Positions 1 through 64,000 of a stretch of 64,000 nt of DNA are shown here, one piece after another. Both the position numbers and the translations under genes were made by a program. Location of the stretch: contig NC_135821.1 in assembly GCF_964213995.1 (NCBI RefSeq), forward strand, positions 56,730,001 to 56,794,000. The letters run 5' to 3'. This stretch comes from Mustelus asterias. Taxonomy: Eukaryota. The notes below the pieces were generated by a model. That model was not told where the DNA came from, ran no database searches, and saw nothing but the letters and a program-made list of their open reading frames with translations. Numbering within the stretch: the first letter of the stretch is position 1; each line of letters begins with the position of its first letter.

Positions 1-1376
1 GGTACATTTCCCAAAAACATGATGTTCTCTGAATATGTTTATTCCTACATTCAGTAACTTTTAGTCTGCACCTTCACATCATTTCAGACGGAGAGTCACC
101 AAGTATCAGTTACAGGGATTGCTGTAATATGAGTTGGATGCAATTCAGAGTTTGCTCACTCTGTCCAATTCTTTGTCAACATTCATTAAACCTTAACCTT
201 GTTAAACCACTCCACTCTATGCCGTCTCCGGGAGTAATTGCCTGCTTAGTGGTATACCGTGGTCTTTTTTGGGTGGTGCCTTTTAGACGTCAAGAGTTGG
301 AATTAAACTGCACAAAATAATTACGCGTAGTATCCTGATTTATAATTTTTAATAAATAAATGACTGATGTCAGATAATCATGTAAAACAATATCTCAAAG
401 ATGTAGTGTCGCTCGCTTTGAGAACAGCGTTACTGCTGTAATACAGAAGAATTGGCAATGAGGGTTAACCTTTAGATAAGGTTAAGATAAAGAGGGTTAT
501 AACTAATAGCCTGTATAATCCTTTGAGGACTGCATTACTACAACTCTTACGCCTAAGTACTTTAGGCATTTCCATTACTTACTATAGTTGTTGGTTTAAT
601 TTGTAGGGAAATAGCGAAAGCTCTGAAAAATTAATGTGAATTGCATCAGCGTTCTTCAATTTCAATATCATACCTTTCTCAGCCAAAGCTCTTTAAGAAG
701 AGAAGGATAGTATTAAGTGTTCAATTACCAAACTGCAACTTGGCCTCACATATAAGCAAAACATTCAGTCCAATGATATGAAATATCTATTTGGTCTTAA
801 GCTGATTTTAGGGGTTTTTTTATCAGTAGAAATTACATGAGATTAGCACTTTCATATAAAGACCGATCTTGGCTGTTCCACATCACACCTGTTCACCAAG
901 AGATCAGGAAGGGACTTGTTCAAAGGAACGAATTGCTGTTGTTGAACAGACATAAAAACGGCTCTTGTGACAGATTCTTGTGCAGGAGCCAAAACCAACA
1001 TCAAACCATCGTCACATTATTTGGTAAAAGAGCAGCAGATCTTTGTCCAACTGTGAGAACTCTGATCAGGTTTAACTCAATCCAGAATCATTTCCTTTAA
1101 TGTCTGGATTTAAATCAAGAGCATGTAACTAAGACATCAAAACAGGTTCTTCAGTCGATTCCATTTAAGTAAAAACAGGACAGGTTGGTATCCGAATTTG
1201 TAGCACAAGGACCTGGCACACACATAGTTAACATGGGACTGAACACAGTACTGCCCACAGAGTGATGTAAGAGAATAGATGACCCGCACCTAGGGTGTCA
1301 GCCTGCTGTTGATCAGAGCCATGTGCACAAGCAAGCAAGCAGTTCCTAGCTTGAACCCTTTACTGTATACATGTAA

Positions 1377-1428
1377 AGGTAAAGTTGGCATAGTTCCAGA
1401 TGACTGGTGGTGATTTAACCTGAGGATC
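1377..1428 (-). mobile_element. SINE-like repeat, left part (split by the CR1 insertion; continues 7566-7690)
   Basis: ...ctggtggtgatttaacctgagGATC joins GATCaccacccctcaggtgaggggaaaggttgag at 7566, reconstituting a common shark SINE-like repeat (recalled). Confidence 0.65.
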
Positions 1429-3200
1429 TTTGTTGTTTGGATTTAATATCAGTTGTTTGGATTTAATCTCAGTTGTTTGGATTTAATATCAGTTGTTGTG
1501 GATTTAATCTCAGTTGTTTGGGTTTAATCTCAGTTGTTTGGGTTTAATATCAGTTGTTTGGGTTTAATGTCAGTTGTTTGGGTTTAATCTCAGTTGTTGT
1601 GGATTTAATATCAGTCGTTTGGGTTTAATCTCAGTTGTTTGGATTTAATATCAGTTGTTTGGATTTAATCTCAGTTGTTTGGATTTAATATCAGTTGTTG
1701 TGGATTTAATCTCAGTTGTTTGGGTTTAATCTCAGTTGTTTGGGTTTAATATCAGTTGTTTGGGTTTAATGTCAGTTGTTTGGGTTTAATCTCAGTTGTT
1801 GTGGATTTAATCTCAGTTGTTGTGGATTTAATCTCAGTTGTTTGGGTTTAATCTCAGTTGTTTGGGTTTAATATCAGTTGTTTGGATTTAATATCAGTTG
1901 TTTGGGTTTAATCTCAGTTGTTTGGGTTTAATCTCAGTTGTTTGGGTTTAATCTCAGTTGTTTGGGTTTAATATCAGTTGTTTGGGTTTAATCTCAGTTG
2001 TTTGGGTTTAATCTCAGTTGTTTGGGTTTAATATCAGTTGTTCTGGGTTTAATCTCAGTTGTTTGGGTTTAATCTCAGTTGTTTAGGTTTAATCTCAGTT
2101 GTTTGGGTTTAATCTCAGTTGTTTGGGTTTAATATCAGTTGTTCTGGGTTTAATCTCAGTTGTTTGGGTTTAATATCAGTTGTTTAGGTTTAATCTCAGT
2201 TGTTTTGGGTTTAATCTCAGTTGTTTTGGTTTAATCTCAGTTGTTTGGGTTTAATCTCAGTTGTTTAGGTTTAATCTCAGTTGTTTGGGTTTAATCTCAG
2301 TTGTTTGGGTTTAATATCAGTTGTTCTGGGTTTAATCTCAGTTGTTTGGGTTTAATATCAGTTGTTTAGGTTTAATCTCAGTTGTTTTGGGTTTAATCTC
2401 AGTTGTTTGGGTTTAATCTCAGTTGTTTGGGTTTAATCTCAGTTGTTTGGGTTTAATCTCAGTTGTTTGGGTTTAATCTCAGTTGTTTGGGTTTAATCTC
2501 AGTTGTTTGGATTTAATGTCAGTTGTTTGGATTTAATGTCAGTTGTTTGGATTTAATCTCAGTTGTTTGGGTTTAATCTCAGTTGTTTGGGTTTAATCTC
2601 AGTTGTTTGGGTTTAATCTCAGTTGTTTGGGTTTAATCTCAGTTGTTTGGGTTGAATCTCAGTTGTTTGGGTTTAATCCCAGTTGTTGTGGGTTTAATCT
2701 CAGTTGTTTGGATTTAATCTCAGTGGTTTGGATTTAATCTCAGTTGTTTGGGTTTACTCTCCGTTATTTGGGTTTAATCTCAGTTGTTTGGGTTTAATCT
2801 CAGTGGTTTGGGTTTAATATCAGTTGTTTGGATTTAATCTCAGTTGTTTGGATTTAATCTCAGTTGTTTGGGTTTAATCTCAGTTGTTTGGGTTTAATCT
2901 CAGTTGTTTGGGTTTAATCTCAGTTGTTTGGATTTAATCTCAGTTGTTTGGATTTAATCTCAGTTGTTTGGGTTTAATATCAGTTGTTTGGGTTTAATAT
3001 CAGTTGTTCTGGGTTTAATCTCAGTTGTTTGGGTTTAATCTCAGTTGTTTGGGTTTAATCTCAGTTGTTCTGGGTTTAATCTCAGTTGTTCTGGGTTTAA
3101 TCTCAGTTGTTCTGGGTTTAATCTCAGTTGTTCGGGTTTAATCCCAGTTGTTTGGGTTTAATCTCAGTTGTTTGGGTTTAATATCAGTTGTTAATATCAG
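1429..3200. repeat. Minisatellite, 20-21 bp unit CAGTTGTTTGG(G/A)TTTAAT(C/A)T, roughly 87 copies
   Basis: Directly visible tandem array with variant units and higher-order block duplication. Confidence 0.98.
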
Positions 3201-3531
3201 GGATTTGTTCCCAGGAGCAGGCTGAGGGTAAGAGAGTGGGTTTTCTGACTTTAATTAATTATTTATTTTTTCAGTTAATTTTGGGTTTAAAATCGGAGGT
3301 TTTTTTCAAAACCGGAAGTCGGGCCAGGAGAGGCCTGGGGAAGTTTTTGGAGGGTTTAAAAGCGCACCAAAGTATACAGCGGGCAGCATCGTAGCGGGCA
3401 GCAGAGTGAGTGGGAAGTTGAGTGAGCTGTCAGGGCTTTGGCTCACAGGGCTTGGACGAGCAGGGGTGAGTTTTTGTTTCCTTACACTCTTATTAACTTT
3501 TCACTGTCTTACTTGACATAAAGTGTCCAGT

Positions 3532-4462
3532 ATGAGTGTGAAACCAGTGTGTTGTTCCCAGTGTAGGATGTGGGAGGTCCTGGAGGCATCTGGCCTCCCG
3601 GACATCCACATCTGTGAGGGGTGTGTCGAGCTGCGGTTCCTGAGGGACCGTATTAGGGAGCTGGAACTGCAGCTCGAGGATCTTAGGCTGATGAGGGAGA
3701 ATGAGGAGGTGATAGACAAGAGCTATCATCAGGTGGTCACACCAGGGCAACGGGAGGAGGCCAAGTGGGTGATGGCCAGGAAGGGTAAGGCTAGGGTGGT
3801 TGAGAGCACCCCAGTGGATTTGCCCCTGCACAACAAGTACTCCTGCTTGAGTACTGCTGGGGGGGGACAGCCCGCCTGGGGGAAGCAGCAGTGGCCGTGT
3901 CTCCGCAGTGGAGTCCAGCCCTGTAACTCAGAGGGCTAAGGAAAAGAGGAGGAAGGCGGTATTAATCGGGGACTCGATGGTGAAGGGGAGTGACAGGCGT
4001 TTCTGCGGAGGTAGGCGGGATTCTCGCATGGTGGTCTGCCTCCCTGGGGCCGGGATCCAGGATGTCGCTAGTCGCGTCCCGGAAATCCTGAGGTGGGAGG
4101 GAGAGGAGCCTGAGGTAGCGGTACATATTGGTACCGCTGATGTGGGTAGGAAGGGAGAAGGGGTCATGAAAAGGGAGTACAGGGAATTAGGGAGACAGCT
4201 GAGAAAGAGGAAAGCAAAGGTAGTAATCTCAGGATTACTGCCTGTGCCACGGGAAGGTGAGGGCAGGAATGGAGTGAGGTGGAAGATGAATGTGTGGCTG
4301 AGGGACTGGTGCAGGGGGCAGGGATTCAGGTTCCTGGACCATTGGGACCTCTTTAGGGGCAGGGGTGATCTGTATACAAAAAACGGGTGGAACTTGAATC
4401 ACACGGGGACCAATATCCTGGCCGGTAGGTTGGCTAAGGTTACTGGGGAGAATTTAAACTAG
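3532..4462 (+). CDS. CR1 ORF1 (Cys-finger/leucine zipper + SGNH esterase), broken by one frameshift at G8 run 3859-3866
   Basis: CSQC...CEGC followed by heptad leucines; esterase blocks LIGDSMV, HIGTAD and late GWNLN in the +1 frame. Confidence 0.9.
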
Positions 4463-4467
4463 ATAGG

Positions 4468-7400
4468 TTGGGGGGAGGGGAGCTAGAAGAGTTGACTAGG
4501 ATCAAGGAACTAATTGATGGGGTGGAGGATGCAGGGGTAAGGGGAATTACAAAATTAATGGTAGAGGAGAGGGTGCAAGTGAATGAAGGCGGTAATTTAG
4601 ATAAGGGAGTAGAGGGAGAGGGTGTTCGCGACTCATCAAAGCGGGTCCAGATAAAAGCTGGAATAAGGACACTTTGCCTGAATGCACGAAGCATTCGGAA
4701 CAAGGTAAATGAGTTGATGGTGCAAATCAGCACAAGTGGGTACGATCTAGTGGCCATTACAGAAACGTGGCTGAAAGGTGACCAGGACTGGGAGATGAAT
4801 ATCCAGGGGTATCAGGCGTTTAGGAAGAATAGACAGGAAGGAAAAGGTGGTGGGGTCGCGCTATTAATAAGAGATAATATCAGGGTAGTACTGAGGGATG
4901 ACATAGGCTCTGAGGAACAAAACGTGGAATCATTATGGGTAGAGATGAGGAATAGTAGAGGGAGAAAGACACTAGTAGGTGTGGTATATAGGCCCCCAAA
5001 TAATAATGTTGAGGTAGGGAGGGCTATAAACAAGCAGATAAGGGATGCGTGTAAAAACGGAACGGCAATAATCATGGGGGACTTCAACATGCACATTGAC
5101 TGGCAGACTCAAGTCGGTAAGGGTGGAATGGAGGAAGAGTTCTTAGAATGCTGTCGGGATAGTTTCCTTGAACAGCATGTTACGGAACCGACGAGGGAAC
5201 GAGCTATTTTGGATCTGGTATTGTGTAACGAGGTAGGTAGAATTAAGGATCTTATTGTGAAGGACCCTCTTGGGTCTAGTGACCACAATATGGTCGAATT
5301 TCTGATTCAGATGGAAGAGGAGAAAGTTTGGTCCCAAACCAGTGTCCTCTGTTTGAACAGAGGGAAATATGATAGGATGAGGGATGAATTGGCTAAGGTA
5401 GACTGGGAGAGCAGGCTGGCAGGTAGGATAGCTGAGGAACAGTGGAGGATTTTTAAGGAGATCCTTTTCAGTTCTCAGCAAAAATATATTCCAGCAAAAA
5501 ACAAGGATTGTAAGAAAAGGGAGAACCAGCCGTGGATAACGAAGGAAATAAAGGAGAGTATTAAAATAAAAACAGCTGCGTACAGAGTGGCCAAAAATAG
5601 TGGAGAAACAAGTGATTGGGAAAAATTTAAGAAACAACAAAGAGAGACTAAGAAAGCGATAAAGAAAGGAAGGATAGACTATGAAGCTCGGCTAGCAATT
5701 AATATAAAAAATGATAGTAAAAGTTTTTATAAATATATAAAAAGGAATAGAGTGGCTAGAGTGAATGTTGGACCCTTGGAGGACGAGAGGGGGGAGTTAA
5801 TAGTGGGAAATGAGGATATGGCTGAGTCTTTAAATAAGTTTTTTGTGTCGGTCTTCACGGTGGAGGACACAAATAGTTTGCCAAATATTAACGATAGAGG
5901 GTTGGCAGCAGGAGAAATACTTAATACCATTAATGTTACCAGAGAGGCAGTGCTGGGTAGACTAATGGGACTGAAGGTGGATAAGTCCCCGGGTCCGGAT
6001 GGAATGCATCCCAGGGTATTGAAAGAAATGTCAGAGGTAATAGTGGATGCGTTAGTGATTATTTATCAAAACTCGTTGCATTCTGGGGTAGTGCCGGTTG
6101 ATTGGAAAACGGCTAATGTTACGCCGCTGTTTAAAAAAGGAAGGAGACAAAAGGCGGGTAACTATAGGCCGGTCAGCTTAACGTCTGTAGTAGGGAAAAT
6201 GCTGGAATCCATTATTAAAGAGGAGATAGCAGGGCATCTGGATAGAAATGGTTCGATCAATCAGACGCAGCATGGATTCATGAGGGGAAAGTCGTGCTTG
6301 ACGAACATGTTGGATTTTTATGAAGATGTGACTAGGGCGGTTGATGGAGGAGAACCGGTGGATGCGGTGTTTTTGGATTTCCAAAAGGCGTTTGATAAGG
6401 TGCCCCATAAAAGGCTACTGAAGAAGATTAGGGCACACGGAGTTGGGGGTAGTGTGTTAAAGTGGATTGGGGACTGGCTATCCGACAGGAAGCAAAGAGT
6501 CGGAATAAATGGGTGTTTTTCCGGTTGGAGGAAGGTGACTAGTGGCGTGCCGCAGGGATCGGTACTCGGGCCGCAACTATTTACCATTTATATAGATGAT
6601 CTGGAGGAGGGGACGGAGTGTAGGGTAACGAAATTTGCAGACGACACAAAGATAAGTGGAAAAGTGAATCGTGTGGAGGACGGAGAAGATCTGCAGAGAG
6701 ATTTGGACAGGCTGAGTGAGTGGGCGAGGATATGGCAAATGGAGTATAACGTTGATAAATGCGAGGTTATACACTTTGGAGGAAATAATAACAAATGGGA
6801 TTACTATCTCAATGGAAACAAATTAAAACATGCTACCGTGCAAAGGGACCTGGGGGTCCTTGTGCATGAGACGCAAAAGCCCAGTCTGCAGGTACAACAG
6901 GTGATCAAGAAGGCAAATGGGATGTTGGCCTATATTGCGAAGGGGATAGAATATAAAAGCAGGGATGTCTTGATGCACCTGTACAGGGCATTGGTGAGGC
7001 CGCAGCTGGAATACTGTGTGCAGTATTGGTCCCCTTATATGAGGAAGGATATATTGGCATTGGAGGGAGTGCAGAGAAGGTTCACCAGGTTGATACCGGA
7101 GATGAGGGGTTTGGATTATGAGGAGAGGCTGAGGAGATTGGGTTTGTACTCGTTGGAGTTTAGAAGGATGAGGGGGGATCTTATGGAGACTTATAAGATA
7201 ATGCGGGGGCTGGATAGGGTGGAGGCGGAGAGATTCTTTCCACTTAGTAAGGAAGTTAAAACTAGAGGACACAGCCTCAAAATAAAGGGGGGTCGGTTTA
7301 AGACAGAGTTGAGGAGGAACTTCTTCTCCCAGAGGGTGGTGAATCTCTGGAATTCTCTGCCCACTGAGGTGGTGGAGGCTACCTCGCTGAATATGTTTAA

Positions 7401-7473
7401 AACGCGGATGGATGGATTCCTGATCGGTAAGGGAATTAAGGGTTATGGGGATCAGGCGGGTAAGTGGTACTGA
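4468..7473 (+). CDS. CR1 ORF2: APE endonuclease + reverse transcriptase, uninterrupted
   Basis: LNARS, ITETW, MGDFN, SDHN (APE); NYRPVSLTS, DFQKAFD, GVPQGSVLGP, FADD (RT). True start codon uncertain (first ATG 4558). Confidence 0.97.
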   Translation: MGGGELEELTRIKELIDGVEDAGVRGITKLMVEERVQVNEGGNLDKGVEGEGVRDSSKRVQIKAGIRTLCLNARSIRNKVNELMVQISTSGYDLVAITETWLKGDQDWEMNIQGYQAFRKNRQEGKGGGVALLIRDNIRVVLRDDIGSEEQNVESLWVEMRNSRGRKTLVGVVYRPPNNNVEVGRAINKQIRDACKNGTAIIMGDFNMHIDWQTQVGKGGMEEEFLECCRDSFLEQHVTEPTRERAILDLVLCNEVGRIKDLIVKDPLGSSDHNMVEFLIQMEEEKVWSQTSVLCLNRGKYDRMRDELAKVDWESRLAGRIAEEQWRIFKEILFSSQQKYIPAKNKDCKKRENQPWITKEIKESIKIKTAAYRVAKNSGETSDWEKFKKQQRETKKAIKKGRIDYEARLAINIKNDSKSFYKYIKRNRVARVNVGPLEDERGELIVGNEDMAESLNKFFVSVFTVEDTNSLPNINDRGLAAGEILNTINVTREAVLGRLMGLKVDKSPGPDGMHPRVLKEMSEVIVDALVIIYQNSLHSGVVPVDWKTANVTPLFKKGRRQKAGNYRPVSLTSVVGKMLESIIKEEIAGHLDRNGSINQTQHGFMRGKSCLTNMLDFYEDVTRAVDGGEPVDAVFLDFQKAFDKVPHKRLLKKIRAHGVGGSVLKWIGDWLSDRKQRVGINGCFSGWRKVTSGVPQGSVLGPQLFTIYIDDLEEGTECRVTKFADDTKISGKVNRVEDGEDLQRDLDRLSEWARIWQMEYNVDKCEVIHFGGNNNKWDYYLNGNKLKHATVQRDLGVLVHETQKPSLQVQQVIKKANGMLAYIAKGIEYKSRDVLMHLYRALVRPQLEYCVQYWSPYMRKDILALEGVQRRFTRLIPEMRGLDYEERLRRLGLYSLEFRRMRGDLMETYKIMRGLDRVEAERFFPLSKEVKTRGHSLKIKGGRFKTELRRNFFSQRVVNLWNSLPTEVVEATSLNMFKTRMDGFLIGKGIKGYGDQAGKWY

Positions 7474-7565
7474 TCCACGTCAGATCAGCCATGATCTTAT
7501 TGAATGGCGGGGCAGGCTCGAGGGGCTAGATGGCCTACTCCTGCTCCTATTTCTTATGTTCTTAT

Positions 7566-7690
7566 GATCACCACCCCTCAGGTGAGGGGAAAGGTTGAGA
7601 ACGCTTCATGAATAATGGGTACAGGAACTGAACCCACGCTGTTGGCATTGCTCTGAATCACTTAACCAGCAATCCAGCCAACCAACTCCC
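7566..7690 (-). mobile_element. SINE-like repeat, right part
   Basis: Continuation of 1377-1428; minus strand has B-box-like GGGTTCAGTTCC. Confidence 0.6.
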
Positions 7691-7695
7691 CACCC

Positions 7696-8452
7696 GTAGA
7701 GAATCTGGTGAACTGGTGCAATGACAATAATCTCGACCTCAATGTCAGTGAAACGAAGAAGACAGTCATCGACTTCAGGAAGTGTGCTGGAGGACATGCC
7801 CCTGTCTACATCAATAGGGATGAAGTGGAAATGATCGAGAGTTTCAAGTTTCTAGGTGTCCGGATCACCAACAACCTGTCTTGGTCCCTCCAAGCTATAG
7901 TTAAGAAAGCCCACCAACACCTCTACTTCCTCAGGAGGCTAAGGAAATTTGGCATGTCTGCTACGAATCTCACCAACATTTACAGATGCACCATAGAAAG
8001 AATTTTTTCTGGTTGTATCACAGCTTGGTATGGCTCCTGCTCTGCCCAAGACCGTATGAAACTACAAAGGGTCATGAACGCAAACCAGCCTCCCATCCAT
8101 TGACTCTGTCTAAACTTCCTGCTGCCTCAGAAAAGCAACCAGCATAATCAAGGACCTCACACACCCTGGACATTCTCTCTTCCACCTTCTTCTGTCAGGA
8201 AAAAGATACAACAGTCTGAGGACACATACCAACTGACGCAAGAACAGCTTCTTCCCTGCTGCCATCAGACTTTTGAATGGACCTCCCTCGCATTAAGTTG
8301 ATCTTTCTCTACACCCTAGCTATAACACTACATTCTGCACCCTCTCCTTTCCTTCTCTATGAACGGTATGCTTTGGCTGTATAGCATGCAAGAAGTAATA
8401 CTTTTCACTGCATACTAATACATGTGATAATAATAAATCAAATCAAATCAAA
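7696..8452 (+). mobile_element. Rex1/Babar-type LINE, 5'-truncated
   Basis: WCNDNNLDLNVSETK...FKFLGV...LYFLRRLRKFG...CITAWYG; (AAATC)n tail. Confidence 0.85.
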
Positions 8453-8477
8453 TGTACACAGTCCCTATAGTTCCTCA

Positions 8478-8860
8478 GAACAGAAGAGGCTGATGGGTGA
8501 TCTAATTGAGGTACACAAAATGATGAGGGCCTAGATAAAGTAGACAGGAAAGACCTGCTTCACCTAGCTGCGAGGTTCAATTAGCAGGGGGCATAGATCT
8601 AAGGTGATTGGGAGAAGGATTAGAAGAGTCATGAAGAAAAACTTTTCCACCCAGAGGGTGATGGCCCTCTGGAATTGAGGCTGAAGCACTAACTCATTGG
8701 GAAGGTACCTGGATCTGCAGCTGAAGTGTTACAATCTGCAAGGCCACGGGCCAGTTGCTGGAAAGTGAGATTAAAATGAATGGCTAGTTTATTTTGTTTT
8801 GGGCCGGCATAGACTCAATGGGCAGAGTGGCCTTTTTCCGTGCTGTAATTTTCCTATGGC
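8478..8860 (+). mobile_element. Old CR1 3' fragment
   Basis: Degenerate match to the ORF2 C-terminus and 3' UTR at 7160-7560. Confidence 0.75.
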
Positions 8861-9114
8861 TTTAGATAATACGTGCAGTTAACCTACTTAAGACTACAAC
8901 AACTTCATTAAGGCCTACCGAACGATAAGCAACGCTCTACAACAGAAGTTAAATCTTTATCTTAAAAAAGTTGAGATCTGTCATCATTTGTTGGTGATTA
9001 TGGCTGAGATTAGCTGGAATTCTCCGACCTCGTCCGTGGCTGGGATTCTCCAGTCGCGCTGCAGTAAGTGGAGTTTTGGCATTTTCATCTCACCTTTCAT
9101 GATCTCAGAATTTT

Positions 9115-9395
9115 CTATGAAATGTAGTGACTGTTGCAGCAAACACTGCAACCAAGTGTGCACAGCAAGATCCCACAAACAAAGACAAAATAATAACCCG
9201 ATAATCTATTTTTTCTGAGTAACTTTGGCTGAGGGATCAACATAAGCCAGGACATCAGGAGAACCCCCTCAACTTTCAAACAATGCCATGAGATTCTCTG
9301 TGGACAGACCATTTCCAATTTAATGGCTCACTCAAAAGATGGCTCCACTAACAGTGCAGCTCTCCCTCCGTGCTGTACAGAAGAGTCAGACAACT
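9115..9395 (-). mobile_element. DeuSINE (SacSINE1/AmnSINE1-like) remnant
   Basis: cacagcaagatcccacaaac...gccatgagatt...acagtgcagctctccctccgtgctg resembles the reverse complement of the Deu central domain (recalled). Confidence 0.65.
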
Positions 9396-9405
9396 GCATG
9401 GGGTC

Positions 9406-9639
9406 TGTAATGACTTCAATCAGGCCATTGAGGTTGGCTTATTGGAATATGAACTCCCTGATTAAGGAGTCAATTGATGGGCCAATCAGCGAGTCTTTTC
9501 CTTGTATTTAACTAGGAGTGTCAGTTCCTCTGGCACCCCTGAAGGTAGGCTGCTGACAGATAGCACTCTGTATACTGCTGTTGGAATTGTAAATAAAGGA
9601 TTTTGGTGAAGGGACTTCTGCTTCTGAAGAGTTATTGCA
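9406..9639 (+). mobile_element. Probable solo LTR
   Basis: TG...CA ends with imperfect inverted termini (tgtaatgact / agttattgca), internal AATAAA, near-TSD gggtc/ggctc. Confidence 0.45.
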
Positions 9640-9799
9640 GGCTCAAAGCTGTTACAATGGGATTTGCTTATAGCCTAAATGTTAAGCATCACCTGAGCGA
9701 GCACAGAAATCCCACATGGGAATTCCACATTTATCATAAAAATGTCGTCGGATTTTCCTTCCATGCAAATTAATGAAGGAAAATTGGACAGGATCTGTG

Positions 9800-12700
9800 C
9801 CATTCTCCCACACAATTTGCCTCTGCCCAACACCTAGGGGATGCTTAATACGGAGGGCCTGCCTTATAAAAGGCTCAGGTAAAGAGTTTCAGTTAGAAGA
9901 GCCGGCCATTGCCTGTTACCAGGGGAACTCATACTCAATGAGCCCCACAGGGAGATAAATCAGCGATTCTCCATCAACATCATGGGGGTTATCATACCCC
10001 TCCCCCCTGATTTCGAGGGATCCCCCCCCCCACCACGACAATGGACCCTTTGTCTCTTTGCCAGTTGCCTCATCTCCATTGCTTCTAGGGTCTGGTAGGC
10101 GTGGGGAGGAAATGAGGTGGGGGAGGGAGGTATGTAACAGATAGGTGAATGCCTCTTCTGTGAAGAGCGTCGAAGAGCCACTATAGGGACCATCATCCAT
10201 AGCGACCTCTGACTAGGTGTCTGCCGCCTCTGTCTCCATGTCCGAGCCAGAATCTTTATCGTCCAGATGACTGGCTCTTGAGTTTTTAGAGGGTGAAGTT
10301 TCCCATCCACAGGTCGGCATGAAGGACGCTGACAGTGGCATGTCCGTAGAAACAGTTACCTCTGCGGAGGGTTCCCTGTGATGGAGATGATCTTTGTGCT
10401 TCTTTAAGGTCCTCTCCCTGGTTTTTACCTTATAAGACGCCGGTCCTGTTTTCTCGAGAATAACTCCCGGAATCCATGGAGAGCCATCGCTGAAGTTCCT
10501 CATGTGGATCATATCTCCAGGTTTGAAGTCTCTATCTGATATCTGACCATCAGGCCCCTTTTCTGGGCTTCTTGTTTTAACTCAAAGTTGCCGGCCAACT
10601 TTGGTAATGACAGGCTAAGCCTAGTTCAAAGAAGGCGACCCATCAATAACTCCACTGAGGCTATTTCCTATAGTCCTATAGTTAAAAAGGAGAAGTGCGA
10701 GCTTTGTTCCAAAGAACATATGATTTGTTTCTTCACGACAACTTTGAATGTCTAGACCACCTGTTCAGCCAGGCCGTTTGAGGATGTGCCATATTCCATT
10801 TGTACTCATGAAGGTCTGGAACTCCCTGCTGGTAAACAGGGTCTCGCTGTCTGTCACAAGAACCTCGGCTATACCATATGTACTAAAAGATTTCTTCCAC
10901 AGAGGCAACTGTTTCTGCAGACGCGCCATCGCCATCCAGTGCACTTCGATCCATTTTGAATGGGAGTCATTGAGAATTAAGAACATGGAGTCCATAAATA
11001 AGAACATAAGAAATAGGAGCCCCTCGAGCCTGCCCCGCCATTCAATAAGATCATGGCTGATCTGAAGTGGATCAGTTCCACTTACCCACCTGATCCCTAT
11101 AACCCCTAATTCCCTTACCGATCAGGAATCCATCTATCCGTGATTTAAATGGCCCTGGAAGTCTGCAACCAGGCTGTTGGTGGGACCTCCTGGTTTTCCT
11201 GGCAACTTTTGCACCACTTGGCCAGGTTTTCGATATCACTGTCTATGCCAAGTCACCAGACCTAGCTCCTTGCGAGCATCTTCCTCTTAGAAATTCCTGG
11301 GTAGCCATTGTGCAATTCTTGAAGTATTGGTCACTGGCCTGGATGCAGGACAACCACCTGGGCTCCCCATGAGATGATGCCATCTTCTATACTCAACTCC
11401 TAATATTTAGAGAGATAAGTTCCAAATCCTCCGTCGGACACACTTGTGGTCGACCACTTAGGATGACATGATGTTGGCTTAGTTTTGCCAACATAGAGTC
11501 CTTTTGGGTCCATGCCTGGATTTGCTTGGCAGATACTGCCAGAGTGTCCATGAAGTTCAGAGTCATGAAGACTTCATCCACCTTCAGAGGAGAAGATAGG
11601 CTGGTGAGTAGTGGCAGGCGACTCAAGGCGTCTGCGTTGACTCCATGTCTCCCTGGACGATGTTCTAATATGTATTCATGGGCACATAATAGCAGTGCCC
11701 AATGTTGGATCCAGGCTGATGCGATGAGAGGAATCGCCCTGTCTTCCTTGAGGAGGTCCAACAGAAGTTTGTGATCGGTTACTACAGTGAAATGCCGACC
11801 GTGGACGTACCAGTGGAACTTTTTCACCACGAACACCATGGCCAAACCCTCTTTTTCGATCTGGGCATACTTCCTCTCTGCATCCGTCAGAGTTTGTGAT
11901 GTGTACGTGTACGCTCTGCCCCATCATCCTAACAGTGTGATAATACCATTCCTATCCCATAGGGGGAGGTGTTGCAGGTTACAATGAATAGTCTCAGTGG
12001 CTCACAATGGGTTTGTATATTTGCTAACTGTTGTTTGACATTTGCAAAGGCTTTCTGCTTTTTCTTGTGGCATTTGCCAGGACCATTTCTGATTTTGTTT
12101 TTATGACAGTACATGGAGAGGTGCCAGCAAGGTCACCAAGTTTGATAGGAATTTTCCAGAGTAATATATGAGACCTAGGAAAGATTTCAACACTGTTGTG
12201 TTCGTTGGGTCGCAGCCCCTTTTATGGCCTTCACCTTCTCTTGGACAGGTTGTAATCCATCCTTGTTGACTCTGTACCCGAGATGCATTACCTCGTTAAC
12301 CTGGAACACACATTTTCCCGTTTTAGTCGGACGCCAGAAAGAAGCTTCTGGACTTCCTCCAAACTCTCTCCAAATGAAACTTTGCAGTAGCTGCTGAGAT
12401 TAAAACATCATCCAGATAGACTTCCACTCTGGGCACCCCTTGAAGGATGTTCTCCATCACCCTTTGGAAAATGGCACAAGCCAATGACACCCCGAAGAGC
12501 AAATGAGTATATTCACACTGTCCTTTGTGAGTGTTTACAGTGACATACCACCTGGATGAAACTTCAAGCTCCAGTTGGAGGTAGGCTTGGCTCATGTCTA
12601 CTTTGGAAAATATGTGACCCCAGAGCCAACTTCACAATACAAGTCTTCTATGCGTGGCGTAGGGTATCTGTCCAAGGGGGAGGCTCTGTTGATCATCAAT

Positions 12701-12870
12701 TTATAATCCCCACAGAGACTTACCAAATTGTCAGGTTTAAAACCAGACTGCTCCCCTATGCCCTACGTGCCAAACATTTTGTAGTTTCTTGCGGTCTTGG
12801 TCAGACCTGGGATCGTCACTCCTCATATTCCCGAATCCTTCCCAATGGAAAGGGTTGTATATGACACACA
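9800..12870 (-). mobile_element. Decayed Gypsy/Ty3 LTR retrotransposon (RT-RNaseH-integrase)
   Basis: RT YLDD (12323-12595), RNase H VKKFHWYVHGRHFTVVTDHK...NADALSRLP, integrase DSHSKWIEV...FTSREF; purine tract near 9997-10008. Confidence 0.9.
11000..11145 (-). mobile_element. Short 3' fragment of the same CR1 family as 1429-7565, inserted in the Gypsy integrase
   Basis: Reverse complement of about 7400-7565; TAAAT at 10995-10999 and 11146-11150; removal restores GPFMDSMF. Confidence 0.9.
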
Positions 12871-13089
12871 CATAGGATGGGAGGGAGAGGGTAGCCCAGC
12901 CTGACTGCAGGTTTATGAGGGATAGGTGGCTGCAGATGCTGTGCTTTGATAGTTATATTATAATGTTGTATTGCTGCCACCTAGTGGTAATGTTGCACAA
13001 CCTCCTTTTCAGTAAAATTTGCATCAATTTGACATCCAGTTTGTAAACTTCACACCACTGTGGTTATCTGCTTCGTCAAGAGGGCAGAA

Positions 13090-13563
13090 TTTCATATCTG
13101 GTTGTATCACAGCTTGGTATGGCTCCTGCTCTGACCAAGACCGCAAGAAACTACAAAATGTTGTGAATGAAGCCCAGACCAGCACGCAAACCAGCCTCCC
13201 ATCCATTGACTCCATCTCCACTTCCCATTGCCTTGGAAAAGCAGCCAGCATAATCAAGGACCCCACGCACCCCGGACAGACTCTCTTCCACCTTCTTCCA
13301 TCGGGAAAAAGATACAGAAGTCTGAAAACATGTACCAACTAACTCAAGAACAGCTCCTTCCCTGCTGTCACCAGATTTTGAACAGTAGGAAAAGCTAATC
13401 TTTCTCTTCACCCTACCTGTAACTGCAATACTATATTCTGCACCCTCTCCTTTTTCTTTTCCCCTATGTACTTCATGAGTAGTATATTTTGCCCGCATAG
13501 TGCGTAAGAAACAATACTTTTCACTATCCCAGTACATGACAATAAAATCAAACCAAATCAAGT
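13090..13563 (+). mobile_element. Rex1/Babar-type LINE 3' fragment
   Basis: SGCITAWYGSCSDQDRKKLQ...LPSGKRYRSL; aaatca tail. Confidence 0.85.
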
Positions 13564-14520
13564 CAATGGCAGCCTCATGACAAAGGCTGCCAAGTGAGAT
13601 AAGCTGATGGTCACCGTCCAATTGGGCTAATCAACTACAAGGAGCTATTTCTTGCCAACCCTGATATCAGGATCTGGGTCTTTGTCACTGCGGAAAGAAC
13701 AAATTCAAAGGCAAATTATTAACTTGTCTTTACAACTGAAGTTAGTTTAATAACCTATCTAACGCACTGCAAAGTGAAGGCAAGCTGTCAGGCAAAAGCA
13801 AAGAACCATTAAAACAGCACTTGAAACCCTGTCAGGGAAATAAGGATATATTATAAAAATAGATTATGATGAAGCTAGAAGAGCCATTGGGGAGACAAAG
13901 GGGTGCTGCTGGATAAGGTCATCCACAAAGCCTTGCAACTAACACAGAGATATTTAAAATTGCTTTTCCATGAGGCAGGTTCTGTTATCAAATCAAAGCC
14001 AAAAGAGTTCCCTTGGGCTTATATCAATAGCTGACAAACTTGGTGCCATGTCCAAAAATCTACAGAGACCACTGTGCTAATCTGGTAATTGACCTAGTTA
14101 CCTGCTGTTAGGACCATCTGCATAGATTGCAGTGTACTGTACAAAGATGCAACTTATAATGGATTCCGCACAGCTTTGCCAATCTAATGACAGGGTGGAT
14201 GGTATTTGTGTTAAATTACTAAAAACTGTTCTGAGTGAGGGGTGAGGAAAAGCAGTGGAGTAAGAGAATAGTGGCAGGAATCTCAAGCAGCCTAACGCTG
14301 TTCTCATGAGGCAGGTGAATGGGATTCTAATTGAGGCCAATGATATTTGAATGGAGTTGTACTTTCTGCCCAGGAGCAGAGTGGGAATCCTTAAAGAGCC
14401 TGAAAACCACTGGGCAATGTCACTGACAGGTGCAGCTCTGTAGTATACAGATCAAACCCTTTGCAAAGTGAAGGAATACCAAAAATAATCAGTCTGCATG
14501 CTGCATAATGTGAATGTGAA

Positions 14521-14831
14521 TCATAGAATCCCTACAAGTGCAGAAAGAGGCCATTTGGCCCATCGAGCCCGCATTGACAATAATCCGACATTATTCCCAT
14601 AACCCCAGATATTTATCCTTCTAATCCTCCTGACCTTAAGGGGCAATTTAGCATGGCCAATCAACATAACACGCACATCTTTGGAATTTAGGAGGAAACC
14701 AGAGCACCCAGAGAAAACCCACGTAGACATGGGGAGAATGTGCAAACTTCACACAAACAGTCACCCGAGGCTGGAATTGAGCCCGGGTCCCTGGCGCTGT
14801 GAGGCAGCAGTGCTAACCACTGTGCCACCCC
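14521..14831 (-). mobile_element. HE1-type V-SINE
   Basis: Head TGGCACAGTGGTTAGCACTGCTGCCTCACAG, central V domain, gattctatga tail. Confidence 0.9.
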
Positions 14832-15670
14832 AGTGTGCAATTGGATTGTAATAAATAGGAAAATGCTCAAGGGAAGGTTTTTCATCAGTGACCAGGGAGT
14901 TTTGATCCTTGTTCCTCATTAGAAGCTGTGAGAGTAGATGGATAAAGTTAATGATTTTTTTGGCATGTATATGTCAGCTACAAGATGTATTAGGGTAAAG
15001 AGGCTTGTATTTCTCAGAAAGGTAGCAAGTCAAACTCATTTGCTATTACCTAGCCTATTAAGATCTTGATTAATGGTCAAGTTAAAGATATTGCACAGAC
15101 CTCTTATACATTTATAAAGTGCATTTAAAGTAGTGAAATGGTCCAAGCAACTGAACAAGAACATTATCAAGAAGAATACAATTTGGATATTTTGTGACAC
15201 CGGAGGAATCGGGCAAAATGGCCAAATGTTTGATCAAAGAAGGAGGTCTCAAAAGAAGAGAACAGTAAGGGGGTTTAGGGTGGGACAATTGAGTCCTTCA
15301 GGTCAATGAGGCTAAAAGCATGGGTGCCAATGAGCCATTCAATCAGGGATGCTCAGGAGGCTGGAATCAATGGAATGTGGAGCGTAAAGGCTTGTAGGGC
15401 TGGAAAAGACAATGCCGATGGGGACAGATAAAGCAGTGAGGAGTTTTGAAAAGAAGGATGAGGATTGACGCAATGTCAGACAGGTAGTTGGTGAGGCTGG
15501 GTAAAAGAGAATTGGAATGCGCTAAGATAATGCAGAACAGGTATATTGGATGAGCACAAGTTTACGTAGGGTAGAAGATGGGAAGCCAGCCAAAAGAGCA
15601 TTGGAATAATCAAGCCCAGAGGTAATAAAGGCATAGATAAAGTGCAAATAAGCCTGGGTATTTCAAGTAA

Positions 15671-15831
15671 TGATGTGGAGATGCCGGCGTTGGACTGGGG
15701 TAAACACAATAAGGCGTCTAACAACACCAGGTTAAAGTCCAACAGGTTTATTTGGTAGCAAACGCCACGAGTGGTGTTTGCTACCAAATAAACCTGTTGG
15801 ACTTTAACCTGGTGTTGTTAGACTCCTTACT
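15671..15831. mobile_element. Palindromic Penelope-like mini-element (ribozyme core absent)
   Basis: About 60-bp inverted arms plus ~35-nt unpaired tail; 13-bp TSD gtatttcaagtaa (15658-15670, 15832-15844). Confidence 0.8.
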
Positions 15832-16139
15832 GTATTTCAAGTAAGGCAGGTTTCCCTGCGGTGGGGCTGGAGAGTCATTGAAATCTCCATTCACATCGGC
15901 GGAATCAAAAGATCCCATCGTTATGAAGGGCTGAAAAATCCTGGCCCAAGTCTGGATACTAGGTTTTAAAGTAACCCAACCATTTTCAGGTTAATTTAAG
16001 TTATATTAATTGTAATGAATGGCTAAAATGTCATTTTGTGCTAACACTGAGATAAGAAAGATTTTCGTCATTGTTAACCTTTTACAACAAACTAACCTAA
16101 AACAGTATTACAAAGCAGTCACTGATTAGCAACAGATCA

Positions 16140-17610
16140 CAGAATTGTTACACCAAAGGGTGGCCATTTGGCCCATCGAATCTGCACTAGCTCTCCAAAC
16201 GAACATCCTTTCCCTGTGCCCCCGCATATTGTTTCAAGTGAAACGATCATCTAATGCCCTCTTGAATGCTTCAATTGAACCTGCCACCACTGCAATTCCA
16301 GGCAGTGCATTCCAGACTCCAACCACTCGTGTGAAAAAGTTTTCTTTATTTTATTTTTCTTGCTTATTTTGCAAATCATTTTAAATCTGCGCCCTCTCGT
16401 TCTTGATCCTATTATGAGAAAGAGCAGTTTCTCCCTATCTACTCAGGCCAGCCCCCTCCTGATCTTGAACATCTCTTAGCCTTCTTCTCTCCAAGGAGAA
16501 CAGTCCCAATCTCTCCAGTCTATCCTCATAACTAAAGTTTCTCATCTCTGGAAACATTCTGATAAACCCTCTTCTGCACACTCTCCAATGCCTTCACATC
16601 TTTGCTATATTGTGGCGCCCAGAACTGTGCATAATATTCCATCTAAAGTCCAATTAGTGCATTGTATATGTTCAGCATAACCTCCTTGCCCTTGTACTCT
16701 ATGCCCCATTAATAAAGCCCAGAATATTATATGATGTATTAACTGCTCCCTCCGCTGTCCTGCCACCTTCATATATCTATGTACATATCCCTCTGTCCAG
16801 CACCCCCTTTAAGAATTTTACCCCTTATTTTGCATTGTCTCTCCATGTTCTTCCTAACAAAATGCATCACCTCTTACTTCTCCGCATTGAACTTTATCTG
16901 CAACCTTTCTGCCCACACCAACTTGTCTATGTCCTTTTCAAGTTCTCCTCACAGTTTACAATATTTCCAAGTTTTGCACCATCTGCAAACTTTGAAATTG
17001 CCGACTGCACACCAAGATCGAGATCATTGATACTGATCAGGAAAAACAAGAGTCTCAATACCAACACCTGGGGAACACCACTACCAACCAGCCCAAAAAA
17101 TATCCACCGATAATTACACTCTGCTTCCTATTATTCAGCCAATTTTATATCCCTTTTATTCCCATGGTATTAAATGCCTTCTGAAAGTCCATGTACCTCA
17201 TACAGTACAGAAGGCCATTCAGCCCATCGAGTCTGTACCAACCACATCCTACCCAGGCCCTATTCCTGTAATCCCACACATTTACCCTGCTAATCCCCCT
17301 GAAACTAGGGTCAATTTTTGGCATGGCCAATGCACCTAACCCACATATCTTTGGAGTGTGGGAAGAAACTGGAGCACCCGGAGGAAACCCACGCAGACAC
17401 AGGGAGAAAGTGCAAACTCCACACAGACAGTGACCCGAGGCCAGAATTGAACCTGGGTCCCTGGCGCTGTGAGGCAGCAGTGCTAACCATTGTGCCACCG
17501 CCCCAACAGCATTACCTTCATCAGCCCTTTTGGTTACCTCCTCAAATAACAAGTTAGTTAAACACTATCTCCCCTTTAGAAATCCATGTTGGCTCTTCCC
17601 AATCAATCCA
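16140..17610 (-). mobile_element. Decayed CR1 LINE, interrupted by a SINE
   Basis: LFEEVTKRADEGNAV / YMDFQKAF split by the SINE; 3' end at about 16140. Confidence 0.85.
17198..17502 (-). mobile_element. HE1-type V-SINE
   Basis: Same head, core and tail as 14521-14831. Confidence 0.9.
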
Positions 17611-17799
17611 TGATTCCATTAGAACGAAGTACTTCAATTAATCTGGTAATTGAAGGATAATTAATAATCAGTAGTTAATTAGAAGTCACTGTGTTATTTC
17701 TGTGTTCCTCCCTTTTCCTTCTGAGAAAAATTAGTGCTGTAATAGCTGGAAAAGAAATGGAATATGCCTCAGTCTCCCTCAATATCACAAACACACAGT

Positions 17800-18775
17800 G
17801 GGCGCAATCTTAGGAAAAATATTCCAAGGGCCGAACAAGTGACAAAACGGGAAAGTTTCCGACACGTTTTTTCGGCGAGTTTGAAAATGCGATCTTATTC
17901 ACCTATTGCAAAAATAGTGCCAGGATGTGATTCTCGCGAACAGGGGGAGGGGCTCAAGCTTGCCAGGGAAGCCGGCTGCTAAGCTCTGGGGGGACACCAT
18001 TGCATACCGGGGGATCACCAGCCACACCCACTCCACATAGACATCAGGATGCCAATCACAAACATCAGACCGCCCCCTCTTCACCACGGACATCAGACAC
18101 TCCCTCTCCCCTGCGGACATCAGGACCCTTCCCTCCCTCCCATGGACATCGGGACGCTCCCCACCCCTTTGGTAGAGTTCTCTCTCTCCCAACTTGATCA
18201 CCCCTTGGCAGAGTTCCCTCCCCACCCACCGATCGCCCCACTTGGCAGAGTCCCCTCCCTCTCACCTCGATCACCACCCCTGCAGAGCTCCCCATCCTTC
18301 CCACACTGGCAGAGTTCTCCAATTTTCTTCCCGCATCACAGCTCCACCCCACACTGGCTCCAACTTACACTGGCTACTACTAATTGGCCTGGCCCCATGG
18401 GCAGTCCAAGAGTGCCCAACAAGCAGTGCCAGGCTGGCACTGCCCCATGGGCACTGTCTCCAACCACCTGGGGGCTTCAATCCCCTCGGCAAGGCCCCAT
18501 ATCTAGTCCCCATTGGTGGGGGCCATACGTGATCCTCGCTGGGGAGAACCTCAGCCATCAAGGTAGTAAGAGTAAATGAGCCCGGACGATAGTGTCTGGA
18601 ACTCATTAATATTTAAATTGGCTTTGCACCCTTTCTGGGCATGAAGCCAATTTTGCCAGCAAAACAGTGGCAGTATGATCAGGGGGAGGCGTGAACTTGA
18701 TTTTTCGCCTCTCGCCTGATCTTACCACCTCGCCTTGTCGAAAGTCAGGCGGGGCGAGGTGATAAGATCACACCC
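17800..18775. mobile_element. Non-autonomous DNA transposon, PIF/Harbinger-like
   Basis: Imperfect 13-bp TIRs gggcgcaatctta / taagatcacaccc; 3-bp AGT on both flanks; related fragment at about 21640-21740. Confidence 0.55.
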
Positions 18776-19398
18776 AGTGTCTTCGATTGTTGAGTCTGTC
18801 TTCATGAATGGGACTCCTGTAAAGACACTAAAGTAAGGAGAATGGCTTAAAGGAAGGTACTGTCCTAACTTTAAGACAAAGTGTGTAAATAGCTAGAACC
18901 AATGGAGTTAACTCGGATTACATTATTGACAAATTATAGACCAATTAGCCATTTCCAACAACCTGTCTAAGGTGGGCTTGCAACATCTTTTGAGTATGAG
19001 AAAAGGGGTTGTGGGAACTCTCTTTGTGTGCATCATGTGCGGAAGAACCAGTTTAGATCTTCGGCGTAGTTTGAGCATCCTATCAGCGTGAAGGTCGTTT
19101 CCAATAAATTTCAGGGTGGTTGAGTCATTAGCACTGGGACTGGTCCAGCAACGGATTCTCTGCCAGTCGAAATCCCAGGAAGGTGTAGTGCTTCTCGGAG
19201 GCAGCGACTGTTTCTCTGTCAGCGTGAGTAATTCAAGTTGTTGTCCACTTCTCTTGGGTTGATCACCCATTTGAAAGCATGGAGTTGGTAGAGTTTCATT
19301 GACAGGAATACTTACCTAAATTCTGCCTCTGTTAGTTAGTTGATAAGTTTCTAAAACTTGTTTATAATCAATAAACTTTGATACTATATACTAGTGTG

Positions 19399-19745
19399 TC
19401 ATAGAATCATAGAATCATAGAAACCCTACAGTGCAGAAGGAGGCCATTCGGCCCATCGAGTCTGCACCGACCACAATCCCACCCAGGCCCTACCCCCACA
19501 TATTTACCCGCTAATCCCACTAACCTACGCATCTCAGGACTCTAAGGGGCAATTTTTAACCTGGCCAATCAACCTAACCCGCACATCTTTGGACTGTGGG
19601 AGGAAACCGGAGCACCCGGAGGAAACCCACGCAGACACGAGGAGAATGTGCAAACTCCACACAGACAGTGACCTGAGCCGGGAATCGAACCCCGGACCCT
19701 GGAGCTGTGAAGCAGCAGTGCTAACCACTGTGCTACCATGCCGCC
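19399..19745 (-). mobile_element. HE1-type V-SINE (young, CpG-rich)
   Basis: Complete head to (gattctat)n tail. Confidence 0.92.
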
Positions 19746-19807
19746 CACTCCACACAGACAGTGACCCGAGCCAGAGTATTCACCTGATGATTATCTCTGA
19801 GTCGAAT

Positions 19808-20128
19808 TCACAGAATCCCTACAGTGCAGGAGGCCATTTGGCCCATCGAGTCTGCACTGACCACAATCCCACCCAGGCCCCATCCCCGTGACACCACTTA
19901 TTTATCTGCTAATCCCCCTGACACTAAGGGACAATTTAGCATGGCCAATCAACTTAACCCGCACATCTTTGGAGTGTGGGAGGAAACCTGAGCACCAGGA
20001 GGGTACCCACGCAGACAGGAGGAGAATGTACAAACCCCACACAGATAGTGACCCGAGGCCGGAATTGAACCCAGGACCCTGGCGCTGAGAGGCAGCAGTG
20101 CTAACCACTGTGCCACCCGTGCTGCCCG
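19808..20128 (-). mobile_element. HE1-type V-SINE
   Basis: Second tandem copy. Confidence 0.9.
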
Positions 20129-21280
20129 GTTTAAAAACAGTTTAAAAGGGTAATTTGGATTCATCAGGCAGTGCACATCCAAACTGGATCAATCTAAAAT
20201 ATCAAAACATCCTTTTTTTAAACTTAAAACAATGCACTTGTAACAAAGGGTTTCAGCAGAAGATGAGCAGAGAGATGGTTGGAGTTGAGGGATGTTACAG
20301 AGATAGAAGAGGGCTATTTGGTGATCATGCAAATATGTAGTTAGAAATTCAACTCAGGATCAAACAGGAGGTTGCAAACAACCTTATGCAGTGTTATGTT
20401 CCAGTGTATCATGCAATTTCAGGCAATACTGAAGAAAAGTAGATTGTTAAACTAGCCGCTGCCAGTTGTGTGACCTCTGGTAGTCTCAGCTCCAAACTAT
20501 CCTGAGAGTCAAGCAATACTGGACAGTCACAGACATCCAGGGAGTTCACACATCCCTTTATTTAAGGCTGGAACATCAACAAAAAGACTATAGCCTTCCG
20601 GCTGACTCATCTTTCTGGTTCGCCGTGGGCAAAAGACACACCAAACTCAATGTGTGTGAGACAAATATGATTGGATCCCTACTGATCTCCCACTGCATTA
20701 AGATGCTTCATCATTCAAACCCAGACTGGGTAAATTTCTAAGTGTCCAATAACAACAGAAGATGTTTATAAACCTGACCACCCATCTCAATTAAAAAAGG
20801 ACTTTGGACTTGTGACAGGACACATGGGTGAGACAGCCATGTTTGTTGCCTTCTTTTAAAATGCAAGAATCAGCCATGCAGAGACACAAAGACAACCGGG
20901 AAACCATCGAATCAGCTACAGTCAACTAAGTAGCCAAGGTAATAAACAGCAATACCTCAGAAGAGAACAACTTCCCCAACCTGTCCCCGAGTTCACCTGA
21001 GGACCAACCTCCTGGAAATTCAACTACACAAAGCCTCGCAGCTTACTGAGAAACCTCTGCTTACAAAACCTTAACTTCAAACAAAGAATCAACTCATCTA
21101 AGAAACTACAAGCCTGCTAAGAATGAAGCTGAAGTTTTAATTGTATTATTTTCTTTTCACTTCATCAGTATCTGATTTACATACAAGTGATCGTGAGTGT
21201 GAGAGGCAAGTGATTGAGGTGTCACATTTGCATCCCTGGGGAAAGTATGAGATCATATAATCTTTATTTAAATACTCACA

Positions 21281-21631
21281 AAAAGAACAAAGAACAGTAC
21301 AGCACAGAAAGAGGCCCTTTGGCCCTCCACGCCTGCGCTGATCATGATGCCTGCCTAAACTAAAATATGCACTTACGGAGTCCGCATCCTTCCATTCCCA
21401 TCCCATTCACGTATTCGTCTAGTTGCCCCTTAAATGCCGCTATCCTATCTGCTCCCACCACCTCCCCGGGCAGCGCGTTCCAGACATTCTGTGTAAAAAA
21501 AAACTTGCCTCGCACATCTCATCTAAACTTTTCCCCACGCACCTTAAACCTATGTCCCCTAGTACTTGACTTTTCTACCCTAGGAAAGAGCATCTGACTA
21601 TCCACTCTGTCCATGCCACTCATAATCTTGT
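21281..21631 (-). mobile_element. CR1 3' fragment
   Basis: KIMSGMDRVDSQ-like C-terminus and ttctttgttct tail on the minus strand. Confidence 0.8.
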
Positions 21632-22229
21632 CAAAGTTATGGTGCCCAGTGGGCAGTGCCAGGGTGTCCAGCAGGCAGTGCCAGGCCAGCACTGCCCCAT
21701 GAGCACGGCCCGGCCCCTGCCTCCAACCACCCGGGGGCTCTAATCAAAATCTTGCTGCTGGATGTACTTAAATTGGGGCCATCACTGAGGGAACGGGGTT
21801 ACACACGCCTCACATACAAAACACATTGATCATGGACAGTAAGAAAACTCATAAAATTCTGTCCATGATATCAGCTTAAGATAGTTGTTACAATCCCTGT
21901 GAGGACCAATAACATAAAAGAATCTAACTTCCCAAATGAGCCAAAAGGAAAAAAACTAATGACAAGATTTCACTTATTAAAACTATTACTGTCCCAATAA
22001 AACCAAAATCAACATAAATTAAACATGAATCAACAGGCAAGTTGTATTCAATAGAAACCATAAATTATGCTTTAAATATCTGACACAAAGATTTCACAAA
22101 TTTCTTACATAGACATAAGTTTTAATGGGGCATTTCAGATTGAATATAAATTGGCTTACTTTAGTTGTGCACACCTAACTTGTTTCCAAATCAACCCCCT
22201 AAAATGCTCAAGCTCACAGAGGACTCAAC

Positions 22230-22600
22230 CATAAGGCAAGACTCTGGAACAGCAAACAATTAATTCTCTAGGAACATGGATTCAAAACCCACTACGGCAG
22301 CTTCTGGAATTTAAATTCAAATTAAGTTTTTTAAATCTGGAATTATAAGCTAGCCTCAGTAATGTTGACCATGAAACTATCATTGACTGTTGGAAAACCC
22401 CATCTGGTTCAGTAATGTCCTTTAGGAAAGGAAATCTGCCATTCCTGCCTGGTTTGGCCTACATGTGATTCCAGACCCACAACAATGCAACTGACTCTTA
22501 ACTGCACCATTTAGCAAGTTCAAAGGCAATTAGGGATGAACAACAAATATTGGCACTACTCGTGACGCTCATATCCCATGAAAGTATAAAAAGAAATCAA
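22230..22600 (+). mobile_element. SINE of a second family (same as 42740-43228 and 61345-61605)
   Basis: Shared core ccatctggttca..aatgtcctttag..aaggaaatctgcc and shared tail. Confidence 0.75.
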
Positions 22601-23294
22601 AGTTTATTTTGAAAGGGGAAAAGAACAGCTTTTATTGGGGGCCAGGTAGAAGTGTAAATCAACCTCAGGTTCCCTCAATGATTTCCCCAAAATCCCGCCT
22701 CAGGGAGCACTCAGTCCATCTTACGACTATAGTCCTTTTCTCTTCTGACTGATGGTAAAGATGGTTCTTGAAACCTCCATTTTTAAACCCTTGCAATAGC
22801 ATCACCCCATTTCGAATCTAGACTGCTGCTCCTAGCCAGTTAGTTAATTGTTGTTACTGGGTCAATTTCATTGGTTTTAACTATTTGCACCCATTCCACA
22901 TTGAGTAGAATAAGACTTATCAGAATTTATACCAACCATGTTCGTTACTATGTACTTTCTCCAGATGTCTAAGGACAAAATGGAGGTTCATGCTCATTGG
23001 TATCCGATTGCACCCTTTCTCACTGCAGACAATATTGGTTTGTAGCAAGTTAATGCTTTAAGCTTCAAACAGAATATTACCCACCCTTAAGTATCAGATT
23101 AATTATTTATTCATCAATTATATAATTGAGGCTCACTACCGATTCAATCATCTCTTTCTGGCAGGTAATTTTTGATTAGTATGTGTGTGGTTCTGTAGTT
23201 TGTATTTAGAGATTACAAAATGGTTTATTTGGCCCAATGGTAGTATAAAATGGCATCTTGACCTTGTTAAGATTAATACAGTATATATAAGGCA

Positions 23295-23456
23295 AGGATA
23301 GATAAATTTTTGAACAGTAAAGGAATGAGTTATGGTGAGCAGGTGGGTAAGTGGAGCTGAGTCCACGAAAAGATCAGCCATGATCTTATTGAATGGCGGA
23401 GCACACTCGAGGAGCCAGATGGCCTACTCCTGCTCCTAGTTCTTATGTTCTTATGA
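23295..23456 (+). mobile_element. CR1 3' end fragment
   Basis: agatcagccatgatcttattgaatggcgg...ttcttatgttcttatg, as at 7482-7565. Confidence 0.88.
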
Positions 23457-24584
23457 CATTCCTAAGAATGGTCAAGTTAAACTAAAATCTACTACCCAGA
23501 CTGAGTAGAGTTCCTTCAGCAAATGTAACATTAAACTTTGCCACAGAATGACAAAACTCAATCTTTCCCAGGTAGAGTTTCAGTTCTCTTACTCATTCAG
23601 GAGTTAGCCATGAAGTCCCACACAACAGCAAATTTTCTCAGCCCCAATTCCACTGGTACAACTTCCACCAAAAGGCACACCTTTCCTGATCCCTCAGCTG
23701 TTCACAGAACTGACCTTTTTGGTCCTCTTTTCCAGCAGTGCCATGATTTCCTACCTTAGCTGTCTCACAGCTTCTCCACAGCCACGGTATCGTTATCCTC
23801 CTACTGAACTCCAAGAACATCTTGTCTGTTTCAACCACTGGCTGAAATTAGATCTCTCACCTGATTTTTTTTCCTTCCCAATCAGCTCCCTTTTCCCTCA
23901 CGGCCTAACACATGGGCTGATTTCTCAGTCTGTTGTCACAACTAGGAATTCCAATTATAACACCCTTCCCAGAAACCTGGAGCTTTGGTTTATTTTTCAG
24001 TTAGGAACAGTCCCAAAAATAGACTTTGGAATCACTGTCAATGCAGGCAACAGCTTGCAAACTACAGGTTTCATCACAGTTAACAGGAATGGAAATGGTG
24101 AACAGAATGGTCATTATGGTGGGGGCCAAAGACACTGGCTATAGTCCCCTTATCTGGTTGAAGGACCTTCCTGCAAATCTAATATTGGATATCAGACAAG
24201 CAGTGTGACAAATCAGACACAGGTGAGAGATCCTAGGAGGTAATGAGATGGAGCTGAATGTCATTGGTATACATATGAAACCTGTGTTTTTAAAGATGTC
24301 ACCAAGGGAGAGCAAAGGTGAGAAATAAGAGAGGAAGAATAGGTTCACAAGAAACTTCAGGTTAAAGTACAAGGAAACTGCAGCAGCTCCACCCACCTGG
24401 ATAATGGAGCAGAGGCATTGGAAGAGGACAGCATGGTGAAAATGGCACAAGGTCAGCAAGGAATAGTTTATCACGATCAGTCAGAGAATGTCATTTGTGA
24501 TTTTACAGGGGCTGTTTCTGCACAGCAGCCAGGTCAGAAGTATGATTGGATGGATTCAAAGTATTGTGATGCTCCTTTTGTAAA

Positions 24585-24815
24585 TGGTTCGCACTGTTGC
24601 CTCTGCTCACCCGGGTTCAATTCTGGCCTCGGATGATGCCACATATTGCAAAGACCCCCTCTTATTTGAACAGGATGTTTGTTTAGGTGCATTGGCCATG
24701 TTAAATTCTCCCTCAGTGCACCCAAAAAGGTGCCGGAGTGTGGCGACTAGGGGATTTTCACAGTAACTTCATTAGTGTTAATGTAAGCCTACTTGTGACA
24801 CTAATAAATAAACTT
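24585..24815 (+). mobile_element. V-SINE variant with alternative 3' tail
   Basis: HE1-like head/core then ...ttttcacagtaac...tacttgtgacactaataaataaac. Confidence 0.7.
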
Positions 24816-24907
24816 GAGTCTCAAAATCCAACGAGCAGCCACCCGAGGAACAGATTTTGAGTTAGATTTTGCTAGTTCCTTGAACAGTCCTTTCTCCTCT
24901 ATATATG

Positions 24908-26383
24908 GCTTTGATATTTGGGTCCTCGCTGTCCACAGGGATAGTGCCAGAGGATGGGAGAATGGCGAATGTTGTTCCTCTGTTTAAGAAAGGGAATAGA
25001 AATGACCCTGGTAATTATAGACCGGTTAGTCTTACTTCGGTGGTTGGTAAATTGATGGAAAAGGTCCTTAGGGATGGGATTTACGACCATTTAGAAAGAT
25101 GCGGATTAATCCGGGATAGTCAGCACGGATTCGTGAAGGGCAAGTCGTGCCTCACAAATTTGATTGAATTTTTTGAGGAGGTAACTAAGTGTGTTGATGA
25201 AGGTAGGGCAGTTGATGTCATATACATGGATTTTAGTAAGGCGTTTGATAAGGTCCCCCATGGTCGGCTTATGATGAAAGTGAGGAGGTGTGGGAGAGAG
25301 GGAAAGTTGGCCGATTGGATAGGTAACTGGCTGTCTGATCGAAGACAGAGGGTGGTGGTGGATGGAAAATTTTCAGATTGGAGGCAGGTTGCTAGCGGAG
25401 TGCCACAGGGATCAGTGCTTGGTCCTCTGCTCTTTGTGATTTTTATTAATGACTTAGAGGAGGGGGCTGAAGGGTGGATCAGTAAATTTGCTGATGACAC
25501 CAAGATTGGTGGAGTAGTGGATGAGGTGGAGGGCTGTTGTAGGCTGCAAAGAGACATAGATAGGATGCAAAGCTGGGCTGAAAAATGGCAAATGGAGTTT
25601 AACCCTGATAAATGTGAGGTGATTCATTTTGGTAGGACTAATTTAAATGTGGATTACAGGGTCAAAGGTAGGGTTCTGAAGACTGTGGAGGAACAGAGAG
25701 ATCTTGAGGTCCATATCCACAGATCTCTAAAGGTTGCCACTCAAGTGGATAGAGCTGTGAAGAAGGCCTATAGTGTGTTAGCTTTTATTAACAGGGGGTT
25801 GGAGTTTAAGAGCCGTGGGGTTATGGTGCAACTGTACAGGACCTTGGTGAGAGCACATTTGGAATATTGTGTGCAGTTCTGGTCACCTCACTATAAGAAG
25901 GATGTGGAAGCGCTGGAAAGAGTGCAGAGGAGATTTACCAGGATGCTGCCTGGTTTGGAGGGTAGGTCTTATGAGGAAAGGTTGAGGGAGCTAGGGCTGT
26001 TCTCTCTGGAGCGGAGGAGGCTGAGGGGAGACTCAATAGAGGTTTATAAAATGATGAAGGGGACAGATAGAGTGAATGTTCAAAGACTATTTCCTCAGGT
26101 GGATGGAGCTATTACAAGGGGGCATAACTATAGGGTTCGTGGTGGGAGATATAGGAAAGATATCAGAGGTAGGTTCTTTACGCAGAGAGTGGTTGGGGTG
26201 TGGAATGGTCTGCCTGCAGTGATAGAGGAGTCAGACACTTTAGGAACATTTAAGCGGTTATTGGATAGGCACATGGAGCACACCAGAATGATAGGGAGTG
26301 GGATAGCTTGATCTTGGTTTCAGATAAAGCTCGGCGCAACATCGTGGGCCGAAGGGCCTGTTCTGTGCTGTACTGTTCTATGT
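24908..26383 (+). mobile_element. 5'-truncated CR1/HER1 LINE with open RT frame to stop at 26311
   Basis: NYRPVSLTS, GVPQGSVLGP, FADD; ttctatgttcta tail; tctatatatg at 24898-24907 and 26384-26393. Confidence 0.93.
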
Positions 26384-26812
26384 TCTATATATGCTTCTTT
26401 GTAAAGCACTCTTTTACATGTCAGTTAAACAGGGATTTGTAACACACATTTTCAGTCCTGCACTCTCTGCAACTCACTGGCCTATTCCACATTCCTAGCA
26501 TTTTATCAGCCATCTCCCCTCGAACCACTGACATGACCCTCAGGAACACTCTCACCCATTACCAGCATTCCCTTAGTTAGTGCTTTTTAAATCATCTTTA
26601 CCCTTGCTTCTGCTTGGTGGTTACTCTTTATCCACCACTCAAGTTTCTTGAAACGTCTTTGAGGATTACAGAAATGAACACTTAGTGATATGGACTCAAG
26701 TTAACCAATGACTGCTGCAGCTTTAAAGTACAGACTATGTTTACAGCATCAACCTATGTTGTTTCTAATATCCTTTGGACTGTTGACAATACACAAAAGT
26801 GATCTAAGGAAA

Positions 26813-27025
26813 TAGTAAGAAGTCTCAACACCAGGTTAAAGTCCAACAGGTTTGTTTGGTATCATGAGCTTTCGGAGTGCTGCTCCTTCATTAGTTGAGT
26901 GATGACTCACCTGATGGAGCAGCACTCCAAAAGCTTGTTATGCCAAACAAACCTGTTGGACTTTAACCTGTTGGTGTGACTTCTTACTGTGCCCACCCCA
27001 GTCCAATGCCAGCGTCCCCATATCA
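26813..27025. mobile_element. Palindromic Penelope-like mini-element, decayed hammerhead cores
   Basis: Inverted arms; near-TSD gatc(t/c)aaggaaa at 26801-26812 and 27026-27037. Confidence 0.8.
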
Positions 27026-27039
27026 GATCCAAGGAAAGG

Positions 27040-28505
27040 TAGAATACTTAAAGTCCTGGAAATAGTAGATCCATTGGTCGTTATTTTCCATAATTCTTTG
27101 AACTCTGGACTGGTTCCTACAGATTGGAGGGTAGCTAATGTAAGCCCGCTATTCAAAATGGGAGGTAGAGAGAAAACAGGAAACTATAGACCAGTGAGCC
27201 TAACGTCGGTTCTGGGGAAGTTGCTGGAGTCCATTATCAAGGATTTCATAGCTTAACATTGGGAAAGCAGTGGCATAATCAGACAGTTAACATGGATTTA
27301 CAAAGGGGAAATCATGCTTGACAAATCTATTGGAATTCTTTGAGGATGTTATTAGTAGTGTTGACCGAGGAGAACCAGCAGACGTGGTTTATTTAGACTT
27401 TTGACAAAACATAAGACTATGTAAAGTTAAAACTCATGGAATTGCAGGTAATGTCTTGACATGAATAGAAAACTGGTTAGCAGATAGGAAGCAAAGAGTT
27501 GGCATAAATGGGTCTTTTCTGATTGGCAGGCAGTGACCAGTGGGGTACTACAGGGATCTGTGCTAGGACACCTAGTGTTCACATTGTATATTAATCATTT
27601 GGAAGAGGGAACTAAATGTATTATCCCCAAATTTGCAGATGATAAAGTTGGGTGGGAGGATGAGCTGCGAGGAGGATGCAGAGATGCTTCAGTGTGATTT
27701 GGACAGGCTGTGTGTGGGCATCTGCATAGCAGAAACAGTATAAATGTGGATAAATGTGAGGTTGTCCACTTTGGTAGCAATAATAGGAAGGCAGATGACT
27801 ACTTGAATGGGTGTAATTTGAGAGAGGTGGATACTCAGCGAGACCTTGGTATCCTCGTGCATCAATCACTGAAAGTGCACAAGTACAGCAGGCAGTAAGG
27901 AAGACATAGCAAGAGGATTTGAGTATAGGGATAGGGATGTTTTGCTGCAATTGGATAGGGCGTTTGTGAGGCCACACCTGGAGTATTGTGTGCAGTTTTG
28001 GTGTCCTTATTAGAGGAAGGATGTCCTTGCTATAGAGGGAGTACAGAAAAGGTTTACCAGGCTGATTCCTGGGATGGCATGTCTGTCATATGAGGATGCA
28101 CTAAATTGGTTAGGATATTCACTGGAGCTGAGTGAAAGGGATCTCAGAAACTTATAAAGTTCTAACAGGGTTACACAGGGCAGATTCAAAGAGAATGTTC
28201 CTGATGGTGGGCGAGTCCATAACTTGGTGTCATAGCTTGAGGATAAGGAATAAACCTTTTAGGACTGAGGTGAGGAAAAATTTCTTCACCCAGAGGTGAA
28301 AGTGTGGAATTCACTACCACAGAAAATAGTTGAGGCCAAAATGTTCTTTAATTTCCAGAAGAAATTAGATATGGCTCTTGTGGCTAAAGGGACCAAGGAA
28401 CATGGGGAGGGGGTGGAAAATCAGGATATTGAATTTGATGATCAGAATGAATGGGGGAGCAGGCTCGAAGAGCTCGATGGCCTATTTCTGCTTCTAGTTT
28501 CAATG
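27040..28505 (+). mobile_element. Decayed CR1 LINE
   Basis: DWRVANVSPLFK...NYRPVSLTS, INVDKCEVVHFG, with stops and frameshifts. Confidence 0.9.
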
Positions 28506-29338
28506 TATCAAAGACTTGAGACGTGACAATTTAGAATCACCTTGGCTACCAACTAGGTATATAAAACTCAGTGTATAAAATCAAAACAGGTATAAGGTAG
28601 GCAGAGGGTGTACCAGCAATTGGAAATCAATAATGGGCAGGCACATGTTGGGAGCGGCAGAATATCTGGTGTTAAATTTATTGAATCTAGTCCCTCAATC
28701 TTGGGAAATTCTGCAAAAAGCATACAGACCCTAATTTGAATATTTGGTGACATTTCAAATAAGTGATCACACTACAAATACGTTCAATGTTTGCACATGA
28801 TATTATGAGTTTGAGCAAAATAAATGCTATTTTCCCATAATTAGCATTTTATTTATTTGAACAGAAAAGTTACAAGCCATCGAAACAGTAATTTAAATTC
28901 ACAAAGCATCTTTATTGAATTCTGGAAATCAAAGTTCACATCTACAAAACAAATTATGGTATTTCTTTGCAAAAATGATATAGTCCCACCTGAAATCTGG
29001 AGTAAACATCAGTATCTTACCTGCAAAACAGCAACATATTTCAGAAGCATTACATTACACTGGGCATGAATCAATCACAGCCTCCTAAATGTTTGCGAGC
29101 ACAACTGCTAAACATGCAGAGCACACATGCATTTTAGTCTATTTACATTTTTAAACTTTCACAAAAGTGAAAACTTTGGATCAAGCTAAAGCTAGTGCCT
29201 CACATTTCAAACTAAGCTGGGAGTGTTATCACAATATTCTGCGTAACTATGCAGTTCTGTCAGAATGTCAGAATAATTGTTCCCTATACAAAAATATATA
29301 TATATGCTTCGTATACTTTTATCATTTTAAAAATGTCC

Positions 29339-29485
29339 TCAATGAGCCTTTGTTTTATCAGCATTCTTGTGGCCATTATGTACCAGTACCCACTGTCCAT
29401 ATGGGCTTCCTTTCCGCTTGTGTTCAGGAGACTCCTTAGCAGAAGTGTTCGCTGTCGTTTGGTTCAATGGTTTTGCCACTGTATT
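29339..29485 (-). CDS. RSRP1: RSRP1 last coding exon (NTVAKPL...KGSPYGQWVLV...KAH*)
   Basis: tgcag acceptor, 147 nt; SPYGxW C-terminal motif; AATAAA on minus at 28916-28911. Confidence 0.92.
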   Translation of the reverse strand, partial: NTVAKPLNQTTANTSAKESPEHKRKGSPYGQWVLVHNGHKNADKTKAH

Positions 29486-30112
29486 CTGCAAAAACAAAAG
29501 TTAATTAGATAGTAACCATAATTGCCAAATTTATTTTGTAATAATTGGTTAGAATGATCATTTAAATCCACAGGTGCATTACAGTATTATTGGTCAATCC
29601 TAACCAGAAATAGATCATAGGTTGTTATTTCAGTGAGTGATACAGTATTACATCTTTACATCCTAGCAACAAGCACAGTGCAAGTTCAAGAGAAGTTTAC
29701 TTTCACGCAAACTGGAGGAATGAAACCTCATCATCTTCTGGACTCACTAGGTTCAACTGAACTTTCTCCTCTACCTGGTCCCCTTTTTAAAAATCCAAAA
29801 GATTTTTTGTCCCAACATAACCCATCCGCCTCCCCACAGAGCCATCTGTCACTTGTTCTTTAGTTTTGCTTACACCAAGCACAGACCTTGTTCTCTTCTT
29901 CACACATGCCACAATCAGCACCTTCAGTAGGCCATAACACTGTCATTAACACTTCCTTTGTCTTGTGCCCTAAACATCTCATTCCAATCTCTCCTAGCTC
30001 ACACCCATCACTGACCTATTCGGCTCTTCCCGCTCTTGTAGAGTTTAAAATCTATCACATTTCTTATCTCTTTAGCTCTGAAGAAGTCATACAGGCTCGA
30101 AACATTAACTGA

Positions 30113-30171
30113 GGGGGTATAGCTCAGTGGTAGAACATTTGATTGCAGATCAAGAGGTGCCTGGTTCAAAT
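30113..30171 (+). pseudogene. tRNA-Cys(GCA) 5' fragment fused to a SINE
   Basis: GGGGGTATAGCTCAGTGGTAGAaCATTTGAtTGCAGATCAAGAGGTgCCTGGTTCAAAT; 3' T-stem and acceptor strand missing. Confidence 0.88.
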
Positions 30172-30461
30172 GAGGTGGCACTGTTGCACAGTGGTTAGCA
30201 CTGATGCCTCTGCGCCAGGGGCCTGGGTACAATTCCAGCCTCAGGCCACTGTGTGTGGAGTTTGCACATTCTCCCCATATCTACGTGGGTTTCTTCTGGG
30301 TTCTCCAGTTTCCTCCCAGTCCACAGATGTGTGGGTTGGGTCAATTGGCCATGCTAAATTGCTCCTAAATAATTAAGGGATTAGGGCCTGGGTGAGATTG
30401 TTGTCAGTGTAGGCTCTATGGGGCAAATGACCTATTTCTGCACTGTAGGGATTTTATGATG
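30172..30461 (+). mobile_element. HE1-type V-SINE
   Basis: Head, core and tail recognisable, moderately diverged. Confidence 0.88.
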
Positions 30462-30475
30462 ATTAACTCCAAGAA

Positions 30476-30785
30476 CAGTAAGAAGTCTCACAACACCAGG
30501 TTAAAGTCCAACAGGTTTATTTGGTAGCACAAGCCACAAGCTTTCGGAGCGCTGCCCCTTCATCAGGCGAGTGGGAGTTCTGTTCACAAACAGGACATAT
30601 AAAGACACAAACTCAAATGTCTTTATACGCCCTGTTTGTGAACAGAACTCCCACTCACCTGATGAAGGGGCAGCGCTCCGAAGGCTTGTGGCACGTGCTA
30701 CCAAATAAACCTGTTGGACTTTAACCTGGCGTTGTGAGACTTCTTACTGTGCTTACCCCAGTCCAACGCCAGCATCTCCACATCA
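30476..30785. mobile_element. Palindromic Penelope-like mini-element with hammerhead motif in each arm
   Basis: 132-bp arms 30476-30607 / 30618-30749, 36-nt tail; TSD taactccaagaa at 30464-30475 and 30786-30797. Confidence 0.88.
30535..30569 (-). ncRNA. Minimal type I hammerhead ribozyme motif
   Basis: cgc CUGAUGA a GGGGC agc GCUCC GAAA GCU U gug: intact core, stem II, palindromic AGCU in place of stem III. Confidence 0.75.
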
Positions 30786-30819
30786 TAACTCCAAGAATGC
30801 AATGATGCATTTTACTTAC

Positions 30820-30915
30820 TTTAACACTGAAAGCTATCCAGTGACTGGTGTCCATCCTTGCAGTGGCACTTGATATTTTCTTAATCGGTTCATCCTCTTC
30901 AACTTCTTTGTATTC
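30820..30915 (-). CDS. RSRP1: RSRP1 exon (EYKEVEEDEP...HWIAFSVK)
   Basis: tgcag / gtaagt boundaries, 96 nt, phase 0-0; IAFS motif. Confidence 0.9.
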
Positions 30916-32379
30916 CTGCACAAAAATACAGAGCATCTACAGGTTAATCTTAAAAGTGGCCACTGTACTGTAAACTGTGACCCACAATCAGACACTCTTC
31001 AGATGAAGCATCTGTAGCACTGGTTGGGCAGACCCAACATTACAGCACTGGCATAATAAATGTCACTATTGTTCTACCTGATGTGGTAGAATCTGCAGTA
31101 GAGTTCCTATTGTTCCTTGTGGCCTGGCACCATACCATTTCTGTGAATTTGCACCAATATTGTTAAGAGTTTAGAATGCATCAAACCTTATCTTAGTATT
31201 CTGACCCAAGGAATCAATAATAGACTGGAAGGTAAAGTTCCAGAATATCTGATCCACTGATCAAAGTTTAATAGACATCAATTACTTCAACGTAATCAAT
31301 GGGTCAGATCAATGTGAATTACCACTGAACAAGTTAGTTATTTCAATGACAATTTCAACTTCAGGGTTCAAAATGCTTCCGAGTAGTTTCAGTAACATTA
31401 ATTGCTACTACAAAAGTAGAACTGTACACAGCTTGTGTTGATAAGGTATATTCTAGGCTATAAAAGCCGATAAACTTATCTTCAAAAAACTGTTGGTCTC
31501 TTCTTCGGCAAAGATCTGATATTCAAAACTTCCTGGAACACAGTGAATAAGTTATGAGGACAAGAAAATCCTAGAACAAAGCTGTAATGCATGGTCAATA
31601 CTGAATCCAAAAGCAGCATCTAGTCAAACCTCAACTTCATATGCCTCAACAGTAGGACAAATGCAAGTAGTAAGGGCTTTTATTTTAACTAAAAATTTAA
31701 AATACTAATATTTAGCCATTTGAAACTCTGGCAGCAAGCATCAAGAACTGATCCAAATGCATCAGTATTGTTTGTTTGGAACTCTGTTCCAAACCTTAGG
31801 CAATGGATTGTAAACTAAACTACGTCGGATGTTGAATTCTAGCAAGGCACAGAACAGCTATTTTATTTTGCTTCCCCCTGCTTTTTGAATGGCAAGTGTA
31901 CTTTTGGACCCAGTATCAGACCAGCACTCCCAAGGTCAAGTGCAATACTGGCACATTCAAAATGAAGTTCCCTACATACTACCTCCAATATAACATCACA
32001 TCTCAACATCAAAAAGAGTACTGAACTTTGAATACGATTAGAGGATGCCAAAATTAAATAGTCAACCCAACAGCCAAATTGTGGGGACAGACCTGCTCAG
32101 AACAGAGACGGGCAATCCTACTCAACTTAGAGACACTTGTGCCTGGGCTTTGTTTGAACACAGCTCCAACAAATCCTACATTTTAAACTTGAATCCAACG
32201 CTGGGGGAAAGAGGTTGGCCATCTATAGTTGACTTAGATGGCTTGAACCATTGACAGCAATATCAATCATTAATGCACATTACATTGCCCAAGTTACTTC
32301 TGCATCCAATGCAAACACTGCAAGCTTTATTTTTAAAAGGTAGTACTGGCTTTATTGATTTGCCATATTTATGGAATCG

Positions 32380-33605
32380 GCAACACTTAAGATTCTATCG
32401 CAAGTACTTAGAAAACCAATGGGGAATTTATTTTTAATTTGATTCCAAGCAGTTAAAGTACCTTTGATAAGGTACCACAGGGTTAGGCTTGTAAGAAAGA
32501 TCAGGGCATGTGGAACCATGAGACAATTAAATGGATGAATAGAAAATTGGCTTTAAAAGAAGTAGAAAGCAGACAGTAGGAGAAAAGGGTATTACCCAGA
32601 TTGCAGGACAGTGAGAGAAAAAAAGCAATGTTCCATAGAGCAAGGGCTAGACTACTGTTATTCATAACTGACAATGAGTTATACTTGGGAACAATAACTA
32701 TCAAAATTTCAGACGATGCCAAGTTGGAGGGTATAACCAACATGGAGGAAGAATGGATACATTAGACAGGCAATTAAATGGCAAAATAACTTTTGCAGAT
32801 AATTGCAAGATGATGTACTTTGGTAAGAAAAATAGAAAATAAGAAACTGAACAGGGTAGAAAGACAAAGGGGTCTAGAGATACAGGTAAGCAATTCATTA
32901 GCATTATCTCAGGTCAAAGTAATTAAAAATTCAAACATTAAGATTTATTTCAACGGGTGCATCAAGTAATGAAGTAATGTTAAGCTTGTATAGTACCCTG
33001 GTCAGGTTACATTTGAGAGCACAATGAACAGTCCTAGTCCCTATCCTATAATGAAGGGGCAACGCTCCGAAAGCTCGTGCTACCAAATAAACCTGTTGGA
33101 CTTTAACCTGGTGTTGTGAGTCTTCTTACTGTGCCTATAAAAAGAACACAGTAGTAATAAAGTATAAAAATATTTACAAGGATAGTAAAGATTACAGTCA
33201 TTAGGAAACATTGAACAGGATGAGGCTTTTTTCTTTACCCACAACCCCACCGGCACCTGAAGACTGAAATGTGATCTGATGAGGTTTTTTAAAAATTATA
33301 AATGGATTGTACAGGGTGGATGGATAAAATGCTTCCAAATCCATATTTACTGCCATAAATACAGGACTTACTAAATTCAATAGGACAAGGAGTAATCTCT
33401 GACTCAGCAGCTACAATGGGGAATTTCCTATCATTTAAATGATTAAGGAAAAGAGATTTTGAAAATGTACTAGACAAGCACATGACAGAAAGAGAATAGA
33501 AGAATCTGCTGAAAGGCAGACACTAGGGGAAAGACTCATGAAGCATAAACACCAGCACAGAAAATGGGTTTAATCACCATTTCTGAGCTTTATACTCTAT
33601 GTAAT
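32380..33605 (+). mobile_element. Highly decayed CR1 LINE
   Basis: tttgataaggtaccac (FDKVP), tcaaaatttcagacgatgccaagttgg (ADD region) and C-terminal remnants. Confidence 0.7.
33052..33133 (+). mobile_element. Single-arm Penelope-like fragment truncated within the hammerhead core
   Basis: tgaaggggcaacgctccgaaagctcgtg...cttactgtg; TSD cctataa. Confidence 0.8.
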
Positions 33606-33623
33606 TAGTTATATTTCTATTTG

Positions 33624-33942
33624 GGATGGCACGGTGGCACAGTGGTTGGCACTGCTGACTCAACGCCAGGGGCCCAGGTTCAATCCCAGGCTTGGGTCAC
33701 TGTCTGTGTGGAGTTTGCACGTTCTCCCCGTGTCCACGTGGGTTTCCTCCGGGTACTCCGGTTTCCTCCCACACTCCAAAGATGTGCGGGTTAGGTGGAT
33801 TGGCCATGTTAAATTGCCCCTTAATGTCAGGGGGACTAGCTCGGGTCAGTGCATGGGTTATAGGGATAGGGCCTGGGTGGGATTTAAGTCAGTGCAGACT
33901 CAATGGGCCAAATGGCCTCCTCCTGCACTGTAGGATTCTATG
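33624..33942 (+). mobile_element. HE1-type V-SINE
   Basis: Complete copy. Confidence 0.9.
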
Positions 33943-35112
33943 AAAAGTCCTGACAATTTGTACAGTATGATGGTCCTGCAGGCTGTGGAGGAATGGTTCA
34001 TTTGCCACTACAGTCCCCAAATGGCAGCATAAAGATGCATCATGACAAGTTTCCTTCATAAATAAGTCAATGCAGTATATTAAAAGAACCAACATACTGT
34101 ACTGCCTTGTCTTCCAGTGGCTAAGTGAAGACCTAGCTTCCATCATTCTCCTTAACTCCCCATTTTGACCATCCGGACACAGTCACAGATCTTCCTGACC
34201 CAAATAATACACAAAAAGAGGGCAATGAAATTGGATTATGTAGACCAGTTAATACATCTTATGGTGGGCTGGCAACTGTAGGATTGCCATGGAGCAGAGC
34301 CACATGGGTCACCACTTGGCCACAGGACCTGCGTGGTAAACTAATCTTAGTTTTTCCACTTAATACTTGGGTGAATATACAGTGCCCCAGTTTCTTTTGT
34401 AACATGGTGTTTTTGAAAGCCAATTGTTCCTTTAACCATACTGAACTACATTGGCCAAACTGCCCGCAAACACTGCACACACGCAGATACAAAGATACCA
34501 CCTCATATCTTCAAGAAGTGCAGTCCATTTCAAGGCTTCTATAAAACAGAAATAAATCAAGTCACACAAACCAATTTTACTTTGTATATATATGGGAAGT
34601 GTTTGAATGACATGTTGATAAGCTACAGCAGAGTTAAATTATTACTGTAATTACAATTTCTGATATTACAAACAGCAAGTATACATCAAAAATACTAATT
34701 AGCTATAAAATCACTGGGATATTTTGAGTCACAAAAAGTTCTCTTTTCCTTATAGTGCAAGTCAGCATAGAATAGTTTCTACTGTTACTTTGTAGGAATG
34801 GCTACATGCTGCACAGTTGTGCCCCGTTGGAAATATTACTCAAAGTAAACTGAATTCTTCAATAATTTAGATATTAAACCAATGTATCAATGGTTGAGCT
34901 GGAAACAGAAAAACTATCAATTTATTCTACCTCATTGTAGGAACACCAGCCTGCAATAGAGTGGGTAAACTGACAGTAGCCACTATAATAAAGATCAGAG
35001 AGCTCTTTGTAAAAGTCAGTGAGTGCTGAAAACGTTAGATAGAAAAGACCTTCAACATTTAGACCTGCACTTGTAACACATTTCATTACAGTGTACAGAG
35101 CTTATCACTCAC

Positions 35113-35267
35113 CTTTTTAGTCAATTCTTTCACTGCATCACTGTTAGCTTTCATTTCAAAACGTCTCTCATTTTTGAGAGGCATCAGCCTGGGAGGCAAG
35201 TGCATGTTGCCCATTCCCAATAATTTATCAGCATTTGCCTTGGCAATTTCAAGCAACTTCTTTTTCT
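35113..35267 (-). CDS. RSRP1: RSRP1 exon (EKKKLLEIAKANADKLLG...KELTKK)
   Basis: LLEIAKANA signature of RSRP1/SON; ctcag / gtgagt boundaries; 155 nt, phase 1-0. Confidence 0.95.
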
Positions 35268-35893
35268 CTGAGGAAAAAAAAACAAGAACGACTTACTCAA
35301 TTTTAGCGTGCAACTCTTAAGCTTTTAAAGTGCCGATGGGCAATATTAGTACCACTTCACAAGAGATTAACTTCAAAAATAACAAAACAAGTTGAGGCAT
35401 TTGCCAATGAATGGTGGTGTCACATTAATAGACTAATATTTACTGCACTGAAGATATTTAATCCTGTTTATTTTTAGAAAATACAAATGTCATTTTCCTC
35501 ATCACTCCCATAAGTGAGCAGTCAGAGACCCTGCAACTTTAAACATAATACTGGATGATGGATAATACCCAGCTCTTGAACAGAAAGACTTAATTGTGGT
35601 CTTCAGCTCACTGGATATATCACGTGCCCAAGTGCATTTCTTCTCAACTTTGAAAGGCAAAGGAGGCTTTATGGTGTGGCAATGTAAAATACTGTACAAA
35701 ATTATGGACTGGGCTTCTTGCTCAAGGGAAACTAAACTTTTACCCTCAAAGATACCACCATAAAAGAACATTATAACTCCACAGACAAAAATCACATTTT
35801 GACAATACTTTAAAAGACTCACTTTGTATAGAGACATTGTACCAGATTATGTCTCAAATTTTTAAGAGAACACACTGTAAAACTATCTTTTAC

Positions 35894-36781
35894 CTGTCTG
35901 TGTTAAGTGGATTGATCTGTCCCTCGATCTGCTTCGATTTCTTCTGTGAGATGGTGGTGGGGTTCTGCGTGATGGTGGTGGGGTTCTGCGTGCAAAGCCA
36001 TAGTAACTTCGCCGAGGTCTGGATGGAGATCTAGACAATGATCTTGAGCGGGATCTCCTGTATCTCAAGCTGGATCTGGACCTTTGGTATGATCTAGAAG
36101 AGGGTATGTAGCACCTAGATCTGGACCTGTATCTATGCGTCGAATTAGACATCCGATGTCTGGATTGTTGGTAACAAGACCTTGACCAACTTCTAGATCG
36201 GGACCTCGAATAGGTTTGCCTTGATCTTCTGTAGCTCCTCTTCAGTGATGCATATCTGCCTCTTGAAGCTAAAGAGATTTCATCTGAACTTGAACCATAT
36301 CGCTCTGAAGAGACTGAACCTGATCGGGATCTGCCTGCAGAGGACACGGAACGTGAACGAGAGCTTCCTGAAGATGATATCGATCGGGAGAGACCTGAAG
36401 ACGATGTTGAACTTGACCGCGAGCTGCCTGAAGAACATGCTGAACTTGACCGCGAGCTGCCTGAAGAACATGCTGAACTTGATCGGGAGCTATCTGAAGA
36501 TGATATCGAACCTGACCGGGAACTGCCTGAAGATGACTCTGAACTCAATCGCGAGATTTTAGATTTCTTGATGCTAACTGTTCTTGAACGTGATTTTCTC
36601 TCCTCCTTTCCAGTCTTCTGACAAGGAGAACAAAGTCTCAGTTTGTCCACAACAGCAGCTTCATTTTCAGTCTCCTGCTCCTGTGCACATCCAGCTGTTC
36701 CCAACTCCATTTCAATGTCTTGCTCCATTTCTGAATCTGATTTCAGAACATTATCGTATCCTTGTTGCAAATTTGTTTTAT
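35894..36781 (-). CDS. RSRP1: RSRP1 large Ser/Arg-rich exon
   Basis: Open RS-rich frame; tttcag acceptor, gtaaaa donor; 888 nt, phase 1-1. Confidence 0.9.
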
Positions 36782-37834
36782 CTGAAAGATAAATAATCAC
36801 ATTCACATGGCCGTGAACACAAACCTCCATTGAAAACATGAATCTAATCTTGTGTATGGTGCAATAACTGAATTTCAACTGTTATTGCTATTTTCCATTT
36901 TTTTTACACAAAGCTGCAGTCAGTGGTTTAATACTAACCAAACATCATATTAGAGAACCTTAAAACACTTGAGGTTATCCGTCCATCATGATTGTGCTGG
37001 CTCCTCGAAGGAGTTATTTGATTAGTTCCATTTCATGACTCTTTCCCCATAGCTTTGCACACTTTTCATTTTCAAGTACTGCCACAAGAAACAGTTACTT
37101 GACTTGCACTACAAATTTTCAGCACCCTCAACTTTCTCTGTGCCAAGCAGAACAATTGCAGCTTCTCCTGTCTCTCCATTTAACTCACCCCTCATCTATC
37201 AGCAATGAGAGAATTTTAGATCAACTAAGACCCATTTTCATGGATTTGTCTTGCCTGTTGTCGATCTTAACAGGGCCAGTAAATACACTTCAACAGGTGC
37301 AACATGTTTTCATAGTATGTAATGCTACTACAGTACAACATTGCAAAGATGCACTTACTATTCATAGGTGTAAATACTGATGACATGAAACATCAGACGT
37401 TTTAACACTGACCAGCATTAGTAAGTCAGCACTATTTCTGCTATGCATTCACCAAGGAACATTAGCCGCACAATTATTTTGGAAGTGTATTACTTTTCGA
37501 GCACTCAATCAGAAAAATAGCACAAAAGTTCAAGTCACAAACATGTTACCTATTAGAAGCATTAAAAGAATGGTAGATTCTTGAATATCTCACTGCAGCC
37601 CCAAAGAGACACCAGAATGTCTGTGACACTTTTAGGAATACTTAAAATATTTATCCACAACACAAACTCTTACCACAACAAGACCATGCTAATCATTACA
37701 GATCCTCTGATGTGTAAAATGTGCCGCAGTCCAAACACCAAGTACAGATTCTCTTGCGGGCCTCAGGGATTGGCGGAACCACTGATTTTCAAATATAACT
37801 GAAAACAGAAAAATCTAAAAAGAATTAAACTTAC

Positions 37835-37887
37835 CATTGCTAGATTTCTCTCCCATCATTTCGCAGGAGAAACCAACTGAATTTAGC
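37835..37887 (-). CDS. RSRP1: RSRP1 exon 2 (…LNSVGFSCEMMGEKSSN)
   Basis: aacag acceptor, gtaagt donor; phase fits both neighbours; in-frame ATG at 37859. Confidence 0.75.
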
Positions 37888-38859
37888 CTGTTAACACAAA
37901 AAAAATACAAATTTGCAAGTGAGGTTTGGGCAGTTCAGTTTCAAACTATAAGTAATTGCATTGCATTTATAGCAATTAGGAACAAAAAGGTTTTAACACC
38001 AACAGCCTCCATAAACTTCCAGTTCAATTAAAATGAAAAAGTTCCAACCAAACTGAACCAAGTCCTGCTCACACATTACTATTGTTCTCATTGACCTACT
38101 CGCTCTGTGGAAACCTCAAAACTAAAAATGATTTTTAAATTTAAAACCCATTATGGCCTCACCCCATTCCTTCTCTAACCTATTCTACCCCTAAAACACA
38201 CCCTTCAACACATTTTCCTCTGGTTCTGTACACATGGTGCACCCTTCCCTCCTTTTGCCTCGCACATTCAACCATCTAAGCTCTGCATTCCCAAAATCCC
38301 TCAAACGCCTCCTCTCTATCTGACAGTTTGTGATTACCCTGCATATCTTCCGTTAATTTTTGATTACAGCTATGTTAAATGAGTTATATAAAGGGAAGGT
38401 GTTATTATATTGCAGCTTTCATACAATATTTGACAAACATAAAAAAGGAATCAAAGTCAAATAGTGTGCATTTTATTCAGCTACATCAGTGTCACCAGTG
38501 AGTCAATGGCTTTATAGAACTCTACTGCTTGAGAATTGGCCAGAGGGTGGGACTGAGAATGAGGCTGCTGATCCGTGATGAGCCAGCAGCTCAATATAAA
38601 CATCCTTATCCTGTAGAAATAATCTCTCCGTGAAAATTATTACTGTTGTTGACAATGTAATTTGAAGAATATGTGCAACAGGTTAAACTCTCTGCATTTC
38701 ATTTTATGTTATCAACTTGTTTGCATTATGACAATCTAAAAAATGAAACTCCAATAGGCACGTACGCCTTGACATTGACCCCACTCTATCCTGACAATCC
38801 AACCCAATGACTCAGACCCATCACCTGACAACCCAACCCATTGACTCAGACCTTAGCAC

Positions 38860-39625
38860 ACGTCAACCCACCCACTGACTTTAGCCCCTTCGCTCCCAAC
38901 ATTCAAACCCACTGACTTTAACCCCTTCACGCCAATCAAATCCACTGACTTTAACCCCTTCGCTCCCATCAAACCCACTGACTGTAATCCCTTCGCACCC
39001 AATCAAACCCACTGACTGTAATACCTTCACACCCAACAATTAAACCCACTGACTTTAACCCCTTCGCGCCCAGTTAAACCCACTGGTTTTAACCCCTTCG
39101 TGCCCAATCAAACCCACTGACTTTAACCCCTTCACGCCCAATCAAACCCACTGACTTTAACCCTTTCGCGCCAATCAAACCCATTGACTTTAATCCCTTC
39201 GCTCCCAACAATCAATCAATCAAACCCACTGACTTTAACCCCCATCTCCCAACAATCAGCACTGTGGCACAGTGGTGAGCACTGCTGCCTCACAGCACCA
39301 GGGACCCTGGTTCAATTCCAGCTTTGGGTGACTGCGTGGCTTTCCTCCAGGTGCTCCACTTTCCTCGCACTGTCCAAAGATGTGTGGGTTAGGTTGATTG
39401 GCTGTGATAAATTGCTCTTTAGTATCAAGGGGACTAGCAGAGTAAACACTTGGGGTTGTGGAGATAGGACCTGGGTGGGATTGTTGTCAGTGCAGACTCA
39501 ATGGGCTGCGAATGGCCTCCTTCTGCACAGTAGGAATTCTATGATTCTATGAGTCAAACCCAATGACTTTAACGCCTTCACCCCCAACAATCAAACTTAG
39601 ACTATAATCCCTTTGCTCCCAACAT
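38860..39625. repeat. Degenerate ~33-bp minisatellite (aatcaaacccactgactttaaccccttcgcgccc), split by a SINE
   Basis: About 11 units before and 2 after the SINE. Confidence 0.9.
39258..39551 (+). mobile_element. HE1-type V-SINE (internal deletion)
   Basis: Head and attctatgattctatg tail. Confidence 0.85.
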
Positions 39626-39664
39626 CTTGTCTCAGACTCACTTTCTCCCCTAATGCCCCAGCAC

Positions 39665-39889
39665 CTTGTTGTAACCCTGATCCCAGCCCCTTGTTGTAAC
39701 CCTGATCCCAGCCCCTTGTTGTAACCCTGATCCCAGCCCCTTGTTGTAACCCTGATCCCAGCCCCTTGTTGTAACCCTGATCCCAGCCCCTTGTTGTAAC
39801 CCTGATCCCAGCCCCTTGTTGTAACCCTGATCCCAGCCCCTTGTTGTAACCCTGATCCCAGCCCCTTCTTGTAACCCTGATCCCAGCCC
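39665..39889. repeat. Near-perfect 25-bp tandem repeat x9 (cttgttgtaaccctgatcccagccc)
   Basis: Directly visible; one substitution in the last unit. Confidence 0.97.
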
Positions 39890-40042
39890 AATCTCCATCG
39901 CCTTCCTGTCAAAAGTGCGTCATCACCCAAGGGCAAGACTTTAAACTATTTGATAAAAATCAGATCGCCTGCCCCCCCGAAATGCTTTTCAAATTTCAAA
40001 TAATTTTAGTAACCCGAGTCCTTTCCGTCCTACAATACTCAC

Positions 40043-40116
40043 CGATTACACTGGCTGGCTTGGTTGGGTAGCGAGTTTGAGTGGCCGCCACTCTGATCAC
40101 CGCCAGTTATCACCAT
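40043..40116 (-). CDS. RSRP1: RSRP1 exon 1, candidate coding part (MVITGGDQ...QCN)
   Basis: aagATGg context, gtgagt donor; 74 nt splices in frame to exon 2. Confidence 0.55.
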
Positions 40117-40124
40117 CTTCTGAG

Positions 40125-40400
40125 TGAAAGTGACGCAATCGATTCGCTCCTTTTATAACCTGACCCCGGAAAGAGCCCGCCTCTACCTCTCTATCATTGG
40201 CCGCCCGCTTCCCCAAATCCCTATTCTTATTGGATTACCTGGATGCCACCCGTAACGTTGGCCAATAGGACACGGCGGACCTCGGCTGCACCGCTTCCTA
40301 TTGGTCAAGCAAGCTGTCAGTCACCGCCTGGGCTCGGCGGCCGCCGCCAACTCGACGCCCCATTGGTGCAGCCGTTTGTCAATCAACCAACAACTGCCGG
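40125..40400 (-). promoter_or_regulatory. RSRP1 CpG-rich promoter
   Basis: TATAAAA 40157-40151; CCAAT/ATTGG at 40196, 40229, 40262, 40300, 40362; CCGGAA and TGACGCA motifs. Confidence 0.85.
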
Positions 40401-40685
40401 CAACCTGCGATTGAAGGCTTTGTCAAGTGAAGCTTCTGGAACCTTATCTCAGTTTTACACTCTGAAACCTGAGGAGTTTCTTCATTGTTTTTTTTCAGCA
40501 CTTGCTATTGTCTCCCTGCCTCTCGAAACACGACGATGAGAGGTTACAGGGTTACACCAGGTTATAGTCCAACAGGTTTATTTGAAATCACAAGCTTTCG
40601 GAGGGCTGCTCCTTCCAGTGGCGGATTTACTACCACCCGGACCCCTAGGTTGAGTTTTAGTGAGGCCCCCTGACCTTGTCCCCTG

Positions 40686-40784
40686 CAGTAAGAAGTCTAA
40701 CAACACCAGGTTAAAGTCCAACAGGTTCATTTGGTAGCAAAAGCCACTAGCTTTCGGAGCGCTGTCCCTTCTTCAGGTGGGTGG
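40686..40784 (-). mobile_element. Penelope-like arm with intact hammerhead core, nested in the hAT element
   Basis: Minus 40779-40745: cac CUGAAGA a gggac agc gcucc GAAA GCU A gug. Confidence 0.82.
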
Positions 40785-40937
40785 GCCCCCTGCCCCACCC
40801 TTCGTTGAATAGAATAAAGTGACGTTAAGTGACGTTAGATAACTTATATCGTTGTATTATGTATAATGTGCTACATGTATAATATCATAAATTTATATGA
40901 ATCAATTACAGCCCTTTTCATTTATTTTTCATTTTCT

Positions 40938-41138
40938 TTACATTTGTACTTTAAAAAGCTTCCGTGTTTTTTGCTTTACAAAAGTGTCGATAACAGCATG
41001 TAAATCAACAGATCGAAGCATGTCTGATTCAATGTGCATGAGTGCCAGATGACTAAGTTTCTCATAGCTCATTGTTGAGCGCAAATAGATTTTGATCCTC
41101 TTTAGTGCCGAAAATGAACGCTCACCTGAACAGTTGGT
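40938..41138 (-). pseudogene. hAT transposase C-terminal dimerisation-domain fragment
   Basis: Manual translation TNCSGERSFSALKRIKIYLRSTMSYEKLSHLALMHIESDMLRSVDLHAVIDTFVKQKTRKLFKVQM*. Confidence 0.9.
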
Positions 41139-41587
41139 GATTTTTTTTGCTCTCGGGGGCCCCCCTCCCTTCCGGGCCCCTAGGCTTAAGTCTATTCAGC
41201 CTAATGGTTAATCCGCCACTGGCTCCTTCATGAAGTGGAGCGAGGTCTGCAGGCACAGAATATATAGGTGGAGTCCGCTTATATATATTCAGACAAAGGA
41301 GTAGCGCTGGGAAAGCTTGTGTCGTGTGACCTCTCATCAAAACACAATGATCATCCATCTCCACTAACCCCCCCCCCCCACAAAAAAAAACCCAACCTCA
41401 TCCCTTCTGCTGGATCATTAAAGTTTATTTATTCGTGTCTCAAGTAGGCTTACACTATCACTGCAATGAAGTTTCTGTGAAAATCCCCCAGTCACCACAC
41501 TCTGGTGCCTCTTTGAGTACACTGAGGGAGAATTTAGCATAGCCACTGCACCTACCATTTACCTTATTGGGTTCCTACATGTCACTG

Positions 41588-41870
41588 AACATAGAAATAC
41601 AGAAAATAGAAGCAGGAGTAGGCCTTTTGGCCCTTCGAGCCTGCTCCACCATTCATTTTGATCATGGATGATCATCAAATTCAATATCTTGACCCTGCCT
41701 CACCACCCACTGCCCCCCCCCCCCGCCTTAATCCCTTTAGCCCTAAGATCTATATCTAATTTCTCCTTGAAATCACACTATGTTTTGGCCTCAACTGTTT
41801 CCTATGGTAATGAATTCCACAAATTCACCACTTACTGGGTGAAGAAATTTCTCCTCACCTTAGTCCTAAA
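41588..41870 (-). mobile_element. CR1 3' fragment
   Basis: gaggagaaatttcttcacccag...gtggtgaatttgtggaatt on minus; ttctatgttc tail. Confidence 0.8.
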
Positions 41871-42392
41871 CAATTATACTACTCCCTTAATGTGGCGAGA
41901 AAAAATCCTTATTCATGCAATTACTAAAGATTGCTTTGCAGTGGGCAATATAAAATTAGCTGATAAAATGATTGTAATAAATAACAGAGGAGTGAGCATT
42001 GCTCCCACTCTGCCCTATTGGACTCCAGAAACAGTCATTAAGACAATGTCATAAACCATAAAGTGATATGCTGTCCCCAGAATCCATGTTTAAAGTTGAG
42101 CCAGAACTCAAACTCATGTCCCAGGCACATTCCACTCTCTGCCACTGGAACCAAGTACCTACAATTCAGTCTCCATTAAATATTAGAGGCGTGTGGTGTT
42201 TATTTTTTGTAAACAATATAAAGAGTGGGGCCTTTTTCTTATGGCAATGAGCCTGCAGAAAATTGAAATGACCCTCCTGAGTGTGCTTATTGTTATGTTG
42301 CCAATCAGTAAACAGAAAGTGTTGGAAATGCTAAGTAGGTCTGGCAGGATCAGTGGAGAGAGCTAACTGAATCAAATGTGAATCTTCTTCTA

Positions 42393-42668
42393 TTCATAGA
42401 TTCCCTATAGCGTGGAAGGAGGCCATTTGGTCCATTGAGTTTGCACTGACTCTCTGACAGAGGATCTATTCCCTGGGACATTATGGGGTGATTTAGCATG
42501 GCCAACCCACCTAACCCGCATATCTTTGGACTGTGGGAGGAAACTGGAAACCCACGCCGACAGGGTAAAATGTGCAAACTCCACAGAGATAGTCACCCGA
42601 GGCTGAAATTGAACCTGGGGTCCCTGGCACTGTGAGGCAGCAGTGCTAACTGCCGTGCCACCGTGTCG
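42393..42668 (-). mobile_element. HE1-type V-SINE
   Basis: Head and tail recognisable. Confidence 0.88.
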
Positions 42669-42739
42669 CTCACCTGAATCAGGATCCACAATATTTTGGT
42701 CATTTTGTATTGTAATGTGTCCCGTATAGGCATATATAG

Positions 42740-43228
42740 GGAGGCGATGGCCTTGTGATATTATCGCCAGACTATTAATCCAGAAACTCAGCTAATGGTC
42801 TGGGGTCCCGGGTTCGAATCCCGCCACGGCAGATGGTGGAATTTGACTTCAATAAAAAATATCTGGAATTAAAAGTCTAATGATGACCATGAAATCATTG
42901 TCGATTGTCGGGAAAAAAACCCATCTGGTTCACTAATGTCCTTTAGAGAAGGAAATCTGCCATCCTTACCTGGTCTGGCCTACATGTGACTCCAAAGCCA
43001 CAGACTCTCAACTGCCCTCGGGCAACTAGAGACGGGCAAGTAAATGCTGATGTGGAGATGCCGGCGTTGGACTGGGGTAAACACAGTAAGAAGTCTAACA
43101 ACACCAGGTTAAAGTCCAACAGGTTACCAAATAAACCTGTTGGACTTTAACCTGGTGTTGTTAGACTTCTTACCAAGTAAATGCTGGCCAGCCAGCGATG
43201 CCCATATCCCACAAGTGAATGAAAAAAA
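42740..43228 (+). mobile_element. tRNA-headed SINE (second family) containing a Penelope-like insert
   Basis: B box GGTTCGAATCC; tail aaatgctggccagccagcgatgcccatatccc resembles the LINE end at 53260-53320. Confidence 0.8.
43048..43173. mobile_element. Palindromic Penelope-like mini-element (shortest copy)
   Basis: Inverted arms + tail; TSD caagtaaatgc at 43037-43047 and 43174-43184. Confidence 0.82.
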
Positions 43229-43514
43229 TAATTTTCATCAGATCCACTCAGGCTTCCTGACTGGCTGAGGGCCCTGTGGATTTGTACAGCTTTCAATGAA
43301 CACTCTTGTCCATGCACTGTCATCATAGTCTCTCCACCTGTCTCTGGTCCATGTCTTTGCTGCAGGTGGTGCAGGGAGAGGTGGGGAGTGGAGTTGCAGT
43401 GCCGCTAGGCCGAGTGAGGTGGCGCTGGCGGCTCCCCCCGCCCGGGAGGACTGGCTCCCCGCTCCCATTTTCCAGGGACACACACTGTCAGCCGGCCTGG
43501 CTTCGCCGTCTCTA

Positions 43515-43670
43515 ATGCAATACGTTCCCCCGCAGAGTATTCTGCCGCACCCGCCTCACACCATACACCCGCACTTCGGCTATGTGATCCTGGTGTTCAT
43601 CTACAGCTGGGTCATGCTGGCTTACCTGGCTCTCAAGGTGGGCATTGCCAGGAAGAAGTACAATGTCAAG
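43515..43670 (+). CDS. MGST3: MGST3-family first conserved coding exon (HFGYVILVFIYSW...ARKKYNVK)
   Basis: MAPEG TM1 and ARKKY motif; gtaagg donor. 5' boundary ambiguous (ATG 43515 or acceptor 43535). Resembles fish mgst3b. Confidence 0.88.
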
Positions 43671-46299
43671 GTAAGGGGGACAGGGAGAGGAAACGCCCTC
43701 CACCACCAGCAAAGGCCTCCCTCCTCTTCAGTCACCAGCATCAGACCCTCATCATTATTCTGTGTGACTCCAATCCAGATGACAGCTTCCACACTTCCTG
43801 ACCATCCTCCCCAGGTTTAAGCCACCTCACTTTGTTTTTATTTCATTCCCTGCTGAGGCCTTTTCTTAATGAACACTTTCTGCTGAGTTATTATTTGAAG
43901 CAAACAAACAATGGATATGGGTTTGCCTGGCCCATTCTGGGCATTGCCTTTGTAACTTTAAGGATGGAATAAAACATTTTCTTAAAAATCACTACAGCAC
44001 ATAGGTAGGCTATTTGGCACATCCTGCTCTCTGTTGGGCAATCCAGTCGGTCCCATATCCCTTTAACCTTATGTTTATTTCCCTCAAATGCCCATCCAAT
44101 TTCTATTTGAAATAATTGATGGGTCTCTGTTTCCACTGCTCTTGTAGGCACAGAGTTCGAGGTCATTACCTCTCTCTCTATAAAAAACTTTATTCCTCAC
44201 ATCAGCCCGCCCCTCCTGTATCTCTTCCCCAAAACCATAAATTTGCCCTTTAGCCCTTGTACTATCAGTAATGGGAATAATTTTGATTTGTCTGCCTTAT
44301 AAAAACTGCCACAATCTTATACAGTGCACCTCTGCCATATCTCCCCTCATCCAGTTACAGCCAGAAAAAAAAACTTGAGGAAGAAACATTGGCAAACCTA
44401 TTTTGTGACAATTTGTGACAATGGTTGATTTCAAAATAATTCAGAAAACCATATTACTAGCGCTTCATTGGAAAATAATCACTGTGCGGGTAAAGGGTCA
44501 GTGGAAGAGGATTGGAACCCTGTTAGCTAACTATCATTCTGAACAAAGAAAATAGGTGAAATTAGGTGATCAGGAAAATTAAGATGAAGAAACCCACTCT
44601 CTAATTGTCACAGACACTTGAATATATAATTATTGATAGCACGGCAGCTTACTGCCAAGAAAACAATCCATAATCAGCCACTGTGCCTTCTGGATGGTGG
44701 ACAATTTTTGGGGTGTAAGGAAGTGAGTTAATTGCTACTGATAAGCAGCCTTCGATCTCCTCTTGTAGACATGGTATTTATACGGAATCATAGAATCATA
44801 CAGCGCAGAAGAGGCCCATCGAGTCCACACGGACACATTAGAAACACCTGAACTCCCACCTAATCCCCAAACTTGGCCCATAGCCTTGAATGTTATGATG
44901 TGCCAAGTGTTCATCCAGATACTTTTTGAAGGATGTGGCTGGTATAACTACGATTATGGTCAATGGTGACCTCTAAGATTCTGATGGTGGGGGATTCGGC
45001 AATGGTAATTGTTTAATGTTGATGGAAAGTGGTTAAACTCTCTCTTGTTGGAAGTGGTAATTGCCTGGGACTGCAAGTTCCCCTCCTGGCCACATGCCGT
45101 CCTGATTTGGAGGTGTATAGTTGTTTCTTCACTGTCAAAATCCAAGAATGCTTCTTAACAGCACTATACCACATGGACTGTAACAATTCAAGAAGATAGC
45201 CCCTTGCCACCTTCCCAGGAGCAGTTAGAGGATGGAATACATTGTCAAGGATTTGCCTAGCAACAACTGTAAGGGAAATTTAAAAAGACCTGAAAGATAA
45301 AAATCTGCCTTGCAACAGTAACAGCCAGTATTTCCAGAGGCAGACAAACTCTAAAAGTGATCAGGGTATTTCAAAAGGCATCTAAAAATGATCAGAATTG
45401 CTCTAGGAGTAGAAACAGATTACTTAGATGACTGCTGTAGAAATGTTAAGTTTACTTAAAGTGACGGCTGATTTCAGGGCTATAGCAATGCTAAGCTCCA
45501 CAAATGGAAAGAATTTGAGATAGGTAGACAGCCAACTCTTGAGTTTGAAATAACAAAAGGTGAATCAGTATAACTGTTACCCCCCTCAGAAGCAGACAGG
45601 TCAGTCCGCAACTCACAGCCAAGAGGCTAGGACCAATTTCACAACCAAGAGGTCCTGTAACTTCTCAGAGATGCTCTCGTGTTGCATCTAAGTCTTCTAA
45701 CCAGGAAAACCTTCGTAAAGTTCAAATATCTTCGCTGGACCAGGAAAAGACGTTTCCCAGACTTGATCATCAGCCCTGTATTGTGTGGTAACTGTAAGCT
45801 GAATTTGACTTACAAATTTATTTGATTTGGATGTTGTTTGGGAAAGAGAAATCTTAGTGATTTCAAGGATCATAGATATATTTTGGAACAAAGGGCAATT
45901 TCTACATAAACTGTGTGTATGTTACTCACGTACTTATGTGTCTTAAAGTATTGTAGTCCTTTTGTTGTGTATTTTTATTTTCTTTTAAGTTAATAAATAT
46001 TCTTCAATAATTGTTATACGACAACTGGACTGGTTCTTCACTGAGTTTTATATGACTAATCACAATATTCAGAAAAAATCTATACAACACCACAAACCTG
46101 TGTTTCAAGTTGGGACACCCTCGCCGATAACATGAGAGTTGTTCATGACAATGTATGCTAGCCTTGCCAGTGACACTCACATCCCAGGAATTAATATTTA
46201 AGAAAAATGTTTCTTGGCAATTAACAGTCCAAGCCTCAAAGTCGACTGGGTCTTTCTGCACATGAGCACAGACTACTTCATTGGCTGAGAAGTTGCAAA

Positions 46300-46790
46300 T
46301 GAAACGGAATACAGCAATCATCAGTGAACATCTCTATATTTAGCTTATGATGTACAGAATGTCAGTGATGAAACAGCTGAAGATGGTTGGGCTTAAGACA
46401 CTGTCCTGAGGAACCTCTGCAGTAATATTTTGAGCTGAGATGATTGACCTCCAACAACCACAAACATCTTCCTTTGTGCTAGGTATGACCTCGGCGAGTG
46501 GGGATTTTGCCCTGATTCCCATTGACTTCAATTTTATGAAGACTCCTGGGTGCCACAATTTTCAAATGATACCTTGATGTCAAGGGCAGTCACTCTCACC
46601 TCACCTTCGGAATTCAGTTCTCCTGTCCATGGTTAGAACCAGGCTGTGAGGTCTGGAGCTGAGTGATCCTGGCAGAATGCAAACTGAATGTCAGTGAGCA
46701 TATGATCGGTAAGTTCTGCTTGATAGCACAGTGGATGACACTGTGCATCATTTTCTGATGATTAGGATCAGACTCATGAGGTGGCAATTG
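46300..46790 (-). mobile_element. LINE RT fragment (CR1/L2 group, distinct family)
   Basis: ITAEVPQDSVLSPTIFSCFITDI. Confidence 0.75.
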
Positions 46791-47199
46791 GCCAGATTAG
46801 ATTTGTTCTACCTTTTGGACATTCATGGATTGTAAACTCATGAAGCCTCCTCCTCCTGTTAGTGTTGTAATGTGGCTTCTTTAAGGGGATGTTCACTGAG
46901 GGCCATGTGATCGGGCCGGACACTATGGAATGGCAAATCAGGAAGACAATCAGGTACAAGGGCGTGTATCCCAGGTTGGGGAGGATCCGCAGTTGGAGCT
47001 AGGGAGGAGTGTTGTATAGTTAATTCTGTCTGACCCTTAAATGTGCTGACCAAGGCAAAAGCGGGTTGCAAGACGTGCCAAGTAAGATAAACCATTTGTG
47101 CCAGGAAACAGCTGTTGTGAAGAATAGCCTGAGTATGGGTGCACCAGAGCTTAAAAAAGGAATACAGCATTAAGGGCAGAAGCTTGTCTTTGATGTGGG

Positions 47200-47783
47200 A
47201 GTCCCCCCATGCCAACACTATAGTTAAGAAAGCCCACCAACGCCTCTACTTTCTCAGAAGACTAAGGAAATCTGGCATGTCAGCTACAACTCTCACCAAC
47301 TTTTACAGATGCACCATAGAAAGCATTCTTTCTGGTATCGCAGCTTGGTATGGCTCCTGCTCTGCCCAAGACCGCAAGGAATTACAAAAGCTCGCGAATG
47401 TAGCCCAATCCATCATGCAAATCAGCCTCCCATCCATTGACTCTGTCTACACTTCCTGCTGTCTGGGCAAAGCAGCCAGCATAATTAAGGACCCCACGTG
47501 CGCCGGACACACACTCTTCCACCTTCTCCCTTCAGGAAAAAGATACAAAAGTCTGAGGTCACATACCAACCGACTCAAGAACAGCTCCTTCCCTGCTGCT
47601 GTCAGACTTTTGAATGGACCTACCTTGCATTAAGTTGATCTTTCTCTACACCCCTTAACTATGACTGTAACACATTCTCCACTCTCATTTTCTTCTCTAT
47701 GAACAGTATGTTTTGTCTGTATAGCGCGCAAGAAACAATACTTTTCATTGTATGTTAATACATGTGACAATAAATCAAATCAA
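47200..47783 (+). mobile_element. Rex1/Babar-type LINE 3' fragment
   Basis: KKAHQRLYFLRRLRK...RLKNSSFPAAVRLLN; aaatcaaatc tail. Confidence 0.88.
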
Positions 47784-48475
47784 ACACTCCCAAGAAGCTT
47801 GCCGATGCAGAAATAGTGTGCTTCAGATACAACGGTAAGGGTCATTTACAAGCATGGTGCAGAGTGAAGCAGTCAGGACAGAATGTGCAAAAAAAACCCC
47901 ACAATGTTAGTTTAACACCTTCAAAAAAAAACAGGATGTGGAACCCGACAAGTGACCCAAGTGTTTACTCTAAACTAGGTGCAACTAAGTGCCTCCTATA
48001 GAGATAGCCTCGATAGTAAATGGCAGATCTCTTAAAATAGAAGGCGACACAGGAGCTACAGCCACAGTCATAGGGGAGCAGGCATTTTGTTACCTTCAAA
48101 AAGACCTCCAACCCATTGACATTGAATGAGTCGGGCCATATTGTCTACATATACAGGAAAAACATTGCAGACCTTAGAGGCAGCAACAGTCACCATGTCC
48201 TACAAGAATCAAATGACAGTTATGTGTCTTGTTAATTACATGCCATAGACCTCCTTTAATGGGTCATGATTGGCTCAAGCAGATAAACTTAAATTGGTTG
48301 GAAATAATACATCTTTCATAGAATGGAATCCCATTTCATAGAATCCCTGCAATGCAGGAGGCATTCAGTCCATCAATCTACACTGACTTACCCAGGCCCT
48401 ATCACCCCCCCCCCCCCCCCCCCCCACTAATCCCTCTGCCATTAACCTACGCACCTTGGGACACTGTGAAGCAAT

Positions 48476-49315
48476 TGTGCCTTAAAGAAATGTATTTTGA
48501 TCATGTTTCTCTGCAGTTCTTTTAAGAGGCCCTTTTGTGCTTGTTGCTAACCTGCTTGATTATAAGTTATTTTATTGCTGCTTAAAAGGTTTCAATAGGG
48601 TTTTGTTTATTTTTAATATGGGTCTAATGCATTTCGGGTTCACGACCCTCTTTGAATTGTTGTGGGAAGACTGATTGACAGGTCACGTGGGGCAGTTTTT
48701 TTTTCCTCTCCCAAAACTGCTTTTACTTTCAGTTTTGGTTGCAGGCTACGTAGGTGGTGTTTGGACACCAGGCTGGAGACAATGTATTTGTCTCTCTCCC
48801 TGCTGGCTAGCTAGAAGCAGGTTTTCTTGTCTTCCTGGAGTGAAAATTCTCTACTGTTGGATTGCTAGCTAAAGGTCAGCAGTGACATTATCTCTACCTC
48901 GAGCTGGGATTTCCAGAAGAGAAGCCAGAGTTTCAATTCTCCAACCAAAGGACTAATTCACAGTGGATGTTGCAGAGTTGCAAAACCACATGAGCATTCT
49001 TATGTTCTGTGCTAAATCCAGGGACGGGTGTATGTTTGAAAGGATTGTTGCTTTGGAACAGTGCATTTAGTTAAGGTTTATACAATATCATGTTTTTTTT
49101 CTTGTTTGTAATTAGTAAAAGTATATTGCTAATTTTCTTTCAATATGTTAACTGTATTCTTAAATAAACTTTGTTTGACAAAAGCTCCCTAATAGGTTGT
49201 TTGAATCATATCTGGAGCGAAACATTGTGCTTACCTGCACCAAATTCAAAGTGCAAAATGTATGGTCTAGGCTGAATTCATAAAACACCTTGGAGTTTCT
49301 GACCTAGATTATAAC
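48476..49315 (+). mobile_element. LTR-like insertion splitting a V-SINE (halves 48337-48475 and 49316-49481)
   Basis: SINE resumes after ~840 bp; TG...AATAAA...ataaCA layout. Confidence 0.5.
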
Positions 49316-51697
49316 ACTACGGTGGAATCCAGCTAACTTGCACATCTTTGGACTGTGGGAGGAAACCAGAGGAAACCCATGCAGACGCAGGGAAAATGTG
49401 CAAACTCCACACAGTTACCCAAGGGCGGAATTGAACCTGGGTCCCTGGCACTAAGGTAGCAGTGCAGAGCACTATGCCATCCTGCGAGGAGGTTTCAGTA
49501 GCTGCTGTGTCAATATTCTGAGGTCTTCCAAAATTAACTAGAATGTATAAGGGGAGATAAAGCCAAACATTTTCTGAATCTGGGCGCACCAGTGTCCTAT
49601 GCACTTTGCTCCAATCAAGTCATTGGTAGTAACCTACAATGCATCACCATATGGAGTTGGAGCAGTTCTGGAGCAGGATGCCGGATGGAATAAAATGGCC
49701 AATTGCCTTTGAGTCAACATTATCAGATGCAAGAAAAAGTTTACCCAGCTAGATTAAAAGCAAGCTGAGAGGTCATTTATGTAGTCAAAGTTTCATCAGT
49801 ATATCAATGGATGGCATTTCACAATAGTTTCAGACCACAAGCTTCTGATATGTGCTTTTTATAAGGTAACATTTGTAATTTCTTTAAAATGTCTACAGAA
49901 TCTAAGTTAAGAATGTTTGGAAATGACATGGAGTGCATCAAATGTAATTTTCTTATCCAAGAAATACCTATCCAAGTTATTTGGCAACCCTAGAACCAGT
50001 ACATTCAGGAAGGACATTAAGAAGCTGTGCAGCTGAGAGAGAGCTACTGCCACAAAGGAGAGCCACAAGCAGAGACGTTGGATGTTGAAGGCCAGATGCA
50101 GAAGGAGACAGAAATAATTCTTGAGAGAAGAGTAAATTGCTCTTGGGGTGAGGTTGTTTTTGTTTTATAGAAAAGGAGACAGGAACTCTTGGAGGCACTG
50201 TGAACATCTAAAACCTGGAAAGCTGCATAAATAGCTCAGAGGCAAAGAGTTTGGTACTTTCCCCAGAGTTGACCAAACTGAGACAGGTGGTGTCAGTTGA
50301 AAAGGAATCCTGGAAAGCTACACCATTTGGACTGTTGTTACCTTGTGATAATTATCATACGCATGAAATTCTAAGGTGGAAGGCTGTTGTAGAATAAAAC
50401 TCCTGACTTATCCCACATGGATAAAGAACAGCATATTTGTGGAACTATGTAGCTCTAGTGCCACATTTGTACAGTGATGCAAATGCTTATGTGGGATGTA
50501 TCTTAGTTAAAAGGGAAATTTACTGCCTTATTTGAAGCATAATTTGCTTAAGATCAAAAGTAGGAGCAGGAGTAGGACATTCAGCCTGCTCTATCTATCA
50601 TTCAATGAAATCATGCTGATCTTCTACTTCATGATTATCCCCACATAATCTGCATATGCCTTTATGTTGTTAATATGTAGAAACATATCAATCTTCAAGG
50701 GATAATGAAACAACAGATAGCAAGTCAAGCATGAATTTACAGGAGGGAATAATGGTAAAACATATCAATTCATGTTTAATTTACATTAACATGAATTCGA
50801 AGCAAAGTTACAAAGAGTGAAATCTTGTTGGTAACTCCCTTGCCAGTCACTCAGTAAATCTGGTTATTTTGGTTTACAGCTCCCCTGGGGGTGGGGATTA
50901 TAAAAATAGGAATTGTTAATTTAGAATCAAAGGAAAAGTTTCAGTTGGAAAATATTGCCTGAATTCTTTGGTCTGAAATATATTGGAAAATGCTAGCCCA
51001 GAATTTATGATCTCCTATGGTCAAACCTGAGGTGTCCCAGAAGATACACAAGCAGACAGCTCCCTTAGACAACCCCATGTAAAGATTGGATGGGAAGATT
51101 AAACTTCCATTGGGCAATTACCCTATAGCAGGAAGCATCCAATCCAAATTTACTGCTGGGAATGATGGTTCCAACACGCCAAGCAGAAAAATTGGAAGGA
51201 TTAAAACCACTTTTAACTTCTGGGTTATGGTACTGACCTCAACCCCAACCCCCCCCCCCCCCCCCCCCCACCACCGCATGACTTACCTTCTCTATTGTCA
51301 AACGTGGCTGGGACCTTAACTTCCTAGTTCACAACAGTTGGTGTTGTAAGAAGAGGGTCATGGCTGTACTTTCTCTAAACACTGCCACCCTGCACTGAAA
51401 GGATTTTGAAGTTGCTGTGCTGCACATTTCTCACCAGACCTGGGACAGATCAGGAAAGAAATGTGCAGCTCCAGACTTGGGCAAGTAGAAAGGAGCAGCA
51501 TGGCAGTCAGACTGGCCATTAAAATACAGCATTAGTTTATGAGCTGTGCCATGTAATTTCAAGCATTTGTGAAAAGCTTTAGATCTGTTTAGCTGAATTT
51601 CTGAGATTAAACAGTTTTTAAATAAGAGATTTTTGAAACTGAAACACTCAATGTCTGAAATTCTAACTTTGTAATAATGCATTATATTTCATTCCAG

Positions 51698-51820
51698 TAT
51701 CCAAACATGTACAGTGAAAAGGACCCAATATTCAACTGCATCCAACGAGCACATCTAAACACATTGGAGATATATCCTCAATGGGTGATCTTCCAACTGA
51801 TAGCAGGAGCTGTCTACCCG
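51698..51820 (+). CDS. MGST3: MGST3-family exon ([27 protein letters not shown]...VYP)
   Basis: [13 protein letters not shown] signature; ttccag / gtaaag; 123 nt. Confidence 0.95.
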
Positions 51821-52327
51821 GTAAAGATGCTGAAAAGCTCAATAAACAGTCATAAATAATGTGTGCCATCTTTTTCCATGCTGCCTTTTAGCCAGCAAGA
51901 CAAATCCTTCCTACTGGAAGTGAGATTAAGCTTTTATCCAAAGGATTGTAAAATTCATGTTTATCACTGTCTTGTTTCCACAAACTAAATTAATACCCAA
52001 TTCAACTTGATTTTTAATGTCCAGTGATGCCAAAAATTGTTCTTCAACAAACTATTACCTGTTTGACATTAATTTCAGCTTGCCAAATATGTCAATTGAT
52101 CTTCATGTTCACTGTCACTCAACTCGGCATGCCTCAGCTTCACAGCAGGGAATGTTGAGTGGCTGTTTCCTGCACAGAAATTAATTTTAAGACTCGCACA
52201 GGAAGCCTAGTCTGAGTATTTTCAATGGATTTTATCATCTCAATTATATCCTTCATTGTGGCTTCTTAATGTTTGTTCATATTACATGCACTGTATAATG
52301 AAATCTAATTTACTTCATACTTTACAG

Positions 52328-52400
52328 ATTGCTGCTTCTGTGCTTGGTATAATCTGGGTAACCAGCCGATTTACATACGCATGGGGATATTACTCAGGAG
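52328..52400 (+). CDS. MGST3: MGST3-family exon (IAASVLGIIWVTSRFTYAWGYYSG)
   Basis: tttacag / gtacat; 73 nt; RxxYAxGYY motif. Confidence 0.93.
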
Positions 52401-52729
52401 GTACATAGTATTGAACTTTTTTTGTTTACACCTTTTTATACTTTAGAAGAAAATTGAGATAAGTGTTCAATGTTATTTTAAATGTTATTTCCCATAATAT
52501 TGTTGGGAAAGACACTAATTTCTGTATTCCTTCATTACCAACCACGCTCTTCCATCTCCTTCTTGAACACTTTTACAAAGCTTTTCGTCACCTCTCCATC
52601 CTTTTGATTACAGCTTTTTAAAGTGCCTTATGGATGTTTTGGTTATAAACACTACATAAAGCAAGTTGTTTTCTCCACTATCATCCTGGAGGTTGCTATT
52701 GATCAGAATCTGAACTGGCGTAGCCATAT

Positions 52730-53322
52730 ACTGTGGCTCCCAGAGCAGGTCAAAGGCTAAGAATCCTGCAATGAGTAATTCACCTTCTGACTTCCCAGTG
52801 CCTGTCCACCATCTCAAAGGCACAAGTCAGGAGCATAATGGAATACTCTCCACTTGCCTGGATGAATACAGCTCCAACACTCAAGATGCTTGACACCATC
52901 CAAGACAAAACAGCTGCCAGATTACCACCCCTTCCAAACATTCAATCCCTGAAACAGTGGCAGCATGTGTACATCTACAAGATGCACTGCAGGAACTCAC
53001 CAAGATTCCTTCAACTGCACCTTCCAAACCCATGACCACTACCATCTAGAAGGAAAAGGGCAAGATACCTGGGAACATCACCACCTGGAGGAGGCTCCCC
53101 TCCAAGTCAACCACCATGCTGACATGGAAGTATATCACCATTCCTTCACTGTCGCTGGGTCAAAATCTTGGAACTCCCTCCATAACACCAGTGTGTGTGT
53201 ACCGACACGTCAAGGACTGCAGTAGTTCAAGGCAGCAGCTCACTATTACCTTCTGAAAGGCAATTAGGGATGGGCAATAAATGCTGGCTTAGCCAGTGGT
53301 GCCCACATCCTGTAAATGAATA
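52730..53322 (+). mobile_element. LINE 3' fragment (CR1/L2 group)
   Basis: MEYSPLAWM...LDTIQDK, HSFTVAGSKSWNSL; tail shared with the second SINE family. Confidence 0.75.
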
Positions 53323-53971
53323 TACAATTTTAAAAGCTAGCATTTTCTGTAGGAATTTCATTTTCTTGCATTTGCAGTCTTATTCCTCTCTCAATGTTTC
53401 TCACATTTTTCTTTTCACACATTCCAACTTCTGCATGTCAGATAACCTTTTATATTAGAACCTTTAGCAGTTTACAGATCATTTAATCCGATAATTCTCT
53501 CTCCAGTTGATGTATTCGTTGCTTCTCCCTTTTTACCGAGTGTTAATTATCCTGTCTGATACATCCAAAAAGTCGTAACCCAATTCATTTTACAGACGTT
53601 GGCTGACCAGTTGTGTATTGGCAGCACTTTGTTTTTGTGTTCATCTTTTTAATCTACCTAAAATCAGTTTTCCCTTTCCTGCTCAATTCTTATCGATACA
53701 GACACCTGTTCCCCTCCCCCGTCTCTGCCCCCTAAACATTGATCAAACTTTCCTGAAGTTTTTCCACCCACTGCAAATAAGCATCTAGGAAGTTCACTGG
53801 ACCATATTATATCAAACAATGAAACTCCTACTTGCACATGGTCCAAAAGTTATATTTAATTTCAGCATACTGTATAAAGCTATTAAAAATTGTTCCATAT
53901 AGTTTTTGCTATCTCAATGAAACCACATTTTGTTCTAGATTATGCACTCTGTTATCTCTGCTTCTTTATAG

Positions 53972-54072
53972 TGCCAGAGAAAAGAATGAAGGGTTCCTAT
54001 GGATACATTGGTCTACTGGGAGTCATTTTTCTGTCTATAGTGGTCGCTTTTAAAATCCTCCTTTTAGCATGA
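53972..54072 (+). CDS. MGST3: MGST3-family last exon (PEKRMKGSYGYIGLLGVIFLSIVVAFKILLLA*)
   Basis: ttatag acceptor, phase 1, PxKRxxG motif and TM4. Confidence 0.93.
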
Positions 54073-56340
54073 TAAACATCCATTGAACCTTCTACCACTA
54101 TGACGGATGGAGGAAAATAATTGATTGACCACAGAGCAATAGTTCTGGTATTGTACATATTCAGCCATTTTGGAATATCATCTTAGCCACTTCCTGCCAG
54201 TTGTTTAATTAGTGTCAGCCATTGATGGTGTCCTCTTCAACATGTTAGCATCCCATTTTGATTACGTTTTGTGGGACAAAATAGGTTCTGTTCCATTTAA
54301 CAGAAAATGATGCACTGCAAATCATAAAGCTACATTTCATAAACTGGATACTTAAACCCCAGCAGAAAAATCCCATTCCAAATAATTGGGCAACTGGCTG
54401 TTACATCCTCTGCCATAAACATAAAATTTATCTGTACATCAGTCAAGGATGTGTAATTCTTGGTAGCTTAAACTGAATTTGTAATCTTGAACTATGTGTA
54501 AGATTCTCTCTCCCCTCTCCCCCCCCACCCCACCGAAGTTACGTGTATTGCCAGTCACGAGGGTGCTCAATATGTCAAGCTGTTTTCAATTTGACCTCTT
54601 AGCATCAGCATGCATTATGATGTCTTGAAATTAAATCAACTGAAAAGGTAATGAACAGATAATGTTAAAATGTGCATCAAGCGGACCGGAATCTGGAGGA
54701 GAACGTTGGGGAAGTTGATGCTTCAATCAGAATATTCACTGAATACTTGAGAAAAACTCAGCTTGTACATTTCCAGCATCTGTAAAATCAGATTTTTCAG
54801 AAACTATTAAAAGTTGTCAGTTTAAATTTGATTCAGATGCAGATTAAATAATGATGTCTTGAGGTATAATTTTGTCTTGCTTAATTTTCCAAGGCAATCT
54901 TAATGTAACCATTTATCAGGAACCTACTATAATTAGTTTTCATTTTGTTTTGGGAGGGGGAACGTGCAAATCTTGATGTAGCTTCAAAAATGTCACTATT
55001 TTCCAATTAAAAATAGTTTTAAAAACAACATTTTAGGTTTTTTAAAGTTACATTTTGGAAAAACCAATGCCTTTATCCACAAAAGGAAACAATCACATAA
55101 CAATGAACTTTTTTGTATAGGTCAATCCATCTACAAACAATAAATCACTTTTCGCATTAGGGGTGGATTAAAAATCAAATGGTAGACATTTTCACAGTGC
55201 AGCAAAGATATTGGCAGGTAAAAATAATCTGACTGATTAATTATTGAGTTACAAAGAGTACATGATAAGTTAAAAGGCAAAATGATAATCAGCAAATTTG
55301 GTTTCAAAATGCAGTGTATTTTGTGCTTATCTGGACCTCTGCAAAAATTTTGGTAAATAAACTAACTGGTGATATAGTTATGCTCGATTCAATTGTCCAA
55401 GGGCTTTATGAAAATGAAGCTTGCCCTTCATAAATTGTATAAGATAGTTCATAATAAATGGGACATGGCAGCTTTAGCCCACTAAGATTTCAAAACACCA
55501 GAAATGCACAAGTCTTGCCATAAAAATTATACACTAAGTTTCAGGCATAAAGCAGCAGCTTCGTTACATCCTCAAAGATAGCAAGAGAAACCAAAATCTG
55601 TCCAAAGTATGGCATTTATTACAGAGATTTTAAAAATGTACTATTTGTAGCACTAAATTAAGGACTGCAAAAAAAATGCATCAAAACAAGTTGTGGTCAA
55701 CATCAGTGTATTTCTCAAGGGAAGATTTTCAACTGGTTAATTCAGTTATCCAAAACTATCATAAAGTTCCATATATAATGTAACCCATATGCAGTGGCTC
55801 AATGCTATTGTACAGTGGAACGGGTCAACCACAACAATGGGCTTTGGGATCTCTTAGTATTTATAAAAGATTCAGACCGACAAATAAGAAAGGATTTCCA
55901 ACTATCCACCTGCTTGCCAGCAAAGAATGACATGTGGCACTGGAAGGTTAGAAATCAAAATGGACAATTAGAAAACCAAAATGCCTTTTCAACTGGCCGA
56001 ATACAATGGAGCAATATGCCTACAGCCATAACAATGTTACACAAGCCTTTTTCTGTAATATCTAGAGGAAATCGGAATTAGTGAGCCACTCTCTGGAAAC
56101 TGGGCATTCATCTCCAGATGAGAATGGAGGTTTCAGGAGGGTAATTTGAGCTGGAATCATTGATGGCCAAGCAGAGCTCACGTTAGCCAAGTGAGGAAGA
56201 TGGCGGCTAACATGCCACTTGCTGCATTTAACAAAAAGAGAGTTACAAATCTGATCTTCAACCGGCGGCGCTGTCCACCTTCGCTCCAGGGGGGGTATGA
56301 AAAGCTGCACTGTGTAAACCTCCCTCCTCAAAGTCACCGA

Positions 56341-56826
56341 TTATCTTCCCGAGCGAACTAATCCGGGTCTGGAAGGCACCATCATGGGCCGGTGAGGCCC
56401 CATCATCGGACCCGGCATCATGGGCATCGGGCCCCCGATCGGCGGTCTCATTCCGGGCCCGACCAGCATCATGCCAGGAGGCGCCGGGCCCATCATCGGC
56501 ATCATAGGTGGCCCCCCCATCGGCGGCCCCGGCAGGATGGCCGGCCGCGGCGGCGGCACGCCCACGTTGCCGGGCGGCGGCGGGATGGCGGCGCCGGCGG
56601 GAGGCGGACCGGCCGGCGCCGGGAAGGGAGCGGTGGGCGGGATCTTGCCCTGGCGGAAAGCGGCGGTGGTCTTATCGATCAGGCTCTGGGCCTGCTCCTC
56701 CATCCATTTCTGATAATAGTCCTTGACGTTCTCCTTGTGCTTGCGGCCCTCGCAGTGGGTCTTGCGGACGGAGGGGGAGTCGTGCGTCAGGTAAGTATCG
56801 CAATAGTCACAGTAATACTTGGGCAT
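56341..56826 (-). CDS. SNRPC: U1 snRNP protein C (U1-C), intronless
   Basis: [34 protein letters not shown] zinc finger plus Pro/Met-rich tail; 161 aa uninterrupted. Confidence 0.97.
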
Positions 56827-56844
56827 CCTGTCGGCTCGGCGGCA

Positions 56845-57300
56845 GGGCTGCGCGCATGCGCTACCTGCTCAGCCGCGCCTTATATACCCCGCGGGGCGGC
56901 TGAGTCACGGGCCGTGACGTCAGACACGAATCACGTGACGACCCGGCCCCGAACGCGCATGCGCATTTCCATCTCGCTGCCGAGGGAGGATTGAGCGTTG
57001 TGTTTTTTTTGCCATCGCAGTTACTGGTGACCGAGCAAGTATGGATTCGTTTCGTCGTAGTGGGGTCGTTTCCTTTAAAGTGTATAACGTGTTCATTTCG
57101 CGTGTTTGATTTCCATTTTGTTCTTGTTGTTCACGGCGATATTCTGAGCCGTTGCCATAGGGTTCGTCGCAGCTTTGGGGTGCGCGCATGCGCCCCTCCC
57201 CCTCAGTGGGAGATGTAGTTTTGGGCACGACTGGGCTTAGCCTTAGGGAAGGAGTGGGAGTCCTGCAGGACTATAAATCCCAACAACACCGTAGGGCCTA
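56845..57300. promoter_or_regulatory. CpG-island promoter of SNRPC, possibly bidirectional
   Basis: TATATAA (minus 56886-56880); GCGCATGCGC x3 (56852, 56955, 57184); TGAGTCA 56901; TGACGTCA 56915; CACGTG 56932; ZNF143-like 57207-57219 and 57270-57282. Confidence 0.88.
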
Positions 57301-59083
57301 GCCTTTCACTTTCGAGGCTCGGCTCAGTAATGTTACATCCTTACACCCATCCTCCAGTGATGTGGCTGCCATTAATTTATCTAAAAGATAATTCTTTAGG
57401 TGGGGATTGGTGGTCTTTATTGTTGACTGCATGTAGGCACAGATTAATTTAAGGTTGAAGTCATTTCACTATATTTAGGAATATTGATTCTAAAGTGGAG
57501 GAAGTTGGTATTGATTTATTTTGAGTACAGTATGTACCTTTTAAAATATTCTAGATTGCCAGATGCCAAACTATTGAATAATGTTTGCATTGCTGCATTG
57601 AAAATATTCTTTTTATTTTTATAATCTTAATTAGTTTACCTCATTGACCATAAAGCATGATCACTCTTTATCACCTGCCTGTGTTTCCGCTAAACCCTGC
57701 ATCCTGTTACTGATTGCTCCCTTGTCTCTGTCTCTGGCTGATACACACTATTGCAATCCTGGTATCCTATCCAATCCTGAGCTGAGTTTATGATCTCATA
57801 TTCTCTGTAATATGACCTATTTGTCTATCCCTTAGTCCATCTGTCACAGCAATCCTCATCTGTGTTTTTGTCACGTTCCTATATTTCACTATTCTAATTC
57901 CCTCCTGGTACCTCATTTTACACCTTCCGTAAACGTCAGTTCATTGAAGACTCTGTTTGCATCCTACGCTTGTCACCCCTGTCTTTGTTTGGTTACACTT
58001 ACTCCTAGTCTTCCAATGCCACCAGTTTAAAATTTTAATGTGTATTTAACCCCTTCAGTTCCTTGACACTCTCTATTTGCGTAACTTACTTCAGTCCTAC
58101 AATCTTCCTTGAAATTGCAAGCTTCTGGTGCCCTTCTCTGATTCCTTTCATTTGTACATCATGATTTCACCGACGCTTTGGTGGCTGTGCCTTTATTATT
58201 TGGGCTCTCACTTGTGTAATTCTCCAAACCTCACTGCTTCCATTTCTCTCTCCTTTTTTGAGGCTCTCCTTAGAAGCCAGCTCTTGCCAGGCTTTTGGTC
58301 ATCCCTTGGTTATTTTTGACTGCTTCTAAAGCACATTGGAGAAATTTTTCAATGTTAATTGTGCCATGTAAATGCAACTTTGTTGTTGTCTCTCCTATCT
58401 TGTCTGCTTTTCCTATCCTCTCTTATCTGTTTCCCTCTTTCCCTATGTTCTTTTCTTCTCTATACCTTTTCTTTCAAGTGGTGTGGCCCGCTGTGGCAGT
58501 GAAAGGAGATGTTGGGGCTGTGGGGATAAAGTGGCCTTGAGTAGCTCCTTTCCCACTAATCATTCAGCTAGTGATGAAGCCACTTGATGTGCAAGTTCTT
58601 TCTTTTAAAGTAGTATGAGGTATCAATGACACTATGTCTTGGCATTTACACCTGTAATAATTTTCTATTGTATGTTTATTTTTACACTGCAGTGGCATTA
58701 TTTGTTAATATACATGATCAGAAAAAATCAGTTGTATTTCAATTAATGCAGCATTCACAAAGTTTTGGGGAGAAAAAATTCCAGGGATCTACTACAATTT
58801 GTGTGGAAAGACAGTTTCTGATTTCATTCCTAAATAGTCCAGCTTTAATTTTAAAATTATGCCCCCTCATTCAGGATTTCACCAGCAGAGGAAAGAGGGT
58901 AGATTCAGACAAACGATCAAATATTTAATCATTTTAAAGGGGGTCAGTGTCCAAGTTTGATTTGGCAAAGAGTCTGCACAAGTTAGAATTTTTTTTTAAA
59001 AATTGATTCAATTTGAAATAAAGTTGAGCTTTCCATTGGCCCTTTTGTTTTTCCTTTTTGGACTTGCTTTTAGTGACTTAAAA

Positions 59084-59345
59084 GTTTGTTTATTAGTCAC
59101 AAGTAGGCTTACATTCACACTGTAATGAAGCTACTGTGAAAAACCCCTCTTCGTCACACTCTGGCGCCTGTTCGGGTACACTGAGGGAGAATTTAGCACG
59201 GCCAATGCACCTAACCAGCACATCTTTGGACTGTGGGAGGAAACCCACCGCAGACACAGGGAGAACGTGCAAACTCCACACAGACAGTGACCCAAGCCAG
59301 GAATTGAACCCAGCAGTGCTAACCACTTTGCCTACCGTGCTGCCC
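59084..59345 (-). mobile_element. V-SINE variant with alternative 3' tail
   Basis: Same tail as 24585-24815. Confidence 0.82.
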
Positions 59346-59472
59346 ACAAATGTACATGAACATCTAAATCCCTTCATTTCTCCACTGCATGTCATCATTA
59401 GGCAAATATGCTCATTTGTTTTTCAGTCTTCTGCACATTCAATTCCATTTTACTCACATAATCTACATCCCA

Positions 59473-59820
59473 AGAATCATAGAAACCCTACAGTACAGAA
59501 AGAGGCCATTTGGCCCATCGAGTCTGCACCGACCACAATCCCACCCAGGCCCTACCCCCATATCCCTGCAGATTTACCCACTAATCCCTCTAACCTACGC
59601 ATCTCAGGGCACTAAGGACAATTTTTTTTTTAGCATAGCCAATCAACCTAACCCGCACATCTTTGGACTGTGGGAGGAAACCGGAGCACCCGGAGGAAAC
59701 CCACGCAGACACGAGGAGAATGTGCAAACTCCACACAGACAGTGACCCAAGCTGGGAATTGAACCTAGGTCCCTGGAGCTGTAAAGCAGCAGTGCTAACC
59801 ACCGTGCTACTGTGCCACCC
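59473..59820 (-). mobile_element. HE1-type V-SINE (young)
   Basis: Close to 19399-19745. Confidence 0.92.
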
Positions 59821-60480
59821 TGTGAAACTTCTTCCTCACATCCACACTTCTTACTGTGCCCCTTTACTATCACCTGCAAACTTGGATACACAACTCCTTT
59901 TATTCAAGTCATTAATGTATGGTGAAGAACTGAGGCCCTAGTACAGCTCCCTGTGTGACATCATCCCATCAATCAAAGTGGACCTGTTATCCCGAGTCTG
60001 TTTTCTATTTTGCAATGTATATCACAAAATTATCTCCAATTCCATGCAATCTTATTTTTGCTAATCTCTTGAGTGGAACCATAACAAATTCCTACTGGAA
60101 GTCCATATACAAACTCCAGTATCCATTCTCGTGACCTCATCAAAAAATGTCAGCTCAATTAGTCAGATATGGTCTACTGTAGACAATTGGGGTAATGGGA
60201 GTTTGCCTATCTAGATTCCAATTATTTTCCGAACTACCATTTTTTAACATTTAATTAAATCAATTAAGTTCCTCACCTCATATTTTTAGGTTTCTTTATG
60301 TCGCTAATAACTTGTCTTTTTCCTCTGCTGTGAAAATGGATATAAAGTACTCATGAAAAAGAGTGGCATTTTCTTCTCCATTATAACCTTGCCCACATTC
60401 CCTTTTACCACTCTTTGGGTGTATTTTTGTAAGTTGCTGTTAGCTTTGCAACTTTTTCATTCCCCAAATTATATCAACAA

Positions 60481-60922
60481 CAAAGAACAAAGAACAAAAC
60501 AGCACAGGAACAGGCCCTTCGGCCCTCCAAGCCCGCGCCGCTCCCTGGTCCAGGATTGAATCCTGAATCCAGGATCCCCGCCCAATTTTCCAGCCTATCT
60601 ACATACCAATATCCTATCCACCGAGCTGTCCCTCACAGCTACGATGCTTTGTTCATCACAACCTATTAACTCACCCCCACCCCCCCATTCCAGACCATGT
60701 GATCTCCAGGGAGAGGCGAAAACCCAGAGTGAAAACCCCAGGGCCAATATGGGGAAAAAAATAATCTGGGAAATTCCTCTCCGACCCCCTGAGGCGATCA
60801 AAACGAGTCCAGGAGATCACACCGGCCCTGATCGGAAAATGCTTCCCAACCCTAGTCATTTCCACTTCCACGAACACCATATGAATTCCCTGCCCCCGAG
60901 ACAGGTTCCCAACTATCCGCAG
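60481..60922 (-). mobile_element. CR1-type 3' UTR fragment
   Basis: gggccgaagggcctgttcctgtgctg...ttctttgttctttg tail on minus. Confidence 0.7.
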
Positions 60923-61344
60923 TACCCTGATGTTGCTTTTTATAGCTCTCCCAGTCTACTGGATTTCTGCTTTTCCCTTGTGTTTTTGTTCATCTTTTCA
61001 GTTGGCATGACGTGCACCCTTACCCTCATTTGCTAACCTGGTTGATTAACTACACAAGTGGGGTCTTTGCCATTAAAGGTTGATACTGATTTTGTATCAT
61101 TCTGAATATTCTGTTTGTCTTTAGATTTACCCTTGGACAGTTCATTACAATTTGTCATTGATTAGAACAATAATAGTAAATGGTGGAGGAATGATACAGC
61201 AACTTTTCTTTGACCTCCAAGTTTATTGTTCATACATCTCAGTAGCATTACAGACCCCCTGTAGTTTCCCCCAACTACCTTAGCTGCGTCCATTTATACT
61301 CTTTTGGAGGTTAAGCCAATGATCATCACCTGTGTTGATGTCTT

Positions 61345-61605
61345 CATTAGTTCAAGGGATGTGGGAATCACTGGCTGGGCCAACATTTATTGCCCATCCC
61401 TGAGGGCATTTAGGAGTCAATCACATTGCTGTGGCTCTGGAGTCACATGTAGGCCAGACCAGGTAAGGATGGCAGATTTTCTTCCCTAAAGAACATTAGT
61501 GAACCAGATGGGTTTTTACGACAATCAACAATGATTTCACGATCGCCATTAAATTTTTAATTGCAGATTTTTGAGTTCAAATTTGAGCATCTGCCATGGT
61601 GTGGT
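61345..61605 (-). mobile_element. SINE, second family
   Basis: Reverse complement of the 42830-43220 core. Confidence 0.75.
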
Positions 61606-61791
61606 TGCAATAATTTTATTGGAAGAAATTTCCACAGCTGCCATAGCCTGTTTTTTAAAAAACACATTTTTGTCAGATGCATTTAATTTTTCCTGATCAT
61701 TTCCCTGTTGGTTTCCTTTCGTTCTGCACTGATACACTGATGTAAAAGGCCAAGCAAGCTCCATATTGAGTCACACTGCCTCAATAACAGT

Positions 61792-62146
61792 CATAGAATC
61801 ATACAATTCCCTACAATGCAGGAGAGGCCATTTGGCCCGTTGAGTCTGCACTGACCCTCTGACAGAGTGTCTTCCCCAAGCCCTTTCCCCTGTCCAATCC
61901 CTGTAACTCCTGACATCCACCATGGCTAATCCATCTAACCTACACATCTTGGGACACTAAGGGACAATTTAGCATGACTAATCTACCTAACCTGCACATC
62001 CTTGGACAGTGGGAGGAAACCGGAGCACCCAGAGGAAACCCACGCAGGCACTGGGAGGATATGCACTCTAAATAGACAGTAACCTGAGGCTGGAATTGAA
62101 CCCAGGTCCCTGGAGCTGTGAGGCAGCAATGCTAACCACTGTGCCA
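61792..62146 (-). mobile_element. HE1-type V-SINE
   Basis: Complete copy. Confidence 0.88.
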
Positions 62147-62279
62147 GATGGTGTCTGGTCTGTATTGGGTTCTGTTTGCATGCCAGAGTAGAGCGCAGAT
62201 GCTGCCAACTGTTCTGAACCTTTTTGCTTTTAGGTGGCACAAGACTTTGCAATTTAATAACATGTCCCATTTTAAAATA

Positions 62280-63320
62280 GACAATGAGGTAATGAGAGTG
62301 AGAAACTTGGGTCTGAAACAACTATGCTAAACTTAAATAAGAGTAATTAGAAAAGAATGAGGGCAGAGTTGGCTGGAGTGGGCTAGGAAAGGAGTTCAGC
62401 AGAAAAGACAGTTGATTAGCAATGGCAAGCATTTATGAAAATAGTTCATGACTCGCAGCAAAGATGTATCCCAGTGAGGAAGAAGGATTCTATGAAGGGG
62501 TTAAATCAATCATGGTTAACCATGGAAATTAAGGATAGTATTAAACTGAAAGAAAAAGCATACAATGTGGCAAAGAGTAGTAGTAAGCCAAAGGATTGGG
62601 AAAGTTTTAAAAACCAACAAAAGATGACCAAAAATAAAGGGAGAAGATAAACTGAGGATAAACTTGACACCAAGAGCTTCTTTAAAGTATGAAAAGGAAG
62701 AGAGAGGCCAACGTGGGCATAGGCCCCTTAGAAAATGAAACTGAGGAAATAATAATGGGGAAGCAGGAAATGGTAGAGGAATTAAACAAATACTTTGTGT
62801 CATAGAAACATAGAAACCCTACAGTGCAGAAGGAGGCCATTCGGCCCATCGAGTCTGCACCGACCACAATCCCACCCAGGCCCTCCCCCCACATATTTTA
62901 CCCGCTAATCCCTCTAACCTACGCATCCCAGGACTCTAAGGGACAATTTTTAACCTGGCCAATCAACCTAACCCGCACATCTTTGGACTGTGGGAGGAAA
63001 CCGGAGCACCCGGAGGAAACCCACGCAGACACGAGGAGAATTGTGTCAGTCGTCGCGGTGGAAGACACTAATAACATTCCAAAAATTCTAAATAATCAAG
63101 GGGCAGAAGGTAAGGGTAAGGGGAGGGGGTGGGGGAAAAGGAATAAATACAATAATTATCACTAGAGAAAAAGTGCTGAAGAATTTTAAGGGCTAAAGGC
63201 TGATAAATCCCTGGACCTGAAGGGTTGCATCCCTGGGTATTAAAGGAGGTAGCAACAGAGATGGTGGGTGCAGTAGTTGTAATCTTTCCAGATTCCTTAA
63301 ATTCAGGAAATGTGCCAGAG
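62280..63320 (+). mobile_element. Decayed CR1 ORF2 segment containing a 5'-truncated V-SINE (62803-63040, minus)
   Basis: QSWLTMEIKDSIKLK, LHPWVLKEVA; TSD ttgtgtca at 62795-62802 and 63041-63048. Confidence 0.85.
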
Positions 63321-63508
63321 GACGGTACAATGGTTAGCACTGCTGTCTCACAGCGCCAGGGACCTGAGTTTGATTCCAGCCTTGGGTCACTGGTTGTGTG
63401 GAGTTTGCACATTCTCCCCGTGTCTGTGTGGATTTCCTCTGGGTGCTCCTCCCACAGTCCAAAGATGTGCGGGTTAGGTGCATTGGCCATGCTAAATTGC
63501 CCCTTAGT
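63321..63508 (+). mobile_element. V-SINE 5' portion
   Basis: Head and V core. Confidence 0.8.
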
Positions 63509-63824
63509 GGCGATAAAGTAGGAAAGTGGAGTTGAGCATTACATCGGATCTCACTGAATGGCGAAGCAGACTCGATGGGCCAAATGGCCTACTTCCGCTC
63601 TTATGTCTTATGGTTGGTAGCCATGATGTGGAGATGCCGGCGTTGGACTGGTTACCAACTAGGGCACAGATTTTAGAGAATTGTCAAAAGCACCAGAGGC
63701 AACATGAGGACATTTTTTTACACAAGTTGTTAGGATTTGGAATGCAATGCCTAATAAGAAAGTAGAGATTCAATAACAACCTTTGTAGGAAATTGGATAT
63801 ATGCTTAAAGGAGAAAATAATTAA

Positions 63825-64000
63825 GAGTAAGACGCTTAGCAGTGTGGAAGATCAGAAGGATCTTGGGGTCCGGGTTCATAGGACGCTCAAAGCAGCGTCG
63901 CAGGTGGAGGCTATGGTTAAGAAGGCGTATGGAATACTGGCCTTCATCAATAGAGGAATTGAGTTTAGAAATCGGGAGATAATGCTGCAGCTGTATAGGA
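63825..64000 (+). mobile_element. CR1 ORF2 fragment running off the window
   Basis: SVEDQKDLGVRVHRTLK...KKAYGILAFINRGIEF. Confidence 0.85.

Follow-up and report, generated by a model that had tools for sequence, protein, structure and literature searches.

In the L1 elements of mouse and rat, tandem units of about 200 bp, whose number varies, make up the part of the 5' UTR that lies upstream of a non-repeated tether and ORF1. These monomers resemble CpG islands, carry YY1 sites and are mostly present in 2-5 copies, and they are lost from daughter copies (PMC5381506; 10.1101/2022.08.06.500894). The available text of these two sources describes no additional kilobase-long array of 20-bp units. 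Among CR1-type elements, the 5' UTRs of turtle CR1 and of a CR1-like element of pufferfish contain E boxes together with direct repeats of 32 bp (PMC2734521), and some ORF1-less elements of the CR1 group carry between one and five subunits, each of 100-500 bp, close to the 5' UTR (PMC13343379); the words 'tandem', 'satellite' and 'promoter' are absent from the main text of the latter source, as available. Sharks and rays carry the HER1 LINE and the HE1 SINE (PMC3747384). Satellites derived from transposons include the chicken HinfI/SCR1 satellite, which comes from the CR1 3' UTR and ORF2, and a 52-bp SINE minisatellite of Xenopus. SVA elements carry a 5' hexamer and a VNTR, and Kiri elements reportedly have 5' tandem repeats. 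Kajikawa 1997 and Poulter 1999 are said to be the primary papers on the 5' repeats of the turtle and pufferfish elements, and Ogiwara 1999 reportedly covers HER1 and HE1. HER1 is a CR1-type LINE family of cartilaginous fishes, as the family studied here appears to be.

We analyzed a 64,000-nucleotide stretch of Mustelus asterias DNA (the window; NC_135821.1, positions 56,730,001 to 56,794,000), in which a CR1 insertion is accompanied by a long minisatellite. The features of the locus are as follows.

1370-1424, minus strand: left flank, presumed to be the 3' part of the SINE-like repeat that the insertion splits, with a 9-bp inverted-repeat pairing with the right flank; outer limit approximate
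1425-1428, plus strand: left copy of the target-site duplication, GATC; ATCT is in register with the array-unit end, a possible microhomology
1429-3200, plus strand: 20-bp minisatellite from repeat analysis, 87 units (1432-3192) and a partial unit to 3200
3205-3361, plus strand: one copy of the 184-bp 5' monomer, represented by 157 bp; in relatives 27 more letters follow, and then the unit restarts
3271-3294, plus strand: worn copy of the 20-bp unit within the 184-bp monomer (score 27, p 0.0035)
3312-3319, plus strand: presumptive ETS-type motif CCGGAAGT, the sole match in the window on both strands
3355-3361, plus strand: AT-rich, TATA-like box at the monomer end, weak by itself (174 such matches in the window)
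3362-3531, plus strand: non-monomer 5' UTR ("tether"), read from the sequence
3532-4462, plus strand: ORF1, with a Cys-rich N-terminus, a coiled-coil-like stretch and an SGNH esterase; a single surplus G in the G8 run at 3859-3866 disrupts the frame
4438-7473, plus strand: ORF2, AP endonuclease and reverse transcriptase, open for 1011 codons from stop to stop, with its first ATG at 4558
7474-7566, plus strand: 3' UTR, read from the sequence, ending in (TTCTTATG)2 at 7551-7566
7566-7569, plus strand: right copy of the target-site duplication, GATC, matching 1425-1428
7570-7690, minus strand: right flank, presumed to hold the body and the tRNA-like head of the split SINE-like repeat, with A/B-box likeness; outer limit approximate

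Judged by its coding content and ends, the element is a nearly intact CR1 of a cartilaginous fish. ORF1 is of the esterase type characteristic of CR1 (Lipase_GDSL_2 at 1.7e-10 in Pfam; PDB 4c1b, 'ORF1-encoded protein', at 3.9e-22), frameshifted in this copy, and ORF2 has an AP endonuclease followed by a reverse transcriptase (Exo_endo_phos at 1.3e-9 and RVT_1 at 7.5e-33 in Pfam). The 3' end is also as in CR1: a short tandem repeat, the (TTCTTATG)2 tail, takes the place of poly(A), and similar tails occur in other 3' fragments at 11018-11149 and 23296-23456. The named near-full-length matches to ORF2 are reverse transcriptase proteins of ray, bird, frog and turtle with about 40-55% identity; none of them is source-labelled CR1, so that membership of CR1, as against L2 or Rex1, is a probable assignment drawn from anatomy and host range. 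An alignment-based search for ORF1 gave no confirmed relative among 535, 17 and 45 pattern matches in three collections that hold little vertebrate DNA and are thus uninformative here.

We compared the window with contigs of four runs (X1, X4, X8 and X17), which represent four organisms from four studies; the organisms are close relatives. All four runs have one G fewer in the G8 run of ORF1. Against X4 contigs 17, 18, 21 and 23, the window copy differs at 2 substituted positions and by 1 gap in about 700 bp, and it has a private substitution at 3652. With so few differences from X4 and an open ORF2, this CR1 copy looks young.

The limits of the insertion were examined from both junctions. GATC at 1425-1428 and 7566-7569 is the sole common word of at least 4 letters placed at both junctions. 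Since the G at 7566 doubles as the final base of the (TTCTTATG)2 tail, we score the duplication as 3-4 bp, which falls within the 3-5 bp peak of target-site duplications reported for CR1/L2 (PMC4245944). The flanks are paired by the 9-bp inverted repeat, a length reached in 12 of 5000 random window pairs, and once rejoined they fold better than 98.9% of controls combining the left flank with random sequence; the reverse control was non-significant (15.8%). The right flank presumably represents a tRNA-type SINE head on the minus strand, judging by its A- and B-box likeness. ARAGORN found nothing, nor did Rfam over 1000-8000, the tRNA-like right flank included. A pattern search with the left flank matched only the left flank itself within the window and gave 0 matches in genome and viral contigs, collections poor in vertebrate DNA and hence uninformative; neither a second copy nor an empty site turned up. 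The original prediction held that the flanks rejoin into one SINE-like repeat with GATC duplicated; the duplication is borne out, and the hairpin across the insertion is what speaks for the rejoining, so that the interrupted repeat is here a presumed SINE. As had also been proposed, the 20-bp array (1432-3192; period 20, 87.3 copies, 93% matches) lies between the GATC copies and 5' of the CR1 UTR. A duplication of CR1 size around the array, together with the homology of the unit to the element's own UTR, argues for its membership of the insertion; most likely, then, the array is part of the 5' end of the element.

Immediately downstream of the array, the 5' UTR contains a second, larger unit. 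The 184-bp monomer is tandem in two other organisms and present as one unit in the window copy: the joint from 3361 to 3205 is shown in X8 contigs at a depth of 266.5 and is deduced for X4 from depth sums, and in X1 the point depth over the monomer is about twice that over the tether. This tandem monomer is new here for this CR1 family. Its arrangement, with tandem units of roughly 200 bp upstream of a non-repeated tether, is that of the rodent L1 5' UTR, whereas the 20-bp unit (20 bp, 33% GC) differs from a CpG-rich monomer of about 200 bp or more that holds a whole promoter. The array as a whole is T-rich with 3 CpG in 1761 bp. The 184-bp unit appears the better candidate for an L1-like promoter monomer, with CCGGAAGT, which we assume to be an ETS-type motif, as a candidate site. 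The earlier proposal of a monomer-type promoter thus seems right in kind and probably wrong in its unit, as the family has a tandem 184-bp monomer and the 20-bp array forms a second tier upstream. Two further observations concern this region. Folding of the UTR start is unremarkable (z 0.04), as is that of the 3' end (z -0.91). In X17, which is guessed to be an RNA run, a contig begins at 3209 and depth climbs after 3363; we do not take this as a start site.

The 20-bp unit itself has a counterpart inside the monomer. Its match at 3271-3294 scores 27, and a score of 26 was reached by 0 of 340 background windows; this homology suggests that a 20-bp segment of the monomer was amplified into the array. 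Elsewhere in the window, matches of 11-12 bp to the unit near 12394, 33565 and 51601 are at background level. A 34-bp array at 38870-39208 shows a partial likeness (score 25, with a 5-bp gap) and was rejected as a relative, as the likeness is partial and no CR1 ORF1 adjoins it.

Together, these observations point, by a modest balance of probability, to a young CR1 that landed in a SINE-like repeat and carried the array along within a two-tier 5' leader of its family. Insertion would have proceeded by target-primed reverse transcription. The first tier would be the 184-bp monomer with its ETS-type site and AT-rich box, tandem in relatives and putatively acting as a promoter. The box ends 34 bp short of where the following monomer starts, so a transcript initiated in one monomer would include the following one and thereby keep a fresh promoter, in the manner of mouse L1. 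The second tier would be the amplified monomer segment, an array of variable unit number with one E box per unit, upstream of the monomer or monomers. The present copy may derive from an RNA whose start lay within the array or above it; its 5' end may have joined the target at the ATCT microhomology, with one monomer retained. Block duplications, which are seen in the array, would have set its length, either in the donor or at this site. The E box, CAGTTG, stands at 83 unit junctions, appears in 5% of shuffled units and is missing from 3193-3531. An initiator-like TCAGTT is present in every unit, a weak lead, and 100 nt of the array fold with a z of -2.6, to which we attach no interpretation.

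The four runs bear on whether the array belongs to the family or to this copy. Array-like sequence is present in all four. Summed depth in the first array bin exceeds that in the next two UTR bins by a factor of 25-88, which drops to 10-75 when the third UTR bin is taken for comparison; absolute depth varies by more than four orders of magnitude, and the sums are not copy numbers. In X1, variant units occur with depths in the thousands, and 0 of 10 words tested from them are found in this array; the repeat must therefore exist at many other places. None of the six loose ends listed for X1 has non-array sequence before the UTR. Because no contig among those listed for the four runs bridges the array and the UTR, family-wide linkage of the array to the CR1 5' end can only be inferred, and we rate it a little better than even. 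Alternatively, an abundant minisatellite separate from most CR1 copies, which may itself first have arisen from a CR1 monomer, could have been captured by one donor or insertion through 5' transduction or a reverse transcriptase template switch, thereby replacing the upstream monomers. In the readable contigs of X4 and X8 another monomer, not the array, precedes 3205, as such a capture would predict; the junction at 3193-3204 contains an odd partial unit, and cover is missing there at 3201-3204 in X4 and at 3201-3208 in X17. Strongly worn array variants in X1 (loose-end agreement 0.61-0.63) point the same way, and template switching has been proposed for new 5' ends of rodent L1 and chicken CR1 (10.1101/2022.08.06.500894). 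However, the unit has a homologous counterpart in the monomer of this very element and lies at the element's 5' end in the same orientation, for which descent is the simpler account, and the array-to-UTR depth ratio stays within one order across the four organisms, although an unlinked satellite could keep a similar ratio, the organisms being close relatives. On balance we regard capture as possible but doubtful.

A less probable alternative, which we consider unlikely, is that the element inserted with few units, if any, and that the array later expanded in place through slippage and unequal exchange, or was copied in through gene conversion from another array. Recent turnover is evident from two exact 8-unit block duplications (1432/1634 and 2058/2240) of 178-181 bp each, a length of exact repeat reached in 0 of 1000 shuffles, and unit variants cluster by position, with the GGATT type making up 11 of the first 22 units and 1 of the next 22. 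Yet this young-looking copy holds 7 recurrent unit types, each in at least 4 copies, and 11 singletons, and variants like those in the window array occur in other organisms, which suggests an inherited repertoire. Array patterns gave 0 matches in metagenome, viral and prokaryote-genome contigs, which contain little vertebrate DNA and are hence uninformative.

That the assembly joined an unrelated array to a CR1 is very improbable: the junction letters 3201-3204 lack cover in X4 and X17, and the extra homopolymer G and the private substitution at 3652 could be consensus errors, but the target-site duplication and the hairpin agree over the full 6.1 kb, the variants of the array are ordered and its sequence is free of N, and its unit is homologous to the adjoining UTR. 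Least credible of all is an array made during insertion, with the left flank or the target site copied over and over. Although 1412-1424 matches the unit at 11 of 13 letters, the supposed resemblance of the flank is not beyond chance (score 16, p about 0.09, equalled by 7% of background 50-mers) and is 28 bp out of the 20-bp register, a better match sits in the UTR, and the repeat is abundant in four organisms, including variants lacking here, so that seeding from the flank at the 5' junction is rejected.

The favored two-tier leader can now be set beside the systems described above. Like rodent L1, the element has a unit of the appropriate size upstream of a tether and ORF1; unlike rodent L1, it is a CR1, its 20-bp array is CpG-poor and T-rich, and its promoter role is putative. 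It shares short direct 5' repeats and E boxes with the turtle and pufferfish elements, but here the unit is 20 bp long, is present in 87 copies and lies upstream of a separate 184-bp monomer. The 100-500 bp subunits of CR1-group elements include the size of that monomer, although those elements are without ORF1 whereas an ORF1 esterase is present here. As in transposon-derived satellites, a tandem repeat would have originated in a retroelement that carried or seeded it; unlike in the chicken and Xenopus examples, the source of the unit would be the 5' end, and the array is housed in an autonomous element that is nearly intact. In the main texts of openly available papers, we found no description of this repeat or of a kilobase-long 5' minisatellite in CR1. 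The remark that no array this long is known for CR1 is only partly right: short repeats in CR1 5' UTRs are already known from turtle, pufferfish and the ORF1-less elements of the CR1 group, and an array of about 87 units is not found among them. More speculatively, and with limited confidence, an active CR1 family of many cartilaginous fishes may possess a self-renewing two-tier 5' end, in which tandem 184-bp promoter monomers are capped by a kilobase-scale E-box array amplified from the monomer; the array would be transcribed and retrotransposed with the element, would serve as an expendable enhancer or as a store of start sites, and would have spread the minisatellite to many sites in the genome.

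Retrotransposition requires a LINE to copy its own promoter. The literature examined says little on how this is achieved by CR1, the principal LINE of sharks and rays. Elements of the CR1 group make up 22-34% of shark and ray genomes (PMC13343379). If the array were a one-off capture, this locus would illustrate 5' transduction in a modest way, and the useful result would then be the monomer. If the array travels with the family, it would provide a direct mechanism for minisatellite dispersal, and consensus models built from short reads would have cut off such 5' ends. A tandem 184-bp monomer in a CR1 with an esterase ORF1 would, if true, represent a convergent version of the solution found in rodent L1.

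The CR1 insertion (1425-7569) has TPRT-type anatomy, with the following parts:

1432-3192, 20-bp array: period 20, 87.3 copies, 93% matches (Tandem Repeats Finder)
start ATG 3532, plus strand, ORF1: SGNH esterase, preceded by a 5' UTR that follows the array
plus strand, ORF2: endonuclease and RT domains in a frame that stays open over 1011 codons
ending at 7566, plus strand, tail: (TTCTTATG)2

The array agrees with the original prediction of about 87 copies of a 20-bp unit. ORF1 is broken into two by one surplus G in a G8 run, and each half can be aligned to three intact relatives; named relatives come from Hypanus, Mobula and Chiloscyllium, which makes a shark or ray host very likely. Among 23 sequencing runs listed for region 3147-7900, all of them assembled contigs, 20 contain part of the region and 18 contain at least half of its words; the runs with matches span 10 studies. 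Four of the 23 (X1, X4, X8 and X17), from four organisms and four studies, were compared over 3147-3950 at 85% likeness. All four carry one G fewer at the G8 run, this form accounting for depths of 77,044 of 177,072, 8.73 of 8.73, 3,610 of 4,319 and 35.5 of 35.5, respectively. The surplus G is therefore either private to this copy, as a mutation, or an error in the consensus.

The comparison revealed a tandem 184-bp monomer in the 5' UTR of relatives. An X8 contig (depth 266.5) reads up to 3361, continues with 27 different letters and then returns to 3205. Record 17 of X4 covers 3205-3320 and has 57 letters without a listed position; putting 30 of these on 3332-3361 (57 = 27 + 30) reproduced three depths (predicted 25.62, 34.9 and 35.49 versus observed 25.6, 34.8 and 35.4). 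Placement of these letters on the array junction, or leaving them unplaced, did not reproduce the observed depths and was rejected; the depth bin 3363-3389 fits no placement tried among the rows listed. Median point depth in X1 is about twice as high in the monomer as in the tether, the non-monomer UTR at 3362-3531. The monomer includes CCGGAAGT, found nowhere else in the window, which we take to be a putative ETS-type site, and is closed by an AT-rich box 34 bp ahead of the next monomer's start. The family thus has a monomer of the L1 type, which is the 184-bp unit and not the 20-mer; the monomer-type 5' promoter originally proposed is of the appropriate kind, but probably has the wrong unit. 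The window element keeps one copy. Rodent L1 monomers and tether, as described in two reports (PMC5381506; 10.1101/2022.08.06.500894), serve as a working analogue.

Depth in X4 at 3291-3361 is about twice that at 3205-3290, at a depth of only about 10 that may be noise; the upstream monomer could be partial, starting near the worn 20-bp unit within it. Over 3363-3443, X17 has related subfamilies that share the tether but differ in sequence upstream of about 3371-3374, and their loose ends contain TATA-like words. This pattern suggests that 5' UTRs have been replaced between subfamilies.

The 20-bp array has an internal order. It contains exact duplications of two 8-unit blocks (178 and 181 bp), an outcome reached by none of 1000 unit shuffles, and unit variants are grouped by position. 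An E-box occurs at 83 unit junctions; 5% of shuffled units contain one by chance. The unit is homologous to the monomer, in which a worn copy lies at 3271-3294 (score 27, p 0.0035; none of 340 background windows scores 26 or more). All four compared runs contain array-like sequence. Summed depth of the first array bin exceeds that of the next two UTR bins by ratios of 25-28 (X1), 75-88 (X4), 32-42 (X8) and 26-38 (X17), and that of the third by 10-75, although summed depths are not copy numbers and overcount variable regions. Variant units in X1 reach depths in the thousands, and none of ten words from such variants is present in the window array. The repeat, being abundant in other genomes with variants missing here, is therefore widespread and was not born at the window's insertion junction, an origin that we rejected.

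GATC is present at both junctions (1425-1428 and 7566-7569); the G at 7566 is common to the tail, giving a duplication of 3-4 bp, in agreement with the length peak for CR1/L2 reported in PMC4245944. Four letters by themselves are weak boundary support. The two flanks are linked by a 9-bp inverted repeat, as are 12 of 5000 random pairs, and the rejoined-flank hairpin beats 98.9% of controls pairing the left flank with random sequence; the opposite control, at 15.8%, is not significant. Of the proposal that the flanks rejoin around a duplicated GATC, the GATC stands, and the rejoining has indirect support from the inverted repeat and the first control. No empty site was found in the sequences searched, and we therefore consider it likely that the array lies within the inserted segment.

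We lean slightly towards the array being part of a family-borne 5' leader. The monomer would act as a promoter, renewing itself through transcription starts at the next monomer; a piece of it may have expanded into the 20-bp array, which would head at least some donor elements, and the window copy would derive from RNA starting within the array. A putative regulatory function of the array itself is doubtful. A one-off capture of the array is a possible but distinctly less probable origin. No contig listed for the four runs joins array to UTR, and coverage is interrupted at their junction (3201-3204 in X4, 3201-3208 in X17). Where readable among these contigs, X1 and X8 being too complex to decide, the upstream neighbour of 3205 is another monomer, not the array, which favours capture or an unlinked repeat. 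Since the compared organisms are close relatives, a free satellite could also keep a similar array/UTR depth ratio. Growth of the array after insertion is improbable, and misassembly at the junction very much so. Least credible is seeding from the flank at the 5' junction: the supposed resemblance of the left flank to the unit does not rise significantly above chance (score 16, p about 0.09), it lies out of register, the UTR match is better, and the repeat is widespread elsewhere.

Elsewhere in the window, two CR1 copies that lack their 5' parts and belong to a more distant family (plus strand, 24884-26308, open for 475 codons, and 27041-28409) have about 66% DNA identity to the element's ORF2, and short fragments at 11018-11149 (minus) and 23296-23456 (plus) are 94% and 84% identical to its 3' end and share its tail repeat. 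The former fragment splits decayed LTR-retrotransposon pol pieces (about 9900-11950, minus; RT_RNaseH 2.1e-17). ORF2 C-terminus pieces of another LINE lie at 7666-8103 and 47133-47630 (plus), the first matching Pfam ALKBH8_N (2.9e-9) and starting directly after the SINE-like head. At 38793-39258 an apparent tRNA-type SINE head stands beside a 34-bp array (9.9 copies, 83%) whose unit, on the minus strand, weakly resembles that of the 20-bp array; at 39657-39889 there is a 25-bp array that is almost perfect (9.3 copies, 99%). A 332-codon open frame (35886-36881, minus) with Ser/Arg-rich and acidic 33-bp repeats has no Pfam match and is probably a long host-gene exon. An intronless U1 snRNP protein C-like ORF (56341-56826, minus; Pfam zf-U1 6.9e-23), open from ATG to stop, is preceded by GC-rich sequence and, near 56885, by a TATA box; it has the appearance of an active gene with a single exon, or of an active retrogene.

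In the literature searched, neither a CR1 with a kb-long 5' minisatellite nor the 20-bp repeat itself turned up; Repbase, Dfam and supplements, outside the search, could contain it. Within CR1, the 5' UTRs of turtle and pufferfish elements are cited as having E boxes and direct repeats of 32 bp (PMC2734521), and some ORF1-less CR1-group elements are reported to have 1-5 subunits of 100-500 bp (PMC13343379). Tandem repeats derived from transposons are well known (PMC9659126, PMC6947457, 10.1101/2021.10.18.464293). The finding would gain interest if the array turns out to be transcribed and to belong to the element throughout the family.

Follow-up and report, generated by a model that had tools for sequence, protein, structure and literature searches.

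Short inverted insertions in a shark genome are the truncated 3' ends of a Penelope-like retrotransposon, probably made by twin priming

Penelope-like elements (PLEs) that carry an endonuclease (EN+) are assigned to the Neptune clade by a CX2-5CxxC linker between the reverse transcriptase (RT) and endonuclease (EN) domains (PMC8557442). In Anolis, the PLE protein cleaves both target strands and extends each of them (Frangieh et al., 2024; PMC11167929); it is predicted to be dimeric, and RT starts from two internal positions in the RNA, one at either boundary of the tail, with both start sites used on both strands. For Poseidon_Ac (PAc) the same work predicts a head-to-tail N-terminal helical dimer and finds the minimal hammerhead dispensable for insertion (PMC11167929). 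An inverted copy with a tail and a target site duplication (TSD), and minimal hammerheads, are already published PLE features, and the origin of the inverted repeats and one-sided tail, together with the role of the hammerhead, are posed as open questions in PLE papers.

The window analysed here, a 64-kb stretch of the Mustelus asterias genome, holds eight copies of one family, all of them present where the original prediction had placed them and each derived from the last 27-176 nt of the parent element described below. Two fixed element ends recur, one at -1, at the next AUG, in the arm bearing the tail and one near -35 in the tail-less arm. The head-to-head stub at 15658..15844 has a 13-bp TSD (15658-15670 / 15832-15844), a minus-strand tail-bearing arm (15672-15771, element -100..-1) and a plus-strand tail-less arm (15771-15831, from element -97), both too short to contain the hammerhead. 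An older stub at 26801..27037, with a 12-bp TSD bearing one mismatch (26801-26812 / 27026-27037), comprises a tail-less arm on the minus strand (26814-26898) and a tail arm on the plus strand (26907-27024) that both end ~4 nt 5' of the CUGAUGA core, and its hammerheads are decayed. The longest stub, 30464..30797 (12-bp TSD, 30464-30475 / 30786-30797), extends up to the predicted TATA region, its tail-less arm being on the minus strand (30475-30616, element -176..-35) and its tail arm on the plus strand (30618-30784, element -167..-1). It contains a minimal hammerhead on the minus strand (30534..30571; CGC-CUGAUGA-A-GGGGC(AGC)GCUCC-GAAA-GCU-U-GUG), and the plus-strand partner near 30656 has a broken core, GAAGGCU. 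A young stub at 43037..43186, 99-100% identical to reference copies, has a 13-bp TSD (43037-43049 / 43174-43186), a minus-strand tail arm (43049-43125, element -77..-1), a plus-strand tail-less arm (43125-43173, element -86..-38) and no hammerhead. The remaining copies are a single tail-less arm on the plus strand (33051..33138), which begins within the hammerhead core, without CUG; a single tail-less arm on the minus strand (40686..40785, element -135..-36), with a hammerhead in which one stem II pair is mismatched and H17 is A; a one-arm minus-strand fragment (40554..40615, element -114..-53), at which no tail, partner or TSD was seen; and a 27-nt tail-only fragment on the minus strand (63625..63651). 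The inverted-arm architecture ascribed to every copy therefore holds for four of the eight (15672, 26814, 30475 and 43049) and is lacking in the other four, while the ~35-nt tail is indeed confined to one side. Tail-less arms do stop near the proposed common endpoint CTTACTG (-29 to -38), although the fragment at 40554 is cut at -53. Five copies were said to have TSDs of 7-13 bp; the four two-armed stubs have TSDs of 12-13 bp, and the 7-bp repeats flanking the single arms (33045/33134 and 40680/40787) are weaker.

The stubs almost certainly derive from the 3' end of an autonomous EN+ PLE, inserted as 5'-truncated copies. Their arms continue unbroken into RT and GIY-YIG coding sequence, and their lengths grade continuously up to full elements as a truncation series. 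The parent unit of 3,021 bp consists of an 892-aa RT-EN ORF and a 342-nt UTR containing the hammerhead; a full ORF of 892/893 aa was recovered in 11 of 20 regions chosen for long frames, and many intact ORFs are present in the genome. Genome-wide there are 60,142 exact matches to the parent tail and ~74,000 hammerhead-bearing arms. Tandem parent units without a seam occur, as do two internally deleted tandem copies of UTR and ORF start (C1:3486259 and C1:100062194), for which an origin by splicing was rejected as no GT..AG was seen in the reference. The parent ORF matches Pfam RVT_1 (E 1e-9) and has the RT motif YIDD, and a family copy matches Pfam GIY-YIG at E 2e-4, just under the curated cut-off. 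A CCHH motif with two cysteines between GIY and YIG (VVYLIRCKKGC...YIGET...NEH...GEHF) is conserved throughout the alignment, and a CX4CX2C linker (CHSNLCKTC at 754) lies between RT and EN, making the parent a putative Neptune-type element by the linker criterion. The nearest protein relatives are from sharks. No solved PLE structure was found by sequence search, and the best 10 Foldseek matches of the modelled protein (mean pLDDT 87.6) are all TERTs, at a low TM of ~0.3. Partial tandems of the pseudo-LTR (pLTR), an inverted 5'-truncated copy, a 30-40-bp tail and a variable TSD are all present in the family. The PLE reading of the original prediction is thus borne out by the RT and GIY-YIG parent that a search from the arms recovered, by shark proteins as closest relatives and by a conserved, covarying hammerhead, and the absence of an ORF is true of the stubs but not of the family. 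A separate non-coding mini-retroelement or retrozyme family, as also proposed, is not supported by these copies, as they are the short end of a coding element's truncation series and not tandem units.

Comparison across the family indicates that the minimal type I hammerhead is real as a selected motif, because its core is fixed, N7 and H17 vary, and helix I shows a compensatory change. The core conservation was found in an alignment of 124 arms (5 further arms failed to parse), with CTGANGA in 117, GAAAGCT in 105 and in 7 more via CpG decay, and an additional A after A9 in 123. Position H17 is U81/A37/C5/G1 and N7 is A56/C47/U19/G2. In 12 recurrent haplotypes plus one window arm, 112/112 helix I/II cells are paired; helix II swaps G-U/A-U/G-C, and helix I changes from CAC/GUG to CAU/AUG, a CG to UA double change that may be one inherited event. 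The predicted rules for H17, N7 and stem II therefore hold in the family, G occurring once at H17, but the window has too few arms to support them. Similarly, the hammerhead claimed for the longer copies stands as a family-wide core, but in the window only one arm, on the minus strand near 30569, satisfies a strict minimal descriptor, for which the background is 0.025 hits per shuffle, and CTGANGA alone barely exceeds chance (53 vs 38.5). An Rfam scan of the window gave no hammerhead model match, only hairpin-driven miRNA matches below their cut-offs, and monomer folding formed helix II only, with no signal over shuffles (z ~0). We consider it likely that the hammerhead is catalytically active under some condition.

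In a wider sample, a repeat of at least 7 bp flanks 78 of 95 pairs, compared with 29 of 2000 shuffled flank pairs. TSD length has a mode of 12-13 bp and is mostly 9-16, so the earlier range of 7-13 bp runs short. Target preference is symmetric, CTG..TSD..CAG, each half-site independently preferring C-5 T-4 G-3 (n=75, p 1e-4 to 3e-14; 7 of the 75 sites lie in two host repeats that were hit more than once), and no microsatellite insertion bias was seen. All 95 sampled pairs have one tail, the sample being mostly chosen by presence of a tail; genome-wide, 8,393 pairs in one size class have 6,286 tail matches, and only 36 pairs are two-tailed against ~1,177 expected if tails were independent. This strict one-tail rule is left unexplained by the Anolis work, because both starts served both strands there. 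Arm lengths within a pair correlate (rho 0.66), yet the tail-less arm is longer by >20 nt in 24/95 pairs and the tail arm in 16/95. Arms differ by 0.9% within an insertion versus 3.0% between insertions. A few TSD-bounded insertions have arms of two lineages, namely L288 (8 shared-variant differences, 13-bp TSD), which was chosen for being discordant, L083 (5) and C1:4425179 (6); these could stem from gene conversion. In the oldest subfamily, mapped ends may be off by as much as 10 nt. Both element ends also recur as loose ends in contigs of other organisms.

Junctions accumulate at the predicted transcription start and not at the cleavage site. Over the 19 nt that precede the core, which take 56/167 ends, the junction hazard reaches 3.0 per 100 nt, compared with 0.42 around the cleavage site and 0.16-1.05 farther upstream; 40 of 56 reference arms have a TATA-like motif 34-38 nt ahead of the core. 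A single end of 167 falls within 1 nt of the cleavage site, contrary to the proposal that stubs derive from self-cleaved RNA; a small peak of truncation there (5 ends at 0 among 289) was gone once true junction ends were used. There are 1,461 near-symmetric centres immediately 5' of the core and 161 about 20 nt farther up, with another zone of 1,153 ~50 nt downstream, these counts coming from three anchors that cover different subfamilies. About half of the junctions have a gap or inserted bases instead of overlap. The self-complementary word GGGAATTCCC occurs in 12 of 50 listed centres, near the predicted start pile-up, and since the pile-up coincides with such short words, microhomology alone may drive part of it. 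Loop-less palindrome centres, counted by eye, were found at 15 of 50 listed loci; strict ones number only 2 in the 95-pair sample, well below the genome lists, which were selected by centre. A cap-copied extra G was also considered, a G preceding 23/56 start-zone ends and 28/111 elsewhere, which is suggestive but confounded by the opposite arm and was set aside.

In LINE-1 twin priming, both target nicks prime RT and produce an inversion within one TSD, the two segments being non-overlapping parts of one RNA. In the shark copies the two arms instead have nearly the same 3' starting point and overlap, so that a palindrome results, but each head-to-head copy was probably made in a similar manner. 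A predicted protein dimer would nick the two target strands 12-13 bp apart, and element RNA would be copied from each nick, one RT starting at -1 and the other at -35, after which the two cDNA 3' ends would be joined via short microhomology or end-joining and filled in by repair. For the commonest short stubs, RT would be initiated within the mRNA's 5' UTR copy and would run off the 5' terminus of that mRNA, which lies just upstream of the hammerhead, ~29 nt after a TATA box; that this run-off point is the transcription start seems to us somewhat better than an even chance. The hammerhead likely acts in the parent RNA cycle and not in making stubs; cleavage between tandem units would be assisted by dimer formation or by protein, and may yield circles. 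Modelled as a homodimer, the N-terminal 330 aa score 0.40 against 0.14 for the best control (pLDDT 61, low), with runs agreeing in at least 31% of contacts. The mark for a dimer is reached by 21/30 solved pairs and 0/23 single chains in a mostly microbial calibration, and by 17/29 eukaryotic and 7/16 animal pairs and 0/30 single chains; the model predicts a dimer for this region. We lean slightly towards the broader view that the family is a genome-scale record of PLE integration by two-ended RT, in which a symmetric dimer makes cuts 12-13 bp apart in a palindromic CTG..CAG target, starts at the AUG and 35 nt upstream are obligatory, the ends are joined, and the hammerhead serves only to make a unit-length, possibly circular, template that regenerates tandems. 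If true, the two-ended reading would explain the inverted-pLTR-plus-tail signature without self-priming.

Near-identical arms and correlated arm lengths were counted against twin priming, and both are also predicted if, with the same parent, the first cDNA or an antisense template folds back and primes its own copying to give the second arm. Such a process has been proposed for rotifer Penelope elements (PMC3846280), and many centres do lie on short self-complementary words, but it seems an unlikely origin here. A tail-less arm that is often the longer cannot be copied from tail-primed cDNA, the tail cannot be copied from tail-less cDNA, and intramolecular hairpin priming cannot form loop-less centres; two-lineage arms and the symmetric target also speak against it. 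The fold-back origin originally suggested thus does not serve as the whole mechanism, and a hybrid can be envisaged in which priming takes place at both nicks before one of the cDNAs folds back.

Much less probable is a non-autonomous, retrozyme-like family that is mobilised through a palindromic or circular RNA of its own, formed after self-cleavage by the hammerhead. The hammerhead is conserved, the two deleted tandem copies resemble mini-units, and animal retrozymes derive from PLE pLTRs (bioRxiv 10.64898/2026.07.22.740005); against this, the stubs are dispersed and single or inverted instead of direct tandem repeats, their centres vary from copy to copy, their lengths run on to full elements, almost no ends fall at the cleavage site, and two of the four two-armed window copies lack any hammerhead. 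Derivation from DNA transposons (MITE or foldback elements) or from long-read chimeras has a negligible chance of being correct and is effectively refuted by the RT-coding parent, whose 3' end forms the arms, and by TSDs that vary from 9 to 16 bp. Only the palindromic shape recommends it; the ends are asymmetric, in place of the symmetric terminal repeats and fixed TSD of a DNA transposon, the arms are diverged and TSD-flanked, and the two element ends occur as loose ends in contigs of other organisms as well. Simple fold-back and retrozyme circles both fit worse than twin priming, which is our best reading.

Beyond published PLE features, the family has TSDs mostly of 10-14 bp, a symmetric target, a tail on one arm, either arm longer, loop-less centres and junctions at the predicted transcription start. 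Searches of the openly accessible literature found no description of the shark family, and none of a symmetric target or of twin priming in PLEs. The family scatters thousands of short perfect palindromes (those 8,393 pairs in one size class), and likewise its hammerhead-bearing arms, through a vertebrate genome. With its tens of thousands of insertions, its young intact ORFs, a defined target preference and two defined start sites, it allows twin priming to be tested directly against self-priming.

The closest described relatives, EN+ PLEs of the Neptune clade (Craig et al., 2021; PMC8557442), have in common with the shark element a single ORF, a telomerase-like RT with C-terminal GIY-YIG, the CX2-5CxxC linker, the CCHH motif, a hammerhead in the pLTR, partial-tandem pLTRs, an inverted 5'-truncated copy and a 30-40-bp tail at one end; the shark family differs in that no microsatellite bias was seen, its target preference being instead a symmetric CTG..CAG and its TSDs clear, at 12-13 bp. 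PAc matches its proposed two internal RT starts bounding the tail, proposed priming of both strands and predicted N-terminal dimer, but belongs to the Penelope/Poseidon clade and lacks the linker that the shark element has (PMC11167929). In PAc, RT starts 111-118 nt inside the ORF, the hammerhead overlaps the start codon and the target preference is ATT, whereas in the shark element the tail ends at the AUG, the hammerhead lies ~100-130 nt upstream and the preference is symmetric (PMC11167929). Passages describing metazoan PLE minimal hammerheads (Cervera and De la Pena, 2014; PMC4209133) match the shark motif in the missing helix III loop, the palindromic 15.2/16.2 (AGCU), the extra nucleotide between A9 and G10.1, the G10.1-C11.1 pair, a short helix I, many variant families and opposite-strand pairs 100-700 bp apart; the shark helices differ from these in length, helix I having only 3-4 bp and helix II 5-6 bp, and the text passages and one supplement of that study gave no shark example. 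Non-LTR retrozymes are likewise non-coding PLE pLTR pieces with a type I hammerhead, but form direct tandem repeats with one hammerhead per unit, unlike the single or inverted, dispersed shark stubs (bioRxiv 10.64898/2026.07.22.740005). Penelope insertions of Adineta vaga (Arkhipova et al., 2013; PMC3846280) share an inverted pLTR, a 31-bp tail, 8-10-bp TSDs, TATA plus Inr in the pLTR and palindromic junctions; they are low in copy number and antisense self-priming was proposed for them, whereas the tens of thousands of shark copies favour twin priming.

All eight sites named in the original prediction are present in the window and belong to one family, whose identity as 5'-truncated 3' ends (stubs) of an autonomous Neptune-type Penelope-like element (PLE) is well supported. 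With element positions counted back from the final tail base (-1), mapping to the element places two-armed copies at 15672, 26814, 30475 and 43049; the predicted two-armed architecture does not extend to the other four sites, which are single arms without the ~35-nt tail (33051, 40554 and 40686) or a tail fragment (63625). Target-site duplications (TSDs) are clear in four cases, three exact at 12-13 bp and one of 12 bp with a single mismatch, and two 7-bp flanking repeats are weak. Rfam hammerhead models found no match in the window; one window arm passes a strict minimal hammerhead descriptor, for which shuffles give 0.025 matches each. Other features of the window include an uninterrupted 175-aa frame at 56341-56868 (-) that combines a U1 zinc finger, matched by Pfam zf-U1 at E 7e-23, with a proline-rich tail and may be a U1-C-like gene or a processed copy. 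A LINE at 3851-7473 (+), presumably of CR1/L2 type, has a piece of an ORF1 resembling GDSL esterases, together with an open APE-RT frame of 1,011 aa, and just upstream of it lies a 20-bp tandem array of 87 copies (1432-3192). A Ser/Arg-rich 332-aa frame with 33-bp repeats at 35883-36881 (-) had no match in a Pfam search, is possibly a host exon, and holds eight of the window's CTGAAGA matches. An RNase H fragment of an LTR retrotransposon lies at 11393-11923 (-), and a ~330-bp dispersed SINE-like repeat of 70-90% identity, which we take to be HE1-type, occupies eleven sites (14518, 17201, 19411, 19808, 30176, 33624, 39259, 42394, 59473, 61791 and 62800).

The parent with RT and GIY-YIG domains that had been anticipated was recovered from a single arm: matching loci in the same genome continue directly into that coding sequence. 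An N-terminal piece used as query gave many frames of 912 codons among the matches listed, and a complete 892/893-aa ORF occurs in 11 of 20 fetched regions, these being chosen for long frames. The unit in one such region (L072) is 3,021 bp, comprising the ORF and a 342-nt UTR whose last base adjoins the following AUG, which puts the end of the tail at the start codon. YIDD, a CX4CX2C linker and a CCHH endonuclease motif all occur in the protein, and the best structural matches to its model are telomerase RTs. Its nearest named proteins are from Mustelus (94%), Heptranchias (84-86%) and Scyliorhinus (81-85%), with turtles next (42-44%), which makes a shark the probable host. Genome-wide there are 60,142 exact 26-nt tails (control 0) and 74,449 arms spanning the hammerhead, while six blindly chosen blocks (600 kb) hold 17 clusters, two blocks having none; we estimate roughly 100,000 insertions. 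The same family occurs in contigs of four other organisms (X1, X2, X3 and X5), where the loose ends listed coincide with the end of the tail in three runs and lie near -35 in two, and the variation listed falls at N7, helix/loop II and H17. A young lineage (L079, L080, L243, L244, L172, L183 and L190) is longer by ~60 bases where the ORF stops (near -347..-363), and its ORF ends ..SHYFT. Regions L067 and L068 (G000:C4:69471730-69481040) contain ~3.3 head-to-tail units with a period of 2,991 bp and a frameshift common to the units, which fits copying of more than unit length off one template. Tandem copies at L269:5825-6363 and G000:C1:100062357-100062721, which leave the ORF within 105-227 nt of its start and resume at ~-188, appear to be internally deleted, retrozyme-like mini-units.

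To describe insertion anatomy, 864 kb of blocks and 120 contig C1 loci selected for a tail or a hammerhead pattern were sampled, yielding 201 mapped clusters and 95 simple head-to-head pairs, which omit complex and edge-cut clusters. TSDs of at least 7 bp flank 78 of the 95 pairs, most often at 12-13 bp, against 29 among 2000 controls, and every pair (95/95) has exactly one tailed arm. Within one size class genome-wide (8,393 pairs, 6,286 tail matches), 36 pairs are two-tailed against ~1,177 expected under arm independence. Single arms have TSDs in 16 of 32 tail-less and 8 of 32 tailed cases. The flanks of 75 sites with TSDs of at least 9 bp read CTG(G/T)N upstream and N(A/C)CAG downstream, each half-site being independently significant. 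In the same list four insertions share one site of a host repeat and three lie in another, the window copy at 43037 being one of the three.

A twin-priming mechanism for the stubs is moderately supported. A dimer would nick both target strands and each nick would prime its own cDNA, one starting at -1 and the other at ~-35, the two ends then being joined; two cDNAs so joined give TSD, antisense arm, sense arm, TSD and a single tail. Nicking of both strands would fit the symmetry of the target, and also the homodimer modelled for the N-terminal part (score 0.40 against 0.14 for the best control; pLDDT 61; contact agreement of at least 31% in the model runs). The score mark is reached by 21 of 30 solved pairs and none of 23 single chains, and by 7 of 16 in animals. 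Alternatively, the second arm might be self-primed from the first cDNA by pure fold-back. Arms diverge by 0.9% within an insertion and by 3.0% from one insertion to another, as measured in the 27 young pairs, out of 108, that overlapped sufficiently, and in three insertions 5-8 shared-variant differences separate arms under a single TSD. Fold-back alone, however, has no way to gain a tail from a tail-less cDNA, nor could it yield a longer tail-less arm, and where arm lengths differ by more than 20 nt the tail-less arm is the longer in 24 of the 95 pairs and the tailed arm in 16; loop-less centres (15 of 50 among those listed) are also beyond it. A hybrid, in which both nicks are primed and one cDNA then folds back, is possible.

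Self-cleaved RNA had been proposed as the stub source, but the cleavage site coincides with just one true junction end out of 167. Ends instead concentrate in the 19 nt before the hammerhead core (56/167; hazard 3.0 per 100 nt versus 0.42 at the cleavage zone). Short stubs likely arise when RT starts in a 5' UTR copy and runs off the 5' end of the RNA. In 40 of 56 reference arms the core is preceded, at a distance of 34-38 nt, by a TATA-like motif; in L072 this motif is followed 29 nt later by CCCACT, which we take to be Inr-like. A competing cause of the pile-up is self-complementary words in the same zone, where near-symmetric centres number 1,461, with 161 ~20 nt upstream and 1,153 ~50 nt downstream, anchors spanning different subfamilies. 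The partial units that lie upstream measure 131-1,307 nt, and many exceed what RNA started in the pseudo-LTR could supply; these units would fit a circle or read-through.

Anchors outside the motif gathered 129 hammerhead arms, of which 124 were parsed, the other five being broken by deletions or junctions; arms from one insertion are non-independent in all these counts. CTGANGA is present in 117 and GAAAGCT in 105, with another 7 attributable to the latter once CpG decay is allowed for. The base counts are A56/C47/U19/G2 at N7 and U81/A37/C5/G1 at H17. The strands of helix I read CAC/GUG in 76 arms and CAU/AUG in 34, a double change that may be a single event, and pairing is kept in 112/112 pair cells across twelve recurrent haplotypes and the window arm. 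Conservation downstream equals that of the motif, in part an effect of anchor choice. Judged from this sequence pattern, the hammerhead is under selection in source elements, and its leaving no breakpoints would fit a role in cutting tandem units apart and perhaps in circularising them. The pattern agrees with the minimal hammerheads set out in PMC4209133, and the published hammerheads of this kind are weak or protein-dependent.

Our literature search found no description of the shark family, which may stand in Repbase or Dfam, and no report that PLEs have a symmetric target or integrate through twin priming. In the accessible text, whale shark papers name Penelope merely as a class, and a preprint that covers one cartilaginous fish (bioRxiv 2026.07.22.740005) may bear on novelty. 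The combination of inverted copy, tail, TSD and hammerhead was already published for PLEs, as the available portion of PMC8557442 indicates. PLE palindromes have been explained by antisense self-priming (PMC3846280, in part), and their origin is called an open question in excerpts of the PLE literature. Within the accessible text on Poseidon_Ac of Anolis (PMC11167929) we found no statement tying two starts or both-strand extension to inverted copies. The shark stub mechanism is testable, and for Poseidon_Ac the same text demonstrates two RT start sites and extension of both strands.
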